Source: Shigella phage vB_SflS-ISF001
DNA: 50,552 nucleotides
Direction: 5' to 3' (one strand)
Sequence record: MG049919
In this document: positions 1 to 50,552 of the stretch, piece by piece
Position numbering within the stretch: position 1 is the first letter of the stretch
Layout of the letters: each line of letters opens with the position of its first letter
Notes under the pieces: generated by a model
Seen by the model: the letters and a program-made list of their open reading frames with translations, nothing else
Told to the model about the DNA's origin: nothing
Databases searched by the model: none
Program-made: the position numbers and the translations under genes

Positions 1-206
1 GATGTTATCACTGAGATCGCAAAGAAGAATAAAGGGCGCGCTCCTATTCATAGCATCGTTGCAAAGTGCCGTAACGTTACTCCGTTCAACGGTCAACAGA
101 AAGTATCTGAGCGAATCGATAGTCTTCTTATCACGCTCGAAGAGATGAACTACACTTGCCGGATTGATGATATTGTTTTCATTAATCCTCGACTGATGGG
201 TTAATA
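1..206 (+). CDS. hypothetical protein, 3' fragment (5' end outside window)
   Basis: Frame-1 reading frame open from window start to TAA at 204-206; no start codon inside window. Confidence 0.4.
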
Positions 207-208
207 AT

Positions 209-616
209 ATGCTTCTTCTCTTAGATCTGTTCAGGTTCTGCGAAGGTTACGACAAATACACTCGACAGCACATAGCGAAATTTATATACGCCCACAAGGA
301 AAGTGAGCGATATGCTAAGGCCGCCGGAATGACTCGCCGTGAATTTACAAGCGCGCTATGTAAGGAGTTTTGCGCACGCTGCGTGACTGAGGGTTATCTT
401 GATTGCAAGGGTGGATTTTACTGGTGCAAGGGAAAGATCAACCGCCCGGTAATGATGAAGCTGATGTGTATTGTTGGCTACAACAATCGGTATACGTGGG
501 AAATGAAGCACATTGCAGAGATGAGTGATGAAGATTTGTTTGGCGAACGTAGAAACATTGATAGATCGGAACGTCGAATTGTGCTCAAGGCTCCAGCTTA
601 CGAAAGAAGAATTTGA
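209..616 (+). CDS. hypothetical Cys-rich protein (135 aa)
   Basis: ORF track; ATG 3 nt after stop of upstream fragment; no recognisable domain. Confidence 0.45.
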   Translation: MLLLLDLFRFCEGYDKYTRQHIAKFIYAHKESERYAKAAGMTRREFTSALCKEFCARCVTEGYLDCKGGFYWCKGKINRPVMMKLMCIVGYNNRYTWEMKHIAEMSDEDLFGERRNIDRSERRIVLKAPAYERRI

Positions 617-724
617 ACAAGGGTTGTTGAGTCTGTTACTCACTTCAATGAGGGCCAGTAACGAAAGCGAGCATAATCTTTGCGACAAGGAGGGGGAGTT
701 ACTCCTTCACGTAAAAAGGTACAA

Positions 725-744
725 ATAGCACTTTTTGTTAAAAC
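725..744 (+). promoter_or_regulatory. 20-mer motif copy (ATAGCACTTTTTGTTAAAAC)
   Basis: Followed by hairpin CCCGAT/ATCGGG and TATATT 22 bp after TTGTTA; upstream of gene 806-1021. Confidence 0.55.
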
Positions 745-805
745 ACCCGATCTCGTATCGGGTATATTTGTTTCATCGAAACGAAGCGACCCGAAGGAAA
801 GCATT

Positions 806-1021
806 ATGTCTAACATATTTTTAGTAGTTCGCGTTTACATCCACTATAACGGTACTAGCAGTGAGATTCCTACTCTTTACAGTAAAGCTGATGGATGGAC
901 CGAAGTATCAGCGGTAGCTATTGAGAAGAAGATTGCTGAGATGTACGGTGACACTTGCGAGTTTGAAGTTCGAGAATATGGAAAACTCACTAACGAGAGT
1001 TACAGGTGGGCAGATGTATAA
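806..1021 (+). CDS. hypothetical protein (71 aa)
   Basis: Internal ATG of ORF 680-1021 preceded by GGAAAG RBS; 20-mer motif at 725-744 upstream; bidirectional terminator downstream. Confidence 0.45.
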   Translation: MSNIFLVVRVYIHYNGTSSEIPTLYSKADGWTEVSAVAIEKKIAEMYGDTCEFEVREYGKLTNESYRWADV

Positions 1022-1023
1022 AA

Positions 1024-1051
1024 GAAAAGGAGGCTTAGCCTCCTTTTATTT
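1024..1051. terminator. bidirectional rho-independent terminator
   Basis: GGAGGC-TTA-GCCTCC hairpin flanked by A-run and T-run between convergent genes. Confidence 0.6.
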
Positions 1052-1439
1052 CGTCCTTACGAATTGAAAAATAAACCAGCAATAGGCCAATGAAAACGAG
1101 AGTCCATCCTGCAATTGCACCGTACCAGTTTTCTGGCTTTGTTACTGTGATGCTTTCAGCGTTAACCGTGTTAGCCTTAATGGTTGACACTTCAATTAAC
1201 TTCTTCAAGGAAGAGTCAATCTTTCCTACATTGGACTCCACAACTTTAACATCTCGCTTATCTTCGGATTTTGCGCTTACTCCTGCTAATTGCTTTGTGT
1301 TCACCTCTCCGCTTTGTGCTGTAACTTCCGGTTTAGATCCGATTAAACCGCTCAGGGCAGATGCCGTAGAGCAACCGGATAGAGAAATAACACCATCAGC
1401 CACTGTAATCGCAATGCACGTTATCTTCAGTTTCATCAT
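1035..1439 (-). CDS. unimolecular spanin (lipoprotein with C-terminal TMD)
   Basis: N-terminal signal with lipobox LSGC, C-terminal hydrophobic helix [20 protein letters not shown]; ATGA overlap with endolysin stop; architecture of T1 gp11-type u-spanin. Confidence 0.7.
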
Positions 1440-1924
1440 AATTCCTTATCGCAATACGCGGATTCTTCAGCGCGACGGTTCTTGAGTCCTCTAGACACTT
1501 CTCGCTTAAATGTAAATGGGTTGTAGTACGGTACCCATCGCCATGGCTGATTGCACGCTTCCTTGTGCTTACTCTGATTTTTTAGCTTAAGCATTGTAGA
1601 AGATCCGAACGCGCCAGTTCCAACGTTGTAAGTGAAGCTGTACAGTGACGCGCGCATCGTTACCGGAATTTCAACATTCACCTTTTTGTCAACGTATCGC
1701 TGAGCGACGCCGATTTGTCGTGTCAGCAATGCCGCGCATTCTCGCGGAGTGTATTTCTTACCTGGTATGACGTCCGGCCCGGTTATTCCGCTGCATACGG
1801 TAGGGACTCCGGCTATATCGTAATACACCTCGTATTCTATACCTTCGATTCGTTCCAGTAGGGTTGGAGTCAACGTCAAAGCGGCCCCGATCGATGCGCC
1901 TTTAACGTTATTTTTTAAGCTCAT
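1436..1924 (-). CDS. endolysin, GH24 phage lysozyme (P22 gp19-like)
   Basis: [23 protein letters not shown] and [12 protein letters not shown] match catalytic E-x8-D-x5-T region and C-lobe of phage lysozyme family; sits between holin and spanin. Confidence 0.85.
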
Positions 1925-2139
1925 TATATCCCCCTGATCTTAAGCACCTTATTTAGATCGCCATCGATTAACGCTTCCTGAATTGCCTTACTATCACGAT
2001 ACTTCCAGTATGCACCCCAGGCACCAAAAAGCAGATAGCAAATGAATGTAGCGCCAGCAATATAAAGTAGCCCTGTCGCCGCCTCTACCAACGAAGCACC
2101 GCCCGTGCTTAACGTAGCTGCTGTTAAAAATTCTATCAT
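1924..2139 (-). CDS. holin (two predicted TMDs)
   Basis: Small protein with two hydrophobic segments and charged C-terminus directly upstream of endolysin; start placed at internal ATG with GGTGAG RBS (track ORF extends to a TTG at 2202). Confidence 0.6.
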
Positions 2140-2257
2140 AATCTCACCATATATTTTTTGAACAAGTGAGTCGATTTTAACCTTCAAATTTACTTGATAC
2201 AACGCAAAAAGGCCAGCATGTAAATCATGCCAGCCTGTAAGGTGATGAATGATATTG

Positions 2258-2434
2258 TTAATCTAGCTCAATAAATTCCAGGTAATGACCGTTCAGAGGG
2301 GCTTGGATTGTTGAACCTCTACCATCGTAAATCTCAAACAATCCACCTCCGAAATCATAACCAACACTATAGATCTGATTTACGCGGAATGGAAGCGTTT
2401 TGGAATCATTTCGGATGCACTTAACTCGTTTCAT
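2258..2434 (-). CDS. hypothetical small protein (58 aa)
   Basis: Not in ORF track (<60 aa); ATG preceded by AGAGGG RBS at 7 nt; fills gap between holin and phosphoesterase gene. Confidence 0.35.
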   Translation of the reverse strand: MKRVKCIRNDSKTLPFRVNQIYSVGYDFGGGLFEIYDGRGSTIQAPLNGHYLEFIELD

Positions 2435-2497
2435 GAAATACCCTCTTTGTTTTCTATGTGGTCAATATACCCGAATCCCTTCGGGCGTTTTTATCAA

Positions 2498-3649
2498 TTA
2501 GTGCGATCCTGTCTTTTCTGGACGATAGATGAAGCGACCGTTTTCCCCAAACTGCTTATCGTAACCAATTACAGCCGCCCGGCGATATGAGCGCCACTCT
2601 CCGCGTGCTGCGTATGCGACTTTCGCGCCTAACTGACCGTGTACTTCATCAATACCAAGCGAGTGCTCAGTGATTGTCTGGTGATGCCAGTGACCAGTAT
2701 GAGTATACACATACTTGCTCTCACCGAAGTCTGATCGGAAATCTGCCACCATTGCTGCAAGTCGCGTGTCTGCCTTTTTCATAGTGTGCCCGTGAGTGTA
2801 TCCCAACAAGGTATTTGCCCAACGAGTCTTATGCAGAATCATAGGACTAACGTCAACGAATACTAGCGGCTCGTCTTCATAATATGCCGACATTGCAGCT
2901 CGCAGCCAAATCTTCCCAGACTGATCGTGGTTCCCTTCGATAACCTGGACCTCTACTTCTATGTGTTTCATAAGCATTTTGTCGATGGCTCGGCGTACCG
3001 AACGAATCCCAACATGCACTAATTTTGCGTATCGTGAATCCTGATCAAGAACGTGATCACTTGCCGGGGTAACTGCATCAAGGCCGTCAGAGTGAAGGAA
3101 GTCGTCGCCGATTAACAGAACGGCCTTCTCTGCGTTCGGTGCGATATCGATCACGTAATTAAAGAAGTCGCTAAGCACTTTTACCGCTACGTCGGTGGAA
3201 TAGTTCTCACCGCATTCATGCTTATGAGCAAGCCCGCCAATATGGAGATCGAATACCGGATAGAGTGCCAGCTTACCCATCGCTATCGTAAGCCCTTGCG
3301 AGGTTAGTAGCTCGGTTGGCTTTGCTCGTGGCAGGACTTCACAGAATGCAATACGCGCAGCTTCCATCATTGCCGCAATCTTCTCAGGGTCCTGATCGGT
3401 CTTAACCCATCGCACTACCTCGGTACCATCGCCGCGACTCATCGTTGATGTGCCTTTTACCATGAATCCTTCCGGTACGTTCTTAGCATCATGCTCGTTA
3501 CCGTGGAAGTGACCTTCTTTTGCAAGTTTGGCGTGACGCCCTTCAACTGTGCGGATGTGCATACCGTACTTTTCCGCGATCTCGCGAAGTCTTAGGCCAT
3601 TCATGCGCTCTTCGACAAGTTGTTCGGTAGTGATTTTAGCTAGTGACAT
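2498..3649 (-). CDS. HTH-domain / calcineurin-like metallophosphoesterase fusion protein
   Basis: N-terminal 50 aa helix-turn-helix-like segment (LRLREIAEKYGMHIRTVEGR); then phosphoesterase motifs DLHIGG, GDDFLHSDG, GNHD, GHTH, GHWHH; AGGA RBS. Confidence 0.7.
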   Translation of the reverse strand: MSLAKITTEQLVEERMNGLRLREIAEKYGMHIRTVEGRHAKLAKEGHFHGNEHDAKNVPEGFMVKGTSTMSRGDGTEVVRWVKTDQDPEKIAAMMEAARIAFCEVLPRAKPTELLTSQGLTIAMGKLALYPVFDLHIGGLAHKHECGENYSTDVAVKVLSDFFNYVIDIAPNAEKAVLLIGDDFLHSDGLDAVTPASDHVLDQDSRYAKLVHVGIRSVRRAIDKMLMKHIEVEVQVIEGNHDQSGKIWLRAAMSAYYEDEPLVFVDVSPMILHKTRWANTLLGYTHGHTMKKADTRLAAMVADFRSDFGESKYVYTHTGHWHHQTITEHSLGIDEVHGQLGAKVAYAARGEWRSYRRAAVIGYDKQFGENGRFIYRPEKTGSH

Positions 3650-3727
3650 ATTTTAATCCTTACATGATAATGAAATACATTACTAAAAATGAAATTAGCG
3701 GTGTCAATACTACAGCAAAATAAAGAT

Positions 3728-4129
3728 TCATACCACAGCCTTTAACCAGAATCCTAGATCTGACCATTTAAACTCAACCAGCTTTGCGTCAACCTCAAGC
3801 ATCATACTGTTTATACCAGGTGAGTAATAACCTATATGCAACACCTGATCGATCCCTATGCTACACAGCACGTTTGCGAAGTCAGGAGGCAACCAAACAG
3901 AGAAAGGTGTTTTCTTAACCTGCTTCTTTCCGATCCATATGGTCTGGTAAGCGTCTCCGTTAATGTTTAAGCCTGGAAGGCTTGTTGTTCTTTGCTGCTT
4001 TTCGCTCTCTCTCATTTCTCTTTCCCTCTTCACGATAAAACTCAAGTGACGGAGTTGCTGGCACTCTATGCATTTTTCTCGGCATATCTTCCATAAATGA
4101 AATCTTGCCGTTTGAAATAATGCTAACAT
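3728..4129 (-). CDS. hypothetical protein (start uncertain; alternative internal start near 4018)
   Basis: ORF track; ATG at 4129 has poor RBS spacing, internal ATG at about 4018 has AGGGAAAGAG RBS; no domain recognised. Confidence 0.4.
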   Translation of the reverse strand: MLALFQTARFHLWKICREKCIECQQLRHLSFIVKREREMRESEKQQRTTSLPGLNINGDAYQTIWIGKKQVKKTPFSVWLPPDFANVLCSIGIDQVLHIGYYSPGINSMMLEVDAKLVEFKWSDLGFWLKAVV

Positions 4130-4209
4130 CCTTTATATCGAAGTATTTAGCAATTAATGCTATATCGCCTGAGATCCCGCATTCCTTTGCGTGCTCCCAC
4201 ACTTCGCGC

Positions 4210-4419
4210 TTACCTTGCTATTTTATCAGCATTAGTTTTTTTCTCCACGTCAGAGATAAAGCCTTCGACTTCTCCAACCGAGCAAAGGTAATAAGACATT
4301 TTAAGGAAGTTCATAGCAATATCCCAACCGAAGATGCCGCCTTGCTTGTTCGTAATATGAACGGCCATTTTTGCAGACTGCCGGGCGATATTGAAAAAGT
4401 TTACGTTAATGCGTGCCAT
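4210..4419 (-). CDS. hypothetical protein (69 aa)
   Basis: ORF track 4210-4434; second ATG at 4419 preceded by GAGGAA RBS. Confidence 0.45.
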   Translation of the reverse strand: MARINVNFFNIARQSAKMAVHITNKQGGIFGWDIAMNFLKMSYYLCSVGEVEGFISDVEKKTNADKIAR

Positions 4420-4476
4420 CTTCAGATTCCTCATTTCGTTTCCATGAAATAACTATACCCGACTTTCGCCGGGTAG

Positions 4477-4495
4477 TTTTAGCAATTAGAGCTGT
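4477..4495 (-). promoter_or_regulatory. degenerate 20-mer motif copy
   Basis: Minus-strand ACAGCTCTAATTGCTAAAA; upstream of gene 4210-4419. Confidence 0.3.
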
Positions 4496-4734
4496 GTGAT
4501 TATCTCAGAAGAAAGTTCTTCTACGTCTTTTCGGATGATTAATCGCCAATTCTCAATGTATTCATTCCTTATCTCTTCGAAAGACATATCAAGAGAAGTA
4601 GTGAACTCCCACAGATCGCAACCAGTAACATCCTTAGTCAATCCATTTCGCACCTTAATCTCGCAGCACGTAGCTCGATAAAGTAGCCATAAACCTTGCT
4701 CAGTTAATATAACAGGAACCCTTTTTTCGCTCAT
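4486..4734 (-). CDS. hypothetical protein (82 aa)
   Basis: ORF track; ATG 7 nt after stop of methylase gene (operon coupling). Confidence 0.45.
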   Translation of the reverse strand: MSEKRVPVILTEQGLWLLYRATCCEIKVRNGLTKDVTGCDLWEFTTSLDMSFEEIRNEYIENWRLIIRKDVEELSSEIITQL

Positions 4735-4741
4735 AAATTTT

Positions 4742-5455
4742 TCATTCTTTCCTCACCTTTGCTCGTTTGTTTTTCACCGAACGGCAAATGCTTGTGCTTG
4801 GGATGTAGTGAGTCTGTTGCACCACACCTTCTTTAAGTTCGCGCTTATTAAAAATTACCGAACCTTTGTTATTACCGACTACGGCCTTTCCAGTTTCAGC
4901 GGATGTGAAAGCCAGACGACCGGATCGTGCGTATTCATTGCCGTCAATAGCCTCAGTCAAATCAGCTTCAATCCAGATGATTTCAGCCGCGTGCTGTCGA
5001 ACCTCAGTATACCACCCAGTCGAGTTATCGGCAGGTAAAAGAATATCGATCCGGTTGTTGCGCTCCTTTTGCTCAATCGCTTTCTTGACGAATGTATCAG
5101 GTTGAATGTAAGGAGGGTTTAACCATACGTGCTTATTTTTACCCCACCAAGGTATTAAGCAGTTTGTTTCCTGGGAATAAAACTTCTCGCAAACTATATT
5201 TTCTACGCTTGCCGCAGCGTCGAGATCATATTTTCCGTAGGGACCCTCAAGGTATACGATAACCTCGCGTGGGGTTGACCATAAAACACGAACTGCGTCA
5301 GGTGTACTGGTTCCCTTGTATCGACGTCCTAAAATCTCTTTGCAGGTTGGCGTTTTCTGTGCTTGATAATAACCGTCTGATGCTATTGCTTCACGAGTGA
5401 ATGAGCACGCAGTTTCTGCATAGTCGATTGTTTCGATATCGTTAAAGTCTATCAT
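4742..5455 (-). CDS. DNA N6-adenine methyltransferase (phage Dam family)
   Basis: Catalytic NPPY motif (WLNPPYIQPD), size about 237 aa typical of phage Dam family; GAGAGGA RBS; 20-mer motif 50 nt upstream. Confidence 0.75.
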   Translation of the reverse strand: MIDFNDIETIDYAETACSFTREAIASDGYYQAQKTPTCKEILGRRYKGTSTPDAVRVLWSTPREVIVYLEGPYGKYDLDAAASVENIVCEKFYSQETNCLIPWWGKNKHVWLNPPYIQPDTFVKKAIEQKERNNRIDILLPADNSTGWYTEVRQHAAEIIWIEADLTEAIDGNEYARSGRLAFTSAETGKAVVGNNKGSVIFNKRELKEGVVQQTHYIPSTSICRSVKNKRAKVRKE

Positions 5456-5506
5456 TTTTAATCCTCTCGTTTCGGTGAGATAATAATGCCAGATTCCATT
5501 CCGGCG

Positions 5507-5526
5507 GTTTTAACAAAAAGTGCTAT
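5507..5526 (-). promoter_or_regulatory. 20-mer motif copy upstream of Dam methylase gene
   Basis: Minus-strand ATAGCACTTTTTGTTAAAAC; CATTAT 22 bp downstream. Confidence 0.55.
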
Positions 5527-5939
5527 TTCGTTAAATCGTATATTGCCAGCTTGAATTGCTCAAATCCGTATGCAACGGCAGAGAATCCACCGCGATCCCG
5601 AACCTTTTTGAGAAACTCCCTTTGCTTATCGCTGACTGGTGACGCCTTTCCCTTGCCGGACTTATTAACCCGTTTGAGTTCGATAGCTGCGAACGGGTAA
5701 CGTGAGTTTACACCAATCAGGATAACGAAATCTGACACACCTTTAAGTAATCCAGCCTGCTCATCCCTGAGTGCTGAAGTGATTGTTTTTTCACCTTCAT
5801 TTACAGTGTGCCAAAATAGAAGGTGTGGGAAGTTGTATTTCAGCCAGGAAACGCAATCTACCTGATGAGCGTCCTCCTTTCTCGTGTCGCTAGGATCTCT
5901 CTCGTAAAATTCTAAATAATCACCTTTGTCTGTAATCAT
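5523..5939 (-). CDS. VRR-NUC domain nuclease (PD-(D/E)xK)
   Basis: GVSDFVILIG...AAIELKRVNKSGKGKASPVSDKQREFL matches VRR-NUC D/E-x-K core; start placed at ATG overlapping helicase stop (ATGA); track ORF extends to 6083. Confidence 0.7.
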   Translation of the reverse strand: MITDKGDYLEFYERDPSDTRKEDAHQVDCVSWLKYNFPHLLFWHTVNEGEKTITSALRDEQAGLLKGVSDFVILIGVNSRYPFAAIELKRVNKSGKGKASPVSDKQREFLKKVRDRGGFSAVAYGFEQFKLAIYDLTK

Positions 5940-7954
5940 TCCGGGATATCCTCCATACCAAAGTCTTTTCGTGAGATAATATCTTCTTTCTTCTGGTTGC
6001 GACGATGAGTTACGCGCACCCGGTGAGCAATATGATGTGAGTATTGCAAAATCTTGATGGCGTTCTTCATTCCGATAAAGCATCGGCGCATTTTAGGATC
6101 CGATACGTGTAGCAATACAGCTTTAGTTTTCCATAGCGTACCGCAAATCTTAGAGTCAGACTCGGGGAAGCATTTTTCATACCCCTTGAACTCATCACCA
6201 TCATCGTTAATAAGAGTGTATTTGAATATTATGCCTTTCTGGTTTTTGGTTAGCGTAACCTCAAAATTCTTTACTTCATACCAGTCATTCTTAGTGTACG
6301 CCTTACCGGATAACTTCAGGTTAGGATCGACAAGCGAAACATCACAGCAACGACAGACTCGGGCCACAACGTCATTCTCTGCACCACATCCTTTAACAAG
6401 GATTTTTCCGGTGCGCTCGTCAACCTGGTCCTCACAAATCTGAGAAGTCCAGAAATGATCGCAGCGTTCACCATCAATGACATTAACGCATCGTCGAGCA
6501 TAGAAGCTATTTACGCAACCGCATTTCGGACATGTTTTCGGATCTTTGCCGTTTTCAAAACGCTTTTGGAATTGTGCCTGCTCAAGTATCGGATCGAAAT
6601 AAAGCTGACCCAATTCATCCATCGTACCTGCGAAATCCCATACCAGATGGTCCTGCTTAACCATTCCCTCAGCAACCTGCCAGGGTATAAGCAGACGCAT
6701 ACCCCTACCCAAAAGTTGAATCAACAGTGTGAGCGACCCTATCTTGCGGAGTTTGACACTGTAATCCCAATTTGGAACGTTACCGCCAGTAGTGAGTGCC
6801 ATTACCTGAAAGGTGTATTTAATTTTCCCAGCCCTCACATCGTCCAAGATTTTCTTGCGCGTTATGGTGTCTGTGTCGCCAGTAATGATTGCATAGGTGC
6901 TTCCTGGTGGAAGCGCTGCCGCCGCCTCCTTGCAGTGACGCACCCCGGCGCATGTAATCAGTACCGCGTTACGCTCTTCAGCCTTTTTGGCAACCATTTG
7001 CATGATTCGCTGCGTAAGAGATTTATCATGAAGGATCTCATCTACCATTGCCTTCATATCTTTCTCTGTAAAGTCCTGCACTCCGTCCTCGCTCGACGCC
7101 TTGAACTTATCCAGATCGTAGTGTACGCCGTCAGTTGAATCGAATATCGTCGGAACGACAGAGCCGAACTCAATCAGATAGTTTGTGTCGATATCAGTTA
7201 CTCGCTCACGCCAGAATCCCAATGCTTTCGGATTCACTACCAGAATAGGAACTACGCCACGAAATTCAGATCCAGTCATACCAAATATTCTGAGATCGTG
7301 ACCGTGAACCTTTTTACAGCGCCGCATCATTTCCATGATTACGATCGTGTACTGACTGCGCTTAGTTCCAAGCAAAGGCTTTCCATCATTACCAATCAGG
7401 GGAATATCTCCATCCATGATGATTTTTCCCTTCTCGCCCGTCATTTGTTCCATTGTTTCCTTGCCCTCAATGGCTTGCGCAAGGTCTTCCCAATCCTCCT
7501 GGTGACATTCGTCGATCCCAATTACATGCGGGACGAAATCAGCAAGCTCATTGTCGAGGCCATTTGCAACAGTACCCTCTGAGCCTACCACGATAGGAAA
7601 ATAGCAGGACTTAATACCTAATGAGGCTGAGTATATGGAGATAGTTACCCCAAAGTTGTCAATCTCCTCGCTATCCTGATCGACAATCTCACCCTGGCGA
7701 GCCTGAACGAGCTTTTTTAAGCCCATTTTCTGACACTGCTTTACAACCATAGCATAAATGATGCTCTTAACCGCAGATACTGACGCTTTAACAAAGAATG
7801 GATGCTCGTAAATTGATAGGCGTATCGCGATCTCAGCATAAGCAACAACCTGATACGGATAAGGAACAACCTCACCGACAGTGAATTGCTCCTGAGTTCG
7901 CTTTATACAGTCCTCGCCACGTCCTACAATCAGCTTTTTAATGTTCATTGTCAC
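5936..7954 (-). CDS. SF2 (DEAD/SNF2-like) helicase with Cys-rich C-terminal zinc-ribbon region
   Basis: Motif II GIDECHQ, motif VI QLLGRGMRL, C-terminal CPKCGC...CDH and CRCC clusters; GTG start with AAAGGA RBS at 9 nt. Confidence 0.7.
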   Translation of the reverse strand: MTMNIKKLIVGRGEDCIKRTQEQFTVGEVVPYPYQVVAYAEIAIRLSIYEHPFFVKASVSAVKSIIYAMVVKQCQKMGLKKLVQARQGEIVDQDSEEIDNFGVTISIYSASLGIKSCYFPIVVGSEGTVANGLDNELADFVPHVIGIDECHQEDWEDLAQAIEGKETMEQMTGEKGKIIMDGDIPLIGNDGKPLLGTKRSQYTIVIMEMMRRCKKVHGHDLRIFGMTGSEFRGVVPILVVNPKALGFWRERVTDIDTNYLIEFGSVVPTIFDSTDGVHYDLDKFKASSEDGVQDFTEKDMKAMVDEILHDKSLTQRIMQMVAKKAEERNAVLITCAGVRHCKEAAAALPPGSTYAIITGDTDTITRKKILDDVRAGKIKYTFQVMALTTGGNVPNWDYSVKLRKIGSLTLLIQLLGRGMRLLIPWQVAEGMVKQDHLVWDFAGTMDELGQLYFDPILEQAQFQKRFENGKDPKTCPKCGCVNSFYARRCVNVIDGERCDHFWTSQICEDQVDERTGKILVKGCGAENDVVARVCRCCDVSLVDPNLKLSGKAYTKNDWYEVKNFEVTLTKNQKGIIFKYTLINDDGDEFKGYEKCFPESDSKICGTLWKTKAVLLHVSDPKMRRCFIGMKNAIKILQYSHHIAHRVRVTHRRNQKKEDIISRKDFGMEDIPE

Positions 7955-7967
7955 GTCTATTAATCCT

Positions 7968-7996
7968 TTGAATCGTTGTAACGTTTACGCTATAAT
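7968..7996 (+). promoter_or_regulatory. sigma70-type promoter for HTH regulator gene
   Basis: TTGAAT - 17 bp - TATAAT, about 50 nt upstream of ATG 8048; overlaps divergent helicase promoter region. Confidence 0.55.
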
Positions 7997-8014
7997 ACAC
8001 GGCATACAGTAAAC

Positions 8015-8035
8015 GTTTTTAGCAAAAAGTGCTAT
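8015..8035 (-). promoter_or_regulatory. 20-mer motif copy upstream of helicase gene
   Basis: Minus-strand ATAGCACTTTTTGCTAAAAAC; TATTAT 22 bp downstream inside hairpin AACGTTTAC/GTAAACGTT. Confidence 0.55.
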
Positions 8036-8047
8036 AGGAGAATTAAG

Positions 8048-8500
8048 ATGAATATTCAACGTATCGCAGAGTCAACTGGTGAAATCGATACACGTCACAA
8101 CAATGGTAACAACGGAACACGACGCGGTAAAGATAAAATGCCTCGACTGCGCTGCGGCTTCTATATTCATATAGAAGAAACACGCGCCGGATTGCCAGCG
8201 CGACTTGATGCGCTTATCGTATATTATGGTGGCCCTGCGGCCTCCGCAAAAGCTCTAAAGGTTAGCATTCAGACGGTGCAAGGCTGGAAAGTACGCAACA
8301 TGATTTCGTGGCAAGCTGCTGAAGCTGCGCATCGTGCTTCCCGACGACAGGGGTGTAAAGGGTTTCGTGCCGCATGGTTGCGATTCGCCCTGAAGTTTGA
8401 CGGTAACGGCAAGTGCCTTGAGAAGCGATGCAAGATCAAGAAATTTATGCGCGTCGTGAAGAAGGAAGATATCGGGACGACCAATAGCATTTTTAGTTAA
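8048..8500 (+). CDS. HTH DNA-binding regulator (Cro/YdaS-like)
   Basis: HTH segment GGPAASAKALKVSIQTVQGWK; AGGAGAA RBS; canonical sigma70 promoter upstream; rho-independent terminator downstream. Confidence 0.55.
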   Translation: MNIQRIAESTGEIDTRHNNGNNGTRRGKDKMPRLRCGFYIHIEETRAGLPARLDALIVYYGGPAASAKALKVSIQTVQGWKVRNMISWQAAEAAHRASRRQGCKGFRAAWLRFALKFDGNGKCLEKRCKIKKFMRVVKKEDIGTTNSIFS

Positions 8501-8507
8501 AACAAAC

Positions 8508-8549
8508 GACGCGTAGCGGGTTAACATCCTTCTACGCGTTTTTTATTTT
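8508..8549 (+). terminator. rho-independent terminator after HTH regulator gene
   Basis: CGCGTAG...CTACGCG stem followed by TTTTTTATTTT. Confidence 0.55.
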
Positions 8550-8561
8550 GGAGATCTGGAA

Positions 8562-9497
8562 GTGAACGAAGAATTTATGATGTATCAGAAAGAGGACGTT
8601 TTGCCGTACATGAAGGGGTTATGGCGCGAGGTTTTCCAGTCAGTCTGCGGGTTGCAGAATGAGGTGTTTAATAAGAAGCCCCAACCTTGCCCCAACTGCG
8701 GCGGTAAAGACCGCTTTCGATGGACCGTTAACTTAAACACTCCGGGCGACGGCGGCGCGATCTGCAACTCATGCGCGAACGACTCCGGGATCGGGTGGCT
8801 AATGAAATTAACTGGTATGCCGTTCAGTGAATGTATAAACATCCTGGGGAGATTTCTCGGAAAAGTTCCGCCGGAATATATCGTCAAGGCGAACAAGAAA
8901 GCGCGCCGGACTCCGGTAGGTGGCGTCAATGTCATGATGGCAGATCATGAAGCGGTGATGAAAGTCAAGGAGCGCACAGAGAAGCGCGTAAACACACCAC
9001 TAAGCATGTTTGAGTGGCTACCTACTGAATCATTCGACGTTGGCGTAAAACGTCGCGATGATGCCGGGGAGAGCGTATTTCACACTATCCCGTGTCAACT
9101 TGTGCATGAGGTCGGGCTTGATGACGAGTTTTGCAATATTTTGATTATTGACGAGGAAGAAAGGGAGTCATTTTACGCTAAGAAATACACAAGTTGCTCG
9201 GTTGCCGAGACTGGTAAAACTGAGAAGGCGATCTACTTGTGTCTAAACTGGATTGTCGCTCAGCACATAGCCTTTCACACAAAACAGGAAGTGTGGGCCT
9301 GCTACACTCCTGAAAACCTAGAAATGGTTGCGTACAGATACAAGGGAGAGCAGGAGGTAAGGGTTGCGTGCGAACCATCTGATAAAGAAACTTTATACAA
9401 GGCAGACGACAGACAATTAAAAATAATCATCCCGAATCCTGGAGGATTCCGCTCAGGAATGCAACCCATATATTTCTTAGTAAGTGACCTACTCTAA
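8562..9497 (+). CDS. putative DNA primase (N-terminal primase zinc-ribbon)
   Basis: CPNCGGKDRFRW...CNSC matches primase-helicase zinc-binding ribbon signature; GGAG RBS; followed by terminator. Confidence 0.5.
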   Translation: MNEEFMMYQKEDVLPYMKGLWREVFQSVCGLQNEVFNKKPQPCPNCGGKDRFRWTVNLNTPGDGGAICNSCANDSGIGWLMKLTGMPFSECINILGRFLGKVPPEYIVKANKKARRTPVGGVNVMMADHEAVMKVKERTEKRVNTPLSMFEWLPTESFDVGVKRRDDAGESVFHTIPCQLVHEVGLDDEFCNILIIDEEERESFYAKKYTSCSVAETGKTEKAIYLCLNWIVAQHIAFHTKQEVWACYTPENLEMVAYRYKGEQEVRVACEPSDKETLYKADDRQLKIIIPNPGGFRSGMQPIYFLVSDLL

Positions 9498-9520
9498 CCG
9501 CCTTCGGGCGGTTTTTTATT
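9496..9520 (+). terminator. rho-independent terminator after primase-like gene
   Basis: CCGCC-TTCG-GGCGG followed by TTTTTTATT. Confidence 0.65.
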
Positions 9521-9526
9521 GCCCAT

Positions 9527-9555
9527 TGCAAGGCAGGTGGCACAATGATAAAATC
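9527..9555 (+). promoter_or_regulatory. sigma70-type promoter for tail fibre gene
   Basis: TTGCAA - 17 bp - TAAAAT just downstream of terminator. Confidence 0.5.
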
Positions 9556-9559
9556 TGTG

Positions 9560-9579
9560 CTTAGCAATTCGTGCTATTT
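9560..9579 (+). promoter_or_regulatory. 20-mer motif copy in leader of tail fibre gene (inverted orientation)
   Basis: CTTAGCAATTCGTGCTATTT between sigma70-like promoter and RBS. Confidence 0.5.
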
Positions 9580-9597
9580 ACTTAAGGAGTTTATACT

Positions 9598-11382
9598 ATG
9601 GCTTTATATAGACGCGGCAATGGATCAATGGATGCAGACGGCACGGTTCACGGAACCGATACAAAATCGATAGATCTACTTGCTCTGATTCGAGTCGGTG
9701 CAACTATCGTATTCCTGGAGCAACCAATTAAGCTGGCGGTGATTAGCGATATCGTTAGCGACACAGAGTTAAAGGCTATCTCTACGGATGGTCAGACTGC
9801 CGCTGACGGTAAGTATGTGAACCAGCCTAACGATTCGTTGACTGGTAACGGATTAGCTCTAAACGATGCTGTGAAGCTTCGATACTATCAAAGCAAAGAG
9901 ACTGAGATCGCGGCAGCTAAAGATCTGATAAATCAGCTTGATATGAATAAACTTGAGCAAATAGTTGCTGATGTGAATCAGGCGAAATCTGATTCTCAAG
10001 CTGCGCAAAATCAGGCTGAATTAGCGCGTGACGCAGCCAACGCTGCACGCGATGAAACTAACTCAATCAAGAATCAGACGCAACAGATTGTTGACGGTGC
10101 TGTCGGTAGCATCAATGCGGCTAAGGATCAGGCTATAACCGATGTGCTGCCAATAGTAACTTCATCCATCACTCACATTGACTCAGAAGAAGCGGAGGTG
10201 AATCGGGGAATTAATGACGCAAAAGGCGATCTGTCAGGTTACGTTAATGACGCTCAGACGGCAGCACAAACGGCGACCTCTGCAAAAAACGACGCTCAGG
10301 CAGCGCGTGACGATGCGGTAAGCTCAAAAGATGCGGCTGCGGTAAGTGCTCAAGAAGCAAAAGACGCAGCTAACAGCATCAATGCTGAAAATCTTTTAAC
10401 TAAGGATGGCAATCTAGCTGGTCTTGAGGATAAAAAAGAGTCAAGAAAAAATATTGGGTTAGGTGAAAATGATGCTGTTAACTTTCTTACTATTAACACC
10501 ACTGGCGCTATAGGTGCAGGAAGGAATTCATGGGACGGTTCTAGCTGGGGTAGTCAGTCCATATTGTCATCATTGATGATTATGTCACCTGATGGAATAT
10601 CTACGCCAGGTATTTACGTCAGAAAAGAACGTAGCGATAATGGTTATGCTGGGACTTTATTATTTTATGAAGGGGCAAACTACTTCGAGACTAACAATAG
10701 ATTTAGAGCCAATCAGTTTTTATGCCAGAAAACATCTATGGGTTACAACCAGATGTGGTCTGCTTCATGCTTCCAGGGTAATTCTTACACCGCCGATAGT
10801 GGCGCTGAAAACTATCAATCACTTGTTGCTGGATCGTGTGATATAAGGGGGCAAGGGTATGTTGGCGGCGTAGCATTTGGCATGATGACTACGGGTAATG
10901 CTGAATGGCCCAGAGCACAAATATCAGTAGGCACTCAAGATAGGGATGTAGCAGGCAATATTGGTCTGCAAATGCATTTCAGGTTTATGGCTTCAGGGCA
11001 AATATCTTACGCTGGACCGCAAGGGGCTGGAAGTTTCCAACAGGTTCCGGCATCTGACAAAATTAAAACGCTCAGCATAAAGGATGATGAATTAAACACC
11101 GGATTCATCAACATAAAGTCAATGAGATTTAGGAACTTTATATTTAACGACGATGAGCAAGAAAGGGTAAGGCGAGGTGTTATAGCTCAGGAGATAGAAG
11201 AGATCGACAATCTATATGTTAAGAGAAAGGTGTATGTGAGCCACGAGCAAATCGCGCGAAAAGATGCAAGACTTGAGCTTGATACAACTCCTTTATTGCT
11301 TGACACTATGAGAGCTTTACAGGATACAATAAAGATAGTTGAAGAGTTACAAGAAGAGATAAAAATGTTGAAGTCCAAATGA
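9598..11382 (+). CDS. tail fibre protein with C-terminal intramolecular chaperone (S74-like) domain
   Basis: Long Ala/Gln-rich coiled-coil repeats, then C-terminal RFRNFIFNDDEQERVRRGVIAQEIEE block typical of autoproteolytic chaperone domains of tail fibres; AAGGAG RBS. Confidence 0.7.
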   Translation: MALYRRGNGSMDADGTVHGTDTKSIDLLALIRVGATIVFLEQPIKLAVISDIVSDTELKAISTDGQTAADGKYVNQPNDSLTGNGLALNDAVKLRYYQSKETEIAAAKDLINQLDMNKLEQIVADVNQAKSDSQAAQNQAELARDAANAARDETNSIKNQTQQIVDGAVGSINAAKDQAITDVLPIVTSSITHIDSEEAEVNRGINDAKGDLSGYVNDAQTAAQTATSAKNDAQAARDDAVSSKDAAAVSAQEAKDAANSINAENLLTKDGNLAGLEDKKESRKNIGLGENDAVNFLTINTTGAIGAGRNSWDGSSWGSQSILSSLMIMSPDGISTPGIYVRKERSDNGYAGTLLFYEGANYFETNNRFRANQFLCQKTSMGYNQMWSASCFQGNSYTADSGAENYQSLVAGSCDIRGQGYVGGVAFGMMTTGNAEWPRAQISVGTQDRDVAGNIGLQMHFRFMASGQISYAGPQGAGSFQQVPASDKIKTLSIKDDELNTGFINIKSMRFRNFIFNDDEQERVRRGVIAQEIEEIDNLYVKRKVYVSHEQIARKDARLELDTTPLLLDTMRALQDTIKIVEELQEEIKMLKSK

Positions 11383-11412
11383 TAAAATCCCCGCATTGCG
11401 GGGATTTTTGTT
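11383..11412. terminator. bidirectional terminator between tail fibre and SSB genes
   Basis: AAAATCCCCGC-ATTG-CGGGGATTTTT. Confidence 0.65.
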
Positions 11413-11824
11413 AGAACGGGTTATCATCATCGAAAGTTGATTGAGGATTTGGCTGTGGCTGTGATTGAATTCGCTGTTGTTGCTGCGGTGCTCGTTGTTG
11501 ATTGCTTTGTCCTCGTAGACTAAATACCAACTTCGGGAAGTCAGCGGCCTGCAATGAATTGTAAGCCGTTCCATTGTGTTCACGGGATGAGATCTTCAAT
11601 GTCTCGCATGATTCTGATACGACGCGACCAACCTGGAACGCTTCACGATACCAATCAGCATGGCCAGGCTTTCCACCATCGCTAAAAAAGAATGTGTAGT
11701 TTGTGTATACTCGATCGCCATCACGAGGCTTATAGCTTTCTGCCAGTTCGATGATAAAACTAATCCCACCCTTTCGTTCAAGAATCTTAGGTTCTTTGCG
11801 GTTCACGGCAATGTTAATATGCAT
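11411..11824 (-). CDS. single-stranded DNA-binding protein
   Basis: C-terminus QSTFDDDNPF resembles the acidic SSB tail (E. coli DDDIPF); Gln/Pro-rich linker; downstream of annealing protein and exonuclease. Confidence 0.6.
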   Translation of the reverse strand: MHINIAVNRKEPKILERKGGISFIIELAESYKPRDGDRVYTNYTFFFSDGGKPGHADWYREAFQVGRVVSESCETLKISSREHNGTAYNSLQAADFPKLVFSLRGQSNQQRAPQQQQRIQSQPQPNPQSTFDDDNPF

Positions 11825-11869
11825 TATTTCTCTCCTAAAATTTATGGGCGACCGAAGCCGCCCTGATGA

Positions 11870-12517
11870 TTATTCGTAGTTGGTGATTGATTGAGATTGT
11901 ACAGGCTTCGCGCTAGTTGCTTCATCCAGTATTATCAGTCCCCGTAGCGCCGGGCGAATACCGCGAGCCTTTCCGACCTCAAACTTCGCCTTAAGTGCGT
12001 TATAATGATCCTGAATGATTGATTTGCTCGCCGTGTCACTCTGACGGTAGGCGCTGGCCCACACATCCTTCAGTGATTCTATATCTACGCACGCATCAAG
12101 TTCTTTTTTCCAGTCCTTGACAGATTTCACTGCATGCTGAGCATCGTCATCACTCTGGCTAATCCCCAGCGCTGCGGCTAATGAGTAAGGTCGAGCATAC
12201 GTCTTTGCGGAACCTACGCCTTGCGGATCGCGCTTTGCAATCGGCATCATCATGAAGAATTTGGCCCACTGCCCGGATTTGTGAATCAGCATAGTTTCAA
12301 GGTGGAAGGTTGTTTCCGTGCTTGTATCCAGCATTGATTGCAGGATCATGATATCGTTGTCGGTCAACGCAGGACTAACTCCCGCCATCATTGCGCCAAG
12401 AGTTGCGTATAAGTTTTTCAGATGAATGTTTTTAGCGTCCTTCTTTGCTATCGCGAATTTATTGCGAGCGTTAAACAGACCCGGAAGGATTTCGTTGGTT
12501 TCTGGTGATAATTGCAT
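11870..12517 (-). CDS. single-strand annealing protein (Erf-like recombinase)
   Basis: Position between exonuclease and SSB; start at internal ATG with AGGAGAAG RBS (track ORF to 12550); family assignment from memory, not verified. Confidence 0.5.
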   Translation of the reverse strand: MQLSPETNEILPGLFNARNKFAIAKKDAKNIHLKNLYATLGAMMAGVSPALTDNDIMILQSMLDTSTETTFHLETMLIHKSGQWAKFFMMMPIAKRDPQGVGSAKTYARPYSLAAALGISQSDDDAQHAVKSVKDWKKELDACVDIESLKDVWASAYRQSDTASKSIIQDHYNALKAKFEVGKARGIRPALRGLIILDEATSAKPVQSQSITNYE

Positions 12518-12573
12518 CTTAACTTCTCCTGATTGGTGTATGAGGTGCATTATAACACCTCATTAATTATTTG

Positions 12574-12595
12574 TTTAGCTATTTGTGCCGTTTAC
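12574..12595 (-). promoter_or_regulatory. degenerate 20-mer motif copy upstream of annealing-protein gene
   Basis: Plus-strand TTTAGCTATTTGTGCCGTTTAC; TATAAT in hairpin TGAGGTG/CACCTCA downstream on minus strand. Confidence 0.4.
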
Positions 12596-13656
12596 TTGAT
12601 TTGATATCGTACCCATGACGGCGTTTCAAGTTCAATCTCGCTTGCATCGCCAGCGTATCCAGGCCAAACATCCATTTCAGAGCAAGCCTTGTAAGTGTGG
12701 ACTACGCTAATGTACTGGTTACGACCGATCCTGATTTGCTCCATAATCATACGGTAAGCTAGTGCGATATAAGGTTCTTTTTTCTCCTGCGCAAGCAATC
12801 TAACCACGTTCGGGATATCTTCCGGGAAGTTTCCTTCAAAAGCGCCAGCCTGGATTGCGCGTCGTTGCAGGTCATGCTGTAAGGCCATTTTCAGATAATA
12901 CGCGAGAGTGCATCCCGGTCGCGGGAACTCTAACGGGATGGCGCTCATCGTAGTTTTGAAGTCAGTAATAATCAGCGCTTCCGGGAAATTTACGTCTTCA
13001 TACACCGGATCGCCATTCTCATCATAACCAGTCAGGACACGACCTGGAACATTCTCCTTGTAATCAAGGTGGTCAAGTCGAACATTAACCTTGACGCCGG
13101 ATATCTCACCGAAGATTGAAATCAAACGCTGCGCCGTTTCGCTGTTGATACACGCTTCATGATCCGGATTTTGCTCAAGTATGGCTCTCATCTTCATGCA
13201 GGCGTCGTATTTATCAGCGTCAACGGGTTTCTTTCCTTCAGCGCGCGCCTCAGCTTCTGCGATCAGTTCAATCTGGTATTGAACGTTGAGTTCTTCACCG
13301 CAATCAACCATCATTTTGATGAGGTCAGGGTACTGCTTCCCGGATGTACCTTTCAGGCCAAATGATCTTAATTTTGCCGCTAGTGCAGCTTGCGAAGTAA
13401 TGAGATCTTTAAACTCTGCCGGAGCCGGGCAACGGGCATACGATGCAGTAAACAGATCTCGGTTCTCAAAGTTGGTGTGCGACTGAGTACCAAACTCCAG
13501 CGCTTTAGTCGTCTCGTTCTTCTTGAATGGCCAGTTAGCCGGGCAAGTCTGATAAATTTCTGCAAGGCTCGAACCGCTTTCATACTCTGCCGCCCAACCT
13601 TCGTTACTATGATACCCGACATTAGAAAGCTGAGTTGATGTGAATACTTGGAACAT
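12592..13656 (-). CDS. recombination exonuclease (lambda Exo/RecE-like, PD-(D/E)xK)
   Basis: IITDFKTT (D-x-K) core; first gene of leftward unit behind TTGACT-16-TATAAT promoter; AAGGAG RBS. Confidence 0.6.
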   Translation of the reverse strand: MFQVFTSTQLSNVGYHSNEGWAAEYESGSSLAEIYQTCPANWPFKKNETTKALEFGTQSHTNFENRDLFTASYARCPAPAEFKDLITSQAALAAKLRSFGLKGTSGKQYPDLIKMMVDCGEELNVQYQIELIAEAEARAEGKKPVDADKYDACMKMRAILEQNPDHEACINSETAQRLISIFGEISGVKVNVRLDHLDYKENVPGRVLTGYDENGDPVYEDVNFPEALIITDFKTTMSAIPLEFPRPGCTLAYYLKMALQHDLQRRAIQAGAFEGNFPEDIPNVVRLLAQEKKEPYIALAYRMIMEQIRIGRNQYISVVHTYKACSEMDVWPGYAGDASEIELETPSWVRYQIK

Positions 13657-13687
13657 TGCGTTTATCTCCTTCGTTTACGATGAATCC

Positions 13688-13715
13688 ATTATAGCCATTA
13701 ACGGCGTTTAGTCAA
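13688..13715 (-). promoter_or_regulatory. sigma70-type promoter for exonuclease-Erf-SSB unit
   Basis: Minus-strand TTGACT - 16 bp - TATAAT, about 30 nt upstream of exonuclease ATG. Confidence 0.6.
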
Positions 13716-14125
13716 TCGAATACATGTAATTGGTGTGTAATAGCGTGTCTATATCGCTCAAGTTACAACCAGCATTAACGGAATCAATTGCTTAAGTCTA
13801 TTTTTATGTGATGTCTACTGTGTAATACTTGTAACCGCTTTTTCTTAGAAATACAGAGATAGCTACAAGTAGAATCCATATTGATTAAATTTTGAACATA
13901 TATGATAGAAATTTGACGAATCAATCAAATCACCAGTTACACGATAGACAACTGTTACACAACAATAATTATATATATAAAGCTAAAATTAAATATTATC
14001 TATCTATATATATTATATAGAGTTTTTATCATATCCCTCTGCTGTCGGGTGGGGTGGATTTTGTAACACCCGCTCCGGTTACAAAAATAGACACCCGTTA
14101 CACGAAAAAAACTGTAATCGTGCTA

Positions 14126-14154
14126 TTGCAATAAAAGTAAATGCGACATACAAT
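14126..14154 (+). promoter_or_regulatory. sigma70-type promoter for 14184-15373 unit
   Basis: TTGCAA - 17 bp - TACAAT; partial 20-mer motif (CGTGCTATT) abuts the -35. Confidence 0.55.
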
Positions 14155-14183
14155 GCAATCACACTAACGACGAGGACATACAA

Positions 14184-14414
14184 ATGATAAAGTTAATCAC
14201 CATTATTGCTGCGGCATTCATCCTGACTGGTTTTGCTCAGAATCATAAAAATGGCGACTGCGTTACTTTCGCGTACGGCTCTTGCATGATGCGATTCGTT
14301 GATGGTAAAAGGGTTCCGGCTGGCGAAATTGGCACGCCATTCAAAGGTCTGTGGTCCGACGACGATCAGGGCAACTTTAGCGCCAAGGTAAGAATCATAA
14401 CTAAAGAGTGGTAA
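14184..14414 (+). CDS. small secreted protein (76 aa, signal peptide)
   Basis: N-terminal signal MIKLITIIAAAFILTGFA; 2 Cys in mature part; GAGGA RBS; sigma70 promoter TTGCAA-17-TACAAT upstream. Confidence 0.55.
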   Translation: MIKLITIIAAAFILTGFAQNHKNGDCVTFAYGSCMMRFVDGKRVPAGEIGTPFKGLWSDDDQGNFSAKVRIITKEW

Positions 14415-14416
14415 TT

Positions 14417-15373
14417 ATGGGGCAAGGAATATACATAAATCTAAATGACGGTCGCCCGGCAATGGAGATAATTTCAGGGCTTCGCGCCCCGTCATGGTGC
14501 GGACCTATACAGGCTGACGCGGTTGATTCATCTGGATCGGTTTTTGATTTTGGTTTGCAAATGAGTCGAGGGTCTACTGCTTTTTGCCTTCCATCTCAGG
14601 CTATCTACATAGACGTTAAGCATTACATCCCGGAGGTGTATTATTTGACCAGTTTTCAGAAGGTCAATGTTTCAACCGGACGAATAACGGTAGGTAATTT
14701 AAACGGGCATGGTGGAACGAGGATGAGATTTTATGGAAACTGCTACGAAATCCTCCCCGCTCAGGATGGAAATCAGGGGATACTTGTTAACGATTCAACG
14801 AACTTCGCAGCGATCCCTAATAACGCAAGATTGATGAGCGCAAAATTTGTTGGCGGGATTCAAGTTAACGGTCAGGCTCAGTTGCCAGTACAGGGCGTTC
14901 CTTTCGGTATCTGGGATAATCCAAACGTAACACTTGAATCTGACGGCAATACAATATCATGCAGGGATGCAAACTATAACGGGATTGATGACGTTGGCGC
15001 TAGCGTTTACGTGCAACTCGTAATATTTAATAATACTCCACCACCTCCTGGGCCTGGAATAACTATGAGTAACCCTGCTGGGCAGATCGTTTTCTCAAGC
15101 GTCAGACGCCCCTTCGTTCTTGGCGGGACGATGGCGATAAATGATGGTTGCCAGTGGTGCGGTGGATTTTTCCCAATCCTGAGAACAGGTACGATATGCA
15201 GAGTTACAGGTGGATATAATAACATTCGATACAAGGGCGTTTGCATCAGCGGCGGTAACGTGAGAAGCGCACCCGGAACAAGGGTAGGTAACTATTTTAC
15301 TCAGAGCGGCGCTCAATTTCCCTTCAATATAAACATTTCAATGCCTATTCCTTTCACTCCAAACATGTATTAA
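14417..15373 (+). CDS. hypothetical Pro/Cys-rich protein (318 aa), possible receptor-interaction or exclusion factor
   Basis: ATG overlapping upstream stop; PPPPPGPG linker; Cys-rich C-terminus; ends at bidirectional terminator shared with J. Confidence 0.5.
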   Translation: MGQGIYINLNDGRPAMEIISGLRAPSWCGPIQADAVDSSGSVFDFGLQMSRGSTAFCLPSQAIYIDVKHYIPEVYYLTSFQKVNVSTGRITVGNLNGHGGTRMRFYGNCYEILPAQDGNQGILVNDSTNFAAIPNNARLMSAKFVGGIQVNGQAQLPVQGVPFGIWDNPNVTLESDGNTISCRDANYNGIDDVGASVYVQLVIFNNTPPPPGPGITMSNPAGQIVFSSVRRPFVLGGTMAINDGCQWCGGFFPILRTGTICRVTGGYNNIRYKGVCISGGNVRSAPGTRVGNYFTQSGAQFPFNINISMPIPFTPNMY

Positions 15374-15400
15374 AAAAAAGGGGCCAATCAGCCCCTTTCT
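15371..15400. terminator. bidirectional terminator between 14417-15373 gene and J
   Basis: A8 - GGGGC CAATCA GCCCC - TTTCT. Confidence 0.6.
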
Positions 15401-15467
15401 GTTACCAGACATCTACATCCTCTGGGTCCCCGGTTGGTTGGATATCCGTGATTTCGTTATTGATTAT

Positions 15468-18400
15468 CTAAACCGAGTTAATAGTTCCGATAAATCCAAA
15501 CGATTCGTTATCCGCATACAGAGCACCCGTTACGGTAGCATTCATGAAGTACGCAGCACCATTCTTGTTAATATGCAACCCTTGATTTCCATCCCAATTG
15601 TTAGACTGAATACCGTTACCAATCTTTGCGTTAGTAATAAATCCATCCTTGATGATCGCGCTACTTAGAATAGCCTGACCATTCTCAACAACGAATGGAT
15701 ACTGAGTCTGACCGTTCATGGCTGTGATCATCGCAAATCGAGATGCCTCAAAAAGAATCTGAGCCTTAACACCCCCAGCTGAACCAATCAGAGACATAGC
15801 CATACCTGCGCTGTATTCCTGACCATTATACTTAAGGCCCAGCTTGACGCCGTACATTGCACCAGTCGAATCGGCGTTACTCCACGAGTCAAGTTTTTGA
15901 GAAAGTGCTGCCTCGTTATTCCCAAGTCGCGCGCTTAACGTTAAGTCAGCTTGCGTTCTCGCCACAGTCTCGTTCGCGATGGCTTCACGGATATCGGTCA
16001 AACTTGCCTGATTATCATCACCAATCTCTGCCTTGAGTTGGTCAATCTCACGAGATAGCTCCCCTGTCTCAGTTGCGATAACTTCACGCAATTCACTATT
16101 GCTTGCGTAAATCTGATCGCCAAAACTTGCTTTCAATTGCTCGATCGCCGTCACTCTTGCCTGCGTCTCATCAGCAATAAGTTTCAGTGATTTCGTGTAC
16201 TCAGGCTTTCGTTTTCCGTTCTCCTTCTTCATATAGATCGCGTCTTTGTCATGAGCTAACGCGTTCTCAATTGACGCTTCCGCGTTCGCTGCGTTCTGCG
16301 ACGCGTTGCCTGTTGCGTTATCAACAAGCCACTTGTAGCCAGGCGAGATTTCTATATCGACAGAAATCTCTCCGATGATATCGTCAACGTTTGTTAATGC
16401 CATACCTCTGACAAAATCAGTCCACTGAGACACATTACCGATCGTGTCAACCGTCCTTACCCGATACCACACAATATTCCCGCCCGGCATCTGTGAATGA
16501 TAATACTCATGCTGCGGATACGGGATCAGAGAGAGTAAACTCGCATTGTCAACCGTTCCATCCGGTGACTGTTGCAACTCTGTATAGGCCGTATCTCCAG
16601 AACCATCAGAGAACCCCCATTTTGTACGGATACCAAAAACAACATCATCAGTAGCCGTAAGGTTAATCGGTCTGCCCGGCTCACCTTGTTTGCCAGTCAG
16701 CGTCGCAGCTACGATATTTGACCATCCTGAAGTCGTACCGGAACCAGCTACGGAGCGAACGCGAACCTGATAGTTGCCAGCGTAAATACCCTCAACGTAA
16801 ACCTCTTTGTTTGCTGTCTGCGGAACGTTTTGCCAGTTGCCGTTATCCTTTCTCCACTGTACGTCATAGAAAACTGCGTACGGCACTTTATCCCAGCTAA
16901 CAATCATCGTTTCTACGCTCATCCCCTGGACGATTCTCGACTCTGAGGACACTTGCACGTTTTCCGGTCTAGGGATCTGATCTGGTTCAACGATGCTCGT
17001 CGGTCGGTCGTCGATGTTAACTCCGTAATCAATCTCGTCGTACTTGTTAGGATCGTACTCCACCGCCGTGATTTTGTAGGTAAATTCCTCGTCATCATCG
17101 CCCTTATCGATTTTTGTCACGACGTACTGTTGTAGCGCAATGTCGGTGCGGTCGATAGCGAATACCGTGTTAGGCTTCACAGGAAAGCCAAAGCCAATGT
17201 TAACCTCTATAGTCTTACCATCCGCACTAACACTTGAGATTGTGCGCTTCACGGGCTTGCCGTCGGGCTTATTTACGATAATAAAGTCACCTGCGCGCGC
17301 ATCCACACGGAACGGCAAGAAAATCTGGCTTCCAGACACTTCAAGCAAGCGCCCTGATAGGTTCATAGTCAAGTTGCTTGACCAGAAGTTGTCGGCTATT
17401 GCCACAACATCACCTATTGTCGGGATCATACCTTCAAGCCCGGTAGCGAAGTTTACCGTAGTGCTGCGGAGGTTAGTTTTCAGAATCCATCTCCCGCGTC
17501 GGTTTGCCTCACTTCGACGTGTGCAGCCGATCGCTGTAATGCTCGTTACGTTGTTCCCGAACCGTAGAGTAGCCTCACGATCGAATACTGGCTCAACGTC
17601 CTGCTGATACATGTTTTGCTCGTCATCAAACATCACATTACACGTCGTGTACATACTCTTTTCGCTTGCGAACGTGTAGGAGAAGTCACCATTAACAACG
17701 TTGTCGTTAGTGAAGATGTACGCAGGTTCACGCGGCCTGTCGATGATTACCGAAATGCTTTCGCCATTCCAAAAGCTCATACCTCGAAAGATTGAGCAAA
17801 TATCTCGAATAACCTTGTAAGCGTCAGTCTGAGACTGGATTATCACGTCGCAAAGGTATCGAGGCTCCGTCCCTCCCTTCCCATCAGGAACCATCTGATC
17901 GCAATATTGCGCGGCCTCGTAGAGCGCCCATTTATCGACGGAGATCCCAAGCTCCTTCTGATCCAGTCCGTAGCGCTGATTAATCATCAGGTCGTATAGA
18001 ACCCATGCCGGGTTGTTAGTCCAAGCCTTCTTGAAAGTCCCATCCCAATTTCCGTTGTAGGTTCGAGACTCAGGGTCGTAATTAGATGGAACGTTAATAA
18101 TCTTCCAGCGCTTACGAATTGAGATCGTAGGCAGCTGGTTTGGGAACATTTTCGAATCAAACTCGACAAAAAGAAGACCAGTCAGAGGATAACGGAATTT
18201 GGCATCAATCACCTCGGCATAGCTTTTCACCTGAATTGCATCAACGACATTCGAGTCACTTGAGTCAGGAGTCTTTCGAACAACTCTGAATATTACCTGG
18301 TTGTTGAAGTTCGGCAGGTTTACGCGACGGCTTCGATCATAACCCGACATTGTTTTGCCTTCGATTACATCAGTAAGAACAGTCTCAAACGAACCGCCAT

Positions 18401-18851
18401 CAACCGCTTGCTGCACCTCGTACTCAACGCGAACGCCGTTTTTATCGCCGTTACTTTCAATTCGTACGCCGCGAGGCATGAACATTTTGATACGGATTGC
18501 CGACAGCGTTTTGTTGGTTACTGAGATCGTGTATGGGTTATCGGTAGTAACCTCACGATTTACAGTTACCTCGCTGGAGCTATCTTCCATGCCCTTGATG
18601 TATTCCTGCGTCTGAGTTCCCGACCTGTACCCACCCCTTCCCTCGGCGAAGATGTACCATGCAACCTCGTTTTGCACCAAAACTGAGTTAAACATCAACT
18701 GCTTTAGGCTGAATGTTTCGTCAATTTCACCATCAGATACAGCTAACAGGTTTATGTTTATGATGTTTAAGTTATGTATCCCAACCATCTCAACTGGGTT
18801 ATGAGGCTTCTGTGACCCACCCTTAGATGAATTTATCACTTTTTGAATCAT
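15468..18851 (-). CDS. central tail fibre / host specificity protein (lambda J-like)
   Basis: 1127 aa, last gene of the M-L-K-I-J module; size and position as in lambda gpJ. Confidence 0.8.
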   Translation of the reverse strand: MIQKVINSSKGGSQKPHNPVEMVGIHNLNIININLLAVSDGEIDETFSLKQLMFNSVLVQNEVAWYIFAEGRGGYRSGTQTQEYIKGMEDSSSEVTVNREVTTDNPYTISVTNKTLSAIRIKMFMPRGVRIESNGDKNGVRVEYEVQQAVDGGSFETVLTDVIEGKTMSGYDRSRRVNLPNFNNQVIFRVVRKTPDSSDSNVVDAIQVKSYAEVIDAKFRYPLTGLLFVEFDSKMFPNQLPTISIRKRWKIINVPSNYDPESRTYNGNWDGTFKKAWTNNPAWVLYDLMINQRYGLDQKELGISVDKWALYEAAQYCDQMVPDGKGGTEPRYLCDVIIQSQTDAYKVIRDICSIFRGMSFWNGESISVIIDRPREPAYIFTNDNVVNGDFSYTFASEKSMYTTCNVMFDDEQNMYQQDVEPVFDREATLRFGNNVTSITAIGCTRRSEANRRGRWILKTNLRSTTVNFATGLEGMIPTIGDVVAIADNFWSSNLTMNLSGRLLEVSGSQIFLPFRVDARAGDFIIVNKPDGKPVKRTISSVSADGKTIEVNIGFGFPVKPNTVFAIDRTDIALQQYVVTKIDKGDDDEEFTYKITAVEYDPNKYDEIDYGVNIDDRPTSIVEPDQIPRPENVQVSSESRIVQGMSVETMIVSWDKVPYAVFYDVQWRKDNGNWQNVPQTANKEVYVEGIYAGNYQVRVRSVAGSGTTSGWSNIVAATLTGKQGEPGRPINLTATDDVVFGIRTKWGFSDGSGDTAYTELQQSPDGTVDNASLLSLIPYPQHEYYHSQMPGGNIVWYRVRTVDTIGNVSQWTDFVRGMALTNVDDIIGEISVDIEISPGYKWLVDNATGNASQNAANAEASIENALAHDKDAIYMKKENGKRKPEYTKSLKLIADETQARVTAIEQLKASFGDQIYASNSELREVIATETGELSREIDQLKAEIGDDNQASLTDIREAIANETVARTQADLTLSARLGNNEAALSQKLDSWSNADSTGAMYGVKLGLKYNGQEYSAGMAMSLIGSAGGVKAQILFEASRFAMITAMNGQTQYPFVVENGQAILSSAIIKDGFITNAKIGNGIQSNNWDGNQGLHINKNGAAYFMNATVTGALYADNESFGFIGTINSV

Positions 18852-18898
18852 GATGTTTACCTTTTTGTGCTATTTATCGGTGGACTCATTATACAGGC

Positions 18899-18923
18899 GA
18901 AAAAAAACCCGCGCAAGGCGGGT
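18899..18923 (-). terminator. intrinsic terminator-like hairpin between I and J
   Basis: Plus AAAAAAAACCCGCGCAAGGCGGG = minus-strand hairpin + U8; identical to element at 21080-21101. Confidence 0.5.
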
Positions 18924-18928
18924 TAATT

Positions 18929-19528
18929 TTAACTCATATCCTCGGCATAAGAACCTGCTGAGAAAGTTGCGCCACCTCCGGCGCGATATCCATACGGGAC
19001 CGGGAGAGGGTATCCCGCCGCCGTCGTATTGACAGCACCGCCGAACACGTACGAAGGTTTATTCTTGCTTGATTGAACTTCAAAGTTTGCGCCACCCGGC
19101 TGCGGTGAAATCATCTGCATCACGCCGCCCAGCACCATAGCGCCGCCCATCATAAACAGAGACGAGGACATTGTGCCCATTAAAGCCAGAGACGCGCCGC
19201 CAGTATAGAATGCTGCAACCATTATTGCCGCGCCCAATACAACCTGGAATAGACCTCCTGTCTTAGAGCCAGTAGGGATCGGTACGATTCTTATCTCTTT
19301 CGCGCACTTGATTTTTTCCTCTTCATGGTGTCCAACGTTAACGCCATCCACATATATTGCAAATTTGCTACGAGATCCTTTCTCGCTTAGCTTGTATTCT
19401 TTGAATCCATCTACCTGACTGGATAGCGCCAGGATAGCTTCCGGGTAAGAGTCAACGGCGAATCTGTGAAAGACGCCGTAGCGCCTTCCAAGTGAACCTG
19501 ATAATTTGATTACTTTTACATCATTCAT
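18929..19528 (-). CDS. tail assembly protein (lambda I-like)
   Basis: 199 aa with C-terminal hydrophobic Gly-rich segment; position between K-like and J-like genes. Confidence 0.65.
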   Translation of the reverse strand: MNDVKVIKLSGSLGRRYGVFHRFAVDSYPEAILALSSQVDGFKEYKLSEKGSRSKFAIYVDGVNVGHHEEEKIKCAKEIRIVPIPTGSKTGGLFQVVLGAAIMVAAFYTGGASLALMGTMSSSLFMMGGAMVLGGVMQMISPQPGGANFEVQSSKNKPSYVFGGAVNTTAAGYPLPVPYGYRAGGGATFSAGSYAEDMS

Positions 19529-20259
19529 AATTTAAGATCCTTATGGCGAACAATTAAAACAGTATGATCCTGATACCAGCCGGAATAGATATCACGTCGC
19601 GAAAGTTTGCCAAAGGCGTGATGCAAGATCTGATTATCACCCAGGTAAATGCCTGCGTGGTTCCATACCGGAACATTTTGCCCTATCTGCATGATTACCA
19701 TATCCCCGGATGATGGGTTATTCTGATCTGGAATCTCAACGAATCCATCTTGCTTGTAATAATCCTGATAGAGATTAATTCCGTACTCCGGTTTCCACCA
19801 TTCAAAATTCAATCGGCGATCGCGTAACTCTACGCCGTGCTCTTTGTGCCACGCCATAACAAGACCGTAACAGTCGAATGATCCTAATGACCACGGACGA
19901 CCAATCAGAGGTAATTTCTCTGGCTTCACAAATCGCATATCCCCTTCAGGCACGCTAACAATGATCCAGGTAACTTCCATCTCGTTGCACATGCACGTAT
20001 CGTGAGCGCTTGGTAGAGTTGTAGCCCCGTCTCCTGTATGACTATGAACAATTGCGATCGTAGTTGATTCCGCATCGTCCTCAATGCAAGCGTATTGTAC
20101 AGCATCCATCATGAAATGATTCTCGGGATCACGATGCACATTATCAATGCGATGGTATTTTTGCACTCGGCCCTTTTGGGTGACTACCCCGCAGCATTCG
20201 CGTGGGTATTCTTCTTGAGCGTGAGTCATAATTTCAAGTTTAATTTTTGCACTAATCAT
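19525..20259 (-). CDS. tail assembly protein (lambda K-like; MPN/JAB + NlpC/P60)
   Basis: JAMM-like HSHTGDGATTLPSAHD and C-terminal Cys/His peptidase-like region; start at ATG with AGAGGAAAAATCA RBS overlapping L stop (track ORF to 20292, TTG). Confidence 0.7.
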   Translation of the reverse strand: MISAKIKLEIMTHAQEEYPRECCGVVTQKGRVQKYHRIDNVHRDPENHFMMDAVQYACIEDDAESTTIAIVHSHTGDGATTLPSAHDTCMCNEMEVTWIIVSVPEGDMRFVKPEKLPLIGRPWSLGSFDCYGLVMAWHKEHGVELRDRRLNFEWWKPEYGINLYQDYYKQDGFVEIPDQNNPSSGDMVIMQIGQNVPVWNHAGIYLGDNQILHHAFGKLSRRDIYSGWYQDHTVLIVRHKDLKL

Positions 20260-21038
20260 TGATTTTTCCTCTGTAGTAAAGCGACAGCGCAACCACCAAA
20301 ATCCAATTCATTGTTTGCAGCGAATCTCAGGCGGCAGGCCGTTACCGTACCCGGGCAAAAGTCCAGTGAAGGATCAGCTACCGGATTATTGTCTTTATCA
20401 AAGTAACCGTTTTGCCCGTTATATACGGAGCCCTTCCCGGTTTTATACCATCCACGCTGCGCCCAATAGCATACGATTTGCGTGAGTCGAGACGGAATCA
20501 TGATGCCGTCCATATCGTAAGGTGATGTGAGATCGAACCGCGCAACGCTTTTATCAACATAGTTCGGACGCTCGATATAGTATACCAGTTTGCGGTAAGC
20601 TCCATCAGCGATTGAGCCATCGGAGTTAATAAGCTCACGCTGAGTTATCCAGATAGTCACCTTAGCTTGCATTAGACCGTTATATGCACGAATCAACGCA
20701 GATACGCGACTATCAATGTTTGCCACAGTTAATTCTGGTTTTGTTGCCTTGCCTGAACTGTCAAATGAGATCCCGGATATACCGGAAGGTCGCGCCCCGA
20801 ATTTCTCGCCACGGAATGTAATTTCCTTCAGCGGTAGCGTTCCAGTTTGCTGGGCCTGCATGATTTCTTCTGGAGTGTACTGGATATTCTCACCGTGGAA
20901 TCGGGACACCTGAGCGCCGAACTTACTACCATCAACTACGATGATAATGATTATCACTCCCGGATATAGTGATTGTAGGCAGTTGTGAAACAGGCTTCTT
21001 CCGCTTAATTGATCATTAAGTATTATGGTTGCGCTCAT
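20256..21038 (-). CDS. minor tail protein (lambda L-like)
   Basis: Position; C-terminal Cys cluster CPGTVTAC...GGC; start at internal ATG with AGAGGAAAAATCA RBS (track ORF to 21095). Confidence 0.65.
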   Translation of the reverse strand: MSATIILNDQLSGRSLFHNCLQSLYPGVIIIIIVVDGSKFGAQVSRFHGENIQYTPEEIMQAQQTGTLPLKEITFRGEKFGARPSGISGISFDSSGKATKPELTVANIDSRVSALIRAYNGLMQAKVTIWITQRELINSDGSIADGAYRKLVYYIERPNYVDKSVARFDLTSPYDMDGIMIPSRLTQIVCYWAQRGWYKTGKGSVYNGQNGYFDKDNNPVADPSLDFCPGTVTACRLRFAANNELDFGGCAVALLQRKNQ

Positions 21039-21079
21039 TGATTTTTCCTCTTGTTTACCTGCAACCATTCTACAGCTAC

Positions 21080-21105
21080 AAAAAAACCCGCGCAAGGCGG
21101 GCTTT
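21080..21105 (-). terminator. intrinsic terminator-like hairpin between M and L
   Basis: Plus AAAAAAACCCGCGCAAGGCGGGCTTTTG; exact 22-nt repeat of 18901-18922. Confidence 0.5.
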
Positions 21106-21117
21106 TGTTATGTGGCG

Positions 21118-21471
21118 TTAATCCATAGATGTAAACTGCTCCATATACGTGTCGTTAATCTCTATCACGTCGCGTGATACTGGCTTCTCGCCCAGGCTGT
21201 TAGGCTTAACAACCCATATCCCGCTCTTTCCGTCCGGCGGCGTCCATGCGAACGGTTTAATGCGGTGAGAATCACAGAAGTCGTAAACAGCCATGAAATC
21301 TTCCCCGGCATAGATAACCTTACACTCGCGTTTCGTGGTGTTACATCCAGATGATGCAAGCTGCATGTAGCCGTTTCCAAACTGTATGGATCTGTCATTG
21401 TTGGTAGTGGTAAGGGAACCGCTGCCCCCTTGATCCTGCGTGCACCAACTGAAAGTATCAAGTGCCGCCAT
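21118..21471 (-). CDS. minor tail protein (lambda M-like)
   Basis: 117 aa immediately downstream of tape measure gene, as lambda gpM. Confidence 0.6.
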   Translation of the reverse strand: MAALDTFSWCTQDQGGSGSLTTTNNDRSIQFGNGYMQLASSGCNTTKRECKVIYAGEDFMAVYDFCDSHRIKPFAWTPPDGKSGIWVVKPNSLGEKPVSRDVIEINDTYMEQFTSMD

Positions 21472-21473
21472 TA

Positions 21474-24347
21474 TTAGCCTACTGTTTTTTCCTGAATATA
21501 ATTATAAACCACACCGACCTGCGAACAAGACTCTCGAATCATTTTTTTGAACATCATTTCTACGCCCTGAGAAATTCCTATCGGATCTGAACCGTTGTCA
21601 ACTTTAACCTCCATACCCCTAACATCAACGACCGTCCCGCCTGCTGATTGGTTTACTGCCTTCGGCGCTGATTTAGAAGCGTTAAATCCAGAGGTTGCAA
21701 CACTACCCGCAGCGGCGGCAAGCGAGGTAACAACGACACCCGAAGATAAAGACCTAAAACCAGAGGCGGCAGGCGTAGGAGTTGCCTGTGATGCCGCAGA
21801 AGCACCAGGAGACACCCCTCCAGCAAAACTCCACGTCTTACCGCCCATCATGCCTGAGATCGTAATAAATATTACCATCTGAGCAATCATCTTGATAATC
21901 ATGCTAATGATGTTTTTCGCAAAGTCCTCAAAGTTTGCCTTACCTGTAGTGAGGAATTGGGTCATCATATCACTCATTCCATTAAGTGAACTTGACGCGA
22001 TATCATATACGTTACCATACATATCCATTGCAGAATCGCCGTAATCTGCAAATGCGCTTTCAGCACCAGCTAACCAGTCAGCGCGTTTGGCATCTTCCGC
22101 AGCGTAGTAATCATTTTGCGCCTTAATCATGTTCTGGAGTTTTTCGTCTCCCTCACTACCTCCAGAGTTGATGTAATCAGTGGTTATTTTAGCCAGTTCC
22201 GCTGGTCGTTCCATCGCGCGCGTGCTAAGACCGGGTGACGCGTTAAGCTGTTCTGTCGCCGCCGTCATCTCATTGACAAACTTCAGAGATTTATCGGTAA
22301 GAGCATTCAACTGTTGTTGCTTAACAATCTGATCGCCAATCTCGGCCTTCTGTTTTGCAAGCTCAATAACTCTCTCCTGACTTGCCAGCAACGCTTTCTC
22401 TTCCGCAGACAACTGACGCTTAGAACTGGCTTCACGAAGAACAGCAATCGTTGCCTCGGTCGTAAACAGCGCTTTTCTCTGTGCGGAAAGTTTTTGCCCG
22501 ATCTCCTTGTGCTCCTGCAATACCTTAAGTTGAGCCTTGAGTGAAATTAACTCCTTGTCGAATTGCTCTGTCGGTGAGCGTACAATTTTCGACTGCTTAT
22601 TTCGTTCTCGGTTTCGCTTCTCGATCTCTTCTGCTTCTTTCCTTATTGCTTCCTTAGTTTCCTCGCTGTACTGCTTTTCAAGAGTGCGACGCTGCCTCAT
22701 TGCTTCAATGTATCCCATCTCGCCTTTTTCTACTCGAGCGTTAATAGCGTCAAGCTCTGAAGCCAACTGGTCTAAGTTGTCGCGAGAACTTTTTACGATG
22801 TTCTCCTGCTCCTTCAGTACATCAGCGCCGAAATCACTCATTCCAGGCAGGGACTGAGTTGCCGTTATGGCTGAGGCGATAAAGTTTGAGATGTACTCAT
22901 CACCCTTCGCTAGAGTCATTTTGACCAGAATCACTGTACCCTGAACAAAGTCGATAATCAGGTTTAGCGCCCCGAGTGTATGATCACCAACCCATCCCCA
23001 CGCGTCCGAAGCCCATTGTTTAATATCGCTCCACATCTTTTCCAGAGGAGTAGCGTTATCCGCGATCGATTTCATTCGCTTTTCCATTACGTCTGCGAAT
23101 AGTTTGGTAGCCCCTGATACAGCCTCAGTTTCTCCTTTCGTCCGGCTTAATGTATCGATATAGGTAAGCTGCCCTCTTTCAAGGCAATTATATCGCTCGT
23201 TTAACCTCTTCAGACCTCTTACCGGATCGCTTGCGATTTTGTCGAACTCAGAAATAATTTGACTTGCTGACTTTCCTGTTGACGCTGACCACTCTGCGGT
23301 AGCCTTAGTGATGTTCTGGATCTGCTCGCGGGTGTACTTACCAGAACTTGCCAACTCCGTTACAATCTCGCGAATACTCCCAATGGTTGAGTTGCTTGTC
23401 TGAGCCACCTTTTTAGCAACAGAATCAAGCTCTTCAGCCGTGACTCCTGCATAACCTCCAGTCTCAACAAGAGCCTTCTGCATATCAGTTATTGACTTGT
23501 AAGAGTCATAACCAGCTTTCGCAAGAAGACCTAAAGAGCCGACAAGAACACCAACACCAACTGTGACCGGATTAATATAGCTGAGCAATACCTTAAATGT
23601 ATTCCCGATCCCGCCGAACGAGTCCTTGATTTGACCGCCTTGCTGGATGGCAACCATCCAAACTGGCATACCTGACGCAAGAGATGTAACGACGTCGGTA
23701 ATCTGCGCGGGAAGCATTCGCATTGCCTGCCTATATTGCCCAGCGCTAATACCTGCGGCATTCATAGCTCGACCCTGCTCTTTCAGTTTTGCGATCAGTG
23801 GCGCTGCTTCATTTGATAGTCCAAGCTGAGCCGCTTTCAGTTCCATTAACTCTGCGTGAGTTTTGCCAATAGCGTTAACCTGACTGTTCAGGGAATCCAT
23901 GAACGCTTTGTTTTTCGCTGCTGCCTGATCTTTTGCTTTCGCTTCCTGCAATGCTGCCTGACCCTCTTCAGTAAGCATGGCTCGGCTGCGAGCAAGTTTT
24001 GCATTTTGCATGTCCAGCATTTCACCCAAACGGAAAAATGTTTCATCTGGAACAACGCCCTTTCGCCAGAGTTTATCAAGCTGCTGAGATGCAATCTTCA
24101 GCCTTTCCATTTTTGATACTGTAGGATCGATTGCCTTTTCTACAGCCTCGTACTCTCTGCGCTGGCGCTTAAGTTGCTCAGCGTGTTCTTTAGCCTTCTG
24201 TTTTGCAACCTCGGCCTCATTGATTAAACACCCCATAGAGTCAGCGGCTTGGTCGTTAGCTCTTGAACACTCTTTCAATGATTTGACGGCGCGCTGCACT
24301 GTCGACACATCAACGTCAAGCGATAGACCTTCTCCTTTTTCATCCAT
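21474..24347 (-). CDS. tail tape measure protein
   Basis: 957 aa, coiled-coil-rich with hydrophobic Gly-rich segments; between G/T chaperone genes and M; AAGGGGG RBS. Confidence 0.85.
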
Positions 24348-24364
24348 ACAACCCCCTTATATAC

Positions 24365-24386
24365 AAAAAAACCGCCAGACGGCGGC
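24365..24386 (-). terminator. intrinsic terminator-like hairpin between T and tape measure gene
   Basis: Plus AAAAAAACCGCCAGACGGCGG = minus hairpin + U7. Confidence 0.5.
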
Positions 24387-24656
24387 TTAGATATTCTGCT
24401 TAGCAATCATTTCAAGCGCTTTCGCTTCCATGATCATAATGTCCTGCAATGCCAGTTCTACATCTTCTATTTTATAGATTTTAAACAACATAGGCAAAAC
24501 ATTATAGTCAAGAGCATAAGCGGCAGCGCCTGAACTTCTCCACTGAATGAGCATTGATGTAAAAACATTCCAACCCTTCACCATTTCAGCGTCGCCAATT
24601 ATCGTTTCAAATTCCTCGTCTTCATAGTCTGAAAGACTTGAACCAACCGATCGCAT
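24387..24656 (-). CDS. tail assembly chaperone T segment (candidate G-T frameshift product)
   Basis: ORF in -1 frame relative to G, open back through the 3' end of G; own ATG with GAGGAA RBS also present. Confidence 0.5.
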   Translation of the reverse strand: MRSVGSSLSDYEDEEFETIIGDAEMVKGWNVFTSMLIQWRSSGAAAYALDYNVLPMLFKIYKIEDVELALQDIMIMEAKALEMIAKQNI

Positions 24657-24703
24657 TTGTTCCTCTGTTGGCGGCTTCTGATATAACAGATAGACCGCCT
24701 TTT

Positions 24704-25021
24704 TTAGATTTTTGCGCGGTGTCCGGCAAGAGCCTTGATGTAAGTCGCTGTCAAGTTGTACGCTGCTGAAGGATAATACTGAACCAGTTTTAGCGCATTT
24801 TCTTCGTTAAATTCTTCTACAAGGTTCCATCCTGACGCGATCTTGGTATTGAACTCGCTGTCGTTCATTTCTCCCCGGTTGGCAGACATATCCTGAACTT
24901 CTTTACTGGAAAGGTGGCGTACAGTGAAAATGATCGTTGCATCTTCACCGTTAGGCTTGGCGAAGGTAACTGGAAGTTTGCAGTCTGGACGTTGACCAAG
25001 AATAAAATTAAATCTACCCAT
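24704..25021 (-). CDS. tail assembly chaperone (lambda G-like)
   Basis: 105 aa between major tail and tape measure genes; CAGGAG RBS; A-rich tract at 3' end. Confidence 0.65.
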   Translation of the reverse strand: MGRFNFILGQRPDCKLPVTFAKPNGEDATIIFTVRHLSSKEVQDMSANRGEMNDSEFNTKIASGWNLVEEFNEENALKLVQYYPSAAYNLTATYIKALAGHRAKI

Positions 25022-25042
25022 GATATTTCTCCTGATTGGTTA

Positions 25043-25062
25043 ATGGCACTTTTTGTTAAAAG
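25043..25062 (-). promoter_or_regulatory. 20-mer motif copy immediately upstream of G gene RBS
   Basis: Plus-strand ATGGCACTTTTTGTTAAAAG; inverted relative to early cassettes. Confidence 0.45.
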
Positions 25063-25102
25063 AGAATAGTGCAAACTTGATACGATGATTTTACAGAAAT
25101 GA

Positions 25103-25123
25103 ATAAGGGGGCGCAAGCCCCCT
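25103..25123 (-). terminator. hairpin downstream of major tail gene (weak terminator/attenuator)
   Basis: GGGGGC-GCAA-GCCCCC; minus strand followed by TTATTCATTT. Confidence 0.4.
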
Positions 25124-25135
25124 TGTGGATATGAT

Positions 25136-25801
25136 TTAGGCACCAGGTCGTGCCAGAGCGGATGAAACGAAAGTGAAATCACCCTTCTGGGATACGGCGA
25201 GTTGTACCGTTTCCATTTCGTTTACTTGCGTAGATGGAATGTCGTTAAAAGACCAGATACCAGCCCACATGCGCATCTTGTTCGCTTTTGGAACATACAT
25301 CCGAACCGCAGTTACCTGACCAGAAGAATCCTGCTTACGCAGAATAGGGTAGATCGGGTTATCAAATTCGTGCGCGAATGTGTAAGTTAGCGAGATCCCA
25401 GATTTAAACGTTGGGATCTGCTTTTCTTTATCATCGGACAAGCACTGATAAGTATAATTCTGCTGCTCGCCGCGGTCCTGACCAATCTCCTGTACGCAAG
25501 GAATCTCAGTCCAGCCAGTAATCTTTGCAAAGCTCATCGTGCCGCCAGCCGGGAAAACAAGAGTATCAGAGGTGTCAATCCCAGCGAGAGTGATGCTTGT
25601 TTCCGGAGCGGCAGTAACAATCAGCCCTCGACTGACCATCTTGGCCCAGGTTGACTGAGTTACAATAACGTAAACGCCTTTTACTAAGTCGCCCTTAGAT
25701 GCAACTGTAGCAACAAGATTTCCTGCGTTAGTAATAGCGGTTGCCTCACTATCTTCTCCGCGAGAGGTTTCCACGAAAATTTGCGCGCCATTTGGTAAGA
25801 G
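25136..25801 (-). CDS. major tail protein (lambda V-like)
   Basis: Position upstream of G/T; start at ATG with AAGGAG RBS (track ORF to 25858); hairpin downstream. Confidence 0.65.
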   Translation of the reverse strand, partial: LLPNGAQIFVETSRGEDSEATAITNAGNLVATVASKGDLVKGVYVIVTQSTWAKMVSRGLIVTAAPETSITLAGIDTSDTLVFPAGGTMSFAKITGWTEIPCVQEIGQDRGEQQNYTYQCLSDDKEKQIPTFKSGISLTYTFAHEFDNPIYPILRKQDSSGQVTAVRMYVPKANKMRMWAGIWSFNDIPSTQVNEMETVQLAVSQKGDFTFVSSALARPGA

Positions 25802-25806
25802 CATAA

Positions 25807-26205
25807 TTAAATCTCCTTTGTGTCTACTCGTACTGTAAAGCGAACCGGAGTCATCCACTCGCTTTCATGTTTAACAATTTGATGCACGATTACACCCTCG
25901 GAAATATTACCAACGTTAAGCATTTTACCATCTTTGAAAAAATCAGCAATGTCTTTTGTTCTGAATCTTGCTTCGTCAACGCCGGATCCTGGAGGAAACA
26001 CTACTCCGATCCGAACGATTGCGATGGAAGATTTACACTTTCTGTCAATGGATAGATAACGCCTATCCTCTTCAATGTAGTTGAACCTCAGCAACATCCC
26101 GCCATCCTTCGGCGGTATGAAATTTCTGTTTTCCATGTAGTGAGGAAAGTCTCTGTACTTTGACTGAAAGGCGGATCGCGCCGCCGCTGATAACTCATAG
26201 TGCAT
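25807..26205 (-). CDS. tail completion / tail terminator-like protein
   Basis: 132 aa directly upstream of major tail gene; AAGGAGA RBS. Confidence 0.45.
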   Translation of the reverse strand: MHYELSAAARSAFQSKYRDFPHYMENRNFIPPKDGGMLLRFNYIEEDRRYLSIDRKCKSSIAIVRIGVVFPPGSGVDEARFRTKDIADFFKDGKMLNVGNISEGVIVHQIVKHESEWMTPVRFTVRVDTKEI

Positions 26206-26638
26206 TTTGTTGTCTCCTTGCTTGCTTTATTGCGTCTGCCATATACGATAGCAATCTCAATGCAACCAGCCCGACGACGCCGTTTGGTGCTAATTGTGAA
26301 TGACCGTACTCAAGAGAGCCTGCATAAATTAACATGTTTGAGAAGTGAACGGATGTTATAACGCCCCCACGGCTGAACATGGCATAAGATTTGGCTTGCT
26401 CCTCACTACGGACAACGACGCCAGTTCTATCGTATCGATTTAATGCGTAGTTAGGGATTTCGTTAAAAGTTAACTGCCAGTTACCCAAAAAGCGCCCCGT
26501 GTCGACGGGAGAAAGGCTAACGAGCGCGTCGTGAACATCCCTTACAAAAATCTCAATGGAATGTTCTAACGTGCTTTCAGCGGCCTTAATCCACGCATCA
26601 ATCTCACCTTGAAATCTACGAATCTGATAATTAGCCAT
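26195..26638 (-). CDS. HK97 gp10-like neck/tail component
   Basis: PVDTGRFLGNW resembles the VDTGRLRNSW signature of HK97 gp10 family. Confidence 0.55.
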   Translation of the reverse strand: MANYQIRRFQGEIDAWIKAAESTLEHSIEIFVRDVHDALVSLSPVDTGRFLGNWQLTFNEIPNYALNRYDRTGVVVRSEEQAKSYAMFSRGGVITSVHFSNMLIYAGSLEYGHSQLAPNGVVGLVALRLLSYMADAIKQARRQQNAL

Positions 26639-27002
26639 CTACTGATACCCTCCGCAATACTGGGCGATAGGCGACTGGTTTCAGTGACGCCTGAACCGGG
26701 CGAGCATCAACGACAACATGACGAACGCCGTCAATCTCTATATAGTCACCTTCGTTTATTTCATGGTCGTTATTGAAGATCCCCCAAAGGTCTGAGGCGC
26801 GGTTAGTCTCCCCGTCAATCTCACGCGCGTTCGGTCTTCGCGTCGCGCCGGATATTGGAATAACCTTTTCCATCGGTGGGATCTCGAATCCGATTTCATT
26901 ATATCCGTATTCACCTTGCTTTATCAGGTTCATAGGTCTTGATGCATCGGTGAAGAAAGCCACGCCTTTGCGAGCCATCCTTTCGATCTGTGAGTAGTTC
27001 AT
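26631..27002 (-). CDS. head-tail connector (head closure-like) protein
   Basis: Position; start at second ATG with GGAGG RBS, ATGA overlap with upstream gene. Confidence 0.45.
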   Translation of the reverse strand: MNYSQIERMARKGVAFFTDASRPMNLIKQGEYGYNEIGFEIPPMEKVIPISGATRRPNAREIDGETNRASDLWGIFNNDHEINEGDYIEIDGVRHVVVDARPVQASLKPVAYRPVLRRVSVDG

Positions 27003-27412
27003 TGGTGGCATCCTCCACGGAGTCCTGTCATTAATGCGAATCGACCACGGTGTCGCGCTTTAAGCTGTTCGAACATCTTACCCCACGGCGTCGAAAGCAT
27101 CTTGTTCTCTGACTGGTTCTTCGTCACCTCTCCAGAAATGTGGCTAAATTTACCGCTCAGGGAGAATGACGTAACGAGTCGTGAGTACGATTCAGGATCC
27201 TTATCTTCACCTTTTAGCGCCCCATCAAGGAAAGCAAGGGGCAATGCATAATGAGCAAGCGCCTTGACGTATGCAGCTTTAAAGGTCTTCTGGCATACAT
27301 ATAGCTCAGCCATTTCTACCCATGCATAAAGCGTTTCGTCTGGAACCTTGCGAAGTGCCGGAACCTGCTTTCTCATTTGCTCGACCACTTTGTTTAATGT
27401 TTCTTGATCCAT
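26999..27412 (-). CDS. head-tail adaptor-like protein
   Basis: Position; start at ATG with AGGTGG RBS (track ORF begins at GTG 27421). Confidence 0.45.
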   Translation of the reverse strand: MDQETLNKVVEQMRKQVPALRKVPDETLYAWVEMAELYVCQKTFKAAYVKALAHYALPLAFLDGALKGEDKDPESYSRLVTSFSLSGKFSHISGEVTKNQSENKMLSTPWGKMFEQLKARHRGRFALMTGLRGGCHQ

Positions 27413-27424
27413 AATTTCCACCTA

Positions 27425-27448
27425 TAAAAAAAGGCGCATTAAGCGCCT
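27425..27448 (-). terminator. intrinsic terminator-like hairpin
   Basis: Plus AAAAAAAGGCGCATTAAGCGCCTT = minus hairpin + U7. Confidence 0.5.
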
Positions 27449-27454
27449 TGTTGA

Positions 27455-27745
27455 TTAATAGTATTCGCCGCCGTCTTCAAGCTCTGTTACGCTCATCTTA
27501 TCCCACGGATCAGGTTTTTTAAGTTTAGCCATCGCTGCGCGGATTTCCCGGTTGGTGCCACTGCCGTCTTTTCCTTCGATTTCTACGCGAGCAATCAAGC
27601 AAGGCAGCCCGGGCAATACAAGTGCGGATGCTGGGAGTGTCACCTCTGCATCCGGGAGAGCCTTTGCGAATGAGACATCTTCAAGAAGGAACATCTGAAG
27701 CGCTACACCAACGGTTACGATAACAACAGTTTTTTCTTTAGCCAT
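27455..27745 (-). CDS. hypothetical protein (96 aa) bracketed by two terminators
   Basis: Start at internal ATG with GGAGAAA RBS (track ORF to 27817); lies between terminator hairpins at about 27767-27787 and 27431-27447. Confidence 0.45.
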   Translation of the reverse strand: MAKEKTVVIVTVGVALQMFLLEDVSFAKALPDAEVTLPASALVLPGLPCLIARVEIEGKDGSGTNREIRAAMAKLKKPDPWDKMSVTELEDGGEYY

Positions 27746-27760
27746 TTTGATTTCTCCAAT

Positions 27761-27788
27761 AAAAAAGGGACCAACTAAGTTAGTCCCT
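27761..27788 (-). terminator. intrinsic terminator after major capsid gene
   Basis: Plus AAAAAAGGGACCAACTAAGTTAGTCCC = minus hairpin + U6. Confidence 0.55.
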
Positions 27789-27794
27789 ATAATA

Positions 27795-28754
27795 TTACAC
27801 GCCAGTGATTGAGACAATAGTCATCGGACGATAAATTGTAAGGCCAGTACACTTGGAGGTGCAAGGCACTTTATAGTGAAGGTCTTTCGGCTGCGCTGGC
27901 AGCATGTTAAATGCTTCCGGGATCTCGATGGACTTTTTCATCGGATTTTTTTCGTACACCAGTACGCCTTTAGTACCCGCACCGTTGATATCTTCAAGCT
28001 CTTCGATAGAGTCGATTTCGATACCAGCATTCTGAGACTTGAAAAAGTCCAGGTAAGACATGGTAGTTTCAGGCATACGGATCGCCAGAACCTTACGCAT
28101 GGACGGCGGGATCAGAATGTTGGTTGCACGATGCTGACCGCGAGTAATCGTCTCGATGGTTTCAATCGCCTGAGTCAATTCCGCTTCAGCCGTTTCCGGC
28201 TTCGGAGTTGAGACATTCATCCACTTACCGGAGGTAATTTTGGTGATGTTCGGATGGTTGAACACGGACACGATCTTGTGCGGCGCGGAACCTTTGAACA
28301 CCAGACGGTTAACCAGTTGGTCATGCGCTAACTGACACGCGCTTGCCTTGCGGGTTGACAGCGGTCGACCAGTTGCCTGACCTGCTTTGATTTCGTCGAT
28401 TGAAATCAGGTACGCGTTACCCAAGCGGAACACCTTACCGAACTCAGAAGTACCAAGCGCATCACCCAGAGGCAGGTCATCTGTATAGTCAGCGATAATC
28501 TGCGCACTACCACCCTTATCAAAGGTCATATACACAAACATCTTGTCGGTCGGAGATAGATCGGTAGTAAACGGGAATACTCGAAGTGCGGAGCCTACCG
28601 GGTAGTCTTCTACATAGGACTGGCTTTTGATGCGGTGTAGTTCCTGAGCGGGCCAGATAGCCATCGTTGCGGCTGCATCCTGTGTTACGCCAGCCTGGAT
28701 CAGAGACATTTCAACATTGCTCTTAGCTGCTTCATCAAATTTTTTAGTAGTCAT
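27795..28754 (-). CDS. major capsid protein (putative)
   Basis: 319 aa, downstream of scaffold and decoration genes and followed by a strong terminator; TAAGGAG RBS; no motif-level confirmation. Confidence 0.6.
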   Translation of the reverse strand: MTTKKFDEAAKSNVEMSLIQAGVTQDAAATMAIWPAQELHRIKSQSYVEDYPVGSALRVFPFTTDLSPTDKMFVYMTFDKGGSAQIIADYTDDLPLGDALGTSEFGKVFRLGNAYLISIDEIKAGQATGRPLSTRKASACQLAHDQLVNRLVFKGSAPHKIVSVFNHPNITKITSGKWMNVSTPKPETAEAELTQAIETIETITRGQHRATNILIPPSMRKVLAIRMPETTMSYLDFFKSQNAGIEIDSIEELEDINGAGTKGVLVYEKNPMKKSIEIPEAFNMLPAQPKDLHYKVPCTSKCTGLTIYRPMTIVSITGV

Positions 28755-28774
28755 GATTACTTCTCCTTAGTTAA

Positions 28775-28804
28775 TAAAAAAAGCCGTGATTATGTTCACG
28801 GCTT
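28775..28804 (-). terminator. intrinsic terminator-like hairpin between decoration and capsid genes
   Basis: Plus AAAAAAAGCCGTGATTATGTTCACGGCT = minus hairpin + U7. Confidence 0.5.
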
Positions 28805-28809
28805 CAATA

Positions 28810-28828
28810 ATAGCACTTTTTGTTAAAG
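28810..28828 (-). promoter_or_regulatory. 20-mer motif copy upstream of major capsid gene
   Basis: Plus-strand ATAGCACTTTTTGTTAAAG; followed on minus strand by hairpin plus U-run and RBS. Confidence 0.45.
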
Positions 28829-28846
28829 CGTCAAAGTATTTTTGTG

Positions 28847-29614
28847 TTATGACTCTTCTTCTACGGCTGGCGCAGCATCAAAAACATAAGTGATCGATTC
28901 TTTAGTTTTGCTGGCATCGTTAGCCGTCCAATTTACGATTACGCTACCTGCCGCATCTCCACCAATTGGAGTAAGAACGCCAGATTTTGGATCTATTGTC
29001 GCAATATTTTCAGCATCAACAGACCACACGCCATTTTCATCGGTGGCATTGTCAGGTTTTACAGCAACGTTAAATTGCACAGGTGCAGTGTTTGGCTGAG
29101 GAATCTCCTTGTTAGTTGTAATCGTCGCAGTCCCAGCAAGAACCACGGGAGGGGGTGGAGGTGGAACAATAAAGGCATTTCGCTTAACCTGAACCTCAAT
29201 AATGTACCCGTCCTCGTGCTTAACAAATCCACCAGCAAAAGTCCAACCTACGGAACCAGAGCTACCAGTAACAACACCAGCAGATCCAAATTGTAACTTT
29301 GAGAACAAGGCCGGAGCTTCATTACGAGAAGTTAGCGTCCACTCGCGACCATGAGAAACGACGTTGCAAACTCCACCGTCGAGGATTTTAACGCTCAGGT
29401 GTTCATATTGGGAACGGATAGCGATTCCGTAAGGTGTTTCACCATCAGTAAGCGTGGAAACAACCTTAACGCCGTCAACAATACCGATAACTTTAACAGC
29501 GGAGCCGAACTCAATATCGCCTTGAGCAACACAAGATCCATCAATATTGTAGGTTGAAGTATTCGAAAGATTACCAGGGCACGCCGGGCGTAACATTAAA
29601 TTTACGTAAGGCAT
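28847..29614 (-). CDS. head decoration-like protein with C-terminal Ig-like (BIG2-type) domain
   Basis: N-terminal 150 aa paralogous to product of 29674-30150; poly-Pro linker; C-terminal Ig-like segment. Confidence 0.5.
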   Translation of the reverse strand: MPYVNLMLRPACPGNLSNTSTYNIDGSCVAQGDIEFGSAVKVIGIVDGVKVVSTLTDGETPYGIAIRSQYEHLSVKILDGGVCNVVSHGREWTLTSRNEAPALFSKLQFGSAGVVTGSSGSVGWTFAGGFVKHEDGYIIEVQVKRNAFIVPPPPPPVVLAGTATITTNKEIPQPNTAPVQFNVAVKPDNATDENGVWSVDAENIATIDPKSGVLTPIGGDAAGSVIVNWTANDASKTKESITYVFDAAPAVEEES

Positions 29615-29628
29615 AGTATTTTCTCCAT

Positions 29629-29656
29629 AAAAAAAGGACTACCCAAAAGGATAGTC
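29629..29656 (-). terminator. intrinsic terminator-like hairpin between the two decoration paralogs
   Basis: Plus AAAAAAAGGACTACCCAAAAGGATAGTCC = minus hairpin + U7. Confidence 0.5.
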
Positions 29657-29673
29657 CCCATATTAAACACTAA

Positions 29674-30150
29674 TTACTGTTGATGCAACTGAACTTCAAC
29701 AGGCTGAATGTCTCTATATTTGGTCCAGCCGCCAACGTAGGTCCAAGTTGTTTCGATCGTACCATCAGATTTCTCTTGACCGTCAACGTCAAGTTTTGCA
29801 GCGGTCCCGAAGGTTGGTGCTTTTTCTGATTTGGAAAGCATCCAGACTCGCCCGGAGGTCATGACGTTGTTAGCACCGACATCTTCGTAAATCATCTGAT
29901 TATCTCTGTTCACAGTCTGCCAGTGAGATCGAATAGCTACGGCATACGGCACTTTAGACGATTCCATAGCCTTAACCAATTTATGGCCGTCAACGGCTTG
30001 GCCTTGAACAACCTGTACGGCAGCGCCAACAAAAACATCACCTTCGTTACCGACGCAAGCGTCATCAATAATATACTTCGAAGTAGCCGCAACCATACCC
30101 GGAAGCGCATTAGCCATGACTCGCTGATAAGATGCATTAATCTGTGCCAT
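29674..30150 (-). CDS. head decoration-like protein (paralog of 28847-29614 N-domain)
   Basis: Shared blocks PYAVAIRS / PYGIAIRS and WTYVGGWTKY / WTFAGGFVKH; AGGGGA RBS. Confidence 0.5.
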   Translation of the reverse strand: MAQINASYQRVMANALPGMVAATSKYIIDDACVGNEGDVFVGAAVQVVQGQAVDGHKLVKAMESSKVPYAVAIRSHWQTVNRDNQMIYEDVGANNVMTSGRVWMLSKSEKAPTFGTAAKLDVDGQEKSDGTIETTWTYVGGWTKYRDIQPVEVQLHQQ

Positions 30151-30161
30151 GATATTTCCCC

Positions 30162-31274
30162 TTACATTACTTTGCTTGAACGTGAATTTGGCGTAACAGG
30201 TGCGGCGTCGTTTTTCTCTTCCGGCTTACCGCCTTCGATAGAATCGCCTTTTACCGCCTTACGCTGAATAGCCTTAATATCAGAATCCTGAGCAACATCA
30301 AACATAGCGACGATATATGCGTCTGATTTTTCGCTAAGATCTTTATCAAGCATAGCTATGACAACAGCGACCTTAACGTCTTTGAGATCAAGACCCTCAT
30401 GTTTAACGCCTGCGGTTTCCGCTACTGCGGTGACTTCAGCACGCGCTGCGGCGTCAGCTTTTTGCTTCTCTACTTCGGCCTTCACCACTTCCGGCCGGGA
30501 GTCAACCTTAACCTTCAGCGCATCGCGCTCAACTTCTAAGCCATCAGCTTTCCCCTGAATGTTGGCAATCTGCGCGGTTAATTTTTCCATACGGTTCACA
30601 ACATCTTCGGTCACTTCCACATCAACTGAGTCGATCTTAATTTTTTTCATTTGCTTGTCCTCGTTAGTTAATTGAACGTTATTATCATACGGGAACTCCT
30701 GCTCGTCATCAAGGTTTAATTTAGCAATTCCAGCGCGACCCTTGAAAACAAGTGCAATGTGGTTTACCTTGATGTTTGTTTGAACAGCATCGAATTTAAC
30801 CCAACCTTCAGGCGGCGCTTCGTCCTGTTTCATATCCTCTTCGAAGATATATTCTCCAGTCTCATTTGAACCCCATCCCGGCTTATCAATATCTACTGAC
30901 GTGTAGCCAACAGATAATTCACCAGCTTCTTTTGCTTTAGCCTTGCTGATCGCGTAGTCGCTGTAAATGCTCAAAGGGACTACAACTCCAACGCCTGAAG
31001 CAATACCAGGGCCAGCGCACGATCCTACAACAACGTCCTTAGCATTTTGCGGAGTCACCGTTACGTGACCTACTGTGATCGGCTTGCCTGCAAAACTTTG
31101 CAAGGAATCTTGCTTCAAAACTTCGAACGCCGGACGGTACTCAACGCGATCGCGGTGGGGAGTCTTGTAAACCTGAGCACCGATTCGCGCCACGATGGGA
31201 CGGTCAACCAACAAACCATTAACATCAAAGTGCGCCTTGATTTTTACCGGGTCGAATCTCTGCTTTGCCTTCAT
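30162..31274 (-). CDS. capsid scaffolding protein (possibly protease-scaffold)
   Basis: Coiled-coil, Lys/Glu/Ala-rich C-terminal half; between MuF-like and decoration genes; start at ATG with AGGAG RBS (track ORF to 31319). Confidence 0.5.
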   Translation of the reverse strand: MKAKQRFDPVKIKAHFDVNGLLVDRPIVARIGAQVYKTPHRDRVEYRPAFEVLKQDSLQSFAGKPITVGHVTVTPQNAKDVVVGSCAGPGIASGVGVVVPLSIYSDYAISKAKAKEAGELSVGYTSVDIDKPGWGSNETGEYIFEEDMKQDEAPPEGWVKFDAVQTNIKVNHIALVFKGRAGIAKLNLDDEQEFPYDNNVQLTNEDKQMKKIKIDSVDVEVTEDVVNRMEKLTAQIANIQGKADGLEVERDALKVKVDSRPEVVKAEVEKQKADAAARAEVTAVAETAGVKHEGLDLKDVKVAVVIAMLDKDLSEKSDAYIVAMFDVAQDSDIKAIQRKAVKGDSIEGGKPEEKNDAAPVTPNSRSSKVM

Positions 31275-31276
31275 TT

Positions 31277-32038
31277 TTAATCTCCTGTATAAAAGACTGG
31301 AACAGCCCAACAGGGGCAATTGTCTTCTTCACCAGGGAATACGAGATCGGAATCTACCGCTATCCGCTTACCTTCCCATCTTACATGTTTTTCACGTTCG
31401 CGTAAATCCATCACCCCGCCCCAGAAATAGTAATAGACTTCAGCGTCTTTTATGCGCGGCCGCATCCGTCTACTGTTCCAGGTTCCGACAATTCCCGACG
31501 CTCTATTTTTGGCCCAATTCCGGTTAATACCAAATCGCTCCTTAGCAAGATCAACAACAAAATCATTGCTTTTACCCTGACCGAATGCCGCACGAAGTTT
31601 AGCAGTGAAATCAGTAACCATGTTGGCGGCAAATTTCCTGATAGAAGTAGTCACCTGCGATCGCCACAGATTATATTGTCCTGAGTACCAGTTTTCGGCA
31701 GCGGTAGGACCAATCAGGGCAAGTAGCATTACGGCTTGATTCTTCTTACCTCCAGCATTTCGAGCTATTCGCAACCACTGCTTAGAGTTGAATTTATAGA
31801 TAGTTAGCGCGTCGGATGATAGAGATCCGATAATCGGCGCGATTAGAGATCCGACGTAATCAAGCAATGACATTTCCGCTTTGTCTATCTCTTCGTCGGT
31901 AGCGTCAATTTTCATCGGCTTTAATTCGTCACGCATTGTTTCAGTTAGTTTGTCTGCAACATCCTGTAGGGAGCGCGACATTGCGCGCTCGCTCATTTCA
32001 GGATAGCGCCACTGTGTTGCAACGCCATTAATCTTCAT
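31277..32038 (-). CDS. head morphogenesis protein (Mu F / SPP1 gp7-like)
   Basis: 253 aa immediately downstream of and overlapping portal gene, the usual place for MuF-like minor head protein. Confidence 0.55.
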   Translation of the reverse strand: MKINGVATQWRYPEMSERAMSRSLQDVADKLTETMRDELKPMKIDATDEEIDKAEMSLLDYVGSLIAPIIGSLSSDALTIYKFNSKQWLRIARNAGGKKNQAVMLLALIGPTAAENWYSGQYNLWRSQVTTSIRKFAANMVTDFTAKLRAAFGQGKSNDFVVDLAKERFGINRNWAKNRASGIVGTWNSRRMRPRIKDAEVYYYFWGGVMDLREREKHVRWEGKRIAVDSDLVFPGEEDNCPCWAVPVFYTGD

Positions 32039-33311
32039 CTTCTAACTTCTCCCCTGATCCCGGCTCCGGCCCTGTTGTTTCTTCCGGTTCGCGAAAGTTG
32101 ATGTTATTACCATCCTTGAGTTTGAACTCAGGCGCAATGGATAGCAACGTGTCGCGAGCTTCTTCCAGATCGATGATTTGCTCGGTGATGGCTTTCGTTG
32201 CCGACTCAATGTTGCTCTTCGTGATCTCGGATTCTTCTTTCTTGCTCGGGACCGACAGCGGCTCAAACTCGATGGACCACTCTTCTGAGTCAACAATGAA
32301 TGGCAAAATAAACTCAAGAAGCGGCCTGTAATCCTCTTCTCGTTTACGATCGATTAACTTATAGAAAGTCTCAAGCGCTGTGTTCTGACTGGCTGATACG
32401 CCACCAACGTTCTTATTCTTGATGATAATCTCATGAATACCAGAAAGCGAGACAATGCGGTCCATCTTGCTTGATAGGAACTCAGGAACTCCGCTGATAT
32501 CAGAGTTTAGAACGTCGTATTCTTCCGTCTCGGCATCGATACCGATCGCACGGCCAACACCTGAATTATCGTCAAACTGAGCCAGTCTCAAGCGCGCTCC
32601 ATACTGAGCATCATCATCATCACACATTTCAGCAAGACCTTTGACTTTCCATACCGCCTTCTGCTTACGCCACAGGATCTGAGTCGCTAGAGATTCGCAG
32701 TAGTCGTAATCGCAGATCGCATCAATCAGTGACTTGTTCAAAACTGAAGCACCCCTCCCTTGATTCTGCTTTCGAATCTGAGGTGTTACTCGCTCACCAT
32801 CAGCAATAAAAATTCTTGTGTGGTGGATTAAGTAAGGTTGAAGATTATCTCCAGGAGATACCATGTATATCGCAGGCTCACCATAGCGAGGCGATTGAGC
32901 ATTGGTTACTCTTTTTTCGATTGTAATTGCGAATCTATCATAAACACGCACACCTTCAAGTTTAGCTCCAGGTTTAACAGGGCTGGTTAACATTCTGTTG
33001 TCATTAATGATCGCTACAATAGCCGCTCCACCGTATAGGCTCGCCCAGCAAAGAACATCAACCAAGCTAGGATCAATTTTGTAACTATCCCACAGAGATT
33101 TGAACTCCTTTTCATCCTTGACTCCTGATATTTTAAAACCAGCCGTAACCATCTCTTCAGGGATCACGTCGACAATTCTTTTCTCTGTCGCGTTATCGTT
33201 ATAGAATGGGCCGACGTTATATGACGCATCAACCATAAAAAATGGTTTAGGTGAGCCGTCCGCGCCGCCGCTAAAGTTATCGTTATAACCATCATGCTTA
33301 ACAATTTTCAT
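32028..33311 (-). CDS. portal protein
   Basis: 427 aa directly downstream of large terminase; acidic C-terminus; GGAGG RBS. Confidence 0.75.
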   Translation of the reverse strand: MKIVKHDGYNDNFSGGADGSPKPFFMVDASYNVGPFYNDNATEKRIVDVIPEEMVTAGFKISGVKDEKEFKSLWDSYKIDPSLVDVLCWASLYGGAAIVAIINDNRMLTSPVKPGAKLEGVRVYDRFAITIEKRVTNAQSPRYGEPAIYMVSPGDNLQPYLIHHTRIFIADGERVTPQIRKQNQGRGASVLNKSLIDAICDYDYCESLATQILWRKQKAVWKVKGLAEMCDDDDAQYGARLRLAQFDDNSGVGRAIGIDAETEEYDVLNSDISGVPEFLSSKMDRIVSLSGIHEIIIKNKNVGGVSASQNTALETFYKLIDRKREEDYRPLLEFILPFIVDSEEWSIEFEPLSVPSKKEESEITKSNIESATKAITEQIIDLEEARDTLLSIAPEFKLKDGNNINFREPEETTGPEPGSGEKLEDED

Positions 33312-33324
33312 ACTTTCCCTCCAA

Positions 33325-33350
33325 TAAAAAAGGCCGTCAATTGACAGCCT
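33325..33350 (-). terminator. imperfect terminator-like hairpin between TerL and portal
   Basis: Plus AAAAAAGGCCGTCAATTGACAGCCTT; one mismatch in stem. Confidence 0.4.
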
Positions 33351-33367
33351 TGATTATATCTCATTTA

Positions 33368-34936
33368 TTACCGCTTAACCATCCCAGCGAGTCGCTTCAT
33401 TCTCTCGATAGGATCATCAATGGTCAGCAATTCGATGTTCGCCGCATCCATGAAGCTATCGACGATATCATCATGCGGATGGGTGTCATCGTAAGTGAAG
33501 GAGCTATGTTCTGCGATGATTTCCGCAAGCATAGGGTGCTCTTCTGGAAGAACCACGCGCCCTGCCTTAATTACTGGCTGAGCAGCCATAGCTCGGGTAA
33601 CTTTATCTTTGTTACGCTGCAATGGTGTGATTGAGATCGGAGTCTTTTTCCTTAAGTTCTGAATCAAGCCCGTCCCGCTCGCCTTATCTTCCACGTAGAT
33701 TTTGCGAAGCACGCCCATTGATTTATTGGGCCTCCATGCCTGACTCACAAAGGCGGTAAATTGTATCTCCATATCAGGCGCTTCCCACTTGCCGCGAATG
33801 CCGTCGATAAAGTAAACCTTATCGGTTTTCTTACCCCATAAACAAAAGACTGTGTAGTCGTTTAGCTCACCTGTCTTCTGAGCGGTATCAGCGGTGATAA
33901 AACGGTAATCATATTTACCCGGATCTGGCTCGTCAGCGTCAAGGCTGCTTCCGTAATAAGTCCACCACGCCGAGTTAAACACGGAGCCACCAAGCGCTAT
34001 CGGCATCTGCTGATACGGAGAGTCAAAGGTATACTGGTCCGCTTCTCGAAGAGCTAACAGGTCGTGAACGCTTTCCTTGCTGGGCCAGAATGAGTAATGC
34101 TTAACTCCATCCAATTCTACATACTCAGACGACAAAACGTCGCGCTCGAAGTATGGTTGTGACCAGTCAGGAAGCCTCTTTCCGTATTTCTCAGTTACTA
34201 GTGCCGGAATCGAGATCTGATCAAACTCAATACCCATACCTCCAATCATCATAAACCAAGTTGAATCCTGCGCGTGCAGTCGCTTCTGGATTGCGATAAT
34301 CGGCGTCTCGTTGTGCATACGACGGGATCGTATGGTGTTCTTTAATAGCATGTGAGTACGCTCACGCTTAACCTTTGAGATCATATCGACAGGCTTGTCT
34401 ATATCGTCGAGCATTACCATCCCGGAGAATCCTGGCGTCATGTAGCCGGCACGCGAACCTGTAATTCGACCGCCAGCCGCTGCGGAGATTAGTTCGAACC
34501 AGACCTTACCCTCGCTGTTAAGGATTTGCATCTCTTCGTCTTTTGATGTGCCGAACTTACAGGGCCATAGCTCCTGGAACACGTTGCTGCTGATAATCTC
34601 ACGCACTCGCTTACTGTTACGCTTAACCAGACTATCGGCAGACGACACGTTAAGGTTTCGCACCTTCTTACACTTGAGCATCGCGTAAACCGGAAGGTGG
34701 ATTGGGAACACCTCAGTCTTACCGAAACCGGGCGTGGCGTTAAAGATAGTATTCCCGCGTCGGCTTGCAATAATTTCCTCCACTTCGTGGCATAGGTAAA
34801 GGTGATGCCAGTTAGGCTGGAACTGCTGCGCCTGCATAAGCTGGAACCAGATCCGAATCATTTTTTCGAAATTGGCCTCGCTCATTTTCTTGATCCCTAA
34901 CTTCTGAGTTGCGTCGAGTTCTTCCCATTGAATCAT
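33368..34936 (-). CDS. terminase large subunit
   Basis: Walker A NATPGFGKTE; C-terminal nuclease-like region; start at ATG with CAGGAG RBS (track ORF begins at GTG 34969). Confidence 0.85.
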   Translation of the reverse strand: MIQWEELDATQKLGIKKMSEANFEKMIRIWFQLMQAQQFQPNWHHLYLCHEVEEIIASRRGNTIFNATPGFGKTEVFPIHLPVYAMLKCKKVRNLNVSSADSLVKRNSKRVREIISSNVFQELWPCKFGTSKDEEMQILNSEGKVWFELISAAAGGRITGSRAGYMTPGFSGMVMLDDIDKPVDMISKVKRERTHMLLKNTIRSRRMHNETPIIAIQKRLHAQDSTWFMMIGGMGIEFDQISIPALVTEKYGKRLPDWSQPYFERDVLSSEYVELDGVKHYSFWPSKESVHDLLALREADQYTFDSPYQQMPIALGGSVFNSAWWTYYGSSLDADEPDPGKYDYRFITADTAQKTGELNDYTVFCLWGKKTDKVYFIDGIRGKWEAPDMEIQFTAFVSQAWRPNKSMGVLRKIYVEDKASGTGLIQNLRKKTPISITPLQRNKDKVTRAMAAQPVIKAGRVVLPEEHPMLAEIIAEHSSFTYDDTHPHDDIVDSFMDAANIELLTIDDPIERMKRLAGMVKR

Positions 34937-34974
34937 ATCAATTCTCCTGTATGGGCGCTTGCGCGCCACTAACG

Positions 34975-35499
34975 TTAATGCATATCAAGAATGATGTTTA
35001 CTGCCTCTTTCATTGCATCCTCAGTAGTGGCGACTACTGTCGATGCGGAAGCTGACGAGTTTTCGATACTGATTGAGGCTGGCTTATCGATTCCCAAATC
35101 CTTACCGATAAAGGAGGCGTTATTCACACCGTTGGCAGCAAGCTGGAATTTTTGCTCGTTGATTACAGATTCCACGAACTCCATAACCTCACTGTACTCT
35201 TCCTCGCGTTTCCATTTATTGATTGCGGCCTCGCATGCTCCTATGAATAGTCGGTATCCGCTCCAAGTGAAGACGCGCGGCTGATGAACAAGTGACTCGT
35301 AAACGCCACCCTGGAAGCTGGCTGATTCTGACGCCTTGATCGCATTATCTTCGGCCCATTCATAATACTTAACTGACAGATCGAATAATTGCTCAGGAGT
35401 CATTCCCTGATTCTTCGCAAGAACAGAGCCAAACTTTTTCTTGTATAGCTCTCTGAAATTACCTCCCTGAACTACAGGGGCGTTCTTAGGTTCACTCAT
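34975..35499 (-). CDS. terminase small subunit (putative)
   Basis: 174 aa immediately upstream of TerL; AAGAGGA RBS; 20-mer motif just upstream. Confidence 0.55.
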   Translation of the reverse strand: MSEPKNAPVVQGGNFRELYKKKFGSVLAKNQGMTPEQLFDLSVKYYEWAEDNAIKASESASFQGGVYESLVHQPRVFTWSGYRLFIGACEAAINKWKREEEYSEVMEFVESVINEQKFQLAANGVNNASFIGKDLGIDKPASISIENSSASASTVVATTEDAMKEAVNIILDMH

Positions 35500-35513
35500 A
35501 AATCAATCCTCTT

Positions 35514-35534
35514 CGTTTAACATTTAGTGCTATT
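35514..35534 (-). promoter_or_regulatory. 20-mer motif copy upstream of TerS
   Basis: Minus-strand ATAGCACTAAATGTTAAAC about 15 nt upstream of RBS, after a terminator hairpin. Confidence 0.45.
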
Positions 35535-35552
35535 TTACCATATTGCAGGCAT

Positions 35553-35574
35553 AAAAAAACCCGCCGTAGCGGGT
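35553..35574 (-). terminator. intrinsic terminator between early gene block and TerS
   Basis: Plus AAAAAAACCCGCCGTAGCGGG = minus hairpin + U7, followed by 20-mer motif and TerS RBS. Confidence 0.55.
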
Positions 35575-35583
35575 TATTGATTA

Positions 35584-35811
35584 TCACGATAATCGTGGTT
35601 TAATGCCTTTATGGTGTAGCCGTGCTTTAGAAAAGCAGTGAGCAAGATCACCATTCATTTCCCACTGGTCCTTCTTAGGTGAGTAGGTCAGCCATACGCC
35701 AGTTTTATCTTTTGCTTGCATAGCCAACATGAACGCTTGAAGAACGAAGGCAGAAATTAAACCAGCACCAAAAAAAACGATACATGCGATAATCCATAAA
35801 AAAATTTCCAT
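35584..35811 (-). CDS. small membrane protein (75 aa)
   Basis: N-terminal TM helix IIACIVFFGAGLISAFVLQAF; AAGGAG RBS. Confidence 0.5.
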   Translation of the reverse strand: MEIFLWIIACIVFFGAGLISAFVLQAFMLAMQAKDKTGVWLTYSPKKDQWEMNGDLAHCFSKARLHHKGIKPRLS

Positions 35812-35812
35812 G

Positions 35813-35998
35813 TTAAAACTCCTTATTTAATTCAATGATTATTTTGTGACTGTCAAGGTTAGCGCCGGAAAGTTTTTTTCCTTTCGTGAAGGCTTCATCC
35901 TGTCGGGTTGCTGATAATTCAGTCTCGAAAGATTGTATGCATGATTGGCAAAAGTTCCCCGTCTTTCGAATCATTATTTTAACTTTGAATCGCTTCAT
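35813..35998 (-). CDS. hypothetical protein (61 aa)
   Basis: ORF track; weak RBS. Confidence 0.35.
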   Translation of the reverse strand: MKRFKVKIMIRKTGNFCQSCIQSFETELSATRQDEAFTKGKKLSGANLDSHKIIIELNKEF

Positions 35999-36140
35999 CT
36001 TCTTGCGCCTTAATCATAACGCCATCGATGCGACCAGTAACGGCCTCTTCAGTATTTAACCGTTTTTTATGAGGAGTCGTTTTGCCGGTGCGAGTTCCTT
36101 TAATTACGATTTTGACTGATTCGTCTTTGATATTTTGCAT
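35979..36140 (-). CDS. hypothetical small protein (53 aa)
   Basis: Not in ORF track; ATG preceded by AGAGGA RBS. Confidence 0.35.
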   Translation of the reverse strand: MQNIKDESVKIVIKGTRTGKTTPHKKRLNTEEAVTGRIDGVMIKAQEDEAIQS

Positions 36141-36304
36141 TATGCAATCCTCTGGAATTGTTGCCGCTTACGGGTCTGCGGCGTTGCTTAACCACTATGC
36201 AACCGAGCTTGTTAGCTGGAAGTGTGAGAATCGTCTCACGCGTTGCGCTTCTTTGCGCCTCGTCTGTCTACGGGATTAATACTATCACCGCTCAGCGATT
36301 CAGG

Positions 36305-36508
36305 TCAATCATTAATTTCGAATTGTCCCATAGTCATAACCTGCGGGAAATCAATCTCATGCAAGTTTCCATCGTCGCCTGACACATTTACGAGTCTTTT
36401 TGCTTTACCAACCTTTTCCGCATCGTGAGAGCATCCCGCTGGGAAAGCATCACTATTGCGTGCTGTAATGCATGGAACCTGATCGCCTTTCTTCGGTAAG
36501 TTAGCCAT
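36305..36508 (-). CDS. hypothetical protein (67 aa)
   Basis: ORF track; TAATG overlap with upstream gene. Confidence 0.45.
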   Translation of the reverse strand: MANLPKKGDQVPCITARNSDAFPAGCSHDAEKVGKAKRLVNVSGDDGNLHEIDFPQVMTMGQFEIND

Positions 36509-36738
36509 TATTCGTAATCCCCCTCTATGTTACCTACACGCCATGCGATAAACCCGGCAGTCGAGACAAACTTGGATCGGTCAATCAGTAGCTGAACCTT
36601 TTTGTGATGAGTTGAGATCACATCAATCATAATCTTTTCGTTTTTGCGAACTTCTTTCTTCATTCCGCTAACAAATTTATTCAATTCCTTCGCTGCGCGC
36701 TTTACTACGTTCCATACCGCTTCAGTTAAACCGAACAT
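36508..36738 (-). CDS. hypothetical protein (76 aa)
   Basis: ORF track; TAATG overlap with upstream gene. Confidence 0.45.
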   Translation of the reverse strand: MFGLTEAVWNVVKRAAKELNKFVSGMKKEVRKNEKIMIDVISTHHKKVQLLIDRSKFVSTAGFIAWRVGNIEGDYE

Positions 36739-37082
36739 TATTTACCTCTCCCAAATGAATAATTAACACCTATAACCTGATTGTAAACTGATACCATGTA
36801 TCGCAACTGATATTGAGCAACCTTTGAAGGGCTTAATTCATCAGTAAATTGGTCATCAACTTTGATTTCTTTTATATGCTTGGGCTTCCATGCCTTGATG
36901 ATATTTGGCAGGATTCGCTCGCTTTTCCAGGCTGCATACTCAGCTTGCTTCGTTGACACAGGAGTAAGTTGTATTTCGATCTGGTTTAGCAACTCGGCGG
37001 CTGCTCCTTTTGTATGCAACTGGTCGCCGATCACATCAAGGAGTACACGAGCTTGCTTCTCTGACAGGTTAATCGTAATCAT
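36738..37082 (-). CDS. hypothetical protein (114 aa)
   Basis: ORF track; ATGA overlap with upstream gene. Confidence 0.45.
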   Translation of the reverse strand: MITINLSEKQARVLLDVIGDQLHTKGAAAELLNQIEIQLTPVSTKQAEYAAWKSERILPNIIKAWKPKHIKEIKVDDQFTDELSPSKVAQYQLRYMVSVYNQVIGVNYSFGRGK

Positions 37083-37288
37083 GCCTCTTCCGCCTCATCT
37101 GCGATCGGTGTAAAAGACTGAGTGTACACTGCCAGGTTGTAATAAACCCAGTCATCATAGTCGCTATCTTTCACTTCAATGAACACGTCGCAACCGTCAT
37201 GCATGAAATCAGCGTTATCAGTATGAACGCGTTCGAATACTTCAGAACTTTTATTGCAAGTGAAAAACTTATCAACTGACACCATCAT
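37079..37288 (-). CDS. small acidic protein (69 aa)
   Basis: ORF track; first gene behind promoter cassette at 37345-37364; Asp/Glu-rich. Confidence 0.45.
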   Translation of the reverse strand: MMVSVDKFFTCNKSSEVFERVHTDNADFMHDGCDVFIEVKDSDYDDWVYYNLAVYTQSFTPIADEAEEA

Positions 37289-37344
37289 TTCGATTTTCTC
37301 TCTTCGTTGTCGATGAGGTGACTATATCAAATCACCCCACCGAC

Positions 37345-37364
37345 GTTTTAGCAATTAGTGCTAT
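37345..37364 (-). promoter_or_regulatory. early promoter cassette (20-mer + 22 bp + TATAGT in hairpin)
   Basis: Minus-strand ATAGCACTAATTGCTAAAAC; TATAGT within GGTGA/TCACC hairpin; leader CATCGACAACGAA. Confidence 0.6.
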
Positions 37365-37933
37365 TTGTTGATGAACGTAGCGGCTATGTGCAGAGCGGTA
37401 ATTTCAGGATGAACCTCAACAGAGAAGAAATCACATTCCTGATAACCGTTAACCCCGATCATATCGTCCAGGTAGATATAATCGCGACTGTCGTTATCGA
37501 AGTTGCAAACGTTGCGATGTATGCGGCATAGCTTGACCTGGATATCGCCTTCAATCATTTGCAAGATTTCGTCTTTGAATGCCCCGTCAGTAAATCCCGA
37601 AAGTAAGTGCGACTCTTTAACCTTACTTGCCGCTCGCATACCGCAGAATCGATATCCGTACTGCGGCTTGATGACTGCCTCGCTAATCCAGATCATAAAC
37701 TGGCGCGGGCTTTTACCGTTCAGGATTGACGCTGGCTCTTCTTTGTAACGACGGTCCTCATACAAGAACATGAAATACTCGTAGTTACTCCCACCCGAGA
37801 TTTCCCGAGCAATCTCAAACGTTGGTGCTTTGAAGCTGCGGAGCGCTACGTGATCGTAAGTGTCAGCCGGGATGCATCCGATAGTGTCTTTTCCCGCTCC
37901 AGGTGCGCCGTTTAAAATGATAGCTGTTTTCAT
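37361..37933 (-). CDS. P-loop nucleotide/polynucleotide kinase (dNMP kinase-like)
   Basis: Walker A GAPGAGKDT at residues 9-17, size about 190 aa. Confidence 0.6.
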   Translation of the reverse strand: MKTAIILNGAPGAGKDTIGCIPADTYDHVALRSFKAPTFEIAREISGGSNYEYFMFLYEDRRYKEEPASILNGKSPRQFMIWISEAVIKPQYGYRFCGMRAASKVKESHLLSGFTDGAFKDEILQMIEGDIQVKLCRIHRNVCNFDNDSRDYIYLDDMIGVNGYQECDFFSVEVHPEITALHIAATFINK

Positions 37934-38049
37934 GTTAGTATCTCCCTAAAAATAACTTTGCCACATTGATGATAGTGTGATTGATGATTAACAGGATGAT
38001 AACCGTCAATACCGGATGTGCTGCAATAAATTCGTATAGGTTCATTCAT
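37930..38049 (-). CDS. hypothetical small protein (39 aa)
   Basis: Not in ORF track; overlaps HAD stop and kinase start; weak RBS. Confidence 0.2.
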   Translation of the reverse strand: MNEPIRIYCSTSGIDGYHPVNHQSHYHQCGKVIFREILT

Positions 38050-38575
38050 CCACCCCGTGAGATTTTAAATGATCGTGAACGTTATCGCCATAGACAACTA
38101 CAGCGTAAGTGGTTATTGCAAGCGAGCGGAATAATGGAATAATTTGCGGTGAGTCATCCCAGGCCGCCAGAATGTTATCAATCCCGATCACGCGCACCGC
38201 CTCTTCTTTCATTGCTGTGTCTTTCCGGCTATCGGTGTGTGGTCGCATAATCAGGTAATCATATCGAGCGCCGTGATGCTTAAGCAACAACTCATATGCG
38301 TAACGCACCTCATCACTTCGCCCGGTCAAAATGATCACATGATAACCAGCGGAAAACGTAGAGTTCATCACACCGATCGTGCTTTGGATAGGGTTGTCAA
38401 ATATTGCCGCGCGGTTAAACTCGGACCAGATTTCAGTCAAGTGCAAATCTTTTGTCGGCAGCAAATGACGTCTACCGGATCCGTCATTAAGTGTCCCGTC
38501 AGAGTCAAAGATTGCGCCGCGGCGCAGACCGAGATACAGGTTGATTGTCTGGCCCCAAATGGTGATTTTATCCAT
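38042..38575 (-). CDS. HAD-superfamily phosphatase (polynucleotide 3'-phosphatase-like)
   Basis: HAD motif I FDSDGTL near N-terminus; CAGAGGAA RBS; promoter cassette upstream. Confidence 0.6.
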   Translation of the reverse strand: MDKITIWGQTINLYLGLRRGAIFDSDGTLNDGSGRRHLLPTKDLHLTEIWSEFNRAAIFDNPIQSTIGVMNSTFSAGYHVIILTGRSDEVRYAYELLLKHHGARYDYLIMRPHTDSRKDTAMKEEAVRVIGIDNILAAWDDSPQIIPLFRSLAITTYAVVVYGDNVHDHLKSHGVDE

Positions 38576-38640
38576 GATTTATTCCTCTGATTGGTTGCTT
38601 AACTCAACGAAGGGCATTCTAACAAATGCCCTTGAGCAAG

Positions 38641-38660
38641 TTTTAGCAATTCGTGCTATT
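38641..38660 (-). promoter_or_regulatory. early promoter cassette
   Basis: Minus-strand AATAGCACGAATTGCTAAAA; TAGAAT 22 bp downstream in AGGGCATT/AATGCCCT hairpin. Confidence 0.6.
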
Positions 38661-39105
38661 ACCAGCATCTGATCTCGTATTCAGCCGAATCGTCAAAATC
38701 ACTTCGGCAGTATGTGCCACTATAATTTTCCATCATTTTATCGATCAGGAAGTAGCGCAACTCACCGTTACAATAGAAGTATGAATCAGCAACGTTACGC
38801 GCCCAGTGCCCAGCCTCCTTCTTGCTCATCTTCCAGTGCTTCATTGCACTCTTCTTGAATGCACGCACGACGCGCTTGGGGATCTTAATGTGCTTGTACA
38901 CCTCGTTGCATCCGTAGGCCATATATTCGTTATCGCCAAGATTCCGCATAATGTACGGATTTAATTCTTTTGACGTAATCATCAGATCGCCACCGCCGTG
39001 ACGAGCATCATAAATACCTGCTGTCATGTAGTGACCTTTGAACATACCAATGCCGTGCAAAGTGTACTCAGCGTTAGGCGTTTCAATGCAAATTAAGTGT
39101 TTCAT
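38659..39105 (-). CDS. hypothetical protein (148 aa)
   Basis: Start at internal ATG with GAGGAAG RBS (track ORF to 39147); promoter cassette upstream. Confidence 0.45.
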   Translation of the reverse strand: MKHLICIETPNAEYTLHGIGMFKGHYMTAGIYDARHGGGDLMITSKELNPYIMRNLGDNEYMAYGCNEVYKHIKIPKRVVRAFKKSAMKHWKMSKKEAGHWARNVADSYFYCNGELRYFLIDKMMENYSGTYCRSDFDDSAEYEIRCW

Positions 39106-39160
39106 GAGTGCTTCCTCGTTTGTTGGTGTAGGGGAATCATAGCGCATTCCCCTTGATAGG

Positions 39161-39180
39161 TTTTAGCAATTCGTGCTATT
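39161..39180 (-). promoter_or_regulatory. early promoter cassette
   Basis: Minus-strand AATAGCACGAATTGCTAAAA; TATGAT 22 bp downstream in AGGGGAAT/ATTCCCCT hairpin. Confidence 0.6.
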
Positions 39181-39381
39181 CGTTATAATAGTGATGGAAA
39201 AATAATTTTTAAAGCACGTCACCCCTCGCGCTAAATCGACTTGTGGGAGCCTTGAAATTTCGTGGGCCAATTCCACTGCCGACACGTCAGATTTGTAGTA
39301 GAGTGCGATTCTGCAGGTATTTGGGGGCATTCCTTCCACTGCGTCAGGCGCTGCATCTTCTGCTGTCATGATAGTAGCCAT
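39163..39381 (-). CDS. hypothetical protein (72 aa)
   Basis: ORF track; C-terminal codons NSTNC-stop are encoded by the 20-mer motif. Confidence 0.4.
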   Translation of the reverse strand: MATIMTAEDAAPDAVEGMPPNTCRIALYYKSDVSAVELAHEISRLPQVDLARGVTCFKNYFSITIITNSTNC

Positions 39382-39496
39382 AAAACCCCCTTAAGAGATA
39401 ATGTCAGGACCAGGAGGCAGAATAGCAACTCCTGAAATGATGGCGGCTCGTTATTCCAGTTAGAAAAGTCTGGCATAGTGTTTTCTCCAAAAGAAA

Positions 39497-39532
39497 GGGG
39501 AACCGCTCAGAGTCGATTCCCCGTTAAAATTA
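39497..39532 (-). terminator. terminator-like hairpin after gene 39530-40168
   Basis: GGGGAA...TTCCCC stem with T-rich tail on minus strand. Confidence 0.4.
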
Positions 39533-40168
39533 CATGATGAACATCAGCGAAATCGAAGCGACCAGGAGAACAAGAGCGATAGCTAGGCCAGACAAGTCTG
39601 CTTTCTCTTCAAACTTCATTGCTGGCTTGCGGTCAACATTAATAGGCTTGACGTTGCTAATCTTGCTGGTGTTGATCTTGCCAATGACGCGGGAGGAGCG
39701 CTTGCGGTTCTTGCCGAACGTTGCGAACTTAGTGCCTGCACTGTTCCAACGAAGTCCTTCGCCATTATGCGTTACGGTACCGATGCGGTGACGGCCCGTG
39801 TCGTGAGTAAGCGCTACAGTGTGCTTTGCCTGCTCAGTAGGAACGTCGTAGTTTTTTCCAACACTAAATATTTTGGTGATATCGCTGATACATTCAAATT
39901 TCAAAAATTTTACCTCTTTATTATGCAGTTGTTTGATTGCTTCCATTACGTCTCTAAATATAACACCATCCACGATTCGATGGAAGATATATTTTGAACT
40001 ACCGCAATACGGCTGGAAAATTTCCTGGTTCTCGTGAGGACGGATGATGTTAACGTTGCTACCGTGCTCATCCACGACAACGAAGCTCTCGTCATTGACG
40101 TGAGCGCCTTCGTAGATTTTTCCCCACTTATAGCCCGATCCGTTACTTGATACGCATTCAAATTTCAT
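39530..40168 (-). CDS. tail-anchored membrane protein (212 aa)
   Basis: C-terminal TM LSGLAIALVLLVASISLMFIM; internal KFEC repeat; terminator downstream. Confidence 0.45.
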   Translation of the reverse strand: MKFECVSSNGSGYKWGKIYEGAHVNDESFVVVDEHGSNVNIIRPHENQEIFQPYCGSSKYIFHRIVDGVIFRDVMEAIKQLHNKEVKFLKFECISDITKIFSVGKNYDVPTEQAKHTVALTHDTGRHRIGTVTHNGEGLRWNSAGTKFATFGKNRKRSSRVIGKINTSKISNVKPINVDRKPAMKFEEKADLSGLAIALVLLVASISLMFIM

Positions 40169-40172
40169 TTTT

Positions 40173-40460
40173 CTATGGTCTAACCTTCCTATAAGGCATG
40201 ATTGATAACATCACGAATTGCGTGAAGTCGCATTCCTGATCGTCATTCCCGCGATTGATGTATGGAGTCTCGTCTGTAACATCGCATACCCTGGCGTGAA
40301 CTTCCCACCCGCTAAACTCACCCCGATGGAACTCTCGTAGCTGCAAGATATCGCCAATGTGGAAGTTGCGGTCATTGTTGCGGAACTCTGCCGTTATGGT
40401 TCCCTTCTTTACTCCAATGAAAGGTACCGGGTTAATTTTTAACTTATGACTCTTGCTCAT
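40173..40460 (-). CDS. ASCH/PUA-like domain protein (95 aa)
   Basis: GVKKGTITAEFR...GDILQLRE resembles ASCH-type fold signature; promoter cassette upstream. Confidence 0.4.
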   Translation of the reverse strand: MSKSHKLKINPVPFIGVKKGTITAEFRNNDRNFHIGDILQLREFHRGEFSGWEVHARVCDVTDETPYINRGNDDQECDFTQFVMLSIMPYRKVRP

Positions 40461-40523
40461 GATGCCTCACTGATTGGTTGCCATTCTTCAATAAGGCCAC
40501 TATATCAAATGGCCTTGCGGAAG

Positions 40524-40541
40524 GTTTAGCAATTCGTGCTA
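40524..40541 (-). promoter_or_regulatory. early promoter cassette
   Basis: Minus-strand ATAGCACGAATTGCTAAA; TATAGT 22 bp downstream in GGCCA/TGGCC hairpin. Confidence 0.6.
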
Positions 40542-40687
40542 TCGTTTAACGCACATAGTTTTTACTTCTTGTCCGAACGGTTTGTTTTCTGCAATCACCT
40601 CCCGACCTCTTTCGCATCGTTGCTGACTTTCCATGTATACGTGATCCGGCCCGGTGCTCATCAAGATAATCAAGACCCATGCAGCCA

Positions 40688-41194
40688 TTATTTCACCTGA
40701 TAGGGGACGAGCGTTCCGCGCGTAGTGCTGATTACACCTGATACGGTCTTGTTCTTGAAGCCGCCGTGAAGCAATAGAATCCTGATGATATGGTCGTGCA
40801 CCTCAATAGTTTTTGGTGTCGCGGTAGTCTCAATCCAAGAATGGCTGTTAATCTGGACACCTTTTTGCGTTGCGCTAAGTGGCACGTTCTCGATCTGAGT
40901 ACACTGTAGCGATGGCTTGATTTCTAGCTTTCCAGCTTTGAATATTGAGCCTTCAATCTTCCAGCTATCATACAAGCTGTAAGTATTCTGATTGACGCTC
41001 ATATTGTAGTAGTAGTCCTTATCTGGTGAATTTTCTTTATTCACTCCGTTATGTCTGGCAATAAACGACTCCAGCATAAGCTGCGATACCTCATCAGTGG
41101 CGCACGTTCCCTTATCATCACTGGTGAACGTAATTACACCACATCCCATGCTGATAAATTTGATCGGGAATATGACTTCTTCTCGTTTCAACAT
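40688..41194 (-). CDS. hypothetical protein (168 aa)
   Basis: ORF track; AAGAGGAA RBS; promoter cassette upstream. Confidence 0.5.
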   Translation of the reverse strand: MLKREEVIFPIKFISMGCGVITFTSDDKGTCATDEVSQLMLESFIARHNGVNKENSPDKDYYYNMSVNQNTYSLYDSWKIEGSIFKAGKLEIKPSLQCTQIENVPLSATQKGVQINSHSWIETTATPKTIEVHDHIIRILLLHGGFKNKTVSGVISTTRGTLVPYQVK

Positions 41195-41249
41195 AATGAT
41201 TTCCTCTTAGTGGTTGATATGGGGATTGTACCAGTCAGGCCAAATCCCC

Positions 41250-41269
41250 TTTTAACAATTCGTGCTTAG
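41250..41269 (-). promoter_or_regulatory. early promoter cassette
   Basis: Minus-strand CTAAGCACGAATTGTTAAAA; TACAAT 22 bp downstream in GGGGATT/AATCCCC hairpin; upstream gene stop TAA embedded. Confidence 0.6.
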
Positions 41270-41754
41270 TAAACCAACTCGCACTCAATATCGAACGGCT
41301 CGCCGTTCCAGACGAAGAAGCAAAGTGCCTCTATATTCATCCCGCCGATAAATCCAACGGCTTTCAACTGCTCATCGTTAACGTATGCCAGGTTGCTAGT
41401 AATTCTTTCAAAGTCAACGATAACCGGGAACGTGGGATTCTCATACTCCCAGCGCATCGGGTAGCCGCCATTACTGAGAAGTCGAACCTTGGGCGGCTTA
41501 GGATTTGCTTGGACTTCCCATTCAAAGAACGACATCGTTCCGTCATTCTCGTTTTTGTCAGCCGGACCAAATACATGGCTAACCGAAAGTCCATAGTCCA
41601 GATCGTACACGCCAGCAAAAACCAGATCGTCAACCTTAACGCGGTAGCCTGTAGTGCTGGAATCACACTTCACCGCATCAACCACGATAGGGTCAGCTTC
41701 CAGGTCGCGAGTAAAGCCTTTGTAACCGCCAGTGCACAGTAATTTAATTTTCAT
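41266..41754 (-). CDS. hypothetical protein (162 aa)
   Basis: ORF track; GAGGA RBS; promoter cassette upstream; stop codon embedded in next 20-mer. Confidence 0.5.
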   Translation of the reverse strand: MKIKLLCTGGYKGFTRDLEADPIVVDAVKCDSSTTGYRVKVDDLVFAGVYDLDYGLSVSHVFGPADKNENDGTMSFFEWEVQANPKPPKVRLLSNGGYPMRWEYENPTFPVIVDFERITSNLAYVNDEQLKAVGFIGGMNIEALCFFVWNGEPFDIECELVY

Positions 41755-41809
41755 GTTATCGTCCTCGTTCGTTGTCGATGTGGTTACTATATCGCAACCA
41801 CATGATCGC

Positions 41810-41831
41810 GTTTTAACAAAAAGTGCTATTC
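41810..41831 (-). promoter_or_regulatory. early promoter cassette
   Basis: Minus-strand ATAGCACTTTTTGTTAAAAC; TATAGT in GTGGTT/AACCAC hairpin; leader CATCGACAACGAA. Confidence 0.6.
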
Positions 41832-42017
41832 TTTAATTTCGAAGCAAAGCGTATCTTCATCGAATTCCCAGGGATCGCCATTATCATCAAGCAATGAGAT
41901 GTTACCGAAGCTGGTTAGCGAACGGTTATAAGGCTTGTCGACAGTATTCCAGTCCTTTACTTCCTCATCTTTGCTACCAAAGAATACTGCAATCATTTGG
42001 TGCATAAAATCAGCCAT
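41826..42017 (-). CDS. small acidic protein (63 aa)
   Basis: ORF track; AGGA RBS; hairpin upstream. Confidence 0.4.
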   Translation of the reverse strand: MADFMHQMIAVFFGSKDEEVKDWNTVDKPYNRSLTSFGNISLLDDNGDPWEFDEDTLCFEIKE

Positions 42018-42026
42018 TTTTAAATC

Positions 42027-42200
42027 CTATTCGCAAGTGATCTCATTTGATGAGATTGGTAGCTTAACAAAGCCAACCATCACTTTCGTAGTAACCTGGC
42101 TGGGGGTCTTGTGACAGCTATCAGTGACCTCTCCGCAGCCTGATTCTATCAGGATAGCCAGAGCGACCGACACCATCATGCAAATCTTTATTCGCATCAT
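42027..42200 (-). CDS. small exported/lipoprotein-like protein (57 aa)
   Basis: Start at internal Met of ORF 42027-42284; N-terminal hydrophobic segment ending ESGC (non-canonical lipobox). Confidence 0.35.
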   Translation of the reverse strand: MMRIKICMMVSVALAILIESGCGEVTDSCHKTPSQVTTKVMVGFVKLPISSNEITCE

Positions 42201-42307
42201 TCGAACGCCCCAGCACACAAGAGCAACATTACCACGATGCCAACCATGACGTGACCCATGCAGAAGAACCAGACGGCAGACCATAAAGCAATTGTATTGA
42301 AGTTCAT
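42197..42307 (-). CDS. small membrane peptide (36 aa)
   Basis: Internal ATG of ORF 42197-42412 with AGGTG RBS; single TM WSAVWFFCMGHVMVGIVVMLLLCAGAF. Confidence 0.35.
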   Translation of the reverse strand: MNFNTIALWSAVWFFCMGHVMVGIVVMLLLCAGAFE

Positions 42308-42531
42308 TTTAGCACCTCGATCTTGTTGTTGGGGATTGAGTTCACTACGATCGCTTGCGAGTTTTCTCCCGTGATTCGTATGTAGAAGTTGCCAATCGCC
42401 GCCAAGAACCACTGACCGCGAAATTTCAAATAAATTCCGTGCTTTGCAGGCATAGCGTAGTGAGTGGATTTTGCCGGAATCATGTACCCGTTTACGTGGG
42501 TGAGTTTAGTCTGAAAATTGTAACGTGGCAT
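42304..42531 (-). CDS. hypothetical protein (75 aa)
   Basis: ORF track; GAGGAA RBS. Confidence 0.4.
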   Translation of the reverse strand: MPRYNFQTKLTHVNGYMIPAKSTHYAMPAKHGIYLKFRGQWFLAAIGNFYIRITGENSQAIVVNSIPNNKIEVLK

Positions 42532-42537
42532 AATTAT

Positions 42538-42768
42538 TTATTCCTCAATTAAGGTGCTGATATCATCTTTGCCCTGGAGCAGTGCATTCCAGTCTAGGAA
42601 GTTTGCAAGGTTTTCGCACCACACGGACTTTCCGTTATCTTCCTTGTAGGTTTTGTATCCACCCGGCACGGCTTTGACTGCAAAGCGGTGAACTATCGAT
42701 GTGATGAAAATAGCAAAGCGGTTGTTATTCCTTGAATCGATGGCTAGCTGGTTCTTGACGATTGACAT
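42538..42768 (-). CDS. hypothetical protein (76 aa)
   Basis: ORF track; AACCAATCAGAGGA leader and promoter cassette upstream. Confidence 0.5.
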   Translation of the reverse strand: MSIVKNQLAIDSRNNNRFAIFITSIVHRFAVKAVPGGYKTYKEDNGKSVWCENLANFLDWNALLQGKDDISTLIEE

Positions 42769-42829
42769 GGTTAATCCTCTGATTGGTATCTCGTTTCGAT
42801 GGGGTAACTATAGCAAGATGCCCCGATCC

Positions 42830-42851
42830 GGTTTTAACAATTCGTGCTATT
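42830..42851 (-). promoter_or_regulatory. early promoter cassette
   Basis: Minus-strand ATAGCACGAATTGTTAAAAC; TATAGT 22 bp downstream; leader ATCGAAACGAGA. Confidence 0.55.
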
Positions 42852-43317
42852 TAGTGAGATACTTTACGCCTGTTCCGGCAACCTCATTCCAGACATCCTC
42901 AAAGTGTACGCTATAGCAAGTTGCAGAACGCAGGCGTTCCTTCGACACAGTGCGCCACACCTTACGTCCCGAGTAACCAGTCAGTACTCGGATCCCTGGC
43001 AACAACGCACCCGACTTTCTCACCTTAATGGCAACAGCTGAACCAAGCCCGAACGACTCAAGGTCAACTGGGTCAATCATATCGCACATGCGGCGATCTT
43101 CGTTCTCGTCTGCCCATTCACAGCCATCTCTACACTTCATAACTTCAATAATACATACCAATTTCTCAGTTAGTGAGTTTGAACCATATGTGTCTATATC
43201 AATAACCGTGCAGTGACTGTACATATGGGAATGCGATCCGGTAAAATGCTCAAACGCGAAGAATGACATTTCATCATCAAGCACATCTTTAGCCAGAAAT
43301 ACGGTAATGGTTGTCAT
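42847..43317 (-). CDS. hypothetical Cys/His-rich protein (156 aa)
   Basis: Start at internal ATG overlapping upstream stop (track ORF to 43389). Confidence 0.45.
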   Translation of the reverse strand: MTTITVFLAKDVLDDEMSFFAFEHFTGSHSHMYSHCTVIDIDTYGSNSLTEKLVCIIEVMKCRDGCEWADENEDRRMCDMIDPVDLESFGLGSAVAIKVRKSGALLPGIRVLTGYSGRKVWRTVSKERLRSATCYSVHFEDVWNEVAGTGVKYLTK

Positions 43318-43319
43318 GA

Positions 43320-43514
43320 TTAAGCCTCTGCAAAGTAAGTGATAAAGCCTTTGAGAAAGTAGTCGCTTCCAACTCGCTCCACGACCCATGTCAGAGGCGA
43401 GTGATACGCAACCATATCCTCATGGTCGATCGTGATTTCGGTTCCTTTCTTGTACAGACCCTTCCCGTGAGTAGAGTCGCGCAGAACAACCACTACGTCA
43501 ATTTGCGTTTCCAT
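43320..43514 (-). CDS. hypothetical protein (64 aa)
   Basis: ORF track; GAGGAAACAAAG RBS; promoter cassette upstream. Confidence 0.5.
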   Translation of the reverse strand: METQIDVVVVLRDSTHGKGLYKKGTEITIDHEDMVAYHSPLTWVVERVGSDYFLKGFITYFAEA

Positions 43515-43569
43515 CTTTGTTTCCTCATTCGTTGTCGATGGGATAACTATACCAGGTTATCCCGATCCG

Positions 43570-43591
43570 GTTTTAACAAAAAGTGCTATTC
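43570..43591 (-). promoter_or_regulatory. early promoter cassette
   Basis: Minus-strand ATAGCACTTTTTGTTAAAAC; TATAGT in GGGATAAC/GTTATCCC hairpin; leader CATCGACAACGAA. Confidence 0.6.
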
Positions 43592-43915
43592 TACAATGAA
43601 CACGACGTCGGTGTTTTCGGACCCTTCCGGTTTCGTAATGTTCATAAGCTCACAGTGCGGAACCTCAAGGCTTTTCATCTTGAGGGTTATCTTGTACCCA
43701 TTCAAGATTTCGTGAATAAGTCTAAGAACCTTCTCTGACGCCTCTTTCTTGCTAAGACCCCTTACGTCGTACGTTGGGCCAATAGTATTAAGGTTTACTG
43801 AGATTAAAACTTTACCAGTCACGGCATCAGCTATCTTGTTGTTGTTCTCTTCCTGCTTCTCGCTATCCAGCGTTCGTCTATCCATCACCTTCGTATCAAA
43901 CATGTTAGTAAACAT
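43586..43915 (-). CDS. hypothetical protein (109 aa)
   Basis: ATG with AAGGGGG RBS at 7 nt (track ORF begins at GTG 43921). Confidence 0.45.
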   Translation of the reverse strand: MFTNMFDTKVMDRRTLDSEKQEENNNKIADAVTGKVLISVNLNTIGPTYDVRGLSKKEASEKVLRLIHEILNGYKITLKMKSLEVPHCELMNITKPEGSENTDVVFIVE

Positions 43916-43927
43916 AATCACTCCCCC

Positions 43928-44503
43928 TTACAGTCCGCACTTTTCTTTATGCGCACTCATCTGGCGAACCAGGTCGCGCACGGCACTTACAGTTATGTCG
44001 CCTTTCTCAATGTCATCATTATCAGGAACAAACCAGTCAAGGTAGTCAGCCGGGCTAACTCTTTTCCGGGTGAGGCGCTTCTTCACCGGAACCTCTTCGT
44101 CACTCACGGAAATAGTAACGACTCGCAACTTCTCATCGATCATGGTCACGCTCACCTTGACCCACTTGCCGATTTTGGAGAAGTGTCGCGATACGATCGG
44201 GGTGATTTCTGAGGATTTAAACTTCTCGATAATCTCTTCGGTCCGCCCAAGCAACCAGGACCCGGCGCACTCGACAACATCATAATCGTCGACGTCTGGC
44301 ATTGACTTCCTCACACAGGCCTCAGCCATCTGAGTAGCGTCGAATGTGAACTCAGTATTCACGCCATCACCATAAAGCTGATCGCAAGCGGCCCGGATAA
44401 CATCAGACACCTTAACCTCCTGGCGCTGCTCAACCGTTACCCCAGCCTTCTCGGAACCTGCCTGCATTGCTGCCTGAACCGCATCTGATTGGTAAGAACT
44501 CAT
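43928..44503 (-). CDS. hypothetical protein (191 aa), first gene of leftward early unit
   Basis: Start at internal ATG with AAGGAG RBS (track ORF to 44593); adjacent to control region B. Confidence 0.5.
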   Translation of the reverse strand: MSSYQSDAVQAAMQAGSEKAGVTVEQRQEVKVSDVIRAACDQLYGDGVNTEFTFDATQMAEACVRKSMPDVDDYDVVECAGSWLLGRTEEIIEKFKSSEITPIVSRHFSKIGKWVKVSVTMIDEKLRVVTISVSDEEVPVKKRLTRKRVSPADYLDWFVPDNDDIEKGDITVSAVRDLVRQMSAHKEKCGL

Positions 44504-44920
44504 AGGTTTCTCCTTAGTTTCAATATACACAATGATTAACGCGTAACAGCGCGTCTCTAATTGCAGTGTTACACGACGACCCGCCTGCGTCAAGGCTTGC
44601 AGGTCGATTTTAAGTGTGGTTAATCGTGTTAATCGTGTTAATCGCTTTCCCCATATAAATATGAGCCGATAAAACTACTGTATATATAAACATGAATACA
44701 ATAATCAGAGCATCCAACGATTAACATAGTAGACACGCTATACAACCATATTACAGATAATAGTATCTATATATATAAATAAAAAAAATACTTATATATT
44801 ATATATATACATATAGATATATGTATATTATAAGGCGTAATTTGGTGTAATTTTGTCTACTATTGAGATTCAGGCAAATTGTAGACAACTGTTAACACAC
44901 GGTCAAGTGTAACCGTAATC

Positions 44921-44940
44921 GATAGCACGTTTTGCTAAAA
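44921..44940 (+). promoter_or_regulatory. 20-mer motif copy inside control region B (no obvious -10 or gene)
   Basis: ATAGCACGTTTTGCTAAAAA; about 265 nt upstream of first rightward gene. Confidence 0.4.
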
Positions 44941-45125
44941 ATGGAGATAACCACCAGGCGAACCGGGTAACACCAGATCCTCCCTCTCACAATCATTGCA
45001 TTCTAAGCAACAAATAAACCAACTGTTGCACACCGTGCAATAATCACGTTTCATCATTCGTAATCAATAACAATCAAGGTTATTACACCTATTCCAGTAT
45101 TGATGGAATAATGAGCAATTATTGG

Positions 45126-45145
45126 AATAGCATTTTTTGCTAACG
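45126..45145 (+). promoter_or_regulatory. early promoter cassette for rightward unit
   Basis: ATAGCATTTTTTGCTAACG; tandem GGTCGGGTA x2 then GTATAG 22 bp downstream; leader AACCAATCAGAAGAGGAAG. Confidence 0.55.
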
Positions 45146-45205
45146 ACTCGGTCGGGTAGGTCGGGTATAGTCCGGCCCATAAACCAATCAGAAGAGGAAG
45201 CAACA

Positions 45206-45910
45206 ATGAAATTAATCTGGTCACTATACGACGGTTCTGGTCTTGCAAATCTTGAGCTAGCAAAGCAAGGCCATAAGGTGATGTGCTTCAACTGGGACGG
45301 AGCCGATCACGGAGTTTACGCAAAGTACAACGCCAGGGTTGAGCGTCATAACATTGAGTATGTGAACGTCTTTATTAATGAGAAGTTCGAACGTGATGCT
45401 ACCGCGCCTGTGTATGGCAAGCCTGATTTAATCAGGGCATTTCCTCAATGCACTGACCTGGCTGTTAGTGGCGCTGGTCACTTCGTAAGAAAGCGTGAGC
45501 GAGATCCGTTATTCCAGGAGAAGGCTGTTGCTACCGCCGGGATTGCTGCGAATATTGGCGACTCTCTTGGCGTGACTTACATATTTGAGAATCCGGTGAG
45601 TGTCCTGTCATCTGCCTGGAGAAAACCAAATCACTCCTTCAACCCCTGGGAGTATGGCGGCTATCTTCCTGAGAATGACGCACACCCCAAGTTCCCTATG
45701 TATATTGCGCCGCGCGATCGTTATCCGAAGAAAACTTGTCTTTGGACCTCGGACGATTTTGTCACACCGGAGAAAAAAAAAGTAAGCCTGCCTGACGGGT
45801 ACTCTACGCATCACAGCAAGCAGGGCAGCAAGTCGGTAAAGACGAAGCTGATACGATCCCTGTCGCAGCGTGGATTTTTCCCGGCGATCGCAAATAGCAC
45901 TTTTTGTTAA
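45206..45910 (+). CDS. putative DNA methyltransferase (weak C5-cytosine-like motifs)
   Basis: LYDGSG (motif I-like), FPQCTDLAVSGAG (PC-motif-like), IFENPV (ENV-like); ATG with AGAGGAAG RBS (track ORF from 45137); assignment tentative. Confidence 0.4.
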   Translation: MKLIWSLYDGSGLANLELAKQGHKVMCFNWDGADHGVYAKYNARVERHNIEYVNVFINEKFERDATAPVYGKPDLIRAFPQCTDLAVSGAGHFVRKRERDPLFQEKAVATAGIAANIGDSLGVTYIFENPVSVLSSAWRKPNHSFNPWEYGGYLPENDAHPKFPMYIAPRDRYPKKTCLWTSDDFVTPEKKKVSLPDGYSTHHSKQGSKSVKTKLIRSLSQRGFFPAIANSTFC

Positions 45911-45913
45911 AAC
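45894..45913 (+). promoter_or_regulatory. early promoter cassette
   Basis: ATAGCACTTTTTGTTAAAAC overlapping last codons and stop of methyltransferase-like gene; CATAAT 22 bp downstream. Confidence 0.55.
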
Positions 45914-45970
45914 TCGATCGGTGCGATTTGGCATAATTACCTCATCGAAACGAGATTGAGGAAAAACAAA

Positions 45971-46156
45971 ATGGCACGTCGCATCACTAATGACCTTAAA
46001 GTTCTGAACAAAGTTAACGTAGTTATTATCCAGGTTATTTGGGGATACAACGAAGTGTCAGTAAAGCAGAAGCTAGAGGCTCCTTATGACTTGGCTGTCA
46101 AGGCAATGCCTTCCGACGATCGCAATTTCATTGCAAACTATGTAGCATTCTTCTAA
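45971..46156 (+). CDS. hypothetical protein (61 aa)
   Basis: ATG with GAGGAAAAA RBS (track ORF from TTG 45956); promoter cassette upstream. Confidence 0.45.
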   Translation: MARRITNDLKVLNKVNVVIIQVIWGYNEVSVKQKLEAPYDLAVKAMPSDDRNFIANYVAFF

Positions 46157-46171
46157 TTAACGGGCTAACAA

Positions 46172-46357
46172 ATGAAAACGAAATTAGTGAACAAATCAGA
46201 AATCAAGAACGGCGATACTCTGATTGTCAACGGAGAGTTAAGGACGGTTGATAAGCAGTCAATAGTCAGAGATGAATTTTTGGGTCTGTTGTTGTTCGCC
46301 GACTCATATTGCCTAGGATACTTAAAAGTCGAGCTTGTTGTGGATGTAAAATTCTAA
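46172..46357 (+). CDS. hypothetical protein (61 aa)
   Basis: ORF track; stop immediately followed by 20-mer motif. Confidence 0.4.
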   Translation: MKTKLVNKSEIKNGDTLIVNGELRTVDKQSIVRDEFLGLLLFADSYCLGYLKVELVVDVKF

Positions 46358-46377
46358 ATAGCACTTTTTGTTAAAAC
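46358..46377 (+). promoter_or_regulatory. early promoter cassette
   Basis: ATAGCACTTTTTGTTAAAAC directly after stop codon; TATAAC 22 bp downstream; leader AACCAATCAGGAG. Confidence 0.55.
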
Positions 46378-46432
46378 ACGCCCGGTTAATCAGGGTATAA
46401 CTCCAACATAAACCAATCAGGAGAATGACTAG

Positions 46433-46813
46433 ATGACAGATTCAAATCTTCGGGCAGCAATTGACCGCGCAAATGACAAGCTATTCACAGATGAGTTTTG
46501 CAATCGCCTGCTGGGCGGGATAATGCACCCCAGCAACCGGGTTGTTATCACGCAACGCGATACCGGGATCAGTATCACGGATATCAATACCATTGAAGAG
46601 CATAAAAGCATGATTTCTTATATCTTGCGTTACGACGGATCGGTTGAGTTCGGAAAGCTGGACGGTGACGAGAAGGAGGCTGTCATTGACTTCCTTCTCG
46701 AAAACGTGAGTCTCGTGTTCGAACAGCGACTGGATTACCCAACGACTCGTTGGGATTGCGACATGATGGACGCAAACAACCGTATCCCTGAAATCCTGGA
46801 GGAAAGATTATGA
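46433..46813 (+). CDS. hypothetical protein (126 aa)
   Basis: ORF track; AACCAATCAGGAG leader; promoter cassette upstream. Confidence 0.5.
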   Translation: MTDSNLRAAIDRANDKLFTDEFCNRLLGGIMHPSNRVVITQRDTGISITDINTIEEHKSMISYILRYDGSVEFGKLDGDEKEAVIDFLLENVSLVFEQRLDYPTTRWDCDMMDANNRIPEILEERL

Positions 46814-46983
46814 TCGTATATATCGTTATGGGCGGCGAAACATATGAGGGTCAATATCGAGATACTGTTCACGTTGATTTTAAGAAGGCGAAGCAGTACA
46901 CAAACAGAAACAAGCAACAGATTCGCGGGGGATTTAGCATGTACGACTTAACGACGAATGTTGTGAAGGAAATTACCGAATAG
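46810..46983 (+). CDS. hypothetical small protein (57 aa)
   Basis: Not in ORF track; ATG overlapping upstream stop (ATGA), GGAGGAAAG RBS 6 nt upstream. Confidence 0.45.
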   Translation: MIVYIVMGGETYEGQYRDTVHVDFKKAKQYTNRNKQQIRGGFSMYDLTTNVVKEITE

Positions 46984-46998
46984 CACTTTTTGCTAAAC
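46979..46998 (+). promoter_or_regulatory. early promoter cassette
   Basis: ATAGCACTTTTTGCTAAACG (perfect TAGCA-N5-TGCTA); TATAGT in GGGATGACT/AGTCATCCC hairpin. Confidence 0.6.
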
Positions 46999-47054
46999 GC
47001 TCATCCGGGATGACTGGTATAGTCATCCCATCAACAGCAAGCGAGGAAAGAGTT

Positions 47055-47426
47055 ATGTTTAAGCATTTCACAGATCTGGACAACTCAGCCAGCTTAGCAA
47101 TCCTGACTGCCGAGAAAGAAAGCGAAGCGATCGAGTTCAACGAGCGCAAGACTTACAACACGCAAGAGAAGGTCGTGAGAGCACCTCTAACCGCCTCTTA
47201 TGGTGTGACTGATGCAATCGAGTGCGTTAACCTCGTAACGTGCGTGGTGGACCGTTCGGGCGTGTCTACTTTCGTCGATCCCGACACTGGAGAGAAAATC
47301 ATCCAGCTAAACAACCCATCTATGCGTACTGAGTTAGGCAATATTGCACTGTGGGGAGTTGCTTCCTATTCAATCACCGTCAACACATGTGTAGCGGATC
47401 GTGTTATGGAGGCATTGTATGAATGA
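47055..47426 (+). CDS. hypothetical protein (124 aa)
   Basis: ATG with GAGGAAAGAG RBS (track ORF from 47010); promoter cassette upstream. Confidence 0.5.
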   Translation: MFKHFTDLDNSASLAILTAEKESEAIEFNERKTYNTQEKVVRAPLTASYGVTDAIECVNLVTCVVDRSGVSTFVDPDTGEKIIQLNNPSMRTELGNIALWGVASYSITVNTCVADRVMEALYE

Positions 47427-47619
47427 TAATATTTACCGCGTAGTTGGCATCTCACGCATAACGCAATGGACTGTGATCACTTACATGGGTAGTAGCGCCA
47501 TTGAACGTACGGATGCCACCGAATTATTGAAGAACAACGAGGCAAATATGAACACGTTGCGCGTTCGACTTGAACGCCTCGAGCCTGTTATCAATGATGA
47601 AGCGCGAAAGCTATCCTGA
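47419..47619 (+). CDS. hypothetical protein (66 aa)
   Basis: ATG with GGAGG RBS overlapping upstream stop (track ORF from GTG 47401). Confidence 0.45.
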   Translation: MNDNIYRVVGISRITQWTVITYMGSSAIERTDATELLKNNEANMNTLRVRLERLEPVINDEARKLS

Positions 47620-47636
47620 CTGGTTAAGGGGGAGCA

Positions 47637-47957
47637 ATGAAACACACTTACAAAATCAGAACGAAGTACCCGAAGTTTAACGGAACCACGGATGCGGCAC
47701 TGAATAACGCCGCGGCAATTCACGAAAAAAAGATCACGGAGCCCGTGAAGGCGGTGGTAGGTAGATTCTACGGGATCAATGCCGACATTGCCGACAGCAA
47801 GCGACTGTTCAAATACGTTCCAGGTCTACCATATGGCAGGATGATTAGTATCAAGCATGAAAAAGTATTGGTTCGAATCGGATCCCTAAGCTATGATGAG
47901 TTCGATCATAAACTTTGTCTGCTGACGGCGTATCAAACTTGGGACGGTAAAAAATGA
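47637..47957 (+). CDS. hypothetical protein (106 aa)
   Basis: ORF track; AAGGGGGAG RBS. Confidence 0.5.
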   Translation: MKHTYKIRTKYPKFNGTTDAALNNAAAIHEKKITEPVKAVVGRFYGINADIADSKRLFKYVPGLPYGRMISIKHEKVLVRIGSLSYDEFDHKLCLLTAYQTWDGKK

Positions 47958-48097
47958 TTTATATTCACACTTTCTATACTGGCAAATTTAACAGCGTAAA
48001 AAATGTTCGCGTTTACGATAGCCACCAAACAGCAATGATGCAGAGAGTAGTTCTAGGCGGCACAATCAAAGAGTGCAAAGTAATTTCTGAGTACTGA
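47954..48097 (+). CDS. hypothetical small protein (47 aa)
   Basis: Not in ORF track; ATGA overlap with upstream stop; stop followed by 20-mer motif. Confidence 0.3.
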   Translation: MIYIHTFYTGKFNSVKNVRVYDSHQTAMMQRVVLGGTIKECKVISEY

Positions 48098-48116
48098 TAG
48101 CACGAATAGCTAAAGA
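48098..48116 (+). promoter_or_regulatory. early promoter cassette
   Basis: ATAGCACGAATAGCTAAAG; TATATT in GGGAGTA/TACTCCC hairpin. Confidence 0.55.
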
Positions 48117-48173
48117 CAATCAGCAGGGAGTAAGGTATATTACTCCCACACCAAACAAACAAAGGAATTAAAA

Positions 48174-48398
48174 ATGAGCATTAAAGTTGAGATTATCATC
48201 AAGCTCCTGAACGCGTTAGGCCGTGTAGTTATCAAATTGGATAAGTCTTCCGGTTTTATTTCAATGACGGTAACTAAGACTCGTAACGGTAATAACCTTA
48301 TCGGCACCACGCCAGGCTCCCGCTTAATAAATGCAACAGATGCTGATGCGCGCGCTACGCTTGAGGCTAACACAATTCACATTAATTCATGGAGTTAA
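48174..48398 (+). CDS. hypothetical protein (74 aa)
   Basis: ORF track; AAAGGAA RBS; promoter cassette upstream. Confidence 0.5.
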   Translation: MSIKVEIIIKLLNALGRVVIKLDKSSGFISMTVTKTRNGNNLIGTTPGSRLINATDADARATLEANTIHINSWS

Positions 48399-48401
48399 TT
48401 G

Positions 48402-48614
48402 ATGGAACGGGATAATTTCTCCACTCGTTATAAAGCCGCTCTTGATCGGGGGCTTAGTGCGGAATGGTGTATCAAGGTTGCATATAAAGAAATTACGCAA
48501 CACGTAGAGCTAGGGAATATGGATATGGACGCAGAAAGTGAATATAATCCCGACTCCGAGGTGCCAGACGATGATGTTGGTGATAATGACGACGACGATT
48601 ATATTCCCTGGTAA
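48402..48614 (+). CDS. small acidic protein with SSB-tail-like C-terminus (70 aa)
   Basis: ATG with GGAG RBS (track ORF from TTG 48399); C-terminus PDDDVGDNDDDDYIPW resembles SSB C-terminal DDDIPF. Confidence 0.5.
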   Translation: MERDNFSTRYKAALDRGLSAEWCIKVAYKEITQHVELGNMDMDAESEYNPDSEVPDDDVGDNDDDDYIPW

Positions 48615-48631
48615 ATAGCACGATTTGTTAA
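48615..48631 (+). promoter_or_regulatory. early promoter cassette
   Basis: ATAGCACGATTTGTTAA; TAAAGT 22 bp downstream in AAGGTCA/TGACCTT hairpin; leader AACCAATCAGGAG. Confidence 0.55.
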
Positions 48632-48694
48632 TATTGCCGTAAGGTCATTTGATAAAGTGACCTTATTCAAGATAACCAATCAGGAGTTAACGAA

Positions 48695-49057
48695 ATGAAA
48701 TCCATCAAACTGAAATGCACTTACGCAAATAAAAACTTACCATTTGAAGTAAACAACCTATACAAGGGTCGTGAGCGCTATGATGGCACTCGCGAAGTAA
48801 AATTAAAATGCGGCAAGTATTTAAAACTTGAAAAGCATGATGTTTTACAGATTCACGGATCTGATGAAATCTTCTTCGCGAAGTTCTTTGAGTGGACACG
48901 GAAGACGCTCAAGTGTACCGGGCTTGACCATCGCAACCCAATGAAAAAATCATTCAAAGTTGGCAAGCGTTACCAGGTTGAAAGCGGTCGCGCTCTCGGT
49001 GGCGTAGCTGGTTACATCTTTGATGAAGATGGTTGTCGCTCGCCCCTATTTATCTAA
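48695..49057 (+). CDS. hypothetical protein (120 aa)
   Basis: ORF track; AACCAATCAGGAG leader; promoter cassette upstream. Confidence 0.5.
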   Translation: MKSIKLKCTYANKNLPFEVNNLYKGRERYDGTREVKLKCGKYLKLEKHDVLQIHGSDEIFFAKFFEWTRKTLKCTGLDHRNPMKKSFKVGKRYQVESGRALGGVAGYIFDEDGCRSPLFI

Positions 49058-49114
49058 GAGGTTGGTTTTAGTATCGGAGACGGCACAACCTTTGAGGCCA
49101 AATACTTATAACCA

Positions 49115-49133
49115 ATAGCACTTTTTGCAAAAC
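49115..49133 (+). promoter_or_regulatory. early promoter cassette
   Basis: ATAGCACTTTTTGCAAAAC; TATCAT 22 bp downstream in GGCGGTGTA/TACACCGTC hairpin. Confidence 0.55.
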
Positions 49134-49187
49134 GCGTGTACCATTGGCGGTGTATCATTTACACCGTCAACTAAGGAGTTTATTGTG

Positions 49188-50009
49188 ATGTTTAATATTA
49201 AGCCAAAACTGTTTTACCAACAGATTATTGAGATCGCCAATAGCACTGGAGTTAATCCGGTGGCGATCGCAATTCGTGAAAACAGCTATGGTGACTCAGT
49301 TTCATTTTGGCAAGATCCGATCGATATCAATAGCGGCAACGATAAGTTTCCTCTGATTTCGTTAGGTGGCGATAACCTGGTATTCGAATATGCAAAAGCA
49401 AAGGCCGAGTCTGTACAGTTCCCTGTTTCGTCTGCGTACGCTCATTTCATTGGGTGCATCTCAGCCGCGATGCTCGGGAAGTTTTGGGTGCAATATCACG
49501 GAGAAGAGCAACCTACCGCTCTTTACATGGTAATCAGCCAGCCACCTTCAACAGGTAAATCTGCGATTAACTCCGCAGCGATTACGCCTATGCGCGCAGA
49601 GATTCAGCGACTGAATGAAGAGCGAAAAAAGGAACGTATCCGTTTAACCAGTCAGCTACGTCAGGTCGAGAAGGAAATTAAAAACGACCCGAAGGGTAAC
49701 ACGACGGCGGCGCTGTACGAGGACAAAGAAAAACTGGAAGAAAAGATCAAGAAGATGGCTGATATTGTTTTCGCGGTATCAGATCCTACACCTGAAGGTC
49801 TTGCGAAGGTGGCGGCTGTTCAAGGTCACTTCTCAGTAATCTCTGATGAGGCGACAGCAATCAATACATTGCTCGGACTGAATTATGGCGGTTCTGATAA
49901 GAAATCAAACAGCGAACTTATCCTTAAGGCGTGGGATAAAAACCATATGGAGGTCGCGCGTTCAAACCAAGACAACAACTTACTTCTATCCCCGAACGGT
50001 TCGATCTAG
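49188..50009 (+). CDS. hypothetical protein with degenerate P-loop-like segment
   Basis: ATG with AAGGAG RBS (track ORF from 49125); QPPSTGKSA resembles a degenerate Walker A; coiled-coil Lys/Glu-rich middle. Confidence 0.5.
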   Translation: MFNIKPKLFYQQIIEIANSTGVNPVAIAIRENSYGDSVSFWQDPIDINSGNDKFPLISLGGDNLVFEYAKAKAESVQFPVSSAYAHFIGCISAAMLGKFWVQYHGEEQPTALYMVISQPPSTGKSAINSAAITPMRAEIQRLNEERKKERIRLTSQLRQVEKEIKNDPKGNTTAALYEDKEKLEEKIKKMADIVFAVSDPTPEGLAKVAAVQGHFSVISDEATAINTLLGLNYGGSDKKSNSELILKAWDKNHMEVARSNQDNNLLLSPNGSI

Positions 50010-50020
50010 ACCATTGCGCA

Positions 50021-50552
50021 GGATGAAACAATGTTGGGTATCATGGACGCAGGCCTAAGAGGCATCGGCGTATCTGAGCGTTTCCTTTTAGTTCGTGAGG
50101 AACCACTTTTAGGTACTCGTATTCTTTGTGATGAAAATGGTGATGCGCTGTTTAAGGAAGTCGATCGAGGATTGGTGAGTAAATATTATCGACTCGTACA
50201 CAACATCATGAAAGAGGATAACGTTGTTTTATCTGTAAGCCGTAATGCTATGCGTGAATTAAACCTTGCGCGTCAGGCGATGGAACCGGATTTCGCCGCA
50301 GGTGGGAAATACTCTCACTCAATGCTACGCGGTCATCTCAGCAAGTTCGATAAGCACGCCTTGCGTATTGCTTCAGTTCTCCTAACGATAATGAGTTCGA
50401 GGAGTGAATCACCGAACCGTTCCAACCGTGAGATTGACCATGGAACAATGCAGGAAGCAAAAACCATCTTTAATGAGCTTTCCAGGACTTATCTGTCGCT
50501 TAAAAGCGCTTCCGGGTATGCTGGTGATGATGCTGTATCTCGTAAGCTGATT
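50021..50552 (+). CDS. hypothetical protein, 5' fragment (runs off window end)
   Basis: ATG at 50021, 11 nt after upstream TAG; open to window end. Confidence 0.4.

Follow-up and report, generated by a model that had tools for sequence, protein, structure and literature searches.

MarA, SoxS and Rob, together with RamA in Klebsiella and Salmonella, are enterobacterial activators of the AraC family that bind their site, the marbox, as monomers; in unstressed cells Rob is thought to be mostly sequestered and inactive. The Mar/Sox/Rob promoter micF, a class II promoter, has been solved in complex with Rob and with SoxS, and class II marboxes reportedly follow an 18-19 bp rule (Martin et al. 1999), which was checked here on micF and fumC only, the gap of the fumC promoter being 18-19 bp. 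For position-by-position comparison with the phage repeat described below, we take the 20-bp marbox consensus to be AYnGCACnnWnnRYYAAAYn. In the robbox, the A site GCAC has its G at -47 and its A at -45 and the B site CAAA overlaps the -35 (PMC9178005), and the soxbox of micF is centred at -41.5 (PMC9638938). Rob is made constitutively and in large amounts (PMC9178005), and the published search consensus for MarA is 5'-GCANNWWNTGNNAAA-3' (PMC12052159). The repeat itself is known from published work on phage TLS, which names its function among the open questions; what is new here is the register of the -10, the asymmetry and marbox match, the micF frame and the occurrence in T4-like phages that have no regulator homologue.

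The window, the whole 50,552-nucleotide stretch from Shigella phage ISF001 (Tunavirus, T1-like; MG049919), was searched on both strands with an iterative position weight matrix derived from copies of the box. At a threshold of 15 bits, 30 sites were found where 0.2 were expected (Markov shuffles: mean 0.2, maximum 1), so that the recurrence far above chance claimed in the original prediction held against shuffled controls. The 20-base unit is A-TAGCAC-N3-TTGYTAAAAC, the 5-N5-5 core followed by AAAAC as in the heading of that prediction; the consensus it spelled out, ATAGCAC-N4-TTGYTAAAAC, has one surplus base and gave no matches even with two mismatches allowed. Perfect TAGCA-N5-TGCTA palindromes do occur among the copies, ten times in the window versus 0.03 expected, with the example quoted at 46982-46996 lying in fact at 46981-46995. 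The intergenic placement, likewise predicted, was seen for 29 of the 30 sites if gene ends are included, the sole box inside a gene being 5116-5135, within dam.

One function proposed for the element was that of a promoter, and the sequence 3' of the box agrees with this, with a TAnnnT hexamer at a rigid distance and conservation of -14 as G and of +1 as A. The hexamer starts 36-38 nt past the T of TAGCA in 25 of the 30 copies. Among the 23 promoter-type copies its offset is exactly 37 nt in 19, a conserved A follows 7 nt beyond it, the strand is that of the downstream gene and the start codon lies 60-86 nt (mostly 73-76 nt) from the box. The element is also present in related T1-like genomes, with a -10 at offset 36-38 in 20 of 25 copies in T1, 18 of 23 in TLS, 18 of 21 in Rtp and all 15 in Klebsiella phage Sin4. 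Across 80 IMG/VR Drexlerviridae loci, 90% of 521 boxes have TAnnnT at this offset, peaking at 37 (254 copies) and then 36 (130 copies), and in a logo of 82 unique cassettes the -10 reads TAtaaT, with 84% G at -14 and 89% A at +1. The fixed distance from box to -10 and the conserved A place the box within a promoter that has no -35. On the reading favoured below, these are sigma-70 promoters lacking a -35 hexamer, and in 23 of the 30 copies the box forms their upstream half.

UP elements are A/T tracts recognised by minor-groove readout. Direct reading of the box by host RNA polymerase in such an UP-like manner, with no activator and with the promoters acting as constitutive extended -10 promoters, would agree with the G at -14 in 76-84% and the TG in 28-50% of cassettes, with the A/T-rich centre of the box and with the UP-element-like role proposed by the TLS authors (PMC11447400). 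We regard this as quite unlikely, as the box has G and C at its invariant positions (in GCAC and as the G of TTG, about 2 bits each) and TTGYTA is 22 bp from the -10, beyond the reach of sigma region 4.

The box resembles a marbox. The MarA consensus has 21 zero-mismatch sites in the window versus 0.77 expected, and all 21 are boxes. In 315 independent cassettes, the variable positions of the box coincide with the degenerate positions of the 20-bp consensus that we assume: T makes up 72% and C 22% at position 2, all copies have A or T at positions 9-10, G reaches 99% at position 13, and position 14 is split between C (55%) and T (42%); the mismatch is at position 19, which is A in 57-73% of copies where Y is expected. 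E. coli micF reads ACAGCACTGAATGTCAAAAC, 18 nt, TAGAAT, and the phage cassette ATAGCACTTTTTGTTAAAAC, 18 nt, TATAGT, with frame, orientation and gap to the -10 equal and 14-15 of the 20 box positions identical. A run of 14 identical bases is common to the copy at 44922-44941 and the E. coli mar marbox, whose reverse complement this copy matches at 16 of 20 positions. The cassettes have class II geometry, with a forward box whose GCAC lies at about -47 to -44 and whose TAAA(A) lies at about -36 to -32 over the -35 region, then an 18-bp gap and TAnnnT, which G at -14 usually precedes; the discriminator is C-rich and the start site an A. Exceptions are 7 of the 30 copies.

Since the box resembles a marbox placed as in micF, the phage probably starts most of its early genes through a host drug-resistance regulator. 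We put at roughly two in three the probability that the box is a class II marbox whose promoters are served by host Rob, MarA or SoxS (RamA in Klebsiella). The sequences show the motif, how it is set relative to the -10, its match to the marbox consensus and to micF, and where it occurs; the binding protein and the activator dependence are inferred. On phage entry, host RNA polymerase with Rob would start most transcription units of early and replication genes at the cassettes, and MarA, SoxS or RamA could act in Rob's place when induced; the activator would replace the contact between sigma region 4 and the -35, as in the Rob and SoxS complexes on micF. Reliance of a fast lytic phage on Rob would be surprising given the sequestration of Rob, and the frequent G at -14 could provide activator-independent basal activity. 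No literature report was found of rob, marA or soxS mattering for T1-like phages. In favour of a host factor over a phage-encoded one, a set of 30 phage proteins (all 74 aa or longer, 26 of them 95 aa or longer) yielded no AraC or HTH_18 domain, and a MarA query of approximate sequence gave no matches in five Drexlerviridae genomes.

T4 middle promoters likewise replace the -35 with a TGCT-containing box, the MotA box, upstream of the -10. An unrecognised phage activator, or a sigma-appropriation system like T4 MotA/AsiA, might read the box, the marbox likeness being convergent, and many of the early proteins have no detectable family. However, the MotA box has its centre at -30 and a distance of 11-13 bp to the -10, whereas TGCTAAA in ISF001 is 20 bp from it; the same cassette is a unit in unrelated phage families, and convergence on the sequence, orientation and exact spacing of a host site is improbable. 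We consider such a system very unlikely, slightly more so than the UP-like reading.

Most cassettes in the left half of the window are on the minus strand. The exception at its start, 725-775 (+), has its box at 725-744 (ATAGCACTTTTTGTTAAAAC), a spacer hairpin CCCGA..TCGGG, a -10 TATATT at 763-768 and a predicted +1 at 775, and drives an unannotated ORF (806-1021). On the minus strand, 2457-2507 (box 2488-2507, ATCGCACTAATTGATAAAAA; spacer hairpin; -10 TATATT 2464-2469) drives ORF 2434-2258; 4113-4163 (box 4144-4163, perfect palindromic core 4148-4162) has a weak -10, TAGCAT at 4120-4125 or CATTAT, and an uncertain downstream start codon; and 4445-4495 has a degenerate box (4476-4495, ACAGCTCTAATTGCTAAAAC), a terminator-like spacer hairpin and a -10 TATAGT at 4452-4457 ahead of a gene start at 4434. 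The dam gene (start 5455) is driven by 5476-5526 (-); the TAG of its box (5507-5526) also ends the VRR-NUC gene that lies upstream, and a -10 CATTAT follows at 5483-5488 (or TATTAT). The helicase operon has cassette 7985-8035 (-), with box 8016-8035 (perfect palindromic core 8020-8034) and -10 TATTAT at 7992-7997. Upstream of the primase gene, at 8484-8534 (+), box 8484-8503 overlaps the 3' end of gene 8048-8500. Next comes an intrinsic terminator, ACGCGTAG..CTACGCGT and a T run, in the loop of which TAACAT occupies the -10 offset. Cassette 12542-12591 (-), with a degenerate box at 12572-12591 (ACGGCACAAATAGCTAAACA) and a -10 TATAAT (12549-12554) bridged by an 8-bp inverted repeat, drives the Erf-like recombination gene (start 12517).

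A second series on the minus strand begins with 37314-37364 (box 37345-37364, its TAG ending the gene upstream; -10 TATAGT 37321-37326; gene start 37288) and 38609-38659, where a 9-bp inverted repeat bridges the -10 TAGAAT at 38616-38621 (box 38640-38659) before a PNK-like phosphatase gene (start 38575). It continues with 39129-39179 (box 39160-39179; 8-bp inverted repeat bridging -10 TATGAT 39136-39141; gene start 39105), 40492-40542 (box 40523-40542, TAG a stop codon; 7-bp inverted repeat bridging -10 TATAGT 40499-40504; gene start 40460) and 41218-41268 (box 41249-41268, a TAAGCAC variant; -10 TACAAT 41225-41230; gene start 41194). The TAG is again a stop codon in the boxes of 41779-41829 (box 41810-41829; -10 TATAGT 41786-41791, bridged by the 8-bp inverted repeat ATGTGGTT/AACCACAT; gene start 41754), 42800-42850 (box 42831-42850; -10 TATAGT 42807-42812; gene start 42768) and 43539-43589 (box 43570-43589; -10 TATAGT 43546-43551, bridged by the 8-bp inverted repeat GGGATAAC/GTTATCCC; +1 A 43539; gene start 43514).

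The remaining promoter-type cassettes are on the plus strand. A DNA methylase gene (start 45206) is driven by 45127-45178 (box 45127-45146, perfect palindromic core 45128-45142; -10 TATAGT 45166-45171), and the box of 45894-45944 (45894-45913; -10 CATAAT 45932-45937; gene start 45971) is within the 3' end of the methylase gene. Cassette 46358-46408, downstream of gene 46172-46354, has box 46358-46377, a -10 TATAAC at 46396-46401 that is without the T at -7, and a gene start at 46433. At 46980-47030 the box (46980-46999, TAG a stop codon) has a perfect palindromic core (46981-46995) and the -10 TATAGT at 47018-47023 is bridged by the 9-bp inverted repeat GGGATGACT/AGTCATCCC (gene start 47055). 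Inverted repeats of 8 bp bridge the -10 in both 48097-48148 (box 48097-48116; TATATT 48136-48141; gene start 48174) and 48615-48665 (box 48615-48634; TAAAGT 48653-48658; gene start 48695), and one of 7 bp does so in 49115-49165 (box 49115-49134; TATCAT 49153-49158). This last cassette implies that the DUF3987 helicase-like gene starts at GTG 49185 or ATG 49188, not at TTG 49125.

The copy-specific inverted repeats, in the spacer or bridging the -10, are found in about 15-55% of cassettes and are hence accessory, and they are under selection (z = 13.6 and 12.7); in the T1 orthologue of 41779-41829 there is a compensatory change from T-A to G-C. By analogy with the PeSL cassettes of T4-type phages, they probably attenuate read-through. 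Some of the cassette hairpins carry a terminator annotation in T1. A conserved leader, CATCGAAACGA or AACCAATCAGGAG, lies 3' of the cassette. An RNA-level element was also weighed, either with TGnTAAAAC as an extended -10 and a hairpin in the 5' leader or with box and hairpin as signals for RNA processing or termination: TTGYTAAAAC is similar to TGnTAnnnn, a 5-bp RNA stem could form with a G-U pair at the G-Y position, and there are the selected repeats and annotated terminators just mentioned. This is most improbable, since a much superior -10 (TAnnnT, which has the A at -11 and the T at -7) and a conserved A start lie at a fixed distance downstream, the T that is essential at -7 is missing from TAAAAC, a comparison with Rfam gave no matching family, and the hairpins are accessory.

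The original prediction had also read the core as a possible operator for a dimeric HTH protein, naming the product of 8048-8500 as candidate. The conservation did not bear out two-fold symmetry: the C after TAGCA is 95% conserved and its mirror position is T, the G at offset 2 is 100% conserved and its mirror position is C in 55-56% and T in about 39-42%, the flanks are not mirror images (5' A versus 3' AAAAC) and the copies are oriented with transcription. The entire box instead fits, base for base and with the -10 in register, the asymmetric site of a monomeric activator with two HTH motifs, that is, a marbox. Gene 8048-8500 (+) encodes a Cro-like single-HTH 'transcriptional regulator' of the T1 gp23 family, with a match to PHROG 2856, a weak match to P22_Cro and an AF2 core (residues 48-100) that resembles Cro proteins. 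It has its own sigma-70 promoter, TTGAAT-17-TATAAT (7968-7996, + strand), and boxes on both sides; box 8016-8035 lies at about +17 to +31 of this divergent promoter, in the 5' leader of the gene, an arrangement kept in T1, TLS, Rtp and Sin4.

The box is found well beyond phages with this gene. A 30-nt query (the 20-nt box and 10 flanking nt) matched 1007 phage records, almost all of phages of Enterobacterales, and 8 of 40 sampled rows were T4-like genomes of 176-179 kb, which corresponds to about 200 T4-like records carrying the box without a regulator homologue; homologues of the 8048-8500 product are in 823 records, with all 45 sampled rows being genomes of 44-78 kb. Complete cassettes are present in T4-like Straboviridae, with substitutions only at low-information positions and a hairpin with a compensatory change. 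A 57-bp stretch of the 40492-40542 cassette is 93-98% identical in Klebsiella Webervirus phages, and in a T4-like Cronobacter phage a box cassette also follows the homologue of gene 46172-46354.

An operator for the Cro-like protein, activating from a site near -41 or repressing from one 3' of the start, is therefore unlikely: besides the asymmetry and the T4-like records, most early promoters, even those nearest the genome end, would need a phage protein not yet made, and a different, monomeric site accounts for the box. None of the evidence ties the regulator specifically to the box. In favour of an operator are the inverted-repeat core, perfect in ten copies, the Cro/XRE-type HTH, the leader box past a good sigma-70 promoter, the operator-like position of several late-gene copies at or past predicted start sites, and the strong conservation of positions that are free in the marbox consensus (position 3 A, position 11 T). 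Such conservation may reflect a second reader, for example the Cro-like regulator binding the partial palindrome; recombination that homogenises the copies is another possibility. With boxes flanking its gene, the 8048-8500 protein may have a secondary role at the partly palindromic core, such as shut-off of early promoters, alongside the host activators favoured here.

The seven non-promoter copies (late genes, reversed, one orphan and one intragenic) have a possible role in repression or timing. The box-like site within dam (5116-5135, -; TAAGCACGTATGGTTAAACC) is probably not a regular cassette; T1 and TLS conserve it as coding sequence. Copy 9558-9577 (-; perfect palindromic core 9562-9576), reversed relative to the tail-fibre-like gene 9598-11382, covers the predicted start site of that gene's promoter, TTGCAA-17-TAAAAT (9526-9554). 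As predicted, boxes adjoin the genes for TerS, the major capsid protein (MCP), the G-like tail chaperone and tail proteins, but the MCP and G-like copies are on the opposite strand. The copies before TerS (35514-35533, -, directly after a terminator; ATG 35499) and the J-like tail tip gene (18854-18873, -, 3' of a TATAAT hexamer and with the ribosome-binding site inside the box) are 33 nt and 21 nt from the ATG, too close to leave room for a promoter 3' of the box. Copy 28810-28829 (+) is between the upstream gene and the terminator preceding the MCP gene (start 28754). Copy 25043-25062 (+; ATGGCACTTTTTGTTAAAAG), between a terminator and the G-like gene (start 25021), has TACGAT at the -10 offset (25081-25086, + strand), so an antisense promoter is possible; no gene start lies on the + strand within 20 kb downstream. 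The orphan box at 44922-44941 (+; ATAGCACGTTTTGCTAAAAA), in the non-coding left-end region and without a -10 at the usual offset, is conserved in T1.

The repeated element stands far above chance: a refined weight matrix found 30 sites of at least 15 bits in the window, against 0.2 in shuffled sequence, and the perfect palindromic core TAGCA-N5-TGCTA occurs 10 times there, against 0.03 expected. The original prediction had written the repeat as ATAGCAC-N4-TTGYTAAAAC, which carries one N too many and gives no match even with 2 mismatches. A position weight matrix replaced this literal pattern for the site search, and the actual repeat unit in the window is A-TAGCAC-N3-TTGYTAAAAC (the box); the observation itself was borne out, apart from slight adjustments of coordinates and spacing. 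The window represents all or nearly all of a T1-like phage genome; its gene map was made by transferring 76 genes from Shigella phage vB_SsoS-ISF002 (Tunavirus, Drexlerviridae), with which the window is collinear at 94.6% identity. On this map the boxes were intergenic, as had been described, with 29 of the 30 lying between genes or on gene ends. Twenty-three copies are co-directional with the gene that follows, whose start codon is 60-86 nt further on. In at least seven cassettes (promoter-type copies, comprising box, -10 hexamer and leader) the TAG of TAGCAC doubles as the stop codon of the preceding gene (43586-43588, 42847-42849, 41826-41828, 40539-40541, 37361-37363, 5523-5525 and 46981-46983), so that the cassette occupies the entire intergenic gap.

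A repeat of this kind is already known from phage TLS, for which the 2024 re-annotation by Misra, Kropinski and co-workers described 21 copies (18 of them intergenic) of the 21-nt direct repeat aaATAGCACnnnTTGnTAAAA, transcription-directed, about 76 nt upstream of start codons and found also in T1, Rtp and Rogue1 (PMC11447400). The function of the TLS repeat was left there among the open questions, with stoperators, enhancer sites and UP elements as ideas (PMC11447400). The TLS repeat and the box are one element. The fixed -10, the hairpin and the marbox match described here are absent from that paper's account of the repeat (PMC11447400), and relative to it the marbox and promoter reading is new, offering a concrete and testable answer on the function of the repeat.

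That the element is part of a promoter, as had been suggested, is well supported by a -10 hexamer at a rigid distance from the box. Counting from the T of TAGCA to the start of the hexamer (the offset), TAnnnT or CAnnnT was present at 36-38 nt in 25 of the 30 window copies. A -10 at the same offset was found in T1 (20/25), TLS (18/23), Rtp (18/21) and Klebsiella phage Sin4 (15/15), and accompanied 470 of 521 boxes (90%) across 80 further Drexlerviridae loci from IMG/VR, the commonest offsets among these 521 being 37 (254 copies) and 36 (130). The gap between box and -10 is 18 bp (range 17-19). A logo of 82 unique cassettes reads ATAGCAC-KWW-TTG-Y-TAAAAC from -50 to -31, then an uninformative spacer, a G at -14 in 84% of cassettes (TG in 50%) before a TAtaaT -10 in which -11 is A and -7 is T, a C-rich segment at -4 to -1, an A at +1 in 89% and, beyond it, a TCGAAAC or A-rich leader. 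No -35 hexamer was found in this logo, where -35 to -30 reads AAAACn, and the TTGYTA of the box was ruled out as one, as it lies 22 bp from the -10 and is therefore too far away for sigma region 4. With a rigidly placed -10 and the -35 absent, the box forms the upstream half of a sigma-70 promoter without a -35. Reading TGnTAAAAC as the true -10, with the hairpin falling in the leader, was ruled out by the far better TAnnnT and A(+1) at the fixed offset.

The marbox, the asymmetric DNA site to which the host activators MarA, SoxS and Rob (and RamA in Klebsiella) bind as monomers, reportedly has the 20-bp consensus AYnGCACnnWnnRYYAAAYn, attributed to work by Martin et al. in 1999. In 315 independent cassettes, the positions at which the box varies were the degenerate positions of this consensus, with T or C at position 2, A or T at positions 9-10, G at 13 and C or T at 14; the sole deviation was at position 19, where A is commoner than C or T. 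An A at position 3 and a T at position 11 are conserved in the boxes, though free in the marbox consensus, and this could reflect a second reader such as the Cro-like regulator, or homogenisation by recombination. A search of the window with the MarA consensus GCANNWWNTGNNAAA (PMC12052159) returned 21 zero-mismatch sites against 0.77 expected, and all 21 were boxes. The marbox of the mar promoter, GATTTAGCAAAACGTGGCAT, as located in the E. coli genome, has 14 consecutive bases in common, as the reverse complement, with the copy at 44922-44941.

The geometry of the cassettes also agrees with that of host promoters, the comparison resting on micF and fumC, with mdaB and inaA left out because their geometry was not clear enough. 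In E. coli K-12, micF comprises ACAGCACTGAATGTCAAAAC, 18 nt, TAGAAT and 7 nt up to the annotated micF 5' end, and the phage cassettes comprise ATAGCACTTTTTGTTAAAAC, 18 nt, TATAGT, 6 nt and A; the two boxes agree at 14-15 of 20 positions, and frame, orientation and gap are equal. At the fumC promoter the gap is 18-19 bp. The micF box is centred at -41.5 (PMC9638938), and in the structure of Rob and RNAP on micF the A site GCAC has its G at -47 and its A at -45, the B site, CAAA, overlaps the -35, and Rob occludes sigma region 4 from the -35 (PMC9178005). The phage GCAC occupies -47 to -44, matching the Rob-micF complex (PMC9178005).

The cassettes have the further attributes of class II promoters: an asymmetric 20-bp marbox sequence; a forward orientation, in which AAA faces the core promoter and GCAC points away from it, the -10 lying beyond the AAAAC end in 23 of the 30 window boxes and in 90% of the 521 boxes from relatives, as it does in micF; overlap with the -35, a centre at about -41 and a gap of 18-19 bp to the -10; and a sigma-70 -10 combined with a poor or absent -35. 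With the class II Mar/Sox/Rob promoters of E. coli (micF, fumC, lpxC P2, lpxL P1 and rfaY P1) they have in common the asymmetric 20-bp box with GCAC and (Y)AAA (PMC9178005, PMC9638938, PMC12052159), as well as its forward placement over the -35 region, the 18 (to 19) bp gap, the sigma-70 -10 and the unusable -35. Unlike these, the phage promoters are phage-borne, at 15-30 copies per 50-kb genome, and consist of near-perfect consensus sites where the host sites are degenerate, with the box fused to stop codon, hairpin and conserved leader in one compact cassette. We infer from sequence and geometry, with a probability of roughly two in three, that the boxes are class II marbox promoters that would be bound and served by host Rob, MarA or SoxS and be dependent on these activators.

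Several other identities were considered for the box and rejected. A sigma-54 promoter (TGGCAC-N5-TTGCW, with invariant GG and GC 10 bases apart) does not fit, as the box, TAGCAC-N3-TTGY, has AG rather than GG, a spacing 2 bp shorter and a sigma-70 -10 downstream. An UP element would be A/T-rich from -40 to -60 and would make no base-specific demand for G or C, whereas the invariant positions of the box are G and C, with about 2 bits each. The middle promoters of T4 resemble the cassettes in that an activator-read, TGCT-containing box replaces the -35, but the MotA box, (a/t)(a/t)(a/t)TGCTTtA, has its centre at -30, with 11-13 bp between it and the -10, and the TGCTAAA of the phage cassette ends 20 bp before the -10 in a box centred at about -40.5; besides this misfit in spacing, T4 middle promoters need phage-encoded MotA and AsiA, homologues of which were not evident in the window. 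The Lrp consensus YAGHAWATTWTDCTR agrees with the palindromic core in 11-13 of 15 positions, but leaves the asymmetry, the orientation and the fixed distance to the -10 unexplained.

The original prediction had also seen in the palindromic core an operator for a dimeric HTH protein, with the Cro-like product of the gene at 8048-8500 as the candidate binder, and neither proposal was upheld. Conservation of the two half-sites, in the logo and in the independent cassettes, is not symmetric: the G at offset 2 is 100% conserved and its mirror position is C in about 55% and T in 42%, the C after TAGCA (offset 5) is 89-95% conserved and its mirror is T, and the flanks, A on one side and AAAAC on the other, are no mirror images. 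The analogy underlying the operator model is lambda PRM with CI. CI at OR2 (centre -42) is alike in placing a protein near -41/-42 in contact with sigma region 4, but OR2 is a two-fold symmetric dimer site and the T1-type box is asymmetric and oriented. As box binder, the 8048-8500 protein also fared poorly on co-occurrence. Its homologues were found in 823 phage records, and 45 of 45 sampled rows were genomes of 44-78 kb, whereas a 30-nt query (the 20-nt box and 10 flanking nt) was found in 1007 records, with 8 of 40 sampled rows being T4-like phages of 176-179 kb from Klebsiella, Raoultella, Buttiauxella, Citrobacter and Enterobacter. No case of the regulator without the box was seen among the relatives found by the regulator search, which were Drexlerviridae contigs of about 50 kb, all box-bearing. 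The product of 8048-8497 has 100% identity with the 'transcriptional regulator' of Shigella phage vB_SflS-ISF001. It falls in PHROG 2856 ('transcriptional regulator') with a weak P22_Cro match; its AF2 model is poor (pLDDT 54), the usable part being a Cro-like four-helix core, and Foldseek E-values were not significant. It is a single HTH, unlike the double HTH needed for a marbox.

With respect to a phage-encoded activator, a Pfam search of 30 phage proteins with lengths of 74 aa or more (95 aa or more for 26 of them) found no AraC/XylS-type domain, and tblastn with MarA gave no matches in five Drexlerviridae genomes. The hosts of box-bearing records are Enterobacterales (Klebsiella, Escherichia, Shigella, Enterobacter, Citrobacter, Salmonella, Cronobacter and Pantoea), the doubtful exceptions being T1-like 'Campylobacter' phages and one UNVERIFIED_ORG record. 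About 20 'Campylobacter phage' GenBank records (47-50 kb; A16a, C4, A134) carry T1-type boxes together with the T1 regulator, and look like enterobacterial Drexlerviridae with a doubtful host label. It is well established that the Enterobacterales hosts named carry marA, soxS, rob or ramA, the genes of the activators of class II promoters. Expression of Rob is constitutive and at a high level (PMC9178005).

The box was also found outside the T1-like phages, with a complete T1-type cassette in T4-like Straboviridae of 172-179 kb, namely Klebsiella phage Earwig_ER32 (retrieved locus L006, 2503-2578) and Cronobacter phage SemperBestia (L007, 2500-2584), in both of which the order is box, hairpin over the -10, CATCGAAAC leader, Shine-Dalgarno and ATG. 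The two cassettes differ only at low-information positions and by a compensatory hairpin change, GGGGTA/TACCCC in the one pair and GGGATA/TATCCC in the other. Neighbouring promoter-early stem-loops (PeSLs) in these two phages have an ordinary TTGAC -35 and a leader as in the T1-type cassette, and T4-like phages carry the T1-type cassette plus the CATCGAAACGAAAC leader. The SemperBestia gene upstream of the cassette is similar to window gene 46172-46354 (40% identity, E = 7e-8), which likewise precedes a cassette (46358 through 46408), a sign that phage families have exchanged gene and cassette together. Taken together, the lack of an AraC-type protein among the phage proteins searched, the box in T4-like phages, the Enterobacterales hosts and the abundance of Rob favour a host activator, rather than a phage factor, as the reader of the box.

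Many cassettes contain a copy-specific inverted repeat of 6-9 bp, either in the spacer or bridging the -10, with the arms of bridging repeats at about -24 to -17 and -8 to -1 (for example 43539-43589, arms GGGATAAC..GTTATCCC; 41779-41829; 46980-47030); inverted repeats were also read in loci L002-L005 and L016-L095. Arms of the same cassette paired over at least 6 bp in 37% of cases, compared with 3.2% for arms taken from different cassettes (z = 13.6; z = 12.7 in an independent IMG/VR set), and orthologous hairpins show compensatory changes. An Rfam search of the window gave no family matches. Several spacer hairpins are annotated as rho-independent terminators in the T1 GenBank record.

In this architecture the cassettes resemble the PeSLs of T4-type phages, which extend from stop codon to ATG and combine a sigma-70 promoter with a GGGG..CCCC stem-loop that either separates the promoter elements or covers the -10 (Arbiol et al. 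2010, PMC2839356). PeSL stem-loops were shown to be terminators or attenuators, and the cassettes to be recombination linkers (PMC2839356). Common to both are the sigma-70-type promoter, a stem-loop that lies within the spacer or covers the -10, the Shine-Dalgarno, the neighbouring small early ORFans, and the presence of cassettes in, and their exchange among, different genomes. Classical PeSLs have an ordinary TTGAC -35 and an A/T-rich upstream region, whereas the T1-type cassette has a marbox instead; with the marbox in place of the -35 as the one stated difference, the T1-type cassettes belong with the PeSLs. By analogy with these, the hairpin is likely to be a read-through attenuator or terminator. 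Directly after the predicted +1, two conserved leaders, CATCGAAACGA(A/G) and AACCAATCAG(A/G)GG, reach the Shine-Dalgarno (in the window, for example, at 43539-43525, 42800-42780 and 46408-46425), and the CATCGAAACGA(A/G) leader is present also in ordinary PeSLs of T4-like phages (L006 2801-2859; L007 2073-2146). A translational enhancer and a start-site context are possibilities for these motifs.

We lean slightly towards a broader reading, in which Drexlerviridae (T1, TLS, Rtp and Klebsiella Webervirus) would tie most early and replication units to host MarA, SoxS, Rob or RamA by means of consensus class II marboxes, the cassette being exchanged with T4-like phages, and in which consequences for stress response and Cro-like shut-off are included. 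If this is so, early phage expression would respond to bile salts, salicylate, oxidants and antibiotics and be altered in marR, ramR and soxR multidrug-resistant mutants. The Cro-like regulator might use the partly palindromic core for later shut-off of the box promoters. If the class II marbox reading is right, infectivity would be linked to the antibiotic-stress state of the host. This is of practical importance, since therapeutic cocktails against E. coli and Klebsiella commonly contain Tunavirinae and Webervirus phages, and marR and ramR mutants are frequent in these bacteria. The scarcity of canonical sigma-70 promoters in these genomes would be accounted for, the annotation of gene starts and transcription units would be improved, and a set of compact, strong, activator-responsive promoter cassettes would be to hand. 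Literature searches yielded neither transcription-start maps for Drexlerviridae nor any paper tying marboxes to these phages; to our knowledge, this would be the first lytic phage family with the Mar/Sox/Rob machinery as a general early-promoter system.

Seven of the 30 window copies are not of the promoter type. One lies inside dam, and another is an orphan within the non-coding DNA at the left end; two, which adjoin terminators ahead of the MCP and G-like genes, are on the other strand from the late genes; and three are at or just after the predicted starts of sigma-70-type promoters, those of the TerS, tail tip and tail-fibre-like (9598) genes. The expectation of boxes at late-gene starts holds in that they adjoin TerS, MCP, G-like and tail genes, but the MCP and G-like copies are on the opposite strand. 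The G-like copy has TACGAT at the -10 offset on its own strand and could conceivably be an antisense promoter. With respect to the helicase operon, the box at 8016-8035 is a promoter-type copy, but it falls at the same time within the leader of the regulator gene, which has a good TTGAAT-17-TATAAT promoter of its own. The positions of these copies would suit repression or timing, with either host activators or the Cro-like regulator, at the partial palindrome, as the agent.

At 7968-7997 two -10s overlap face to face, TATAAT (+, 7991-7996), part of the TTGAAT-17-TATAAT promoter for the Cro-like regulator gene, and TATTAT (-, 7992-7997), the predicted -10 of the box-dependent helicase promoter; the regulator and helicase promoters probably compete there. 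At the late and tail genes, a strong intrinsic terminator is followed by a short promoter-like stretch, the 'transcripton' layout proposed for T1 (28775-28798, 25100-25118, 35545-35570, 18895-18915 and 9496-9520), and a box, in either orientation, stands between the terminator/promoter and the ribosome-binding site.

The cassettes also point to two small ORFs unannotated in the closest record, at 806-1021 (+; 71 aa) and 2258-2434 (-; 58 aa), and to a later start, GTG 49185 or ATG 49188 (+), for the DUF3987 helicase-like gene, which begins at TTG 49125 in the ORF list. The first leftward gene (start 44503) has a promoter without a box. Upstream of it, in the long non-coding left-end region, lies a 9-mer repeat (about 44617-44643) consisting of two perfect tandem copies of GTGTTAATC (- strand GATTAACAC) at 44626 and 44635 with the variant GTGGTTAATC ahead of them, which may be a protein-binding or packaging-related site.

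Follow-up and report, generated by a model that had tools for sequence, protein, structure and literature searches.

The window analysed here is the whole sequence of record MG049919 (50,552 nucleotides, Shigella phage vB_SflS-ISF001), which is a complete T1-like phage genome. The ORF list and translation place an open reading frame at 2498..3649 on the minus strand, with an ATG start, 383 codons and a stop. The encoded protein combines a helix-turn-helix (HTH) segment with a metallophosphoesterase (MPE) domain and is referred to as HTH-MPE. It is the orthologue of T1 gp16 (ST16), and its match to PHROG 704 is full-length.

A Shine-Dalgarno-like AAGGA lies at 3657..3661 (minus strand), 8 nt 5' of the ATG; this putative site was read from the upstream sequence only. 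A GC-rich hairpin at 2470..2485, to which no strand was assigned in the feature list, separates the stop codon from the next gene (SH3-like, DUF7244) and is a candidate terminator. The terminator scan reported it on the plus strand, and the T1 annotation has a rho-independent terminator just past ST16, at the position of this hairpin. No sigma-70 promoter of consensus type was reported upstream of the gene. The repeat ATTTCATT upstream of the gene was considered as an autoregulatory operator and rejected, as its 16 genome-wide matches against 9.8 ± 2.8 expected are not an enrichment. The region upstream of the HTH-MPE gene thus yielded no operator candidate with enrichment.

Domain architecture of the protein

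The N-terminus is modelled as a tri-helical HTH domain (3515..3628, minus strand; aa 8-45), with helices at residues 8-16, 21-27 and 32-44 in the AF2 model and a block pLDDT of 88-94 across residues 11-40. The HTH-like string LRLREIAEKYGMHIRTVEGR begins at aa 19. Reading the sequence, L21-A40 matches the canonical Ala5/Gly9/Val15 pattern of the HTH as Ala25/Gly29/Val35. The Pfam matches of the 383-aa protein itself to HTH_23 and HTH_28 were weak and sub-threshold (E 0.05), those of its relatives were stronger (best E 7e-6), and the PDB sequence search gave a weak LuxR-type HTH match (E 0.2). Residues I24, A25, M30, R33, V35, E36 and R38 are invariant in T1-like sequences. An N-terminal extension, 42-212 aa long, is present in all 30 diverse aligned relatives, many with Pfam HTH matches. 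Conservation is lowest in the HTH, where the mean pairwise identity is 20%, versus 40% for the MPE domain. Judging from the model, the N-terminus is an HTH fold, and it is predicted to bind DNA.

The HTH is linked to the catalytic domain by a connector of a β-hairpin and a helix (3335..3475, minus strand; aa 59-105), modelled as strands 62-71 and 77-86 and helix 88-104. P59, G75 and W81 are near-invariant family-wide. A homologue from a Campylobacter phage has no HTH; its match starts at query aa 66, and the connector is kept.

The calcineurin-like MPE catalytic domain occupies 2501..3283 (minus strand; aa 123-383). All five motifs of the superfamily set (DxH, GD, GNH[D/E], H, GHxH) are present, and the alpha/beta-sandwich MPE fold was found in the model. 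Motif I is D134-L-H136-I-G-G (3233..3250, minus strand), with D134, H136 and G138 invariant. Motif II is G181-D-D183-F-L-H186-S-D188 (3086..3109, minus strand), with D183 and H186 invariant and D188 near-invariant; its GDxxH form resembles the 'GDLFH' of Mre11. Motif III is G239-N240-H241-D242 (2924..2935, minus strand), with N240 and H241 invariant. Motif IV is H286-G-H288 (2786..2794, minus strand) in the context T-H286-G-H288-T, with H286 invariant and H288 near-invariant. Motif V is G319-H320-W-H322 (2684..2695, minus strand), with G319 and H322 invariant and H320 near-invariant. In the AF2 model the sandwich is completed by the C-terminal ~60 residues past motif V, and the domain has no extra C-terminal capping domain. 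The first AF2 model, made from T1-like sequences alone, had a pLDDT of 68 and was replaced by the model from a diverse alignment.

An insert between motifs II and III (3032..3085, minus strand; aa 189-206, 'AVTPxSGHxLDxDxR') is family-specific and conserved in the alignments. T194 is invariant in it, and L201, D202 and R206 are near-invariant; the model pLDDT is lower here, about 67-70. The insert is a candidate substrate-binding loop, a role that we infer.

The metal ligands D134, H136, D183, N240, H241, H286 and H322 are invariant among the 30 aligned relatives, which share only about 30-40% identity with the 383-aa protein; therefore the motif set is no chance match. This strict retention of catalytic ligands in the alignment argues for an active enzyme. 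Beyond single positions, the diverse alignment contains no conserved run of 7-10 columns. The 383-aa protein had no Metallophos match in Pfam (PF00149/PF12850) even at E<=1, so its membership of the calcineurin-like superfamily rests on motifs and fold. Nine of the 30 relatives matched PF00149 at E<=0.01 (best 2.7e-5). The catalytic domain is most likely an intact binuclear MPE of the nuclease-type branch (Mre11/SbcD/PolD-DP1-like).

The first-pass annotation had described this fusion of an HTH with a calcineurin-like phosphoesterase without giving a strand. The architecture is borne out by motifs, fold and AF2 helices, and the gene lies on the minus strand. Three of the motifs it quoted are found as written (DLHIGG at aa 134, GDDFLH at aa 181, GNHD at aa 239); the fourth, 'GHTH', does not occur literally, and the real strings are THGHT and GHWH. 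It had named as counter-evidence a place in a well-characterised housekeeping phosphatase family and an N-terminus that is not a DNA-binding fold, and neither applies. Profile searches showed no such family, and the modelled N-terminus is an HTH.

Distribution of the family

PHROG 704 ('DNA repair exonuclease') was matched with E 1.8e-142, aa 4-379 aligning with profile positions 2-388 of 390. It was the sole exception among searches of Pfam, NCBIfam, PADLOC and PDB sequences with the protein and profiles, which otherwise gave nothing significant. The second PHROG match, PHROG 284 ('exonuclease'), was weak (E 3e-7). It was considered as the SbcD family, and this was ruled out by the mapping of SbcD to PHROG 100. 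ISF002 gp05 ('DNA repair exonuclease') shares 97.7% nucleotide and 93% amino acid identity, and T1 gp16 shares 66% amino acid identity over the full length. Identity to T1 is about 90% across the first 70 residues and about 61% in the rest, so the gene looks mosaic.

Some 2,000 sequenced phages, including Dhillonvirus, Jersey-like, Vibrio, Rhodobacter, Flavobacterium and Thermus phages, have a homologue, and 1,376 protein clusters match at E<=1e-30. The AAS23 homologue was detected in virions. Family members are labelled 'DNA repair exonuclease' or 'phosphoesterase', and TLS gp66 is a 'proof-reading exonuclease'; these labels are purely computational. In the BFVD search, the matched relatives were all unnamed or computationally labelled. 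The literature searched, which covered Drexlerviridae, escape mutants, transcriptomes and the degradation of host DNA by T1, contained no biochemical or genetic work on PHROG 704 members, and no experiments on the family were found in the papers on BASEL, retrons, Metis and PUA-Cal-HAD.

An exonuclease-holin-endolysin-spanin module is present in 508/522 Drexlerviridae (PMC13164509). In Drexlerviridae (the T1 family) the gene belongs to the persistent core and is near-universal. The initial view of it as an unusual fusion and not a standard phage module is thus refuted by the T1 gp16 orthologue, by PHROG 704 and by the counts of phages given above. The finding is modest, in that the architecture is real yet common and already catalogued. 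Few non-structural genes of T1-like phages are as well conserved as this one, and many phages carrying homologues are phage-therapy candidates.

Genomic neighbourhoods and possible functions

The lysis cassette lies downstream of the gene, and the genes for a Dam methylase, a VRR-NUC nuclease and a helicase lie upstream, as had been noted at first reading. The position upstream of the SH3, holin, endolysin and spanin genes is common to the ISF001 genome, ISF002 and T1, and the lysis-cassette arrangement also occurs in Webervirus. In Drexlerviridae without the SH3 gene, the commonest next genes are those for a polynucleotide kinase and a dNMP kinase (KanT1 paper, PMC13164509). The gene order is MPE, HAD_PNKP phosphatase and dNMP kinase in Webervirus, and MPE, NT5C deoxynucleotidase and dNMP kinase in a Thermus phage. 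These neighbourhoods, and the DNA ligase and Holliday-junction resolvase genes near the homologue of a Campylobacter phage, point to DNA and deoxynucleotide metabolism.

With a probability of about 50%, we consider HTH-MPE to be a Mn-dependent DNase, tethered to DNA, that would break down host DNA and/or process phage DNA. We infer DNA as the substrate, metal dependence, DNA binding by the HTH and the role in vivo. The HTH, together with the hairpin, would keep the enzyme attached to duplex DNA. The two-metal centre, which probably uses Mn2+, would cleave the phosphodiester bonds of DNA with exo- and/or endonuclease activity. The enzyme would act without a Rad50/SbcC partner; no such ATPase gene is annotated in the collinear ISF002 genome, and none adjoins the MPE gene in 15 contexts examined. 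As with T5 A1, the host chromosome would be degraded to mononucleotides, which would supply the synthesis of phage DNA, and a possible additional role is the trimming or debranching of phage replication and recombination intermediates, as for T7 gp3/gp6. The presence of an N-terminal extension in all 30 relatives, often with an HTH, fits a DNA-directed enzyme. Several points speak against a DNase: kinship to SbcD or T5 A1 was not demonstrable at the sequence level, phage DNA would need to be spared from such a nuclease, and the nuclease activity of T5 A1 is itself a prediction and not an in vitro result. In many temperate phages, moreover, the MPE gene comes last, behind the lysis cassette; a gene so placed is probably expressed late, and this is unexpected for an enzyme of nucleotide salvage. 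Of the three activities proposed in the first-pass annotation, DNA nuclease is best supported, by the fold neighbours, the neighbourhoods and the T5 A1 analogue; hydrolysis of signalling nucleotides and protein dephosphorylation are less supported.

A nuclease could also serve phage DNA only, in replication, recombination or repair, by end resection, hairpin opening and debranching before headful packaging, with no demolition of host DNA. It would be a stand-alone Mre11-like enzyme beside the Erf/RecE-like pair, VRR-NUC and the helicase. The top structural neighbours of the fold (PolD DP1, Mre11 and SbcD) are in line with this, as are the position of the gene at the close of the helicase, VRR-NUC and Dam string and the curator names of exonucleases in repair and proof-reading. 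In Campylobacter phage F372, the HTH-less MPE homologue directly follows a DNA ligase gene with a Holliday-junction resolvase near, and ATP-dependent ligase genes lie no more than a few kb from the MPE gene in two temperate-phage contigs. However, the protein has neither a Rad50/SbcC-like partner nor a capping domain, the genome already encodes an exonuclease VIII-like nuclease, an Erf annealase and the VRR-NUC nuclease, and the curator names are computational labels only. In two distant lineages the MPE gene adjoins dNMP kinase and nucleotidase genes, which agrees better with nucleotide salvage. We regard a role confined to phage DNA as rather unlikely.

The kinase and phosphatase neighbours also allow another substrate. 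Calcineurin-type MPEs can be cyclic phosphodiesterases, as are those of Clostridium thermocellum Pnkp and the lambda phosphatase. HTH-MPE could then be an end-healing phosphoesterase (2',3'-cyclic phosphodiesterase/3'-phosphatase) that works with a phage HAD-type PNK phosphatase and, in the manner of the MPE of bacterial Pnkp, mends RNA or DNA ends that defence nucleases of the host have damaged. The HAD_PNKP phosphatase-domain protein encoded by the next gene in Webervirus agrees with this, and a polynucleotide-kinase-like gene often adjoins in Drexlerviridae (PMC13164509; PMC8004638). We give end healing only a small chance.

An endolysin gene lies within a few genes of the MPE gene in 11 of the 15 contexts, from about seven lineages. 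It could be proposed that the protein is a transcription regulator or has a lysis-linked late function, in which the HTH steers late or lysis genes, or unpackaged DNA is cleared at lysis, and the MPE domain is a sensor or a secondary activity. The module conserved in Drexlerviridae and the weak likeness of the HTH to LuxR and to sigma-70 region 4 are compatible with this, and P0062 carries a precomputed PF08281 domain. Against it, every catalytic ligand is strictly kept, which argues for catalysis as the main function; the HTH is less conserved than any other part and is missing from the Campylobacter phage homologue. Lysis cassettes are common module boundaries, so the adjacency of the MPE gene may be historical and not functional. 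A regulatory or lysis-linked role appears improbable to us.

As a phosphodiesterase, HTH-MPE might instead hydrolyse cyclic oligonucleotides, cNMPs or similar small signalling nucleotides and so blunt CBASS, Pycsar, Thoeris or type III CRISPR-type immunity. Known anti-signalling enzymes use other folds: Acb1 is a 2H enzyme, and Apyc1 is a metallo-β-lactamase. The gene is a stable core gene and not a variable accessory, the N-terminal extension, often with a Pfam HTH, is kept family-wide, the neighbourhoods concern DNA and nucleotide metabolism, and PADLOC, which holds host defence-system models, gave no match. An anti-signalling enzyme is accordingly a poor candidate.

Within the preferred DNase reading, a more specific proposal can be made. 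T1 degrades the host chromosome, and T1 gene 2.5 mutants defective in this degradation transduce more often. Gene 2.5 is not known to have been assigned to an ORF. HTH-MPE proteins of the T1 gp16 type may be the nuclease with which T1-like phages demolish the host chromosome, possibly gene 2.5 itself, and a fused, single-chain counterpart of T5 A1 that converts host DNA to dNMPs in about 2,000 siphophages. Its link with the lysis cassette would then be a timed late clean-up of unpackaged DNA. We put this proposal forward tentatively, as possible but doubtful.

If the enzyme degrades host DNA, the classical T1 phenotype gains an enzyme, and the nucleotide supply of the polymerase-less T1-like phages is partly explained. 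The risk of transduction would be affected as well, and so would the sensitivity of the phages to defences triggered by DNA breakdown products. A true demolition nuclease would limit generalised transduction and would yield mononucleotide danger signals for Metis and PUA-Cal-HAD, which are sensors of m6dAMP.

Comparison with known nucleases and phosphatases

The double-strand-break nucleases Mre11 and SbcD have a capping domain and a Rad50/SbcC partner, whereas HTH-MPE lacks both and has an N-terminal HTH instead. It has no significant profile match to Mre11/SbcD; hhalign against E. coli SbcD gave a probability of 2.4%, and SbcD belongs to PHROG 100, not PHROG 704. The archaeal PolD small subunit DP1, a 3'-5' proofreading exonuclease, is 11% identical to HTH-MPE. 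DP1 has the catalytic partner DP2, while T1-like genomes encode neither DP2 nor a phage DNA polymerase. The Pseudomonas putida 'Nuclease MPE'/PdeM (TIGR04123), a ligase-associated DNA-damage-response endonuclease, scored 17.1 bits against a cut-off of 150, and the match of HTH-MPE covers aa 219-264 only.

Lambda NinI (lambda-PP) is, like HTH-MPE, a phage-encoded member of the MPE superfamily. The lambda MPE phosphatase gene also lies near Q and the lysis genes. HTH-MPE might by this likeness be a Ser/Thr/Tyr protein phosphatase that rewires host or phage phosphoproteins. The PPP-type protein phosphatase signature (GDxHG / GDxVDRG / GNHE and PPP fold details) was not found in HTH-MPE, and we consider this function very improbable.

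The pre-early protein A1 of phage T5 offers the closest parallel. Its N-terminal part is a DNA-binding domain, and a nuclease domain is predicted at the C-terminus (bioRxiv 10.1101/2022.08.27.505566). A1 has been described as a predicted metallo-phosphatase similar to nucleases of DSB repair and proofreading, and as both required and sufficient for the degradation of host DNA (bioRxiv 10.64898/2026.04.02.716235). The fold neighbours of HTH-MPE fall in these nuclease classes too. As in HTH-MPE, the C-terminal part of A1 carries a complete MPE motif set, which is invariant in the A1 family alignment, and some A1 relatives have N-terminal Pfam HTH domains. A1 is encoded near the dNMP phosphatase Dmp, and HTH-MPE near nucleotide-metabolism genes in some lineages. 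There are also differences. A1 matches PHROG 1745 only, is 556 aa long with a middle region of ~230 aa that HTH-MPE lacks, and acts with a separate DNA-binding protein, A2. The hhalign comparison of HTH-MPE with the A1 family gave a probability of 46% (E 2e-4) over 56 columns, local around motif III, and 16.5% with 211 versus 120 sequences. The resemblance lies in the design and does not prove homology; T5 A1 would be the best functional analogue of HTH-MPE.

The HTH-MPE gene and its genomic context

The genome is a complete T1-like genome (Tunavirus, Drexlerviridae) and is collinear with that of Shigella phage ISF002, and the HTH-MPE gene shows 97.7% nucleotide identity between the two. This gene (window 2498..3649, minus strand) has 383 codons and an ATG start, with an AAGGA ribosome-binding site 8 nt ahead of it. 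The first-pass annotation had read its product as a helix-turn-helix (HTH) segment fused to a calcineurin-like metallophosphoesterase (MPE), and the ORF, the motifs, the invariant ligands and the modelled helices all agree with this. The quoted strings LRLREIAEKYGMHIRTVEGR (aa 19), DLHIGG (aa 134), GDDFLH (aa 181) and GNHD (aa 239) were found as it had listed them, but the literal string GHTH was not: motif IV is T-H286-G-H288-T, and motif V is G319-H320-W-H322.

The gene order also agrees with the neighbourhood named earlier, a lysis cassette and methylase, nuclease and helicase genes. Downstream, a 58-aa DUF7244/SH3-like gene is followed by the genes for holin, endolysin and spanin. The DUF7244 gene (SH3 clan; window 2258-2434, minus; Pfam E 8.5e-29) lies between the HTH-MPE gene and the holin, and its standalone SH3 protein was recently described as a frequent component of the Drexlerviridae lysis module (PMC13164509). 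Upstream are three small genes of unknown function (PHROGs 4596, 2180 and 2676), and beyond them lie the Dam methylase, VRR-NUC nuclease and helicase genes. The longest ORF of the PHROG 4596 gene (window 3728-4129, minus) has 133 aa, the ISF002 annotation covers only its last 95 codons, and its start codon is uncertain. The longest VRR-NUC ORF (186 aa, window 5523-6083, minus) and the helicase ORF (5936-7954, minus) overlap by ~150 nt at the 3' end of the latter; the ISF002 and T1 annotations give a shorter VRR-NUC (138 aa) that starts at the helicase stop, which implies translational coupling. Collinearity with ISF002 (L016) also places in the genome a second DNA methyltransferase besides Dam (window ~45200-45900) and a short (~177-aa) 'polynucleotide kinase' gene (window ~38060-38600). 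By analogy with the HAD_PNKP match in Webervirus, the latter may be the 3'-phosphatase domain alone.

A widespread family with a variable N-terminus

The fusion had been considered unusual. Along its full length the HTH-MPE protein matches PHROG 704 (E 1.8e-142; labelled 'DNA repair exonuclease'), its T1 orthologue ST16/gp16 shares 66% identity, and tblastn found a homologue in 2,011 of 50,697 phage records. This indicates a common, conserved gene rather than an odd fusion. The hosts included Escherichia (560), Klebsiella (468), Salmonella (373), Vibrio (254) and Campylobacter (59), among others, and a distant Thermus homologue used as query retrieved the same phage set and, in addition, phages of Flavobacterium and Lactobacillus. 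When 1.84 billion cluster representatives were searched exhaustively with an HMM, there were 5,404 matches for a threshold of E<=1e-3 and 1,376 for E<=1e-30; the majority are 370-420 aa long. The literature searched contained no experimental study characterising a PHROG 704 member.

All 30 diverse relatives aligned carry an N-terminal extension (42-212 aa) ahead of the conserved core, and the N-termini match varied Pfam HTH families (HTH_8, Sigma70_r4(_2), MarR, HTH_1, HTH_11 and others), so that HTH plus MPE is the standard architecture of the family. A Campylobacter phage homologue (317 aa) has no HTH. Conservation is lowest in the HTH, with a mean pairwise identity of 20% versus 40% for the catalytic domain. 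Compared with T1 gp16, aa 1-70 (window 3440-3649) are ~90% identical and aa 71-383 (2498-3439) ~61%. This step suggests either a breakpoint at which recombination joined the HTH/hairpin to the catalytic domain or far stronger N-terminal constraint within Tunavirus.

Predicted fold and active site

The HTH-MPE protein received no curated MPE family assignment from Pfam or NCBIfam; 9 of the 30 relatives matched Pfam Metallophos. Relatives only ~30-40% identical to the protein invariably keep the metal ligands D134, H136, D183, N240, H241, H286 and H322. The AlphaFold2 model, built from a diverse alignment, was confident (pLDDT 87.2, pTM 0.78) and contains N-terminal helices (aa 8-16, 21-27 and 32-44), a long beta-hairpin (aa 62-71 and 77-86) with a helix (aa 88-104), a poorly conserved linker, and an alpha/beta sandwich from ~aa 123 to the C-terminus; it has no additional capping domain.

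The structural neighbours of the model were the PolD DP1 proofreading exonuclease (score 15.4, 211 residues aligned), Mre11 (14.6), SbcD (14.2), the MJ0936 phosphodiesterase (13.7), YfcE (12.4), Rv0805 and GpdQ (12.0), P. putida Nuclease MPE (9.0, with the highest identity, 21%) and PPP protein phosphatases (about 8.5). The score margin in this modelled comparison favours a nuclease, though not decisively. A strongly conserved family-specific insert, 'AVTPxSGHxLDxDxR' (aa 189-206), lies between motifs II and III, and R262 and R356 are near-invariant; these are candidate substrate contacts.

Neighbourhoods, function and known counterparts

The order in Klebsiella Webervirus is MPE, HAD_PNKP phosphatase, dNMP kinase and then holin, and in Thermus phage Lalka27b it is MPE, NT5C-type deoxynucleotidase and dNMP kinase, so that two very distant lineages have the three-gene pattern in common. 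In Drexlerviridae without the SH3 gene, polynucleotide kinase and dNMP kinase are the commonest genes directly after the HTH-MPE gene (KanT1 paper, PMC13164509). In Campylobacter phage F372, an HTH-less homologue directly follows DNA ligase, with a Holliday-junction resolvase nearby. These neighbourhoods point to DNA/deoxynucleotide metabolism and speak against a signalling or protein-dephosphorylation role. A signalling-nucleotide phosphodiesterase is an improbable reading, and a protein phosphatase a more improbable one still. An end-healing phosphoesterase is also an unlikely reading. The combination of a nuclease-like MPE gene, a HAD-type (deoxy)nucleotide phosphatase and a dNMP kinase recurs in unrelated phages (Webervirus K2064PH2, L018 4492-6730; Lalka27b, L008 4692-7384), and its T5 counterpart is A1 paired with the dNMP phosphatase Dmp (L017 124-3376). 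The pattern suggests a shared nucleotide-salvage module.

An endolysin lies within a few genes of the HTH-MPE gene in 11 of the 15 contexts examined, from ~7 independent lineages (window 1035-3649, minus; loci L005, L006, L012-L015 and L018-L020). The gene is upstream of the lysis cassette in Tunavirus and Webervirus and between the lysis genes and terS in Dhillonvirus; Rhodobacter casjensvirus and Vibrio and Rhizobium phages are also among these contexts. In five contigs from temperate phages it is the final gene on the late strand, following the lysis cassette and adjoining attP/integrase or the prophage end. In the temperate-phage contig L014 (10604-11914), a T6SS-type Hcp, Rap1a immunity and Tae4 amidase effector trio directly follows the MPE gene, as cargo flanked by the late operon and the integrase side. 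The adjacency of the HTH-MPE gene to lysis genes may reflect a real late lysis-linked function or module history, and a regulatory or lysis-linked protein seems a doubtful reading overall. LC-MS/MS of purified virions identified the homologue gp38 ('phosphoesterase') of Pantoea phage AAS23 (PMC8004638). It may have been a contaminant or be truly associated with the virion; in the latter case the nuclease might be ejected, and the model would have to change.

We believe that the HTH-MPE protein would be a DNA-tethered, metal-dependent DNase, whose likeliest job would be to degrade host DNA for nucleotide salvage in the manner of T5 A1, with processing of phage DNA intermediates as a possible additional job. 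We give a DNase with a host-DNA role a probability of about one half; a DNase restricted to phage DNA is a less likely but tenable alternative. The older literature describes a host-DNA degradation phenotype of T1 and its 'gene 2.5' mutants.

Profile comparison gave no assignment of the family to Mre11/SbcD (hhalign probability 2%): SbcD belongs to PHROG 100 and the HTH-MPE protein to PHROG 704, the SbcC/Rad50 partner and capping domain that define Mre11/SbcD are both missing, and no PDB entry related in sequence was found. The family is thus its own branch within the MPE superfamily, with the nuclease clade structurally nearest.

T5 A1, a pre-early protein, is a predicted metallo-phosphatase likened to double-strand-break-repair and polymerase-proofreading nucleases, its own nuclease activity being so far putative (2026 preprint, bioRxiv 10.64898/2026.04.02.716235). 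It was modelled earlier with an N-terminal DNA-binding domain and a C-terminal nuclease domain (bioRxiv 10.1101/2022.08.27.505566). The MPE motif set is complete throughout the A1 family, and several homologues have N-terminal Pfam HTH domains, so at least two MPE families of phages have evolved or retained the HTH plus MPE design. The A1 homologues concerned, relatives of ~530 aa with a recognisable Pfam HTH, are P0407, P0409, P0410, P0411, P0413, P0437 and P0449; P0409 and the A1 relative P0440 lie in replication/nucleotide-metabolism modules (topoisomerase and ribonucleotide reductase; primase-helicase-polymerase; loci L021 and L022). A1 belongs to a different PHROG, and hhalign (probabilities 46% and 16%) did not demonstrate homology beyond that of the superfamily. 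Both Dmp and A2, a DNA-binding protein, are encoded near A1, and the two systems share a design logic, a DNA-binding module plus a nuclease-like MPE module adjoining nucleotide-pool enzymes. T5 A1 is the closest functional precedent for the HTH-MPE protein.

Follow-up and report, generated by a model that had tools for sequence, protein, structure and literature searches.

The window, that is, the whole 50,552-nt (50.5-kb) stretch of DNA analyzed here, comes from a Tunavirus (T1-like) genome. At positions 13657-14183 it contains a 527-bp region (region A) between recE on the left (12592-13656, minus strand) and a gene encoding a 76 aa phage lipoprotein (PF24052) on the right (14184-14414, plus strand). 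The sequence-only reading had described this region as gene-free and bounded by two divergent sigma70-like promoters, and both points were borne out: the inner ORFs are not conserved as coding sequences, and the promoters sit where it had put them, their hexamers being invariant or nearly so in the 16 Tunavirus sequences of alignment A1. The promoter of the recE-erf-ssb operon, PL (13688-13715, minus strand, TTGACT-16-TATAAT, 11/12 match), has hexamers that are invariant in all 16 sequences, and the equivalent -35 block TAGTCAATA is also conserved in other genera. PR (14126-14154, plus strand, TTGCAA-17-TACAAT, 9/12 match), which belongs to the lipoprotein/DUF6453 unit, is invariant in the same alignment. 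A third, weak candidate promoter faces inward (13846-13875, plus strand, TAGAAA-18-TAGAAT, 9/12 match); both of its hexamers are conserved across the 16 sequences and its spacer is variable. It is possible that this is an inward-facing promoter with a predicted start near 13882, which is where the invariant block described below begins.

Region A had further been said to carry at least four composite repeats pairing TAGACA(C) with GTTACAC or TTACAC, and we found four such units with motif counts above chance. Seven of the 27 GTTACA copies in the window fall in region A, which represents 1% of the sequence (binomial P ~1e-8). As a control, we used 2000 dinucleotide (composition-preserving) shuffles of region A itself, in which GTTACA occurred 0.51 +/- 0.72 times and reached seven in none (0/2000). 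TAGACA was observed four times versus 0.33 expected (1/2000 shuffles) and TTACAC five times versus 0.54 expected (0/2000 shuffles). The 17-mer ATAGACA-N3-GTTACAC has exactly two copies in the window, at 13944 and 14087, both in region A, and all five GTTACAC heptamers of the 50.5 kb are inside region A or a second region (region B). The composite GTTACA/TAGACA units are confined to these two regions and are lineage-specific.

The four units (U1-U4) are inverted around a 70-nt AT core, U1 and U2 facing left and U3 and U4 facing right. U1 (13735-13767, minus strand) consists of GTGTAA (13735)-N5-TGTCTA (13746) followed by GTTACA on the plus strand (13762) and lies ~45-90 nt upstream of the PL start site; its TGTAAT, GTGTCTATAT and CTCAAGTTACAAC are invariant in alignment A1. 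U2 (13812-13836, minus strand) reads TGTCTA-C-TGTGTAA-TAC-TTGTAACC, the reverse complement of which is GGTTACA-N4-TTACAC-N2-TAGACA, and ACTTGTAACCGC is invariant in the alignment. U3 (13936-13960, plus strand, GTTACAC-GA-TAGACA-ACT-GTTACAC) abuts the AT core and retains GTTACA and GTTACAC without variation; the repeat GTTACACGATAGACAACTGTTACAC, quoted as an example from the sequence alone, is present but occupies 13936-13960 and not 13934-13956. The U3 area also pairs with 14075-14116 as a 42-nt internal repeat of 74% identity. U4 (14078-14103, plus strand, GTTACA-AAAA-TAGACA-CCC-GTTACAC), located ~58-83 nt upstream of the PR start site, is kept across the alignment with the exception of T1, in which TATACG replaces TAGACA.

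Motif spacing is irregular, 16-19 nt within the units and ~70-143 nt between them. Region A shares with iteron-type origins the clustering of at least three copies of a short motif; the direct, regularly (helically) spaced repeats of such origins were not found among its units. No GTTACA, TAGACA or TTACAC occurs within PL or PR (13688-13715 and 14126-14154), and since the motifs are clear of the -35 and -10 elements, simple operator occlusion is unlikely. Region A also contains an imperfect palindrome, ATTGATTAAATTTTGAACATA/TATGATAGAAATTTGACGAAT (13880-13921, 21-nt arms, 71% complementary), inside the invariant central block, and an inverted repeat, TTTTGTAAC-N10-GTTACAAAA (14059-14086, 9-nt arms, 100% complementary), whose arms are invariant and whose 10-nt spacer is variable among the relatives in alignment A1; neither is assigned to a strand.

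The AT core (13962-14031, no strand), a candidate DNA unwinding element, is TATATA-rich and imperfectly self-complementary; the TATATA runs noted in the sequence-only reading were located within it at 13970-13979 and 14005-14013. Its nearest-neighbor free energy over 60 nt is -54.7 kcal/mol versus a genome mean of -82.0 (sd 5.0), so that among the duplex segments of the window only the core of region B is less stable. These cores are the two least stable segments at lengths of 40-150 nt, lying ~5.5 (A) and ~6 (B) sd from the mean at 60 nt; the next least stable site is ~3.4 sd out. By these computed energies, region A has the AT-rich, low-stability tract beside repeats that characterizes iteron origins, the melting itself being predicted.

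The central block of region A (13882-14031) is variable at only 11 of 150 sites (7.3%) among 17 Tunavirus sequences, versus 58% at recE third codon positions, which puts these 150 nt under the same constraint as codon positions one and two. Within the AT core, 2 of 70 sites vary in the same 17 sequences. These counts demonstrate, at the level of sequence comparison, strong purifying selection on the non-coding DNA of region A. As unwinding needs AT-richness but not near-perfect identity, the invariance of the core points to an additional sequence-specific role. A variable GC-rich hairpin followed by TTTT (14028-14062, plus strand) resembles a weak terminator of uncertain role: 63% of its sites vary, yet 90.6% of cells are paired versus 38-50% in slid controls, and the covariation is not significant. 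The element had no similar counterpart in E. coli chromosomes, prophages or plasmids, and a satellite sharing the origin was rejected on this ground.

Region B (44505-45207, no strand) is a divergent intergenic region with the same motifs as region A and includes the point where the T1 GenBank record starts. Its AT core (44755-44835, no strand) has the lowest duplex stability in the window, with the 60-nt segment 44768-44827 ranking first at -51.9 kcal/mol, and the core of region A aligns to it at 76% over 89 nt. Three composite sites are located at 44842-44913 on both strands, namely TAGACA-N4-TTACAC (44845-44859, minus strand), TAGACAACTGTTAACAC (44882-44898, plus strand) and GTTACAC (44907-44913, minus strand), and further sites are GTTACAC at 44568 and TAGACA at 44730. 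The core of region B is near-invariant in six Tunavirus sequences whose flanks share only 75-90% identity. TAGACA-N4-TTACA at 44882, a unit overlapped by a predicted leftward promoter (TTGACC-17-TACAAT), is kept in divergent relatives, and another lineage carries TAGACAGCTAGACAAATGTTACAC where region B of the window has a different repeat; motif positions turn over between Tunavirus lineages, and the motif itself is retained. A palindrome at 45026-45040 abuts the T1 record start position, and the conserved palindrome beside the T1 end falls outside the motif and core part of region B. The large divergent intergenic regions of this T1-like genome number two, A and B, each with flanking conserved sigma70-like promoters, and they are most likely paralogous cis-acting DNA elements. 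The cumulative GC skew reaches its minimum at ~45 kb (region B); the skew follows gene orientation and transcription direction, and hence we discarded it as uninformative for locating an origin.

To define how widely this layout occurs, we compared 35 RecE-anchored Drexlerviridae loci, in which RecE is 40-94% identical. A highly AT-rich core (77-92% A+T over 60 nt) is present upstream of recE in 35/35 loci, and in 34 its distance from the recE start is 328-389 nt. In the loci that were read through, the core lies in a non-coding gap of ~440-530 nt, and the recE-upstream layout is kept whatever gene neighbors it. Most AT cores include a perfect TATAAT; a search for a diagnostic word common to all of them yielded nothing beyond low-complexity words like ATATAATA. 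In TLS and Rtp, members of different subfamilies, the top two stability minima are the recE-upstream and genome-end elements (z ~5 versus 3.4-3.6). Rtp uses the GTTACA/TAGACA class of motif, as the window does, and TLS and other genera use TGTTC; in non-Tunavirus genera, TGTTC/GAACA-type repeats occur at the equivalent positions, and the repeat nearest the recE -35 in other genera resembles an A-tract UP element. The A and B elements of TLS share one motif class, those of Rtp likewise share theirs, and phages of the same host use different motifs. A layout that is kept while the motif changes fits binding sites that would co-evolve with a phage factor.

An IHF consensus site, AATCAATTGCTTA (consensus WATCARNNNNTTR; 13782-13794, plus strand, 0 mismatches), is one of 10 perfect matches in the window; all of its consensus-specified positions are invariant in 16 relatives, and the N positions vary. 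GATC is absent from a 905-nt stretch spanning region A versus a genome average of one per ~200 nt, as scanned in ISF002, whose intergenic region is 100% identical to that of the window. No initiator or origin-binding protein was recognizable in the annotation or in Pfam and PHROGs scans of the genome. The only HTH protein of the replication module is gp12, encoded between helicase and primase, with a weak P22-Cro-like HTH match (Pfam E=0.004, PDB 1rzs E=0.008). We rejected gp12 as the determinant of motif class: among 49 homologs, the TGTTC-class helices, QT(V/I)(Q/N)QW, are much like the Tunavirus QTVQGW. A hint from three genomes (a recognition helix beginning with Q versus K) was lost with the 49 homologs. 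gp12 may instead bind a dispersed repeat that is conserved across genera. The genes common to the window and Rtp and absent in TLS (42847-43389, 4486-4734, 3728-4129 and 2258-2434, all on the minus strand) were also discarded, as they are without a DNA-binding signature.

According to earlier reports, the origin of T1-like phages could not be located, and the genome papers of TLS and SU57 state that neither an origin nor iterons were found (PMC11447400, PMC7718038). We found no paper on this element, on a mapped T1-family origin or on a T1-family transcription-start map. The sequence-only reading had regarded region A as a replication origin or a multi-operator regulatory hub built on iterons, and these two alternatives are still the ones to weigh. 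The repeats beside an AT tract between divergent promoters are real and conserved, but they are not classical iterons. Judged from its sequence and that of its relatives, the layout of region A is clearly real, conserved and functional. The new evidence leans toward a DNA-level nucleoprotein or unwinding site, because of the extreme instability of the core, the twin in region B, the layout kept with motif change, the IHF site and the motif-free promoter cores.

We tentatively propose, at just short of an even chance, that A and B are each a replication origin that also houses divergent early promoters, comparable to oriL/oriR of SPP1; among current candidates for the unmapped origin of T1-like phages, region A would be the strongest. 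A factor specified by the phage lineage would bind the composite GTTACA/TAGACA/TTACAC units, the left-facing U1 and U2 and the right-facing U3 and U4, and host IHF would bend the DNA between U1 and U2 at 13782-13794. The resulting complex would melt the 70-nt AT core (13962-14031), possibly aided by transcription from PL, PR or the candidate promoter at 13846-13875, and the phage primase and helicase with host Pol III would then begin synthesis. Protein binding to the units, melting of the core and a replication start at the core are all steps that we infer. Counting against an origin are the composite units of mixed orientation, the lack of a recognizable initiator and of DnaA boxes or GATC clusters, and the position of the element, which is always upstream of the recE promoter, so that a role in promoter control fits equally well.

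Under such control, A and B would be hubs of early transcription, whose units bind a phage activator or a looping repressor of the divergent early promoters and whose AT cores are promoter-rich or curved upstream DNA and not unwinding elements. This is the chief competing explanation, although we consider it somewhat unlikely. Both regions are large, divergent and flanked by conserved sigma70-like promoters; the distances of U1 from PL and of U4 from PR are those typical of upstream activators; an IHF site placed between upstream sites is a classic design for DNA looping; and the region B promoter TTGACC-17-TACAAT is overlapped by the unit at 44882. The UP-like repeat near the recE -35 in other genera, the Cro-like HTH protein encoded in the genome and the perfect TATAAT in most cores also speak for transcriptional control. 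However, the motif-free cores of PL and PR depart from the operator overlap of lambda OL/OR, U2 and U3 are >130 nt from either promoter and flank the core instead, and the recognition helix of gp12 does not track motif class. The hub would also leave unexplained why the cores are extreme stability minima in three subfamilies and why they are near-invariant. It is improbable that A and B serve recombination or packaging, whether as preferred entry or break sites for RecE/Erf-driven recombination-dependent replication and concatemers or as pac-related sites of terminase. Region A is directly upstream of the recE-erf-ssb operon in 35/35 loci, region B includes the T1 record start abutting the palindrome 45026-45040, and palindromes rich in AT tend to extrude as cruciforms and to be cleaved. 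Nevertheless, region A is ~20 kb from the genome end (~30 kb the other way on the permuted map) and headful packaging needs one pac site, the conserved palindrome by the T1 end is outside the motif and core part of region B, and the GTTACA/TAGACA motifs have no link to terminase or RecE.

The constraint on region A might alternatively reflect an encoded product, either a ~180-nt small RNA from ~13882 to the hairpin and T-run at 14028-14062 or a small protein such as CPTT1_049, but we regard this as highly improbable. The invariant block begins at the predicted start of the candidate promoter 13846-13875 and ends at the hairpin followed by TTTT, and the minus-strand ORF 13784-13924, which encodes 46 aa and is annotated as CPTT1_049 in T1, is open in 16/16 Tunavirus sequences. 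This ORF, however, was rejected as a gene with 8 synonymous versus 39 non-synonymous changes and no third-position excess, as were the plus-strand ORF 13892-14020, in which JMPW1 and BIFF carry a disrupting 2-nt deletion and Shfl1 a stop codon, and the minus-strand ORF 14079-14183, which indels or stops break in relatives. RNA folding z-scores of region A were -0.30 and -0.75 for the two strands, giving no structure signal, and scanning 13000-15000 on both strands with the Rfam 15 covariance models yielded no match at E<=1. The hairpin is weak without significant covariation, and no equivalent ORF or hairpin was found in other genera. We give hardly any credence to a host-DnaA-dependent, oriC-like origin, in which TTACACA and TGTTCAC would act as weak DnaA boxes. 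Four sites in region A are within one mismatch of TTWTNCACA versus 0.97 expected, and TGTTACACA and TATTACACA resemble the R2 box of oriC. On the other hand, neither region has a perfect box, relatives do not conserve the CACA of the left-hand DnaA-like sites of region A, near-matches number 0 in the A element of TLS and are at expectation in A and B of Rtp, region A has no GATC, and the motif differs between phages of the same host.

If the origin reading is extended to the family, Drexlerviridae might carry an undescribed origin pair, one member upstream of recE and the other near the packaging end, with a near-invariant AT core and lineage-specific repeats served by an early phage protein and IHF; we advance this with considerable doubt. 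The repeats would be of the GTTACA/TAGACA class in Tunavirus and Rtpvirus and of the TGTTC class in Tlsvirus and other genera. By analogy, A and B could divide the work like oriL and oriR of SPP1, one initiating and the other stalling forks, and fork stalling could set off a change to recombination-dependent synthesis of concatemers by the neighboring RecE/Erf/SSB operon. T1 belongs to the seven classical T phages, and T1-like phages often contaminate laboratories and are candidate agents for phage therapy. The open question of the T1 origin is narrowed here to two bounded candidates, ~13.72-14.12 kb and ~44.55-44.92 kb, with mutable motifs and a probeable core now defined. A swap of motif class between genera is predicted to change specificity. 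Knowing the origin and the factor that binds it would shed light on how the host replisome is recruited by a phage without a polymerase or a recognizable initiator, and identification of the origin would aid the engineering of T1-like phages. If the function is transcriptional, A and B would be the master early control regions of the family.

The primary origin of T7 and oriF/oriG of T4 are transcription-primed, with a promoter beside an AT-rich tract and no need for repeated motifs. The likeness lies in a virulent phage with its own primase and helicase and without a dedicated initiator, and in the candidate promoter at 13846-13875; the window differs in that this promoter is weak (9/12, predicted) and the phage is without its own RNA polymerase. 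The lambda ori consists of iterons and an AT-rich region bound by the O protein. This organization is also summarized in PMC11447400. Both the lambda ori and region A have clustered short repeats beside an easily melted AT-rich tract, and activation by nearby transcription is plausible in both. In contrast to the four direct, regularly spaced iterons of lambda inside the O gene, the sites of region A are intergenic and inverted around the core, there is a second locus (region B) and no O-like protein was found. The ori and crr of the satellite phage P4 are two separated clusters of short repeats that are needed in cis and bound by the alpha primase-helicase. The TGTTCAC repeat of the non-Tunavirus genera may resemble the P4 iteron, and the P4 and T1-like primases share a Zn-ribbon domain (PF08273), whereas the T1-like primase (311 aa) is without the helicase and origin-binding domains of P4 alpha.

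T1-like phages also have a dispersed 21-nt repeat, aaATAGCACnnnTTGnTAAAA, described in the TLS paper (PMC11447400). It occurs in the same genomes and is likewise intergenic, with 29 copies in the window, one of which adjoins region B (44922-44940). Unlike the composite units, it has another sequence, is scattered upstream of many genes along transcription and is conserved across genera. Membership of region A in this ATAGCAC...TTGnTAAAA family, with its 19-21-nt consensus, was rejected, as 0 of the 29 window copies (<=3 mismatches) fall in 13657-14183. Region A has only a single isolated ATAGCAC, at 14120 (minus strand).

The Bacillus phage SPP1, a pac-type siphovirus, possesses two similarly organized origins, oriL and oriR, with repeats and an AT-rich unwinding element (PMC6316719). 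Direct repeats, a known origin-binding protein (gp38) and a DnaB-type helicase with its loader are found only in SPP1, whereas the window has composite units of mixed orientation, no recognizable initiator, an SF2-type helicase and no sequence similarity to SPP1. Nevertheless, both are pac-type headful siphoviruses that rely on the host polymerase and have a phage exonuclease, annealase, SSB and Holliday-junction resolvase. The AT-rich islands of SPP1 represent the strongest sequence bias of its genome (PMC6316719), in parallel with regions A and B as the two helical-stability minima of the window.

The sequence spans the entire genome of a T1-like phage (Tunavirus, Drexlerviridae), in which the 527 nt intergenic region A (13657-14183) separates recE (12592-13656, minus strand), the first gene of the recE-erf-ssb operon, from a 76 aa phage lipoprotein gene on the right (14184-14414; PF24052), beside which a DUF6453 membrane protein is encoded. 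Some relatives carry cor in place of the right-hand gene and retain the intergenic DNA. The 1.1 kb around region A matched 64 Escherichia and Shigella phage records, the top match being Shigella phage vB_SsoS-ISF002 (98.1%). Taken by itself, the intergenic region shows 100% identity with ISF002; across all 59 records covering it, T1 included (93%), identity does not fall below 90.7%. RecE and gp12 are only 94% and 90% identical to ISF002, versus 100% for the intergenic DNA next to recE (12592-14183 compared), a contrast that points either to mosaic recombination whose breakpoint falls at the element or to an exceptional degree of constraint on it. We also found no GATC site in the 905 nt stretch spanning region A (13459-14363; 13479-14383 in ISF002), against a genome average of about one per 200 nt; the phage is annotated to encode a Dam-type DNA adenine methyltransferase.

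The sequence-only reading had placed TAGACA/GTTACAC repeats between two divergent promoters in region A. Both predicted promoters, PL on the recE side (TTGACT-16-TATAAT, 13715-13688, minus strand) and PR on the lipoprotein side (TTGCAA-17-TACAAT, 14126-14154, plus strand), were found and are conserved in 16 Tunavirus sequences. The repeats are likewise real and exceed chance: region A contains 7 of the 27 GTTACA copies in the window (0.28 expected), 4 of the 17 TAGACA copies and 5 of the 23 TTACAC copies, counts that were reached in 0, 1 and 0, respectively, of 2000 dinucleotide-preserving shuffles of AT-rich region A itself. In the 50.5 kb, the 17-mer ATAGACA-N3-GTTACAC is present in exactly two copies, both of them in region A. 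Oriented motif listings resolved four composite units, in agreement with the minimum of four claimed; the example string offered for them is present, 2-4 nt away from where it had been placed, and the rest of that reading's description is accurate. U1 (13735-13767) and U2 (13812-13836) face left, while U3 (13936-13960) and U4 (14078-14103) face right and form part of a 42 nt internal repeat, an arrangement that is not one of regular direct iterons. U3 and U4 flank the 70 nt AT core (13962-14031), and U1 and U2 flank a perfect IHF consensus site, AATCAATTGCTTA (13782-13794), one of ten such matches in the window. Region A also contains an imperfect palindrome (13880-13921), a variable GC-rich hairpin followed by TTTT (14028-14062), and an inverted repeat, TTTTGTAAC-N10-GTTACAAAA (14059-14086), with invariant arms and a variable spacer.

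We compared variable sites among 17 Tunavirus sequences. The central block (13882-14031) varies at 7.3% of sites and the AT core at only 2 of 70, compared with 6.2%, 8.2% and 58.5% at the first, second and third codon positions of recE. The GC hairpin segment varies at 63% of sites, and the flanks with the composite units at 29-36%; the motif bases inside these flanks are invariant. The IHF site shows a textbook-like footprint, in which all positions specified by the consensus are invariant and the N positions variable. Coding does not account for this constraint, and an encoded RNA or peptide is a less likely role for the region. Two ORFs in region A are broken in relatives, and a third of 46 codons (13784-13924, minus strand; CPTT1_049 of T1, WBY66053.1) has 8 synonymous versus 39 non-synonymous changes, a pattern that is not of the coding type; the T1 hypothetical protein is probably a mis-annotation. 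No Rfam match was found in region A, and no RNA structure was detectable there (folding z-scores of -0.3 and -0.75).

Outside region A, the GTTACAC heptamer occurs only twice in the window, both times in region B (44505-45207), the other large divergent intergenic region, which also carries three TAGACA and four TTACAC; among these are TAGACA-N4-TTACAC and TAGACAACTGTTAACAC, which lie around an extended TATATA tract. As the motifs were defined from region A, their enrichment in region B is an independent test; the counts were reached in 12, 5 and 13 of 2000 shuffles. The central parts of both regions align with 76% identity over 89 nt. Region B is more divergent among relatives (75-90% identity), which retain a nearly invariant AT core and the TAGACA-N4-TTACA unit. 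In one lineage, a perfect TAGACA...TAGACAAATGTTACAC composite takes the place of an unrelated 9 nt tandem repeat of the window; judged from such comparisons, sites in region B shift position between lineages while the motif persists. This tandem repeat, (GTG)GTTAATC x3 (44616-44645), is confined to the window/LHE71 lineage, and other Tunavirus lineages have GTGTAACATTTGTCTAGCTGTCTAG at its position. The T1 GenBank record starts inside region B (window position ~45041), indicating that region B adjoins the packaging or terminal-repeat end. Base 1 of that record is directly adjoined by a palindrome, TTGCAC-ACC/GGT-GTGCAA (45026-45041), which lies within a 200 nt non-coding block highly conserved among Tunavirus, was marked in addition as a terminator-like sequence of the minus strand, and may be a pac or terminase recognition site. 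The leftward early operon starting at region B includes a gene for a small protein (43320-43514, minus strand) matching PF25180, 'Phage antiviral trigger protein Gp54' (E=1.5e-27).

Nearest-neighbour duplex free energies were calculated over the whole genome in sliding windows of 40-150 nt, and at every window size the cores of B and A were the two least stable segments. At 60 nt they reach -51.9 and -54.7 kcal/mol, respectively, compared with -64.9 kcal/mol for the third-ranked site and a genome mean of -82.0 kcal/mol (sd 5.0). We extended the survey to Drexlerviridae using RecE as an anchor (35 viral contigs, RecE 40-94% identical). The most AT-rich 60 nt stretch upstream of recE has 77-92% A+T in all 35 loci and, with L039 as the one exception, begins at a distance of 328-389 nt from the start of recE; the non-coding gap around it measures ~440-530 nt in the loci read through. 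The layout is kept with either kind of neighbour, a divergent gene for a lipoprotein or a tail-fibre gene in co-directional orientation. GTTACA is absent from the recE-upstream loci of non-Tunavirus genera, where TGTTC-type repeats (TGTTCAC, TTGTTCTTTTTGTT, GAACAAAAGAAAACAA), in 2-9 copies, occupy the equivalent positions: beside the recE promoter, inverted and directly adjoining either side of the core, and ahead of the next promoter. In the complete TLS and Rtp genomes, the recE-upstream and genome-end elements are the two minima of helical stability (z ~5 versus 3.4-3.6 for the third site), and within each genome both belong to a single motif class (TLS, TGTTC; Rtp, GTTACA plus TATACA). Since E. 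coli is the host of T1, TLS and Rtp alike, their differing motifs point to a phage-specified rather than a host-specified determinant. Rtp shares the Tunavirus motif class although most of its proteins are more distant from those of the window than TLS proteins are, so that motif class is discordant with overall phylogeny. An annotated ORF, rtp46 (28260-28658), lies between the Rtp element and recE.

Regions A and B are paralogous non-coding elements, two to a genome, under strong constraint. In each, lineage-specific motifs cluster together with the DNA computed to melt most easily in that genome, and a conserved IHF site is a further feature of A. We tentatively favor region A as one of a pair of replication origins in T1-like phages. 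In this scheme, a factor of the phage would form a complex with IHF on the composite units and open the AT core, after which replication would be started by the phage's primase and helicase and by host Pol III, perhaps aided by the early promoters on either side. The origin-or-hub interpretation of the sequence-only reading is supported in part, in that region A is a real and conserved cis-acting element. Our caution reflects the lack of regular direct iterons, of DnaA boxes and GATC clusters, and of a recognisable initiator in the annotation and profile scans of phage proteins, together with a GC skew that merely mirrors transcription direction. A DnaA-type origin is less likely, as is a recombination or packaging role. 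Furthermore, an unwinding element alone would not need the near-invariant sequence of the core.

The main rival, a hub controlling early transcription, is a serious though somewhat less likely alternative. Both elements sit between divergent promoters, U1 and U4 are at activator-like distances, one unit in region B overlaps a predicted promoter, and an UP-element-like repeat lies beside the recE promoter in other genera. However, the motifs of region A overlap neither PL nor PR, and a hub leaves unexplained why the cores are so extremely unstable, with this instability conserved, and why their sequence is invariant. As for proteins that might act on these motifs, gp12, a Cro-like HTH protein whose gene (8048-8500) lies between those for helicase and primase, was rejected as a class-specific binder since its recognition helix looks much the same in phages of either motif class. 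Conserved gp12 is a plausible binder of a dispersed repeat, ATAGCACnnnTTGnTAAAA, which has 29 window matches within three mismatches versus 1.95 expected (e.g. 725-743, 5508-5526, 37346-37364, 44922-44940 and 45894-45912), is mostly intergenic and follows the direction of transcription. Unlike the motifs of A and B, this repeat is conserved across genera; the same 21 nt repeat was described for TLS and T1, where its function is not known (PMC11447400).

The initial observation was confirmed, and the twin element, the core stability and the family-wide layout extend it considerably. The origin of T1-like phages was reported as not found (PMC11447400; PMC7718038), and no iteron-like repeats were seen anywhere in the TLS genome (PMC11447400); element A is apparently undescribed in the searchable literature. 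Through these elements, the long-open question of the T1 origin becomes directly testable. Among documented systems, the nearest parallel is SPP1, a pac-type siphovirus that has a recombination gene set of the same kind, whose two origins, oriL and oriR, are similarly organised with repeats and an AT-rich unwinding element, and in whose genome AT-rich islands are the strongest bias (PMC6316719).

Follow-up and report, generated by a model that had tools for sequence, protein, structure and literature searches.

Cor, found in phages T1, phi80, N15 and HK022, is a small protein that serves exclusion by inactivating FhuA, the receptor of the phage itself, and its gene lies near those for the tail fibres. 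Phage T5 follows the same logic as the locus considered here, in that a receptor-binding protein (RBP) for an outer membrane protein, pb5, is accompanied by a small periplasmic lipoprotein, Llp, which deprives the receptor of its capacity for RBP binding; the T5 llp and pb5 genes are not known to form one operon. The T5 receptor is also FhuA, and there Llp blocks by allostery through the plug and not by the physical displacement of a loop (PMC12685063). A locus downstream of gpJ was first described as a "bona fide RBP locus" with cognate exclusion genes by Maffei et al., in the Drexlerviridae and related small siphoviruses (PMC8594841), and a 2026 preprint places four unrelated RBP families there, each mapped to one receptor. 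Two pairs are especially close to the present locus. In coliphage Rtp (Braunvirinae) the genes for a 76-aa lipoprotein, rtp45, and for a protein of about 311 aa, rtp44, converge on the J homologue rtp43, and Rtp45 is the exclusion protein that has been solved on LptDE. Cryo-EM located bound Rtp45 on the periplasmic side of LptD, flanked by LptE and LptM, with a hairpin that extends up the LptD lumen and shifts extracellular loop 4 by as much as 20 Å, and on this structure the authors argue that Rtp45 binding precludes RBP binding (PMC12685063). In Oekolampad, a Dhillonvirus, the pair is bas18_0026 with its RBP (PDB 9rpt, 9rpw and 9rqi) and the layout is the same, gp26 and gp25 converging on the J homologue gp24; Dunbar et al. 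showed the RBP bound to the outside of Shigella flexneri LptDE in an open state (PMC12685063).

The window analysed here, the 50,552 nt of record MG049919 (Shigella phage vB_SflS-ISF001), is a T1-like Tunavirus of the Drexlerviridae, and within the phage collection ISF002 stands nearest to it, at 96% identity over the locus. Its two-gene cassette is very probably the RBP locus of a T1-like siphophage, that is an RBP and a cognate exclusion lipoprotein at the 3' end of gpJ, and the grounds for this are homology, gene order and a terminator hairpin, with the binding mode and the exclusion mechanism taken from the literature on homologues. As such it is already known, a member of the structurally characterised kind represented by Rtp45/Rtp44 and the Oekolampad pair, and the gain in biology from a cassette of so ordinary and already-described a type is small. 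The features of the locus are as follows.

14088-14118, plus strand: promoter-like candidate TAGACA-N19-TGTAAT; its counterpart in phage SA32RD carries a promoter annotation
14126-14154, plus strand: promoter-like TTGCAA-17-TACAAT, of putative function; 9 of 12 consensus positions
14172-14176, plus strand: Shine-Dalgarno-like GAGGA, read from the sequence, 7 nt before the lipoprotein ATG
14184-14414, plus strand: 76-aa lipoprotein gene (ORF19 of the published ISF001 table)
14417-15373, plus strand: putative 318-aa RBP gene, 957 bp from its ATG (ORF20 of the published table)
15377-15398, both strands: predicted bidirectional intrinsic terminator hairpin common to the cassette and J, from folding and the SA32RD annotation
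15402-18851, minus strand: J-like central tail-fibre gene, from the ORF list and relatives

In the ORF list both cassette genes run rightward between recE/erf and J, which lie on the minus strand, and so converge on J. The published ISF001 table has the same two ORFs (ORF19, 14184-14414, 76 aa; ORF20, 14417-15373, 318 aa) and gives the neighbouring ORF21 as a tail fibre of 1,127 aa at 15468-18851 (PMC6667099); an upstream GTG taken as the start of the second ORF would extend it to 321 aa. The hairpin beyond the cassette is GC-rich, with a run of A on one flank and of T on the other, and folds on both strands, at −13 kcal/mol followed by UUUCUGUU on the plus strand and at −16.5 kcal/mol followed by U8 on the minus strand, with z about −3 for each. 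It was missed by a simple terminator scan and found by folding, and the homologous SA32RD hairpin is annotated as a terminator on both strands. The RBP ORF, which at 957 bp falls in the range of about 930-960 bp given for its family, ends 28 nt from the normal J stop, with this terminator between them. Thus the original prediction, which placed two rightward ORFs between the recombination genes and J and had them end at a terminator common to J, was correct as to the layout. An Rfam scan of 13500-15600 returned a single sub-threshold chance match, to sR35 (18.6 bits vs a gathering score of 60).

The same prediction had credited the cassette with a canonical sigma70 promoter, and its description as an autonomous early module rests on that promoter. 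The TTGCAA-17-TACAAT site agrees with the consensus at only 9 of 12 positions, and the 8 promoter-like sites of the region do not exceed the 5.9 ± 2.5 seen in shuffles, which leaves both the promoter claim and the early module without a footing above chance. The site is invariant across six Tunaviruses. The candidate further upstream, with a 19-nt spacer as read from the window sequence, is not among the sites listed by the promoter scan. The intergenic DNA ahead of the cassette, 527 nt long, agrees with that of ISF002 throughout (100% identity). The motif GTTACAC clusters in this intergenic region but shows no enrichment in the genome, with 5 copies vs 4.5 expected, and was not taken for an operator. 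The lipoprotein stop and the start of the RBP gene are 2 nt apart, and with this gap and the GAGGA upstream of the first gene it is probable that the two genes are co-transcribed and translationally coupled, transcription probably ending at the terminator common to J. The Rtp genes differ in overlapping by 1 nt, and across 17 related loci the Rtp45-family ORF is separated from the RBP start by 2 nt in 11 and overlaps it by 1 nt in 6.

By sequence comparison the 76-aa protein is a member of the Rtp45 superinfection-exclusion family. It matches Pfam PF24052, "Phage lipoprotein family", with an E value of 3.1e-18 (65.9 bits vs a cut-off of 27), phrog_4281 with 9e-32, and PDB chain 9rps_D, "Phage lipoprotein", which is Rtp45, with 5.6e-6. 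Identity to Rtp45 is only 37% in the multiple alignment and 32% by BLASTP (E 2e-11), and reaches 53% in the multiple alignment with the exclusion protein of Oekolampad, a phage of a different group from Tunavirus; the orthologues at the same position in SH6 (where the pair is gp50/gp49), ISF002, pSf-2, Shfl1, DELF2 and Sfin-1 are at 80-84%. A Pfam scan at E up to 1 found no family besides PF24052, and NCBIfam and PADLOC scans of both cassette proteins had no matches. Because of its membership of the Rtp45 family the protein may be given an exclusion role like that of Cor or Llp, and so the Cor-like role that had been proposed for the module stands for its first gene, as a likeness in role, the Pfam, NCBIfam and PADLOC scans having given no family besides PF24052. 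Llp has no detectable sequence homology to the 76-aa protein, a PDB search at E up to 10 having returned no match to it although Llp chains are present in the PDB (PMC9586334).

The N-terminus of the 76-aa protein is hydrophobic (mean Kyte-Doolittle 2.6 over 13 residues) and the protein has two Cys residues, C26 and C34, in keeping with the signal peptide and the Cys pair that had been predicted. The C26 and C34 columns are invariant and align with the Rtp45 pair reported as a Cys30-Cys38 disulfide. Predicted too was that the protein has no lipobox, and this is true of MG049919, where the lipobox codon at 14232-14234 is TTT (Phe17) and the protein reads LTGF, but it is a change private to that record. 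The lipobox Cys is kept in all 18 distinct relatives examined, and is present in ISF002, SA32RD, SH6, Shfl1, Rtp45, the Oekolampad protein and 16 of 16 distinct IMG/VR homologues; C17, together with D50 and R52, is invariant in every other aligned family member. The orthologues of the SH6 group keep both an LTGC lipobox and a J of 1,149 aa, and MG049919 keeps neither. The missing Cys is most likely a trait of the deposited sequence and not of the phage, because it is a private change in a record with an unnatural pattern of substitution.

The 318-aa protein is most likely a virion receptor-binding protein, a location suggested by homology and gene context. Its match to Pfam PF20051 (DUF6453) is full length (E 6.5e-118, 393.8 bits vs a cut-off of 25), and among PDB entries it finds its match in chain C of 9rpt, 9rpw and 9rqi, which goes by the name "Tail fiber protein", with residues 1-318 aligned on 1-321 of 9rpt_C at 41% identity (E 3.3e-64). 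The orthologues of SH6, pSf-2 and ISF002 are 94-95% identical, Rtp44 40%, and the Oekolampad (Bas18) RBP 41% at 100% coverage. RefSeq and PHROGs label the family "membrane protein" and "moron", and these labels are not supported, because the 318-aa protein has no hydrophobic segment: the maximum mean Kyte-Doolittle value is 0.92 over 19 residues, so that no transmembrane segment is evident, and there is no signal peptide. Correcting the two database labels is one use of the present assignment. The proline motif of the protein is PPPPGPG, with four Pro, and not the PPPPPGPG linker that had been described, and the Cys-rich C-terminus described with it is weak, as four of the 8 Cys lie in the last 75 residues and one, C245, is a Trp-to-Cys change private to the record. 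The Oekolampad RBP has no counterparts of Tunavirus Cys28, Cys109, Cys182, Cys248, Cys261 and Cys276. The fold expected of this RBP family is a pair of beta-sandwiches from which loops project; a single-sequence AlphaFold2 model of the protein was unusable for comparison with it (mean pLDDT 30.4).

Gene context was surveyed in 80 IMG/VR loci encoding a homologue of the 318-aa protein, in 79 of which a J-like gene abuts the RBP gene, at the J 3' end. The RBP gene directly follows J on the same strand in 61, and in the four same-strand loci inspected a tail-fibre-like gene comes next after it. Another 18 loci are convergent like the window, and 16 of these have an Rtp45-family ORF adjoining the start of the RBP gene; one further locus, truncated ahead of J, carries such an ORF as well.

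From the work on homologues, for which LptDE binding, dependence of infection on LptD and presence in the virion are known, the following course of events may be proposed. The 318-aa RBP would sit at the tip of the tail, attached to the C-terminus of J, and by homology would bind LptDE, the LPS translocon, on its extracellular side, entering the lumen of the barrel and so committing the phage to infection. The 76-aa protein in its normal form would be exported and lipidated on the lipobox Cys, and the Ala at +2 suggests that it is then sorted to the outer membrane, on the inner leaflet. There the lipoprotein, a product of the infected cell, would bind the periplasmic side of LptD with its hairpin pushed up the lumen, and displacement of extracellular loop 4 would leave the RBP of an incoming or released phage unable to bind. 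Such a block of LptD would prevent superinfection and also the loss of progeny on debris. We infer the LptD specificity of the ISF001 allele, which rests on the 41% identity and a published prediction, as we do the docking on J, the promoter and co-transcription. If it holds, LptD, an essential protein, can be predicted as the terminal receptor for a Shigella phage that is a candidate for therapy, and this bears on how resistance arises.

Whether the receptor is indeed LptD is where the best of the alternatives departs. The architecture and mechanism could be the same while the Tunavirus allele uses a receptor other than LptD, or uses LptD differently, and the lipoprotein blocks that receptor. 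The RBP shares only 40-41% identity with its experimentally studied counterparts, and the lipoprotein 37-53%, and a literature search found no direct receptor data for Tunavirus alleles. Conserved residues of the RBP family lie at the base of the protein and not in the receptor-contacting loops, which are reported as the less conserved part (PMC13035648), and because of this a change of receptor specificity within the family is possible. On the other side, the SH6 orthologue has already been given as a predicted LptD binder by Black et al., its model lying within 0.84 Å RMSD of the LptD-dependent OzMSK RBP (PMC13035648), and the LptDE of the solved complex comes from S. flexneri, the host of ISF001. 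A different receptor, or a different use of LptD, is thus judged unlikely, and binding of LptD in the manner of the homologues is preferred.

The only unexpected result concerns the state of the deposited record. In an alignment of 8.7 kb around the locus, made of the window and five relatives, codon position 2 takes nearly every substitution that the window alone has: 20 of 20 in erf, 22 of 24 in recE, 12 of 14 in the lipoprotein gene and 56 of 73 in J, with none in intergenic DNA. At the protein level the lipoprotein carries 12 such private changes and the RBP 16. The private substitutions of pSf-2, SH6, DELF2 and Shfl1 are mostly at codon position 3, as expected, and ISF002 has one in the whole region. 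Genome-wide, the window differs from ISF002 at 1,472 positions, of which 999 (68%) are at codon position 2, 250 at position 1 and 212 at position 3, and only 11 are intergenic, in about 6 kb of intergenic DNA; the changed codons are nonsynonymous in 1,102 cases and synonymous in 76. Pair distances of the differences peak at 48, 96, 144 and 192 nt, a 48-nt period exemplified in J by changes at codons 787, 803, 819, 835, 851, 867 and 883. Swaps of A with T or of G with C make up 58% of the changes relative to ISF002 genome-wide, and 66% in the 8.7-kb region vs 11-20% between other Tunaviruses, where transitions dominate. The changed sites have no sequence motif around them.

The deposited sequence looks corrupted, and its differences from ISF002 do not look natural. 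Sequencing error was considered as the cause and rejected, as the changes track codon position whichever strand a gene is on and keep out of the DNA between genes; systematic miscalls of the methylation type were rejected since the changed sites have no sequence context, and positive selection since it would have had to act across almost all genes and yet spare synonymous and intergenic sites. Among the changes private to the record are Cys17Phe in the lipoprotein, Trp245Cys in the RBP and Gln1128 to stop in J. The J ORF has 1,149 codons in relatives, being a 3,450-nt gene in all five, and in MG049919 it stops early, after 1,127 aa and so 22 residues short, at an in-frame TAG (15468-15470); 10 of the 21 J codons downstream of this TAG are changed as well.

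As deposited, with Phe17 and with J lacking its last 22 residues, the record would, if real, impair the proposed mechanism. Taking the private changes at face value, one would have a non-lipidated periplasmic exclusion protein, possibly processed by signal peptidase I between A and Q of G-F-A-Q, and a J 22 residues shorter, the cassette working differently or being partly defective. Both the deposited sequence and the published ORF table carry the changes, and the ISF001 paper gives an Illumina coverage above 1000x (PMC6667099). Against this stand the membership of these changes in the set of differences from ISF002, with its codon-position bias, excess of nonsynonymous codons, periodic spacing and swap bias, and the invariance of C17, D50 and R52 in every other aligned lipoprotein; since the substitutions follow the reading frames, neither evolution nor sequencing error, which do not act with regard to frame, will account for them. 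A biological origin of the changes is accordingly highly improbable, and it is harder still to credit that ISF001 is viable with an exclusion protein that has lost its lipid anchor (Cys17Phe) and a J without the 22 C-terminal residues that supposedly match the RBP; were it true, the cassette could function with the anchor and the J tip both dispensed with. Corruption of the record being preferred, residue-level oddities of MG049919 should not be read as biology without re-sequencing. The ISF001 entry is listed as a separate species, Tunavirus ISF001, and its proteins, wherever they serve taxonomy, training sets or the prediction of receptors, would bring along about 1,100 amino-acid changes, probably unreal, among them the loss of the lipobox and two premature stops.

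That both proteins form an exclusion or receptor-modifying module in the infected cell, the 318-aa protein being absent from the virion, is barely credible. In its favour, promoter-like sites and a terminator belong to the cassette itself, which faces the other way from the tail operon, its first gene truly belongs to an exclusion family, and the 318-aa family bears the database labels "membrane protein" and "moron". Against it, the 318-aa protein is homologous over its full length to a protein whose structure was solved on the receptor's exterior, it lacks a signal peptide and a transmembrane segment and thus any evident way of reaching the envelope from within the cell, and its gene comes directly after J on the same strand in most of the surveyed loci, with a tail-fibre-like gene next in those four inspected. 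The original prediction had read the cassette in just this way, and that reading survives for gene 1 (PF24052, 9rps_D) and fails for gene 2, an RBP homologue (9rpt_C). Since the prediction itself named a virion component as one of two findings that would refute it, the probable RBP identity counts against its reading of gene 2, and there is no support for casting the 318-aa protein as a partner that helps to exclude phages or to modify the receptor.

As to J, among the matches sampled and listed for its C-terminal 149 aa those that cover the whole stretch are from T1-like phages, several of which have a DUF6453 RBP, and most of the others stop 30-50 aa before the end. This pattern of coverage at the J tip fits the suggestion, made in the 2026 preprint, that the J tip matches the RBP.

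Across the whole window (1-50552) 1,472 substitutions separate this DNA from phage ISF002, a close Tunavirus relative, and the way in which they are distributed is, as judged from the sequences, unnatural. Codon position 2 takes 68% of them, and the codons that differ are nonsynonymous in 1,102 cases as against 76 synonymous. Only 11 of the substitutions are intergenic, swaps of A with T or of G with C make up 58%, and the spacing between substitutions peaks at 48, 96, 144 and 192 nt. ISF001 and ISF002 are listed as two separate species, and according to the table in the ISF001 paper (PMC6667099) it is the GenBank proteins of ISF002 that bear the 'ISF001_0xx' names.

Some of these changes lie at the 3' end of J, the central tail-fibre gene. 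The Gln1128 codon of the relatives is an in-frame TAG in the window (15468-15470, − strand), and J is consequently 1,127 aa long, as compared to 1,149 aa without this TAG. Beyond it 10 of the 21 codons are altered (15402-15470, − strand), which is accounted for by 14 substitutions private to this record between 15412 and 15463, 11 of them at codon position 2. A second premature stop and three length differences are set out below.

Length differences from ISF002 and the second premature stop
4734-4741, 8-nt insertion, at or near the overlap of two ISF002 genes
about 11337, 29-nt deletion, close to where the lateral tail-fibre gene ends
40167-40174, 8-nt insertion, at or near the overlap of two ISF002 genes
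about 49050-49060, second premature stop, ISF002 gp76 homologue, codon 121 of 138

Upstream of the cassette formed by the 76-aa and 318-aa genes lies one further feature.

13657-14183, 527 nt, intergenic DNA separating recE from the cassette

In a six-phage alignment this region averages 97% column identity and is better conserved than the genes on either side, and it holds several repeats with a GTTACA core in both orientations as well as AT-rich palindromes at about 13970-14012; genome-wide, no enrichment of GTTACAC was found. The region may have a regulatory function or act as an origin.

Among 80 related IMG/VR loci the DUF6453 gene, which encodes the 318-aa protein, lies immediately 3' of J and on the same strand in 61, and in none of these 61 is an Rtp45-family ORF found directly upstream of it. 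In the same-strand loci examined for the gene 3' of the DUF6453 gene (n=4) that gene is tail-fibre-like, and many of the same-strand contigs look like prophage-type sequences from bacterial genomes. For the family of the 14417-15373 (+ strand) product the RefSeq label is 'membrane protein' and the PHROGs category is 'moron, auxiliary metabolic gene and host takeover'; no hydrophobic segment was found in the product, which is homologous to a receptor-binding protein of solved structure.

Follow-up and report, generated by a model that had tools for sequence, protein, structure and literature searches.

In the late region of Shigella phage vB_SflS-ISF001, hairpins followed by U-runs look like genuine intrinsic terminators, and no fewer than six or seven of them appear to be overlapped by conserved sigma-70-like promoters, in two geometries. 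Transcription restarted at these sites, combined with partial read-through, would explain late gene expression without a special antitermination system; we put the probability of this reading at about 0.65. The window (sequence record MG049919; the whole stretch of 50,552 nucleotides that was analysed) belongs to a T1-like phage (Drexlerviridae, Tunavirus) and has 97.8% identity to Shigella phage ISF002.

Terminator-like hairpins in the late region

The late block was searched with a strict terminator scan (stem of at least 5 bp, at least 6 T in 8, dG <= -8), which replaced an earlier loose fold-based scan that had returned hundreds of weak matches on both strands. On the minus strand the strict scan found 9 sites, compared with 0.12 +/- 0.33 expected from 200 dinucleotide shuffles (maximum 1), and on the plus strand 3. 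Between 15370 and 35575 the minus strand contains ten strong hairpin plus U-run sites and a weaker one after the major tail gene, all of them intergenic, which bears out the first-pass annotation in its count of at least ten terminator-like hairpins with U-runs. The eleven sites (T0-T10) are listed below with the number of relatives in which they were found.

35551..35575, minus strand: terminator T0, hairpin AACCCGCTACGGCGGGTT (35575-35558) and seven T, between the last early-left gene and TerS; 15/16 relatives
33324..33351, minus strand: terminator T1, hairpin AAGGCTGTCAATTGACGGCCTT (33351-33330) and six T, after TerL; 41/48 relatives
29627..29659, minus strand: terminator T2, hairpin GGGGACTATCCTTTTGGGTAGTCCTT (29659-29634) and seven T, after the 158-aa gene; 47/51 relatives
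28773..28805, minus strand: terminator T3, hairpin GAAGCCGTGAACATAATCACGGCTTT (28805-28780) and seven T, after the 255-aa gene; 43/51 relatives
27759..27788, minus strand: terminator T4, hairpin AGGGACTAACTTAGTTGGTCCCT (27788-27766) and six T, after MCP; 52/53 relatives
27424..27449, minus strand: terminator T5, hairpin AAGGCGCTTAATGCGCCTT (27449-27431) and seven T, after the 96-aa gene; 35/42 relatives
25095..25124, minus strand: terminator T6, hairpin AAGGGGGCTTGCGCCCCCTT (25124-25105) and interrupted U-run TTATTCATTTCT, after the major tail protein gene V; 46/51 relatives
24362..24388, minus strand: terminator T7, hairpin AAGCCGCCGTCTGGCGGTTT (24388-24369) and seven T, after T; 38/41 relatives
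21078..21103, minus strand: terminator T8, hairpin AGCCCGCCTTGCGCGGGTT (21103-21085) and seven T, after M; 42/45 relatives
18898..18924, minus strand: terminator T9, hairpin AACCCGCCTTGCGCGGGTT (18924-18906) and eight T, after I; 45/47 relatives
15370..15398, minus strand: terminator T10, hairpin AAAGGGGCTGATTGGCCCCTTT (15398-15377) and eight T, at the end of J

Each of the eleven has a perfect stem of 5-11 pairs, at least five of them G-C, a loop of 3-6 nt and a folding energy between -10.4 and -16.3 kcal/mol; a site at 26510 with four G-C pairs was left out. The GC-rich stem of about 5-12 bp and loop of 3-8 nt typical of intrinsic terminators were thus present throughout, a U-run stood directly 3' of the stem (six to eight T at ten sites, interrupted after V), and the elements followed stop codons, all in intergenic positions, more often than expected by chance (9 versus 0.12).

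The first-pass annotation had placed such hairpins at almost every gene junction. The hairpins are real, but they occupy 10-11 of the 22 junctions, namely every gap of at least 39 nt except G>T (X>Y denotes the junction between genes X and Y). At the remaining junctions the genes overlap or lie no more than 11 nt apart, and the TerS>TerL gap (38 nt) contains a hairpin at 34967-34954 that lacks a U-run. The terminator described after V has its hairpin, but its U-run is poor in vB_SflS-ISF001; in other genera the T-run at this position is intact, with seven to nine T. The G>T gap also holds a hairpin, which was rejected as a terminator because it falls within the reading frame of the G/GT frameshift and is not followed by a U-run on the sense strand.

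At five junctions the U-run extends directly into the ribosome binding site (RBS), as it does after TerL, where the T-run of terminator T1 continues into the portal RBS, and after the 96-aa gene (terminator T5). Terminator T3 lies close upstream of the MCP RBS, and terminator T7, at the end of the G/GT chaperone gene, directly 5' of the tape-measure RBS. Terminators T8 and T9 have a 15-mer core in common. Terminator T10 is terminator-like on the plus strand as well, there for the convergent membrane-protein gene.

Conservation of the hairpins

Conservation was assessed in 68 related loci from at least six genera (MCP identity 44-94%), with about 50 non-identical sequences for each junction. 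A hairpin with a T-run was found in 83-98% of the non-identical relatives at ten junctions and in 0-14% at the other twelve. At each of the ten, 13-28 distinct hairpin sequences occur (23 for terminator T4) and the stems differ between genera: the elements keep their positions while their sequences turn over. MAFFT was unable to align stems differing in length and sequence, and RNAalifold predicted no structure for 16 diverse MCP-terminator sequences; presence or absence at homologous junctions was therefore scored, and formal covariation is not claimed. At protease>g158 other genera carry a GC hairpin without a U-run.

Promoter-like sequences at the terminators

Two arrangements of predicted promoters were distinguished. 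In type A the -10 element lies directly 5' of the hairpin. In type B the -35 element (TTGCGC or TTGTGC) is formed by the hairpin loop and 3' arm, the T-run falls into the 17-bp spacer, and the -10 element (TAnAAT) follows 8-10 nt past the T-run. The candidates are as follows.

25088..25116, minus strand: P_G, predicted, type B, TTGCGC (in the loop and 3' arm of terminator T6)-17-TAAAAT; 41/42 non-identical relatives versus 5.9 expected
21067..21095, minus strand: P_L, predicted, type B, TTGCGC (in terminator T8)-17-TAGAAT; 25/34 relatives versus 2.6 expected
18888..18916, minus strand: P_J, predicted, type B, TTGCGC (in terminator T9)-17-TATAAT; 25/34 relatives versus 2.6 expected
28807..28834, minus strand: P_MCP, predicted, type A, TTGACG-16-TGcTATTAT; 10/12 consensus matches plus the TG
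33353..33358, minus strand: candidate portal -10 element TATAAT, type A, 1 nt 5' of the terminator T1 hairpin
27789..27817, minus strand: candidate type A promoter at MCP>g96, TTGTCT-17-TATTAT, ending at the base of the terminator T4 hairpin
35532..35545, minus strand: presumptive TerS promoter, CAATAT then TGgTAAAAT (extended -10), 8-21 nt past the T-run of terminator T0

The type B geometry recurs in the relatives at V>G, M>L and I>J in the proportions given above, and in none of them after TerL, MCP, g96 or T. In 22 of the 25 relatives with P_J the -10 element is TATAAT. A first promoter scan, which needed room for a 5' UTR ahead of starts estimated by tblastn, had found only 12/40 at M>L; the 25/34 come from the hairpin-anchored scan.

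Of the type A candidates, P_MCP was promoter-like in 40/40 relatives versus 13.4 expected and is conserved in Hanrivervirus, Sauletekiovirus and Webervirus; its -10 element stops 1 nt short of the terminator T3 hairpin. At TerL>portal 28/28 non-identical relatives have a TAnAAT-like hexamer 1-2 nt before the hairpin, compared with 8.1 expected from shuffles; the non-coding sequence around it diverges, and a clear -35 element was not found. The candidates at MCP>g96 and before TerS appear weaker than the others. A -10-like hexamer was present at MCP>g96 in 37/43 relatives versus 13.4 expected, and the candidate -35 element lies within the end of the MCP coding sequence, which confounds its conservation. 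At the TerS position Tlsvirus, Hanrivervirus and Webervirus relatives have TAAAAT, TATAAT or TATACT; the -35 of this candidate is weak.

At g96>g137 and T>TMP promoter-like sequences were found in 0/37 and 1/38 relatives, respectively, with no type B matches, and g158>g255 is probably without a promoter as well. It counts against the candidate promoters listed above that their -35 hexamers (TTGnnn) have only 3/6 consensus matches.

The 20-mer

The first-pass annotation counted only three copies of a 20-mer in the late block and argued from this that re-initiation cannot explain expression of the distal tail genes. With up to two mismatches allowed there are five matches; four lie between genes, and two run opposite to the genes. 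Four of the five are:

35533-35516: copy overlapping the candidate TerS promoter
28810-28827: inverted copy, making up the spacer and extended -10 of P_MCP
25043..25060, plus strand: copy in the G leader, running opposite to the late genes
18856..18873, minus strand: copy with two mismatches, in the direction of the late genes, abutting the start codon of J

The 20-mer was rejected as a late promoter, since it occurs in both orientations and its placement relative to the -10 element varies (upstream, in the spacer, over the -10, in the 5' UTR). A 150-aa HTH regulator encoded at 8048-8500 is the leading candidate for a protein that binds it. The argument against re-initiation failed because it took the 20-mer as the sole sign of a promoter. 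At V>G, M>L and I>J the terminators are overlapped by predicted, conserved sigma-70-like promoters; promoter elements were also recognized at g255>MCP (40/40 relatives) and TerL>portal (28/28).

Transcription of the late genes

We propose that the hairpin and U-run elements act as intrinsic terminators for the host RNA polymerase and would make of the late region a series of short transcription units that overlap in part, like the 'transcriptons' earlier proposed for phage T1. Most of the terminators would be physically coupled to a sigma-70-type promoter, of type B at V>G, M>L, I>J and probably before TerS, and of type A at g255>MCP, TerL>portal and possibly MCP>g96. Transcripts from type A promoters would start in or at the 5' arm of the hairpin and may thus escape their own terminator; a start a few nucleotides earlier would place the whole hairpin in the transcript, which could then terminate. 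Since g96>g137, T>TMP and probably g158>g255 have no promoter, the essential genes downstream would need read-through, and the terminators at these junctions would therefore have to be leaky attenuators. How much mRNA each module receives would then depend on local promoter strength plus upstream read-through, with MCP having its own strong predicted promoter and terminators on both sides. The antitermination or attenuation suggested by the first-pass annotation thus holds in part: attenuation appears necessary at the promoterless junctions, but no positive evidence was found for processive antitermination.

The location of conserved promoters exactly at terminators argues that termination does occur there. 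Searches of the literature found no transcript data for T1-like phages; termination and initiation in vivo, their efficiencies and the start sites are predictions that we infer from the sequence. The presence of sigma-70 consensus-like promoters is not enough to explain why expression is late.

The late modules are flanked by terminators at conserved junctions, in agreement with the annotation of phages T1, Sazh and AHP42, as expected of transcriptons. Sigma-70 (RpoD)-type promoters inside the modules were recognized by sequence match, and two or three modules have no detectable promoter. In the 2024 phage TLS paper (PMC11447400) the late region of phage T1 is described as transcriptons flanked by terminators; using stricter criteria, its authors accepted only three sigma-70 promoters and did not confirm transcriptons in TLS, which counts against our explanation.

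The promoters embedded in terminators might also be devices for terminating and restarting, in which the polymerase would release its RNA, stay on the DNA and re-initiate at a -10 element only 8-10 bp downstream, or at one just 5' of the hairpin. According to Kang et al. 2020 (PMC6978380), a polymerase kept on DNA after RNA release could re-initiate at a nearby promoter, and the arrangement is similar, an intrinsic terminator followed within a few bp by a sigma-70 promoter. That study was single-molecule work in vitro on artificial templates, whereas in the phage recycling is only a possible mechanism, and we consider it unlikely. If it did operate, local recycling of polymerase, rather than read-through or fresh recruitment, would account for most expression of the 20-kb late region, and the 20-mer, as an operator overlapping several promoters at differing positions, might gate the timing.

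That the hairpins serve mainly at the RNA level, by protecting 3' ends after processing, stabilizing 5' ends or insulating the RBS, with termination secondary, seems quite unlikely to us. GC hairpins without U-runs do occur, at TerS>TerL and in other genera at protease>g158; a U-rich leader entering the RBS, as at the five junctions above, could help translation, and with type A promoters the MCP and portal mRNAs would begin with a stem-loop. A simple stabilizing hairpin needs no U-run, however, and the preservation of six to eight T directly after the stem in 83-98% of the relatives, even where a promoter and not an RBS follows, and also at the convergent end of J, speaks for intrinsic termination.

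In lambda (Q and N) and in HK022 (put), host polymerase is made to pass terminators by processive antitermination. A phage factor or RNA element acting in this way at or upstream of TerS would allow read-through of all late terminators late in infection. Such a system would suit the position of the late block, directly downstream of the early-left operon on the same strand, and the need for read-through at the promoterless junctions; a novel factor could be among the roughly 35 early proteins to which no function is assigned, and the 20-mer lies over the candidate TerS promoter as a loading site would. It is nevertheless improbable: Rfam at the gathering threshold gave no match, put/nut-type RNA elements included, in the 50.5-kb window, no antiterminator family was found among the non-structural proteins searched with Pfam (10) and PHROGs (40), none is annotated in the RefSeq records of phage T1, pSf-2 and ISF002, and conserved promoters at six or seven terminators would be needless for a terminator-resistant polymerase.

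Pure attenuation, with a single promoter upstream of TerS driving the 20-kb block and leaky terminators stepping the mRNA down to set protein ratios, would fit terminators that follow discrete functional groups and junctions without a promoter, but is most improbable, because monotonic decay would give more terminase mRNA than major capsid or major tail mRNA, opposite to the stoichiometry expected from the established virion composition, because almost nothing would reach J past ten terminators, and because conserved internal promoters are predicted.

Comparison with other phages and significance

The closest parallel to this late region is that of phage T1, which is of the same genus and has the same gene order and terminators at homologous junctions. 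Its RefSeq record (NC_005833; annotation by Roberts, Martin and Kropinski 2004) lists rho-independent terminators at the homologous late junctions: before TerS, at the site homologous to terminator T0, and after TerL, gp49, MCP, gp46, major tail, gp39, gp37, gp34 and gp33; the terminators listed include one after the J homologue. The GenBank records of Sazh and AHP42 have terminators annotated at the same junctions, and that of AHP42 a promoter overlapping the V terminator. The hairpin after the 255-aa gene (terminator T3) is absent from the T1 annotation though present in the T1 sequence, and the two geometries of promoter overlap and their conservation across six genera were worked out in the present analysis.

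The lambda late operon (pR'-qut, tR') resembles this region: both are long operons of head and tail genes read in one direction, with terminators that late transcription meets on its way, and the tail genes here (V, G/T, H, M, L, K, I and J) are lambda-like. Lambda has one late promoter and Q, whereas here neither a Q-like protein nor a qut-like arrangement was found and internal promoters are predicted. In phage T7 a partial terminator, T-phi, follows gene 10, the most abundant structural gene, and raises its mRNA relative to downstream genes. The terminator after the major capsid gene is similarly placed here, but T7 has its own RNA polymerase and one main terminator, while vB_SflS-ISF001 would use the host polymerase and about eleven terminators, most of them apparently paired with a promoter.

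The terminator pattern itself is already known; it has been part of the phage T1 annotation since 2004 and recurs in many Drexlerviridae records. The finding is thus ordinary, with one added architectural detail, and is of little gain for basic knowledge. It is of use for annotation, as ISF002, the closest relative, carries no annotated regulatory features, and for phage engineering, where the junction cassettes would provide compact, conserved units of terminator, promoter and RBS, as predicted. The promoter-terminator overlaps, strictly conserved in six genera, may offer a convenient natural system for studying the balance of termination, read-through and re-initiation by the host polymerase.

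Terminator-like hairpins in the late block

The late genes are all encoded on the minus strand, in the order TerS, TerL, portal, head morphogenesis, protease, 158-aa gene, 255-aa gene, MCP (major capsid protein), 96-aa gene (g96), four connector genes, major tail protein V, tail chaperones G/T, tape measure (TMP), M, L, K, I and J. Identity over the 20-kb block was 97.8% with Shigella phage vB_SsoS-ISF002 and approximately 90% with many Tunavirus phages (T1-like, Drexlerviridae). A terminator tool scan and a separate strict scan agreed on ten strong hairpin plus T-run elements.

Hairpin plus T-run elements of the late block (start, strand)
35575, minus, strong, both scans
33351, minus, strong, both scans
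29659, minus, strong, both scans
28805, minus, strong, both scans
27788, minus, strong, both scans
27449, minus, strong, both scans
24388, minus, strong, both scans
21103, minus, strong, both scans
18924, minus, strong, both scans
15398, minus, strong, both scans
25124, minus, eleventh hairpin, after V, U-run interrupted

When all junctions were read, every element proved to be intergenic, following the stop codon of one gene and preceding the start codon of the next. Each gap of at least 39 nt contained an element, with G>T as the sole exception, and at the remaining eleven junctions the genes overlapped or were at most 11 nt apart. Under the strict criteria the sense strand of the block had 9 sites, compared with 0.12 +/- 0.33 in dinucleotide shuffles and 3 on the antisense strand. 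The pattern reported in the first-pass annotation is therefore real and far above chance, although "almost every junction" was an overstatement for a count of 10-11 out of 22.

The 38-nt TerS>TerL gap carries a GC-rich hairpin (GGCGCGCAAGCGCC, 34954-34967) lacking a U-run. T1 and pSf-2 have kept this hairpin; no more than 18 nt separate TerS and TerL in other genera. The 47-nt G>T "gap" is the G/GT -1 frameshift region (24670-24713). It contains an A-run (24713-24709) and A AAA AAG (24705-24699), and after these a GC-clamped hairpin of 30 nt (24699-24670). The T reading frame stays open across the stop codon of G. Of the eight relatives compared, seven have a gap of this length and AAS23 has one of 53 nt; the frameshift product is annotated in the Sazh record. 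Strong terminator-like hairpins outside the block were found at 1026-1046, 9496-9513, 11387-11405 (bidirectional) and 39497-39522; that at 9496-9513 is followed by an inverted copy of the 20-mer repeat and then a side tail-fibre gene, an arrangement also seen at MCP and G. AT-rich repeats (TAAATATTATCTATCTATATATATTATATA and relatives) at two strand-switch regions (13990-14019 and 44757-44805) could represent an origin or a divergent promoter region.

Conservation of the hairpins

Eight GenBank relatives from six genera were compared: T1, pSf-2, ISF002, Sazh (Tlsvirus), aaroes (Hanrivervirus), AAS23 (Sauletekiovirus), RAD2 (Webervirus) and AHP42 (Rogunavirus). To these were added 60 IMG/VR loci retrieved with MCP.

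Non-identical sequences with a hairpin plus T-run at most 60 nt from the stop codon
After pre-TerS gene, 15/16
After TerL, 41/48
After 158-aa gene, 47/51
After 255-aa gene, 43/51
After MCP, 52/53
After 96-aa gene, 35/42
After V, 46/51
After T, 38/41
After M, 42/45
After I, 45/47
After the other twelve late genes, 0-14% each

The hairpins at any one conserved junction comprised 13-28 distinct sequences; the sequence turned over while position and shape were retained. The U-run after V (25095-25104) is degraded in Tunavirus (TTATTCATTTCT) and is T7-T9 in other genera (loci L004, L007, L008 and L005), and the embedded promoter is retained despite this degradation. The T1 lineage may have lost part of this terminator's strength.

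Candidate promoters coupled to the terminators

When the junctions are aligned across genera, putative sigma-70-like promoters are seen to be linked with the terminators in two arrangements. In type A, a -10-like hexamer stops 0-4 nt short of the hairpin on its 5' side. In type B, the hairpin's loop and 3' arm hold the -35 (TTGCGC or TTGTGC), the 17-bp spacer contains the T-run, and the -10 (TAAAAT, TAGAAT or TATAAT) is located 8-10 nt past it.

Candidate promoters (all minus strand)
35540-35532, before TerS, extended -10 TGgTAAAAT past the T-run
28834-28807, P_MCP, upstream of MCP, type A, full promoter TTGACG-16-TGcTATTAT
27817-27789, after MCP, type A-like, TTGTCT-17-TATTAT, -35 inside coding sequence
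25116-25088, V>G, type B
21095-21067, M>L, type B
18916-18888, I>J, type B

Type B geometry was present at V>G in 41 of 42 non-identical relatives (5.9 expected with the downstream 28 nt shuffled) and in 25 of 34 at M>L and again at I>J (2.6 expected at each). It was absent from the TerL, MCP, 96-aa and T terminators. A promoter-like site upstream of MCP was detected in 40/40 relatives (13.4 expected). After TerL, the type A hexamer resembles TATAAT and stands 1-2 nt ahead of the hairpin in 28/28 relatives (8.1 expected); this gap is otherwise divergent. Other genera have TATAAT or TATACT at the pre-TerS position. Promoter-like elements were found in 0/37 relatives at g96>g137 and in 1/38 at T>TMP; at both junctions the T-run continues directly into the ribosome-binding site. 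The earlier conclusion that re-initiation cannot explain distal expression had counted only the 20-mer as a promoter, and is refuted by these coupled promoters.

The cassettes at I>J (18887-18931), M>L (21066-21110) and before TerS (35539-35583) form a paralogous repeat family (D9) with units of 45 nt. An identical 15-mer (CCCGCCTTGCGCGGG) occurs in the hairpins of I>J and M>L, which points to a duplicated or gene-converted terminator-promoter cassette.

The 20-mer repeat

At up to 2 mismatches the window contains 29 copies (0.39 expected). Five, not three as first counted, are in the late block; four of these are intergenic, two of them inverted relative to the genes. An inverted copy (28810-28827) forms the spacer and extended -10 of P_MCP, and another (25043-25060) lies in the leader of G. 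The copy at 35516-35533 overlaps the -10 before TerS, and that at 18856-18873 directly adjoins the start codon of J. Among Hanrivervirus-like relatives (L007 and similar), the repeat spans the stop codon of TerL, and 5 nt separate its end from TATAAT. Because its placement relative to -10 elements is inconstant, the 20-mer was rejected as the promoter itself; this variability suggests a protein operator, with possible roles in repressing late and activating early promoters. In the early regions (37303-43601, minus; 44916-49135, plus) the 20-mer ATAGCACnnnTTGnTAAA has the same orientation as the genes, and an extended -10 (TGnTATAGT or TAGAAT) follows at a constant 22 nt, within a palindrome whose arms differ between copies (families D1 and D2). 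These features resemble a separate class of early promoter, equipped with an operator or UP-like element upstream.

Proposed restart and read-through

The simplest reading is a more detailed form of the published transcripton model. Leaky intrinsic terminators would close each module, and in most modules transcription would begin again at a promoter that overlaps or adjoins the terminator. The best candidate promoter belongs to MCP, which is the most abundant protein and has a predicted terminator on either side of its gene. Type A transcripts would escape the terminator if they start in the 5' arm of the hairpin, which hinges on the exact start site. The promoterless modules (connector genes through V; tape measure through M) would rely on read-through, so the attenuation proposed earlier probably operates there, at g96>g137 and T>TMP.

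Polymerase that stays on the DNA after termination and re-initiates has been demonstrated in vitro by Kang et al. 2020 (PMC6978380); by analogy, retained polymerase might re-initiate at the adjacent promoter, which we consider improbable here. Antitermination, the other mechanism first proposed, is unsupported; a novel factor may act, but this is improbable. Rfam gave no match across the window, and Pfam and PHROGs revealed no antiterminator family among 40 non-structural proteins, only a Cro-like HTH regulator (8048-8500; phrog_2856) and a DUF3850 protein (40173-40460), about 35 being of unknown function. The conserved placement of promoters at terminators speaks for polymerase halting at these sites. 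An attenuation cascade from a single promoter is unlikely, since terminase mRNA would exceed capsid and tail-tube mRNA and almost none would be left for J.

For T1 and its relatives this late terminator pattern has been recorded before: at homologous junctions the T1 RefSeq record carries the annotation "rho-independent transcriptional termination site", the Sazh and AHP42 records likewise place terminators there, and 21 intergenic terminators have been described in phage TLS (PMC11447400) and 18-21 per genome in Rogunavirus phages (PMC4070988). The TLS paper presents the T1 late region as "transcriptons" bounded by terminators, and lists a 21-nt repeat, aaATAGCACnnnTTGnTAAAA, as an element of unknown function (PMC11447400). 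The literature searched contained no transcript data for any T1-like phage. To this picture the conserved overlap of promoter and terminator adds a modest detail.
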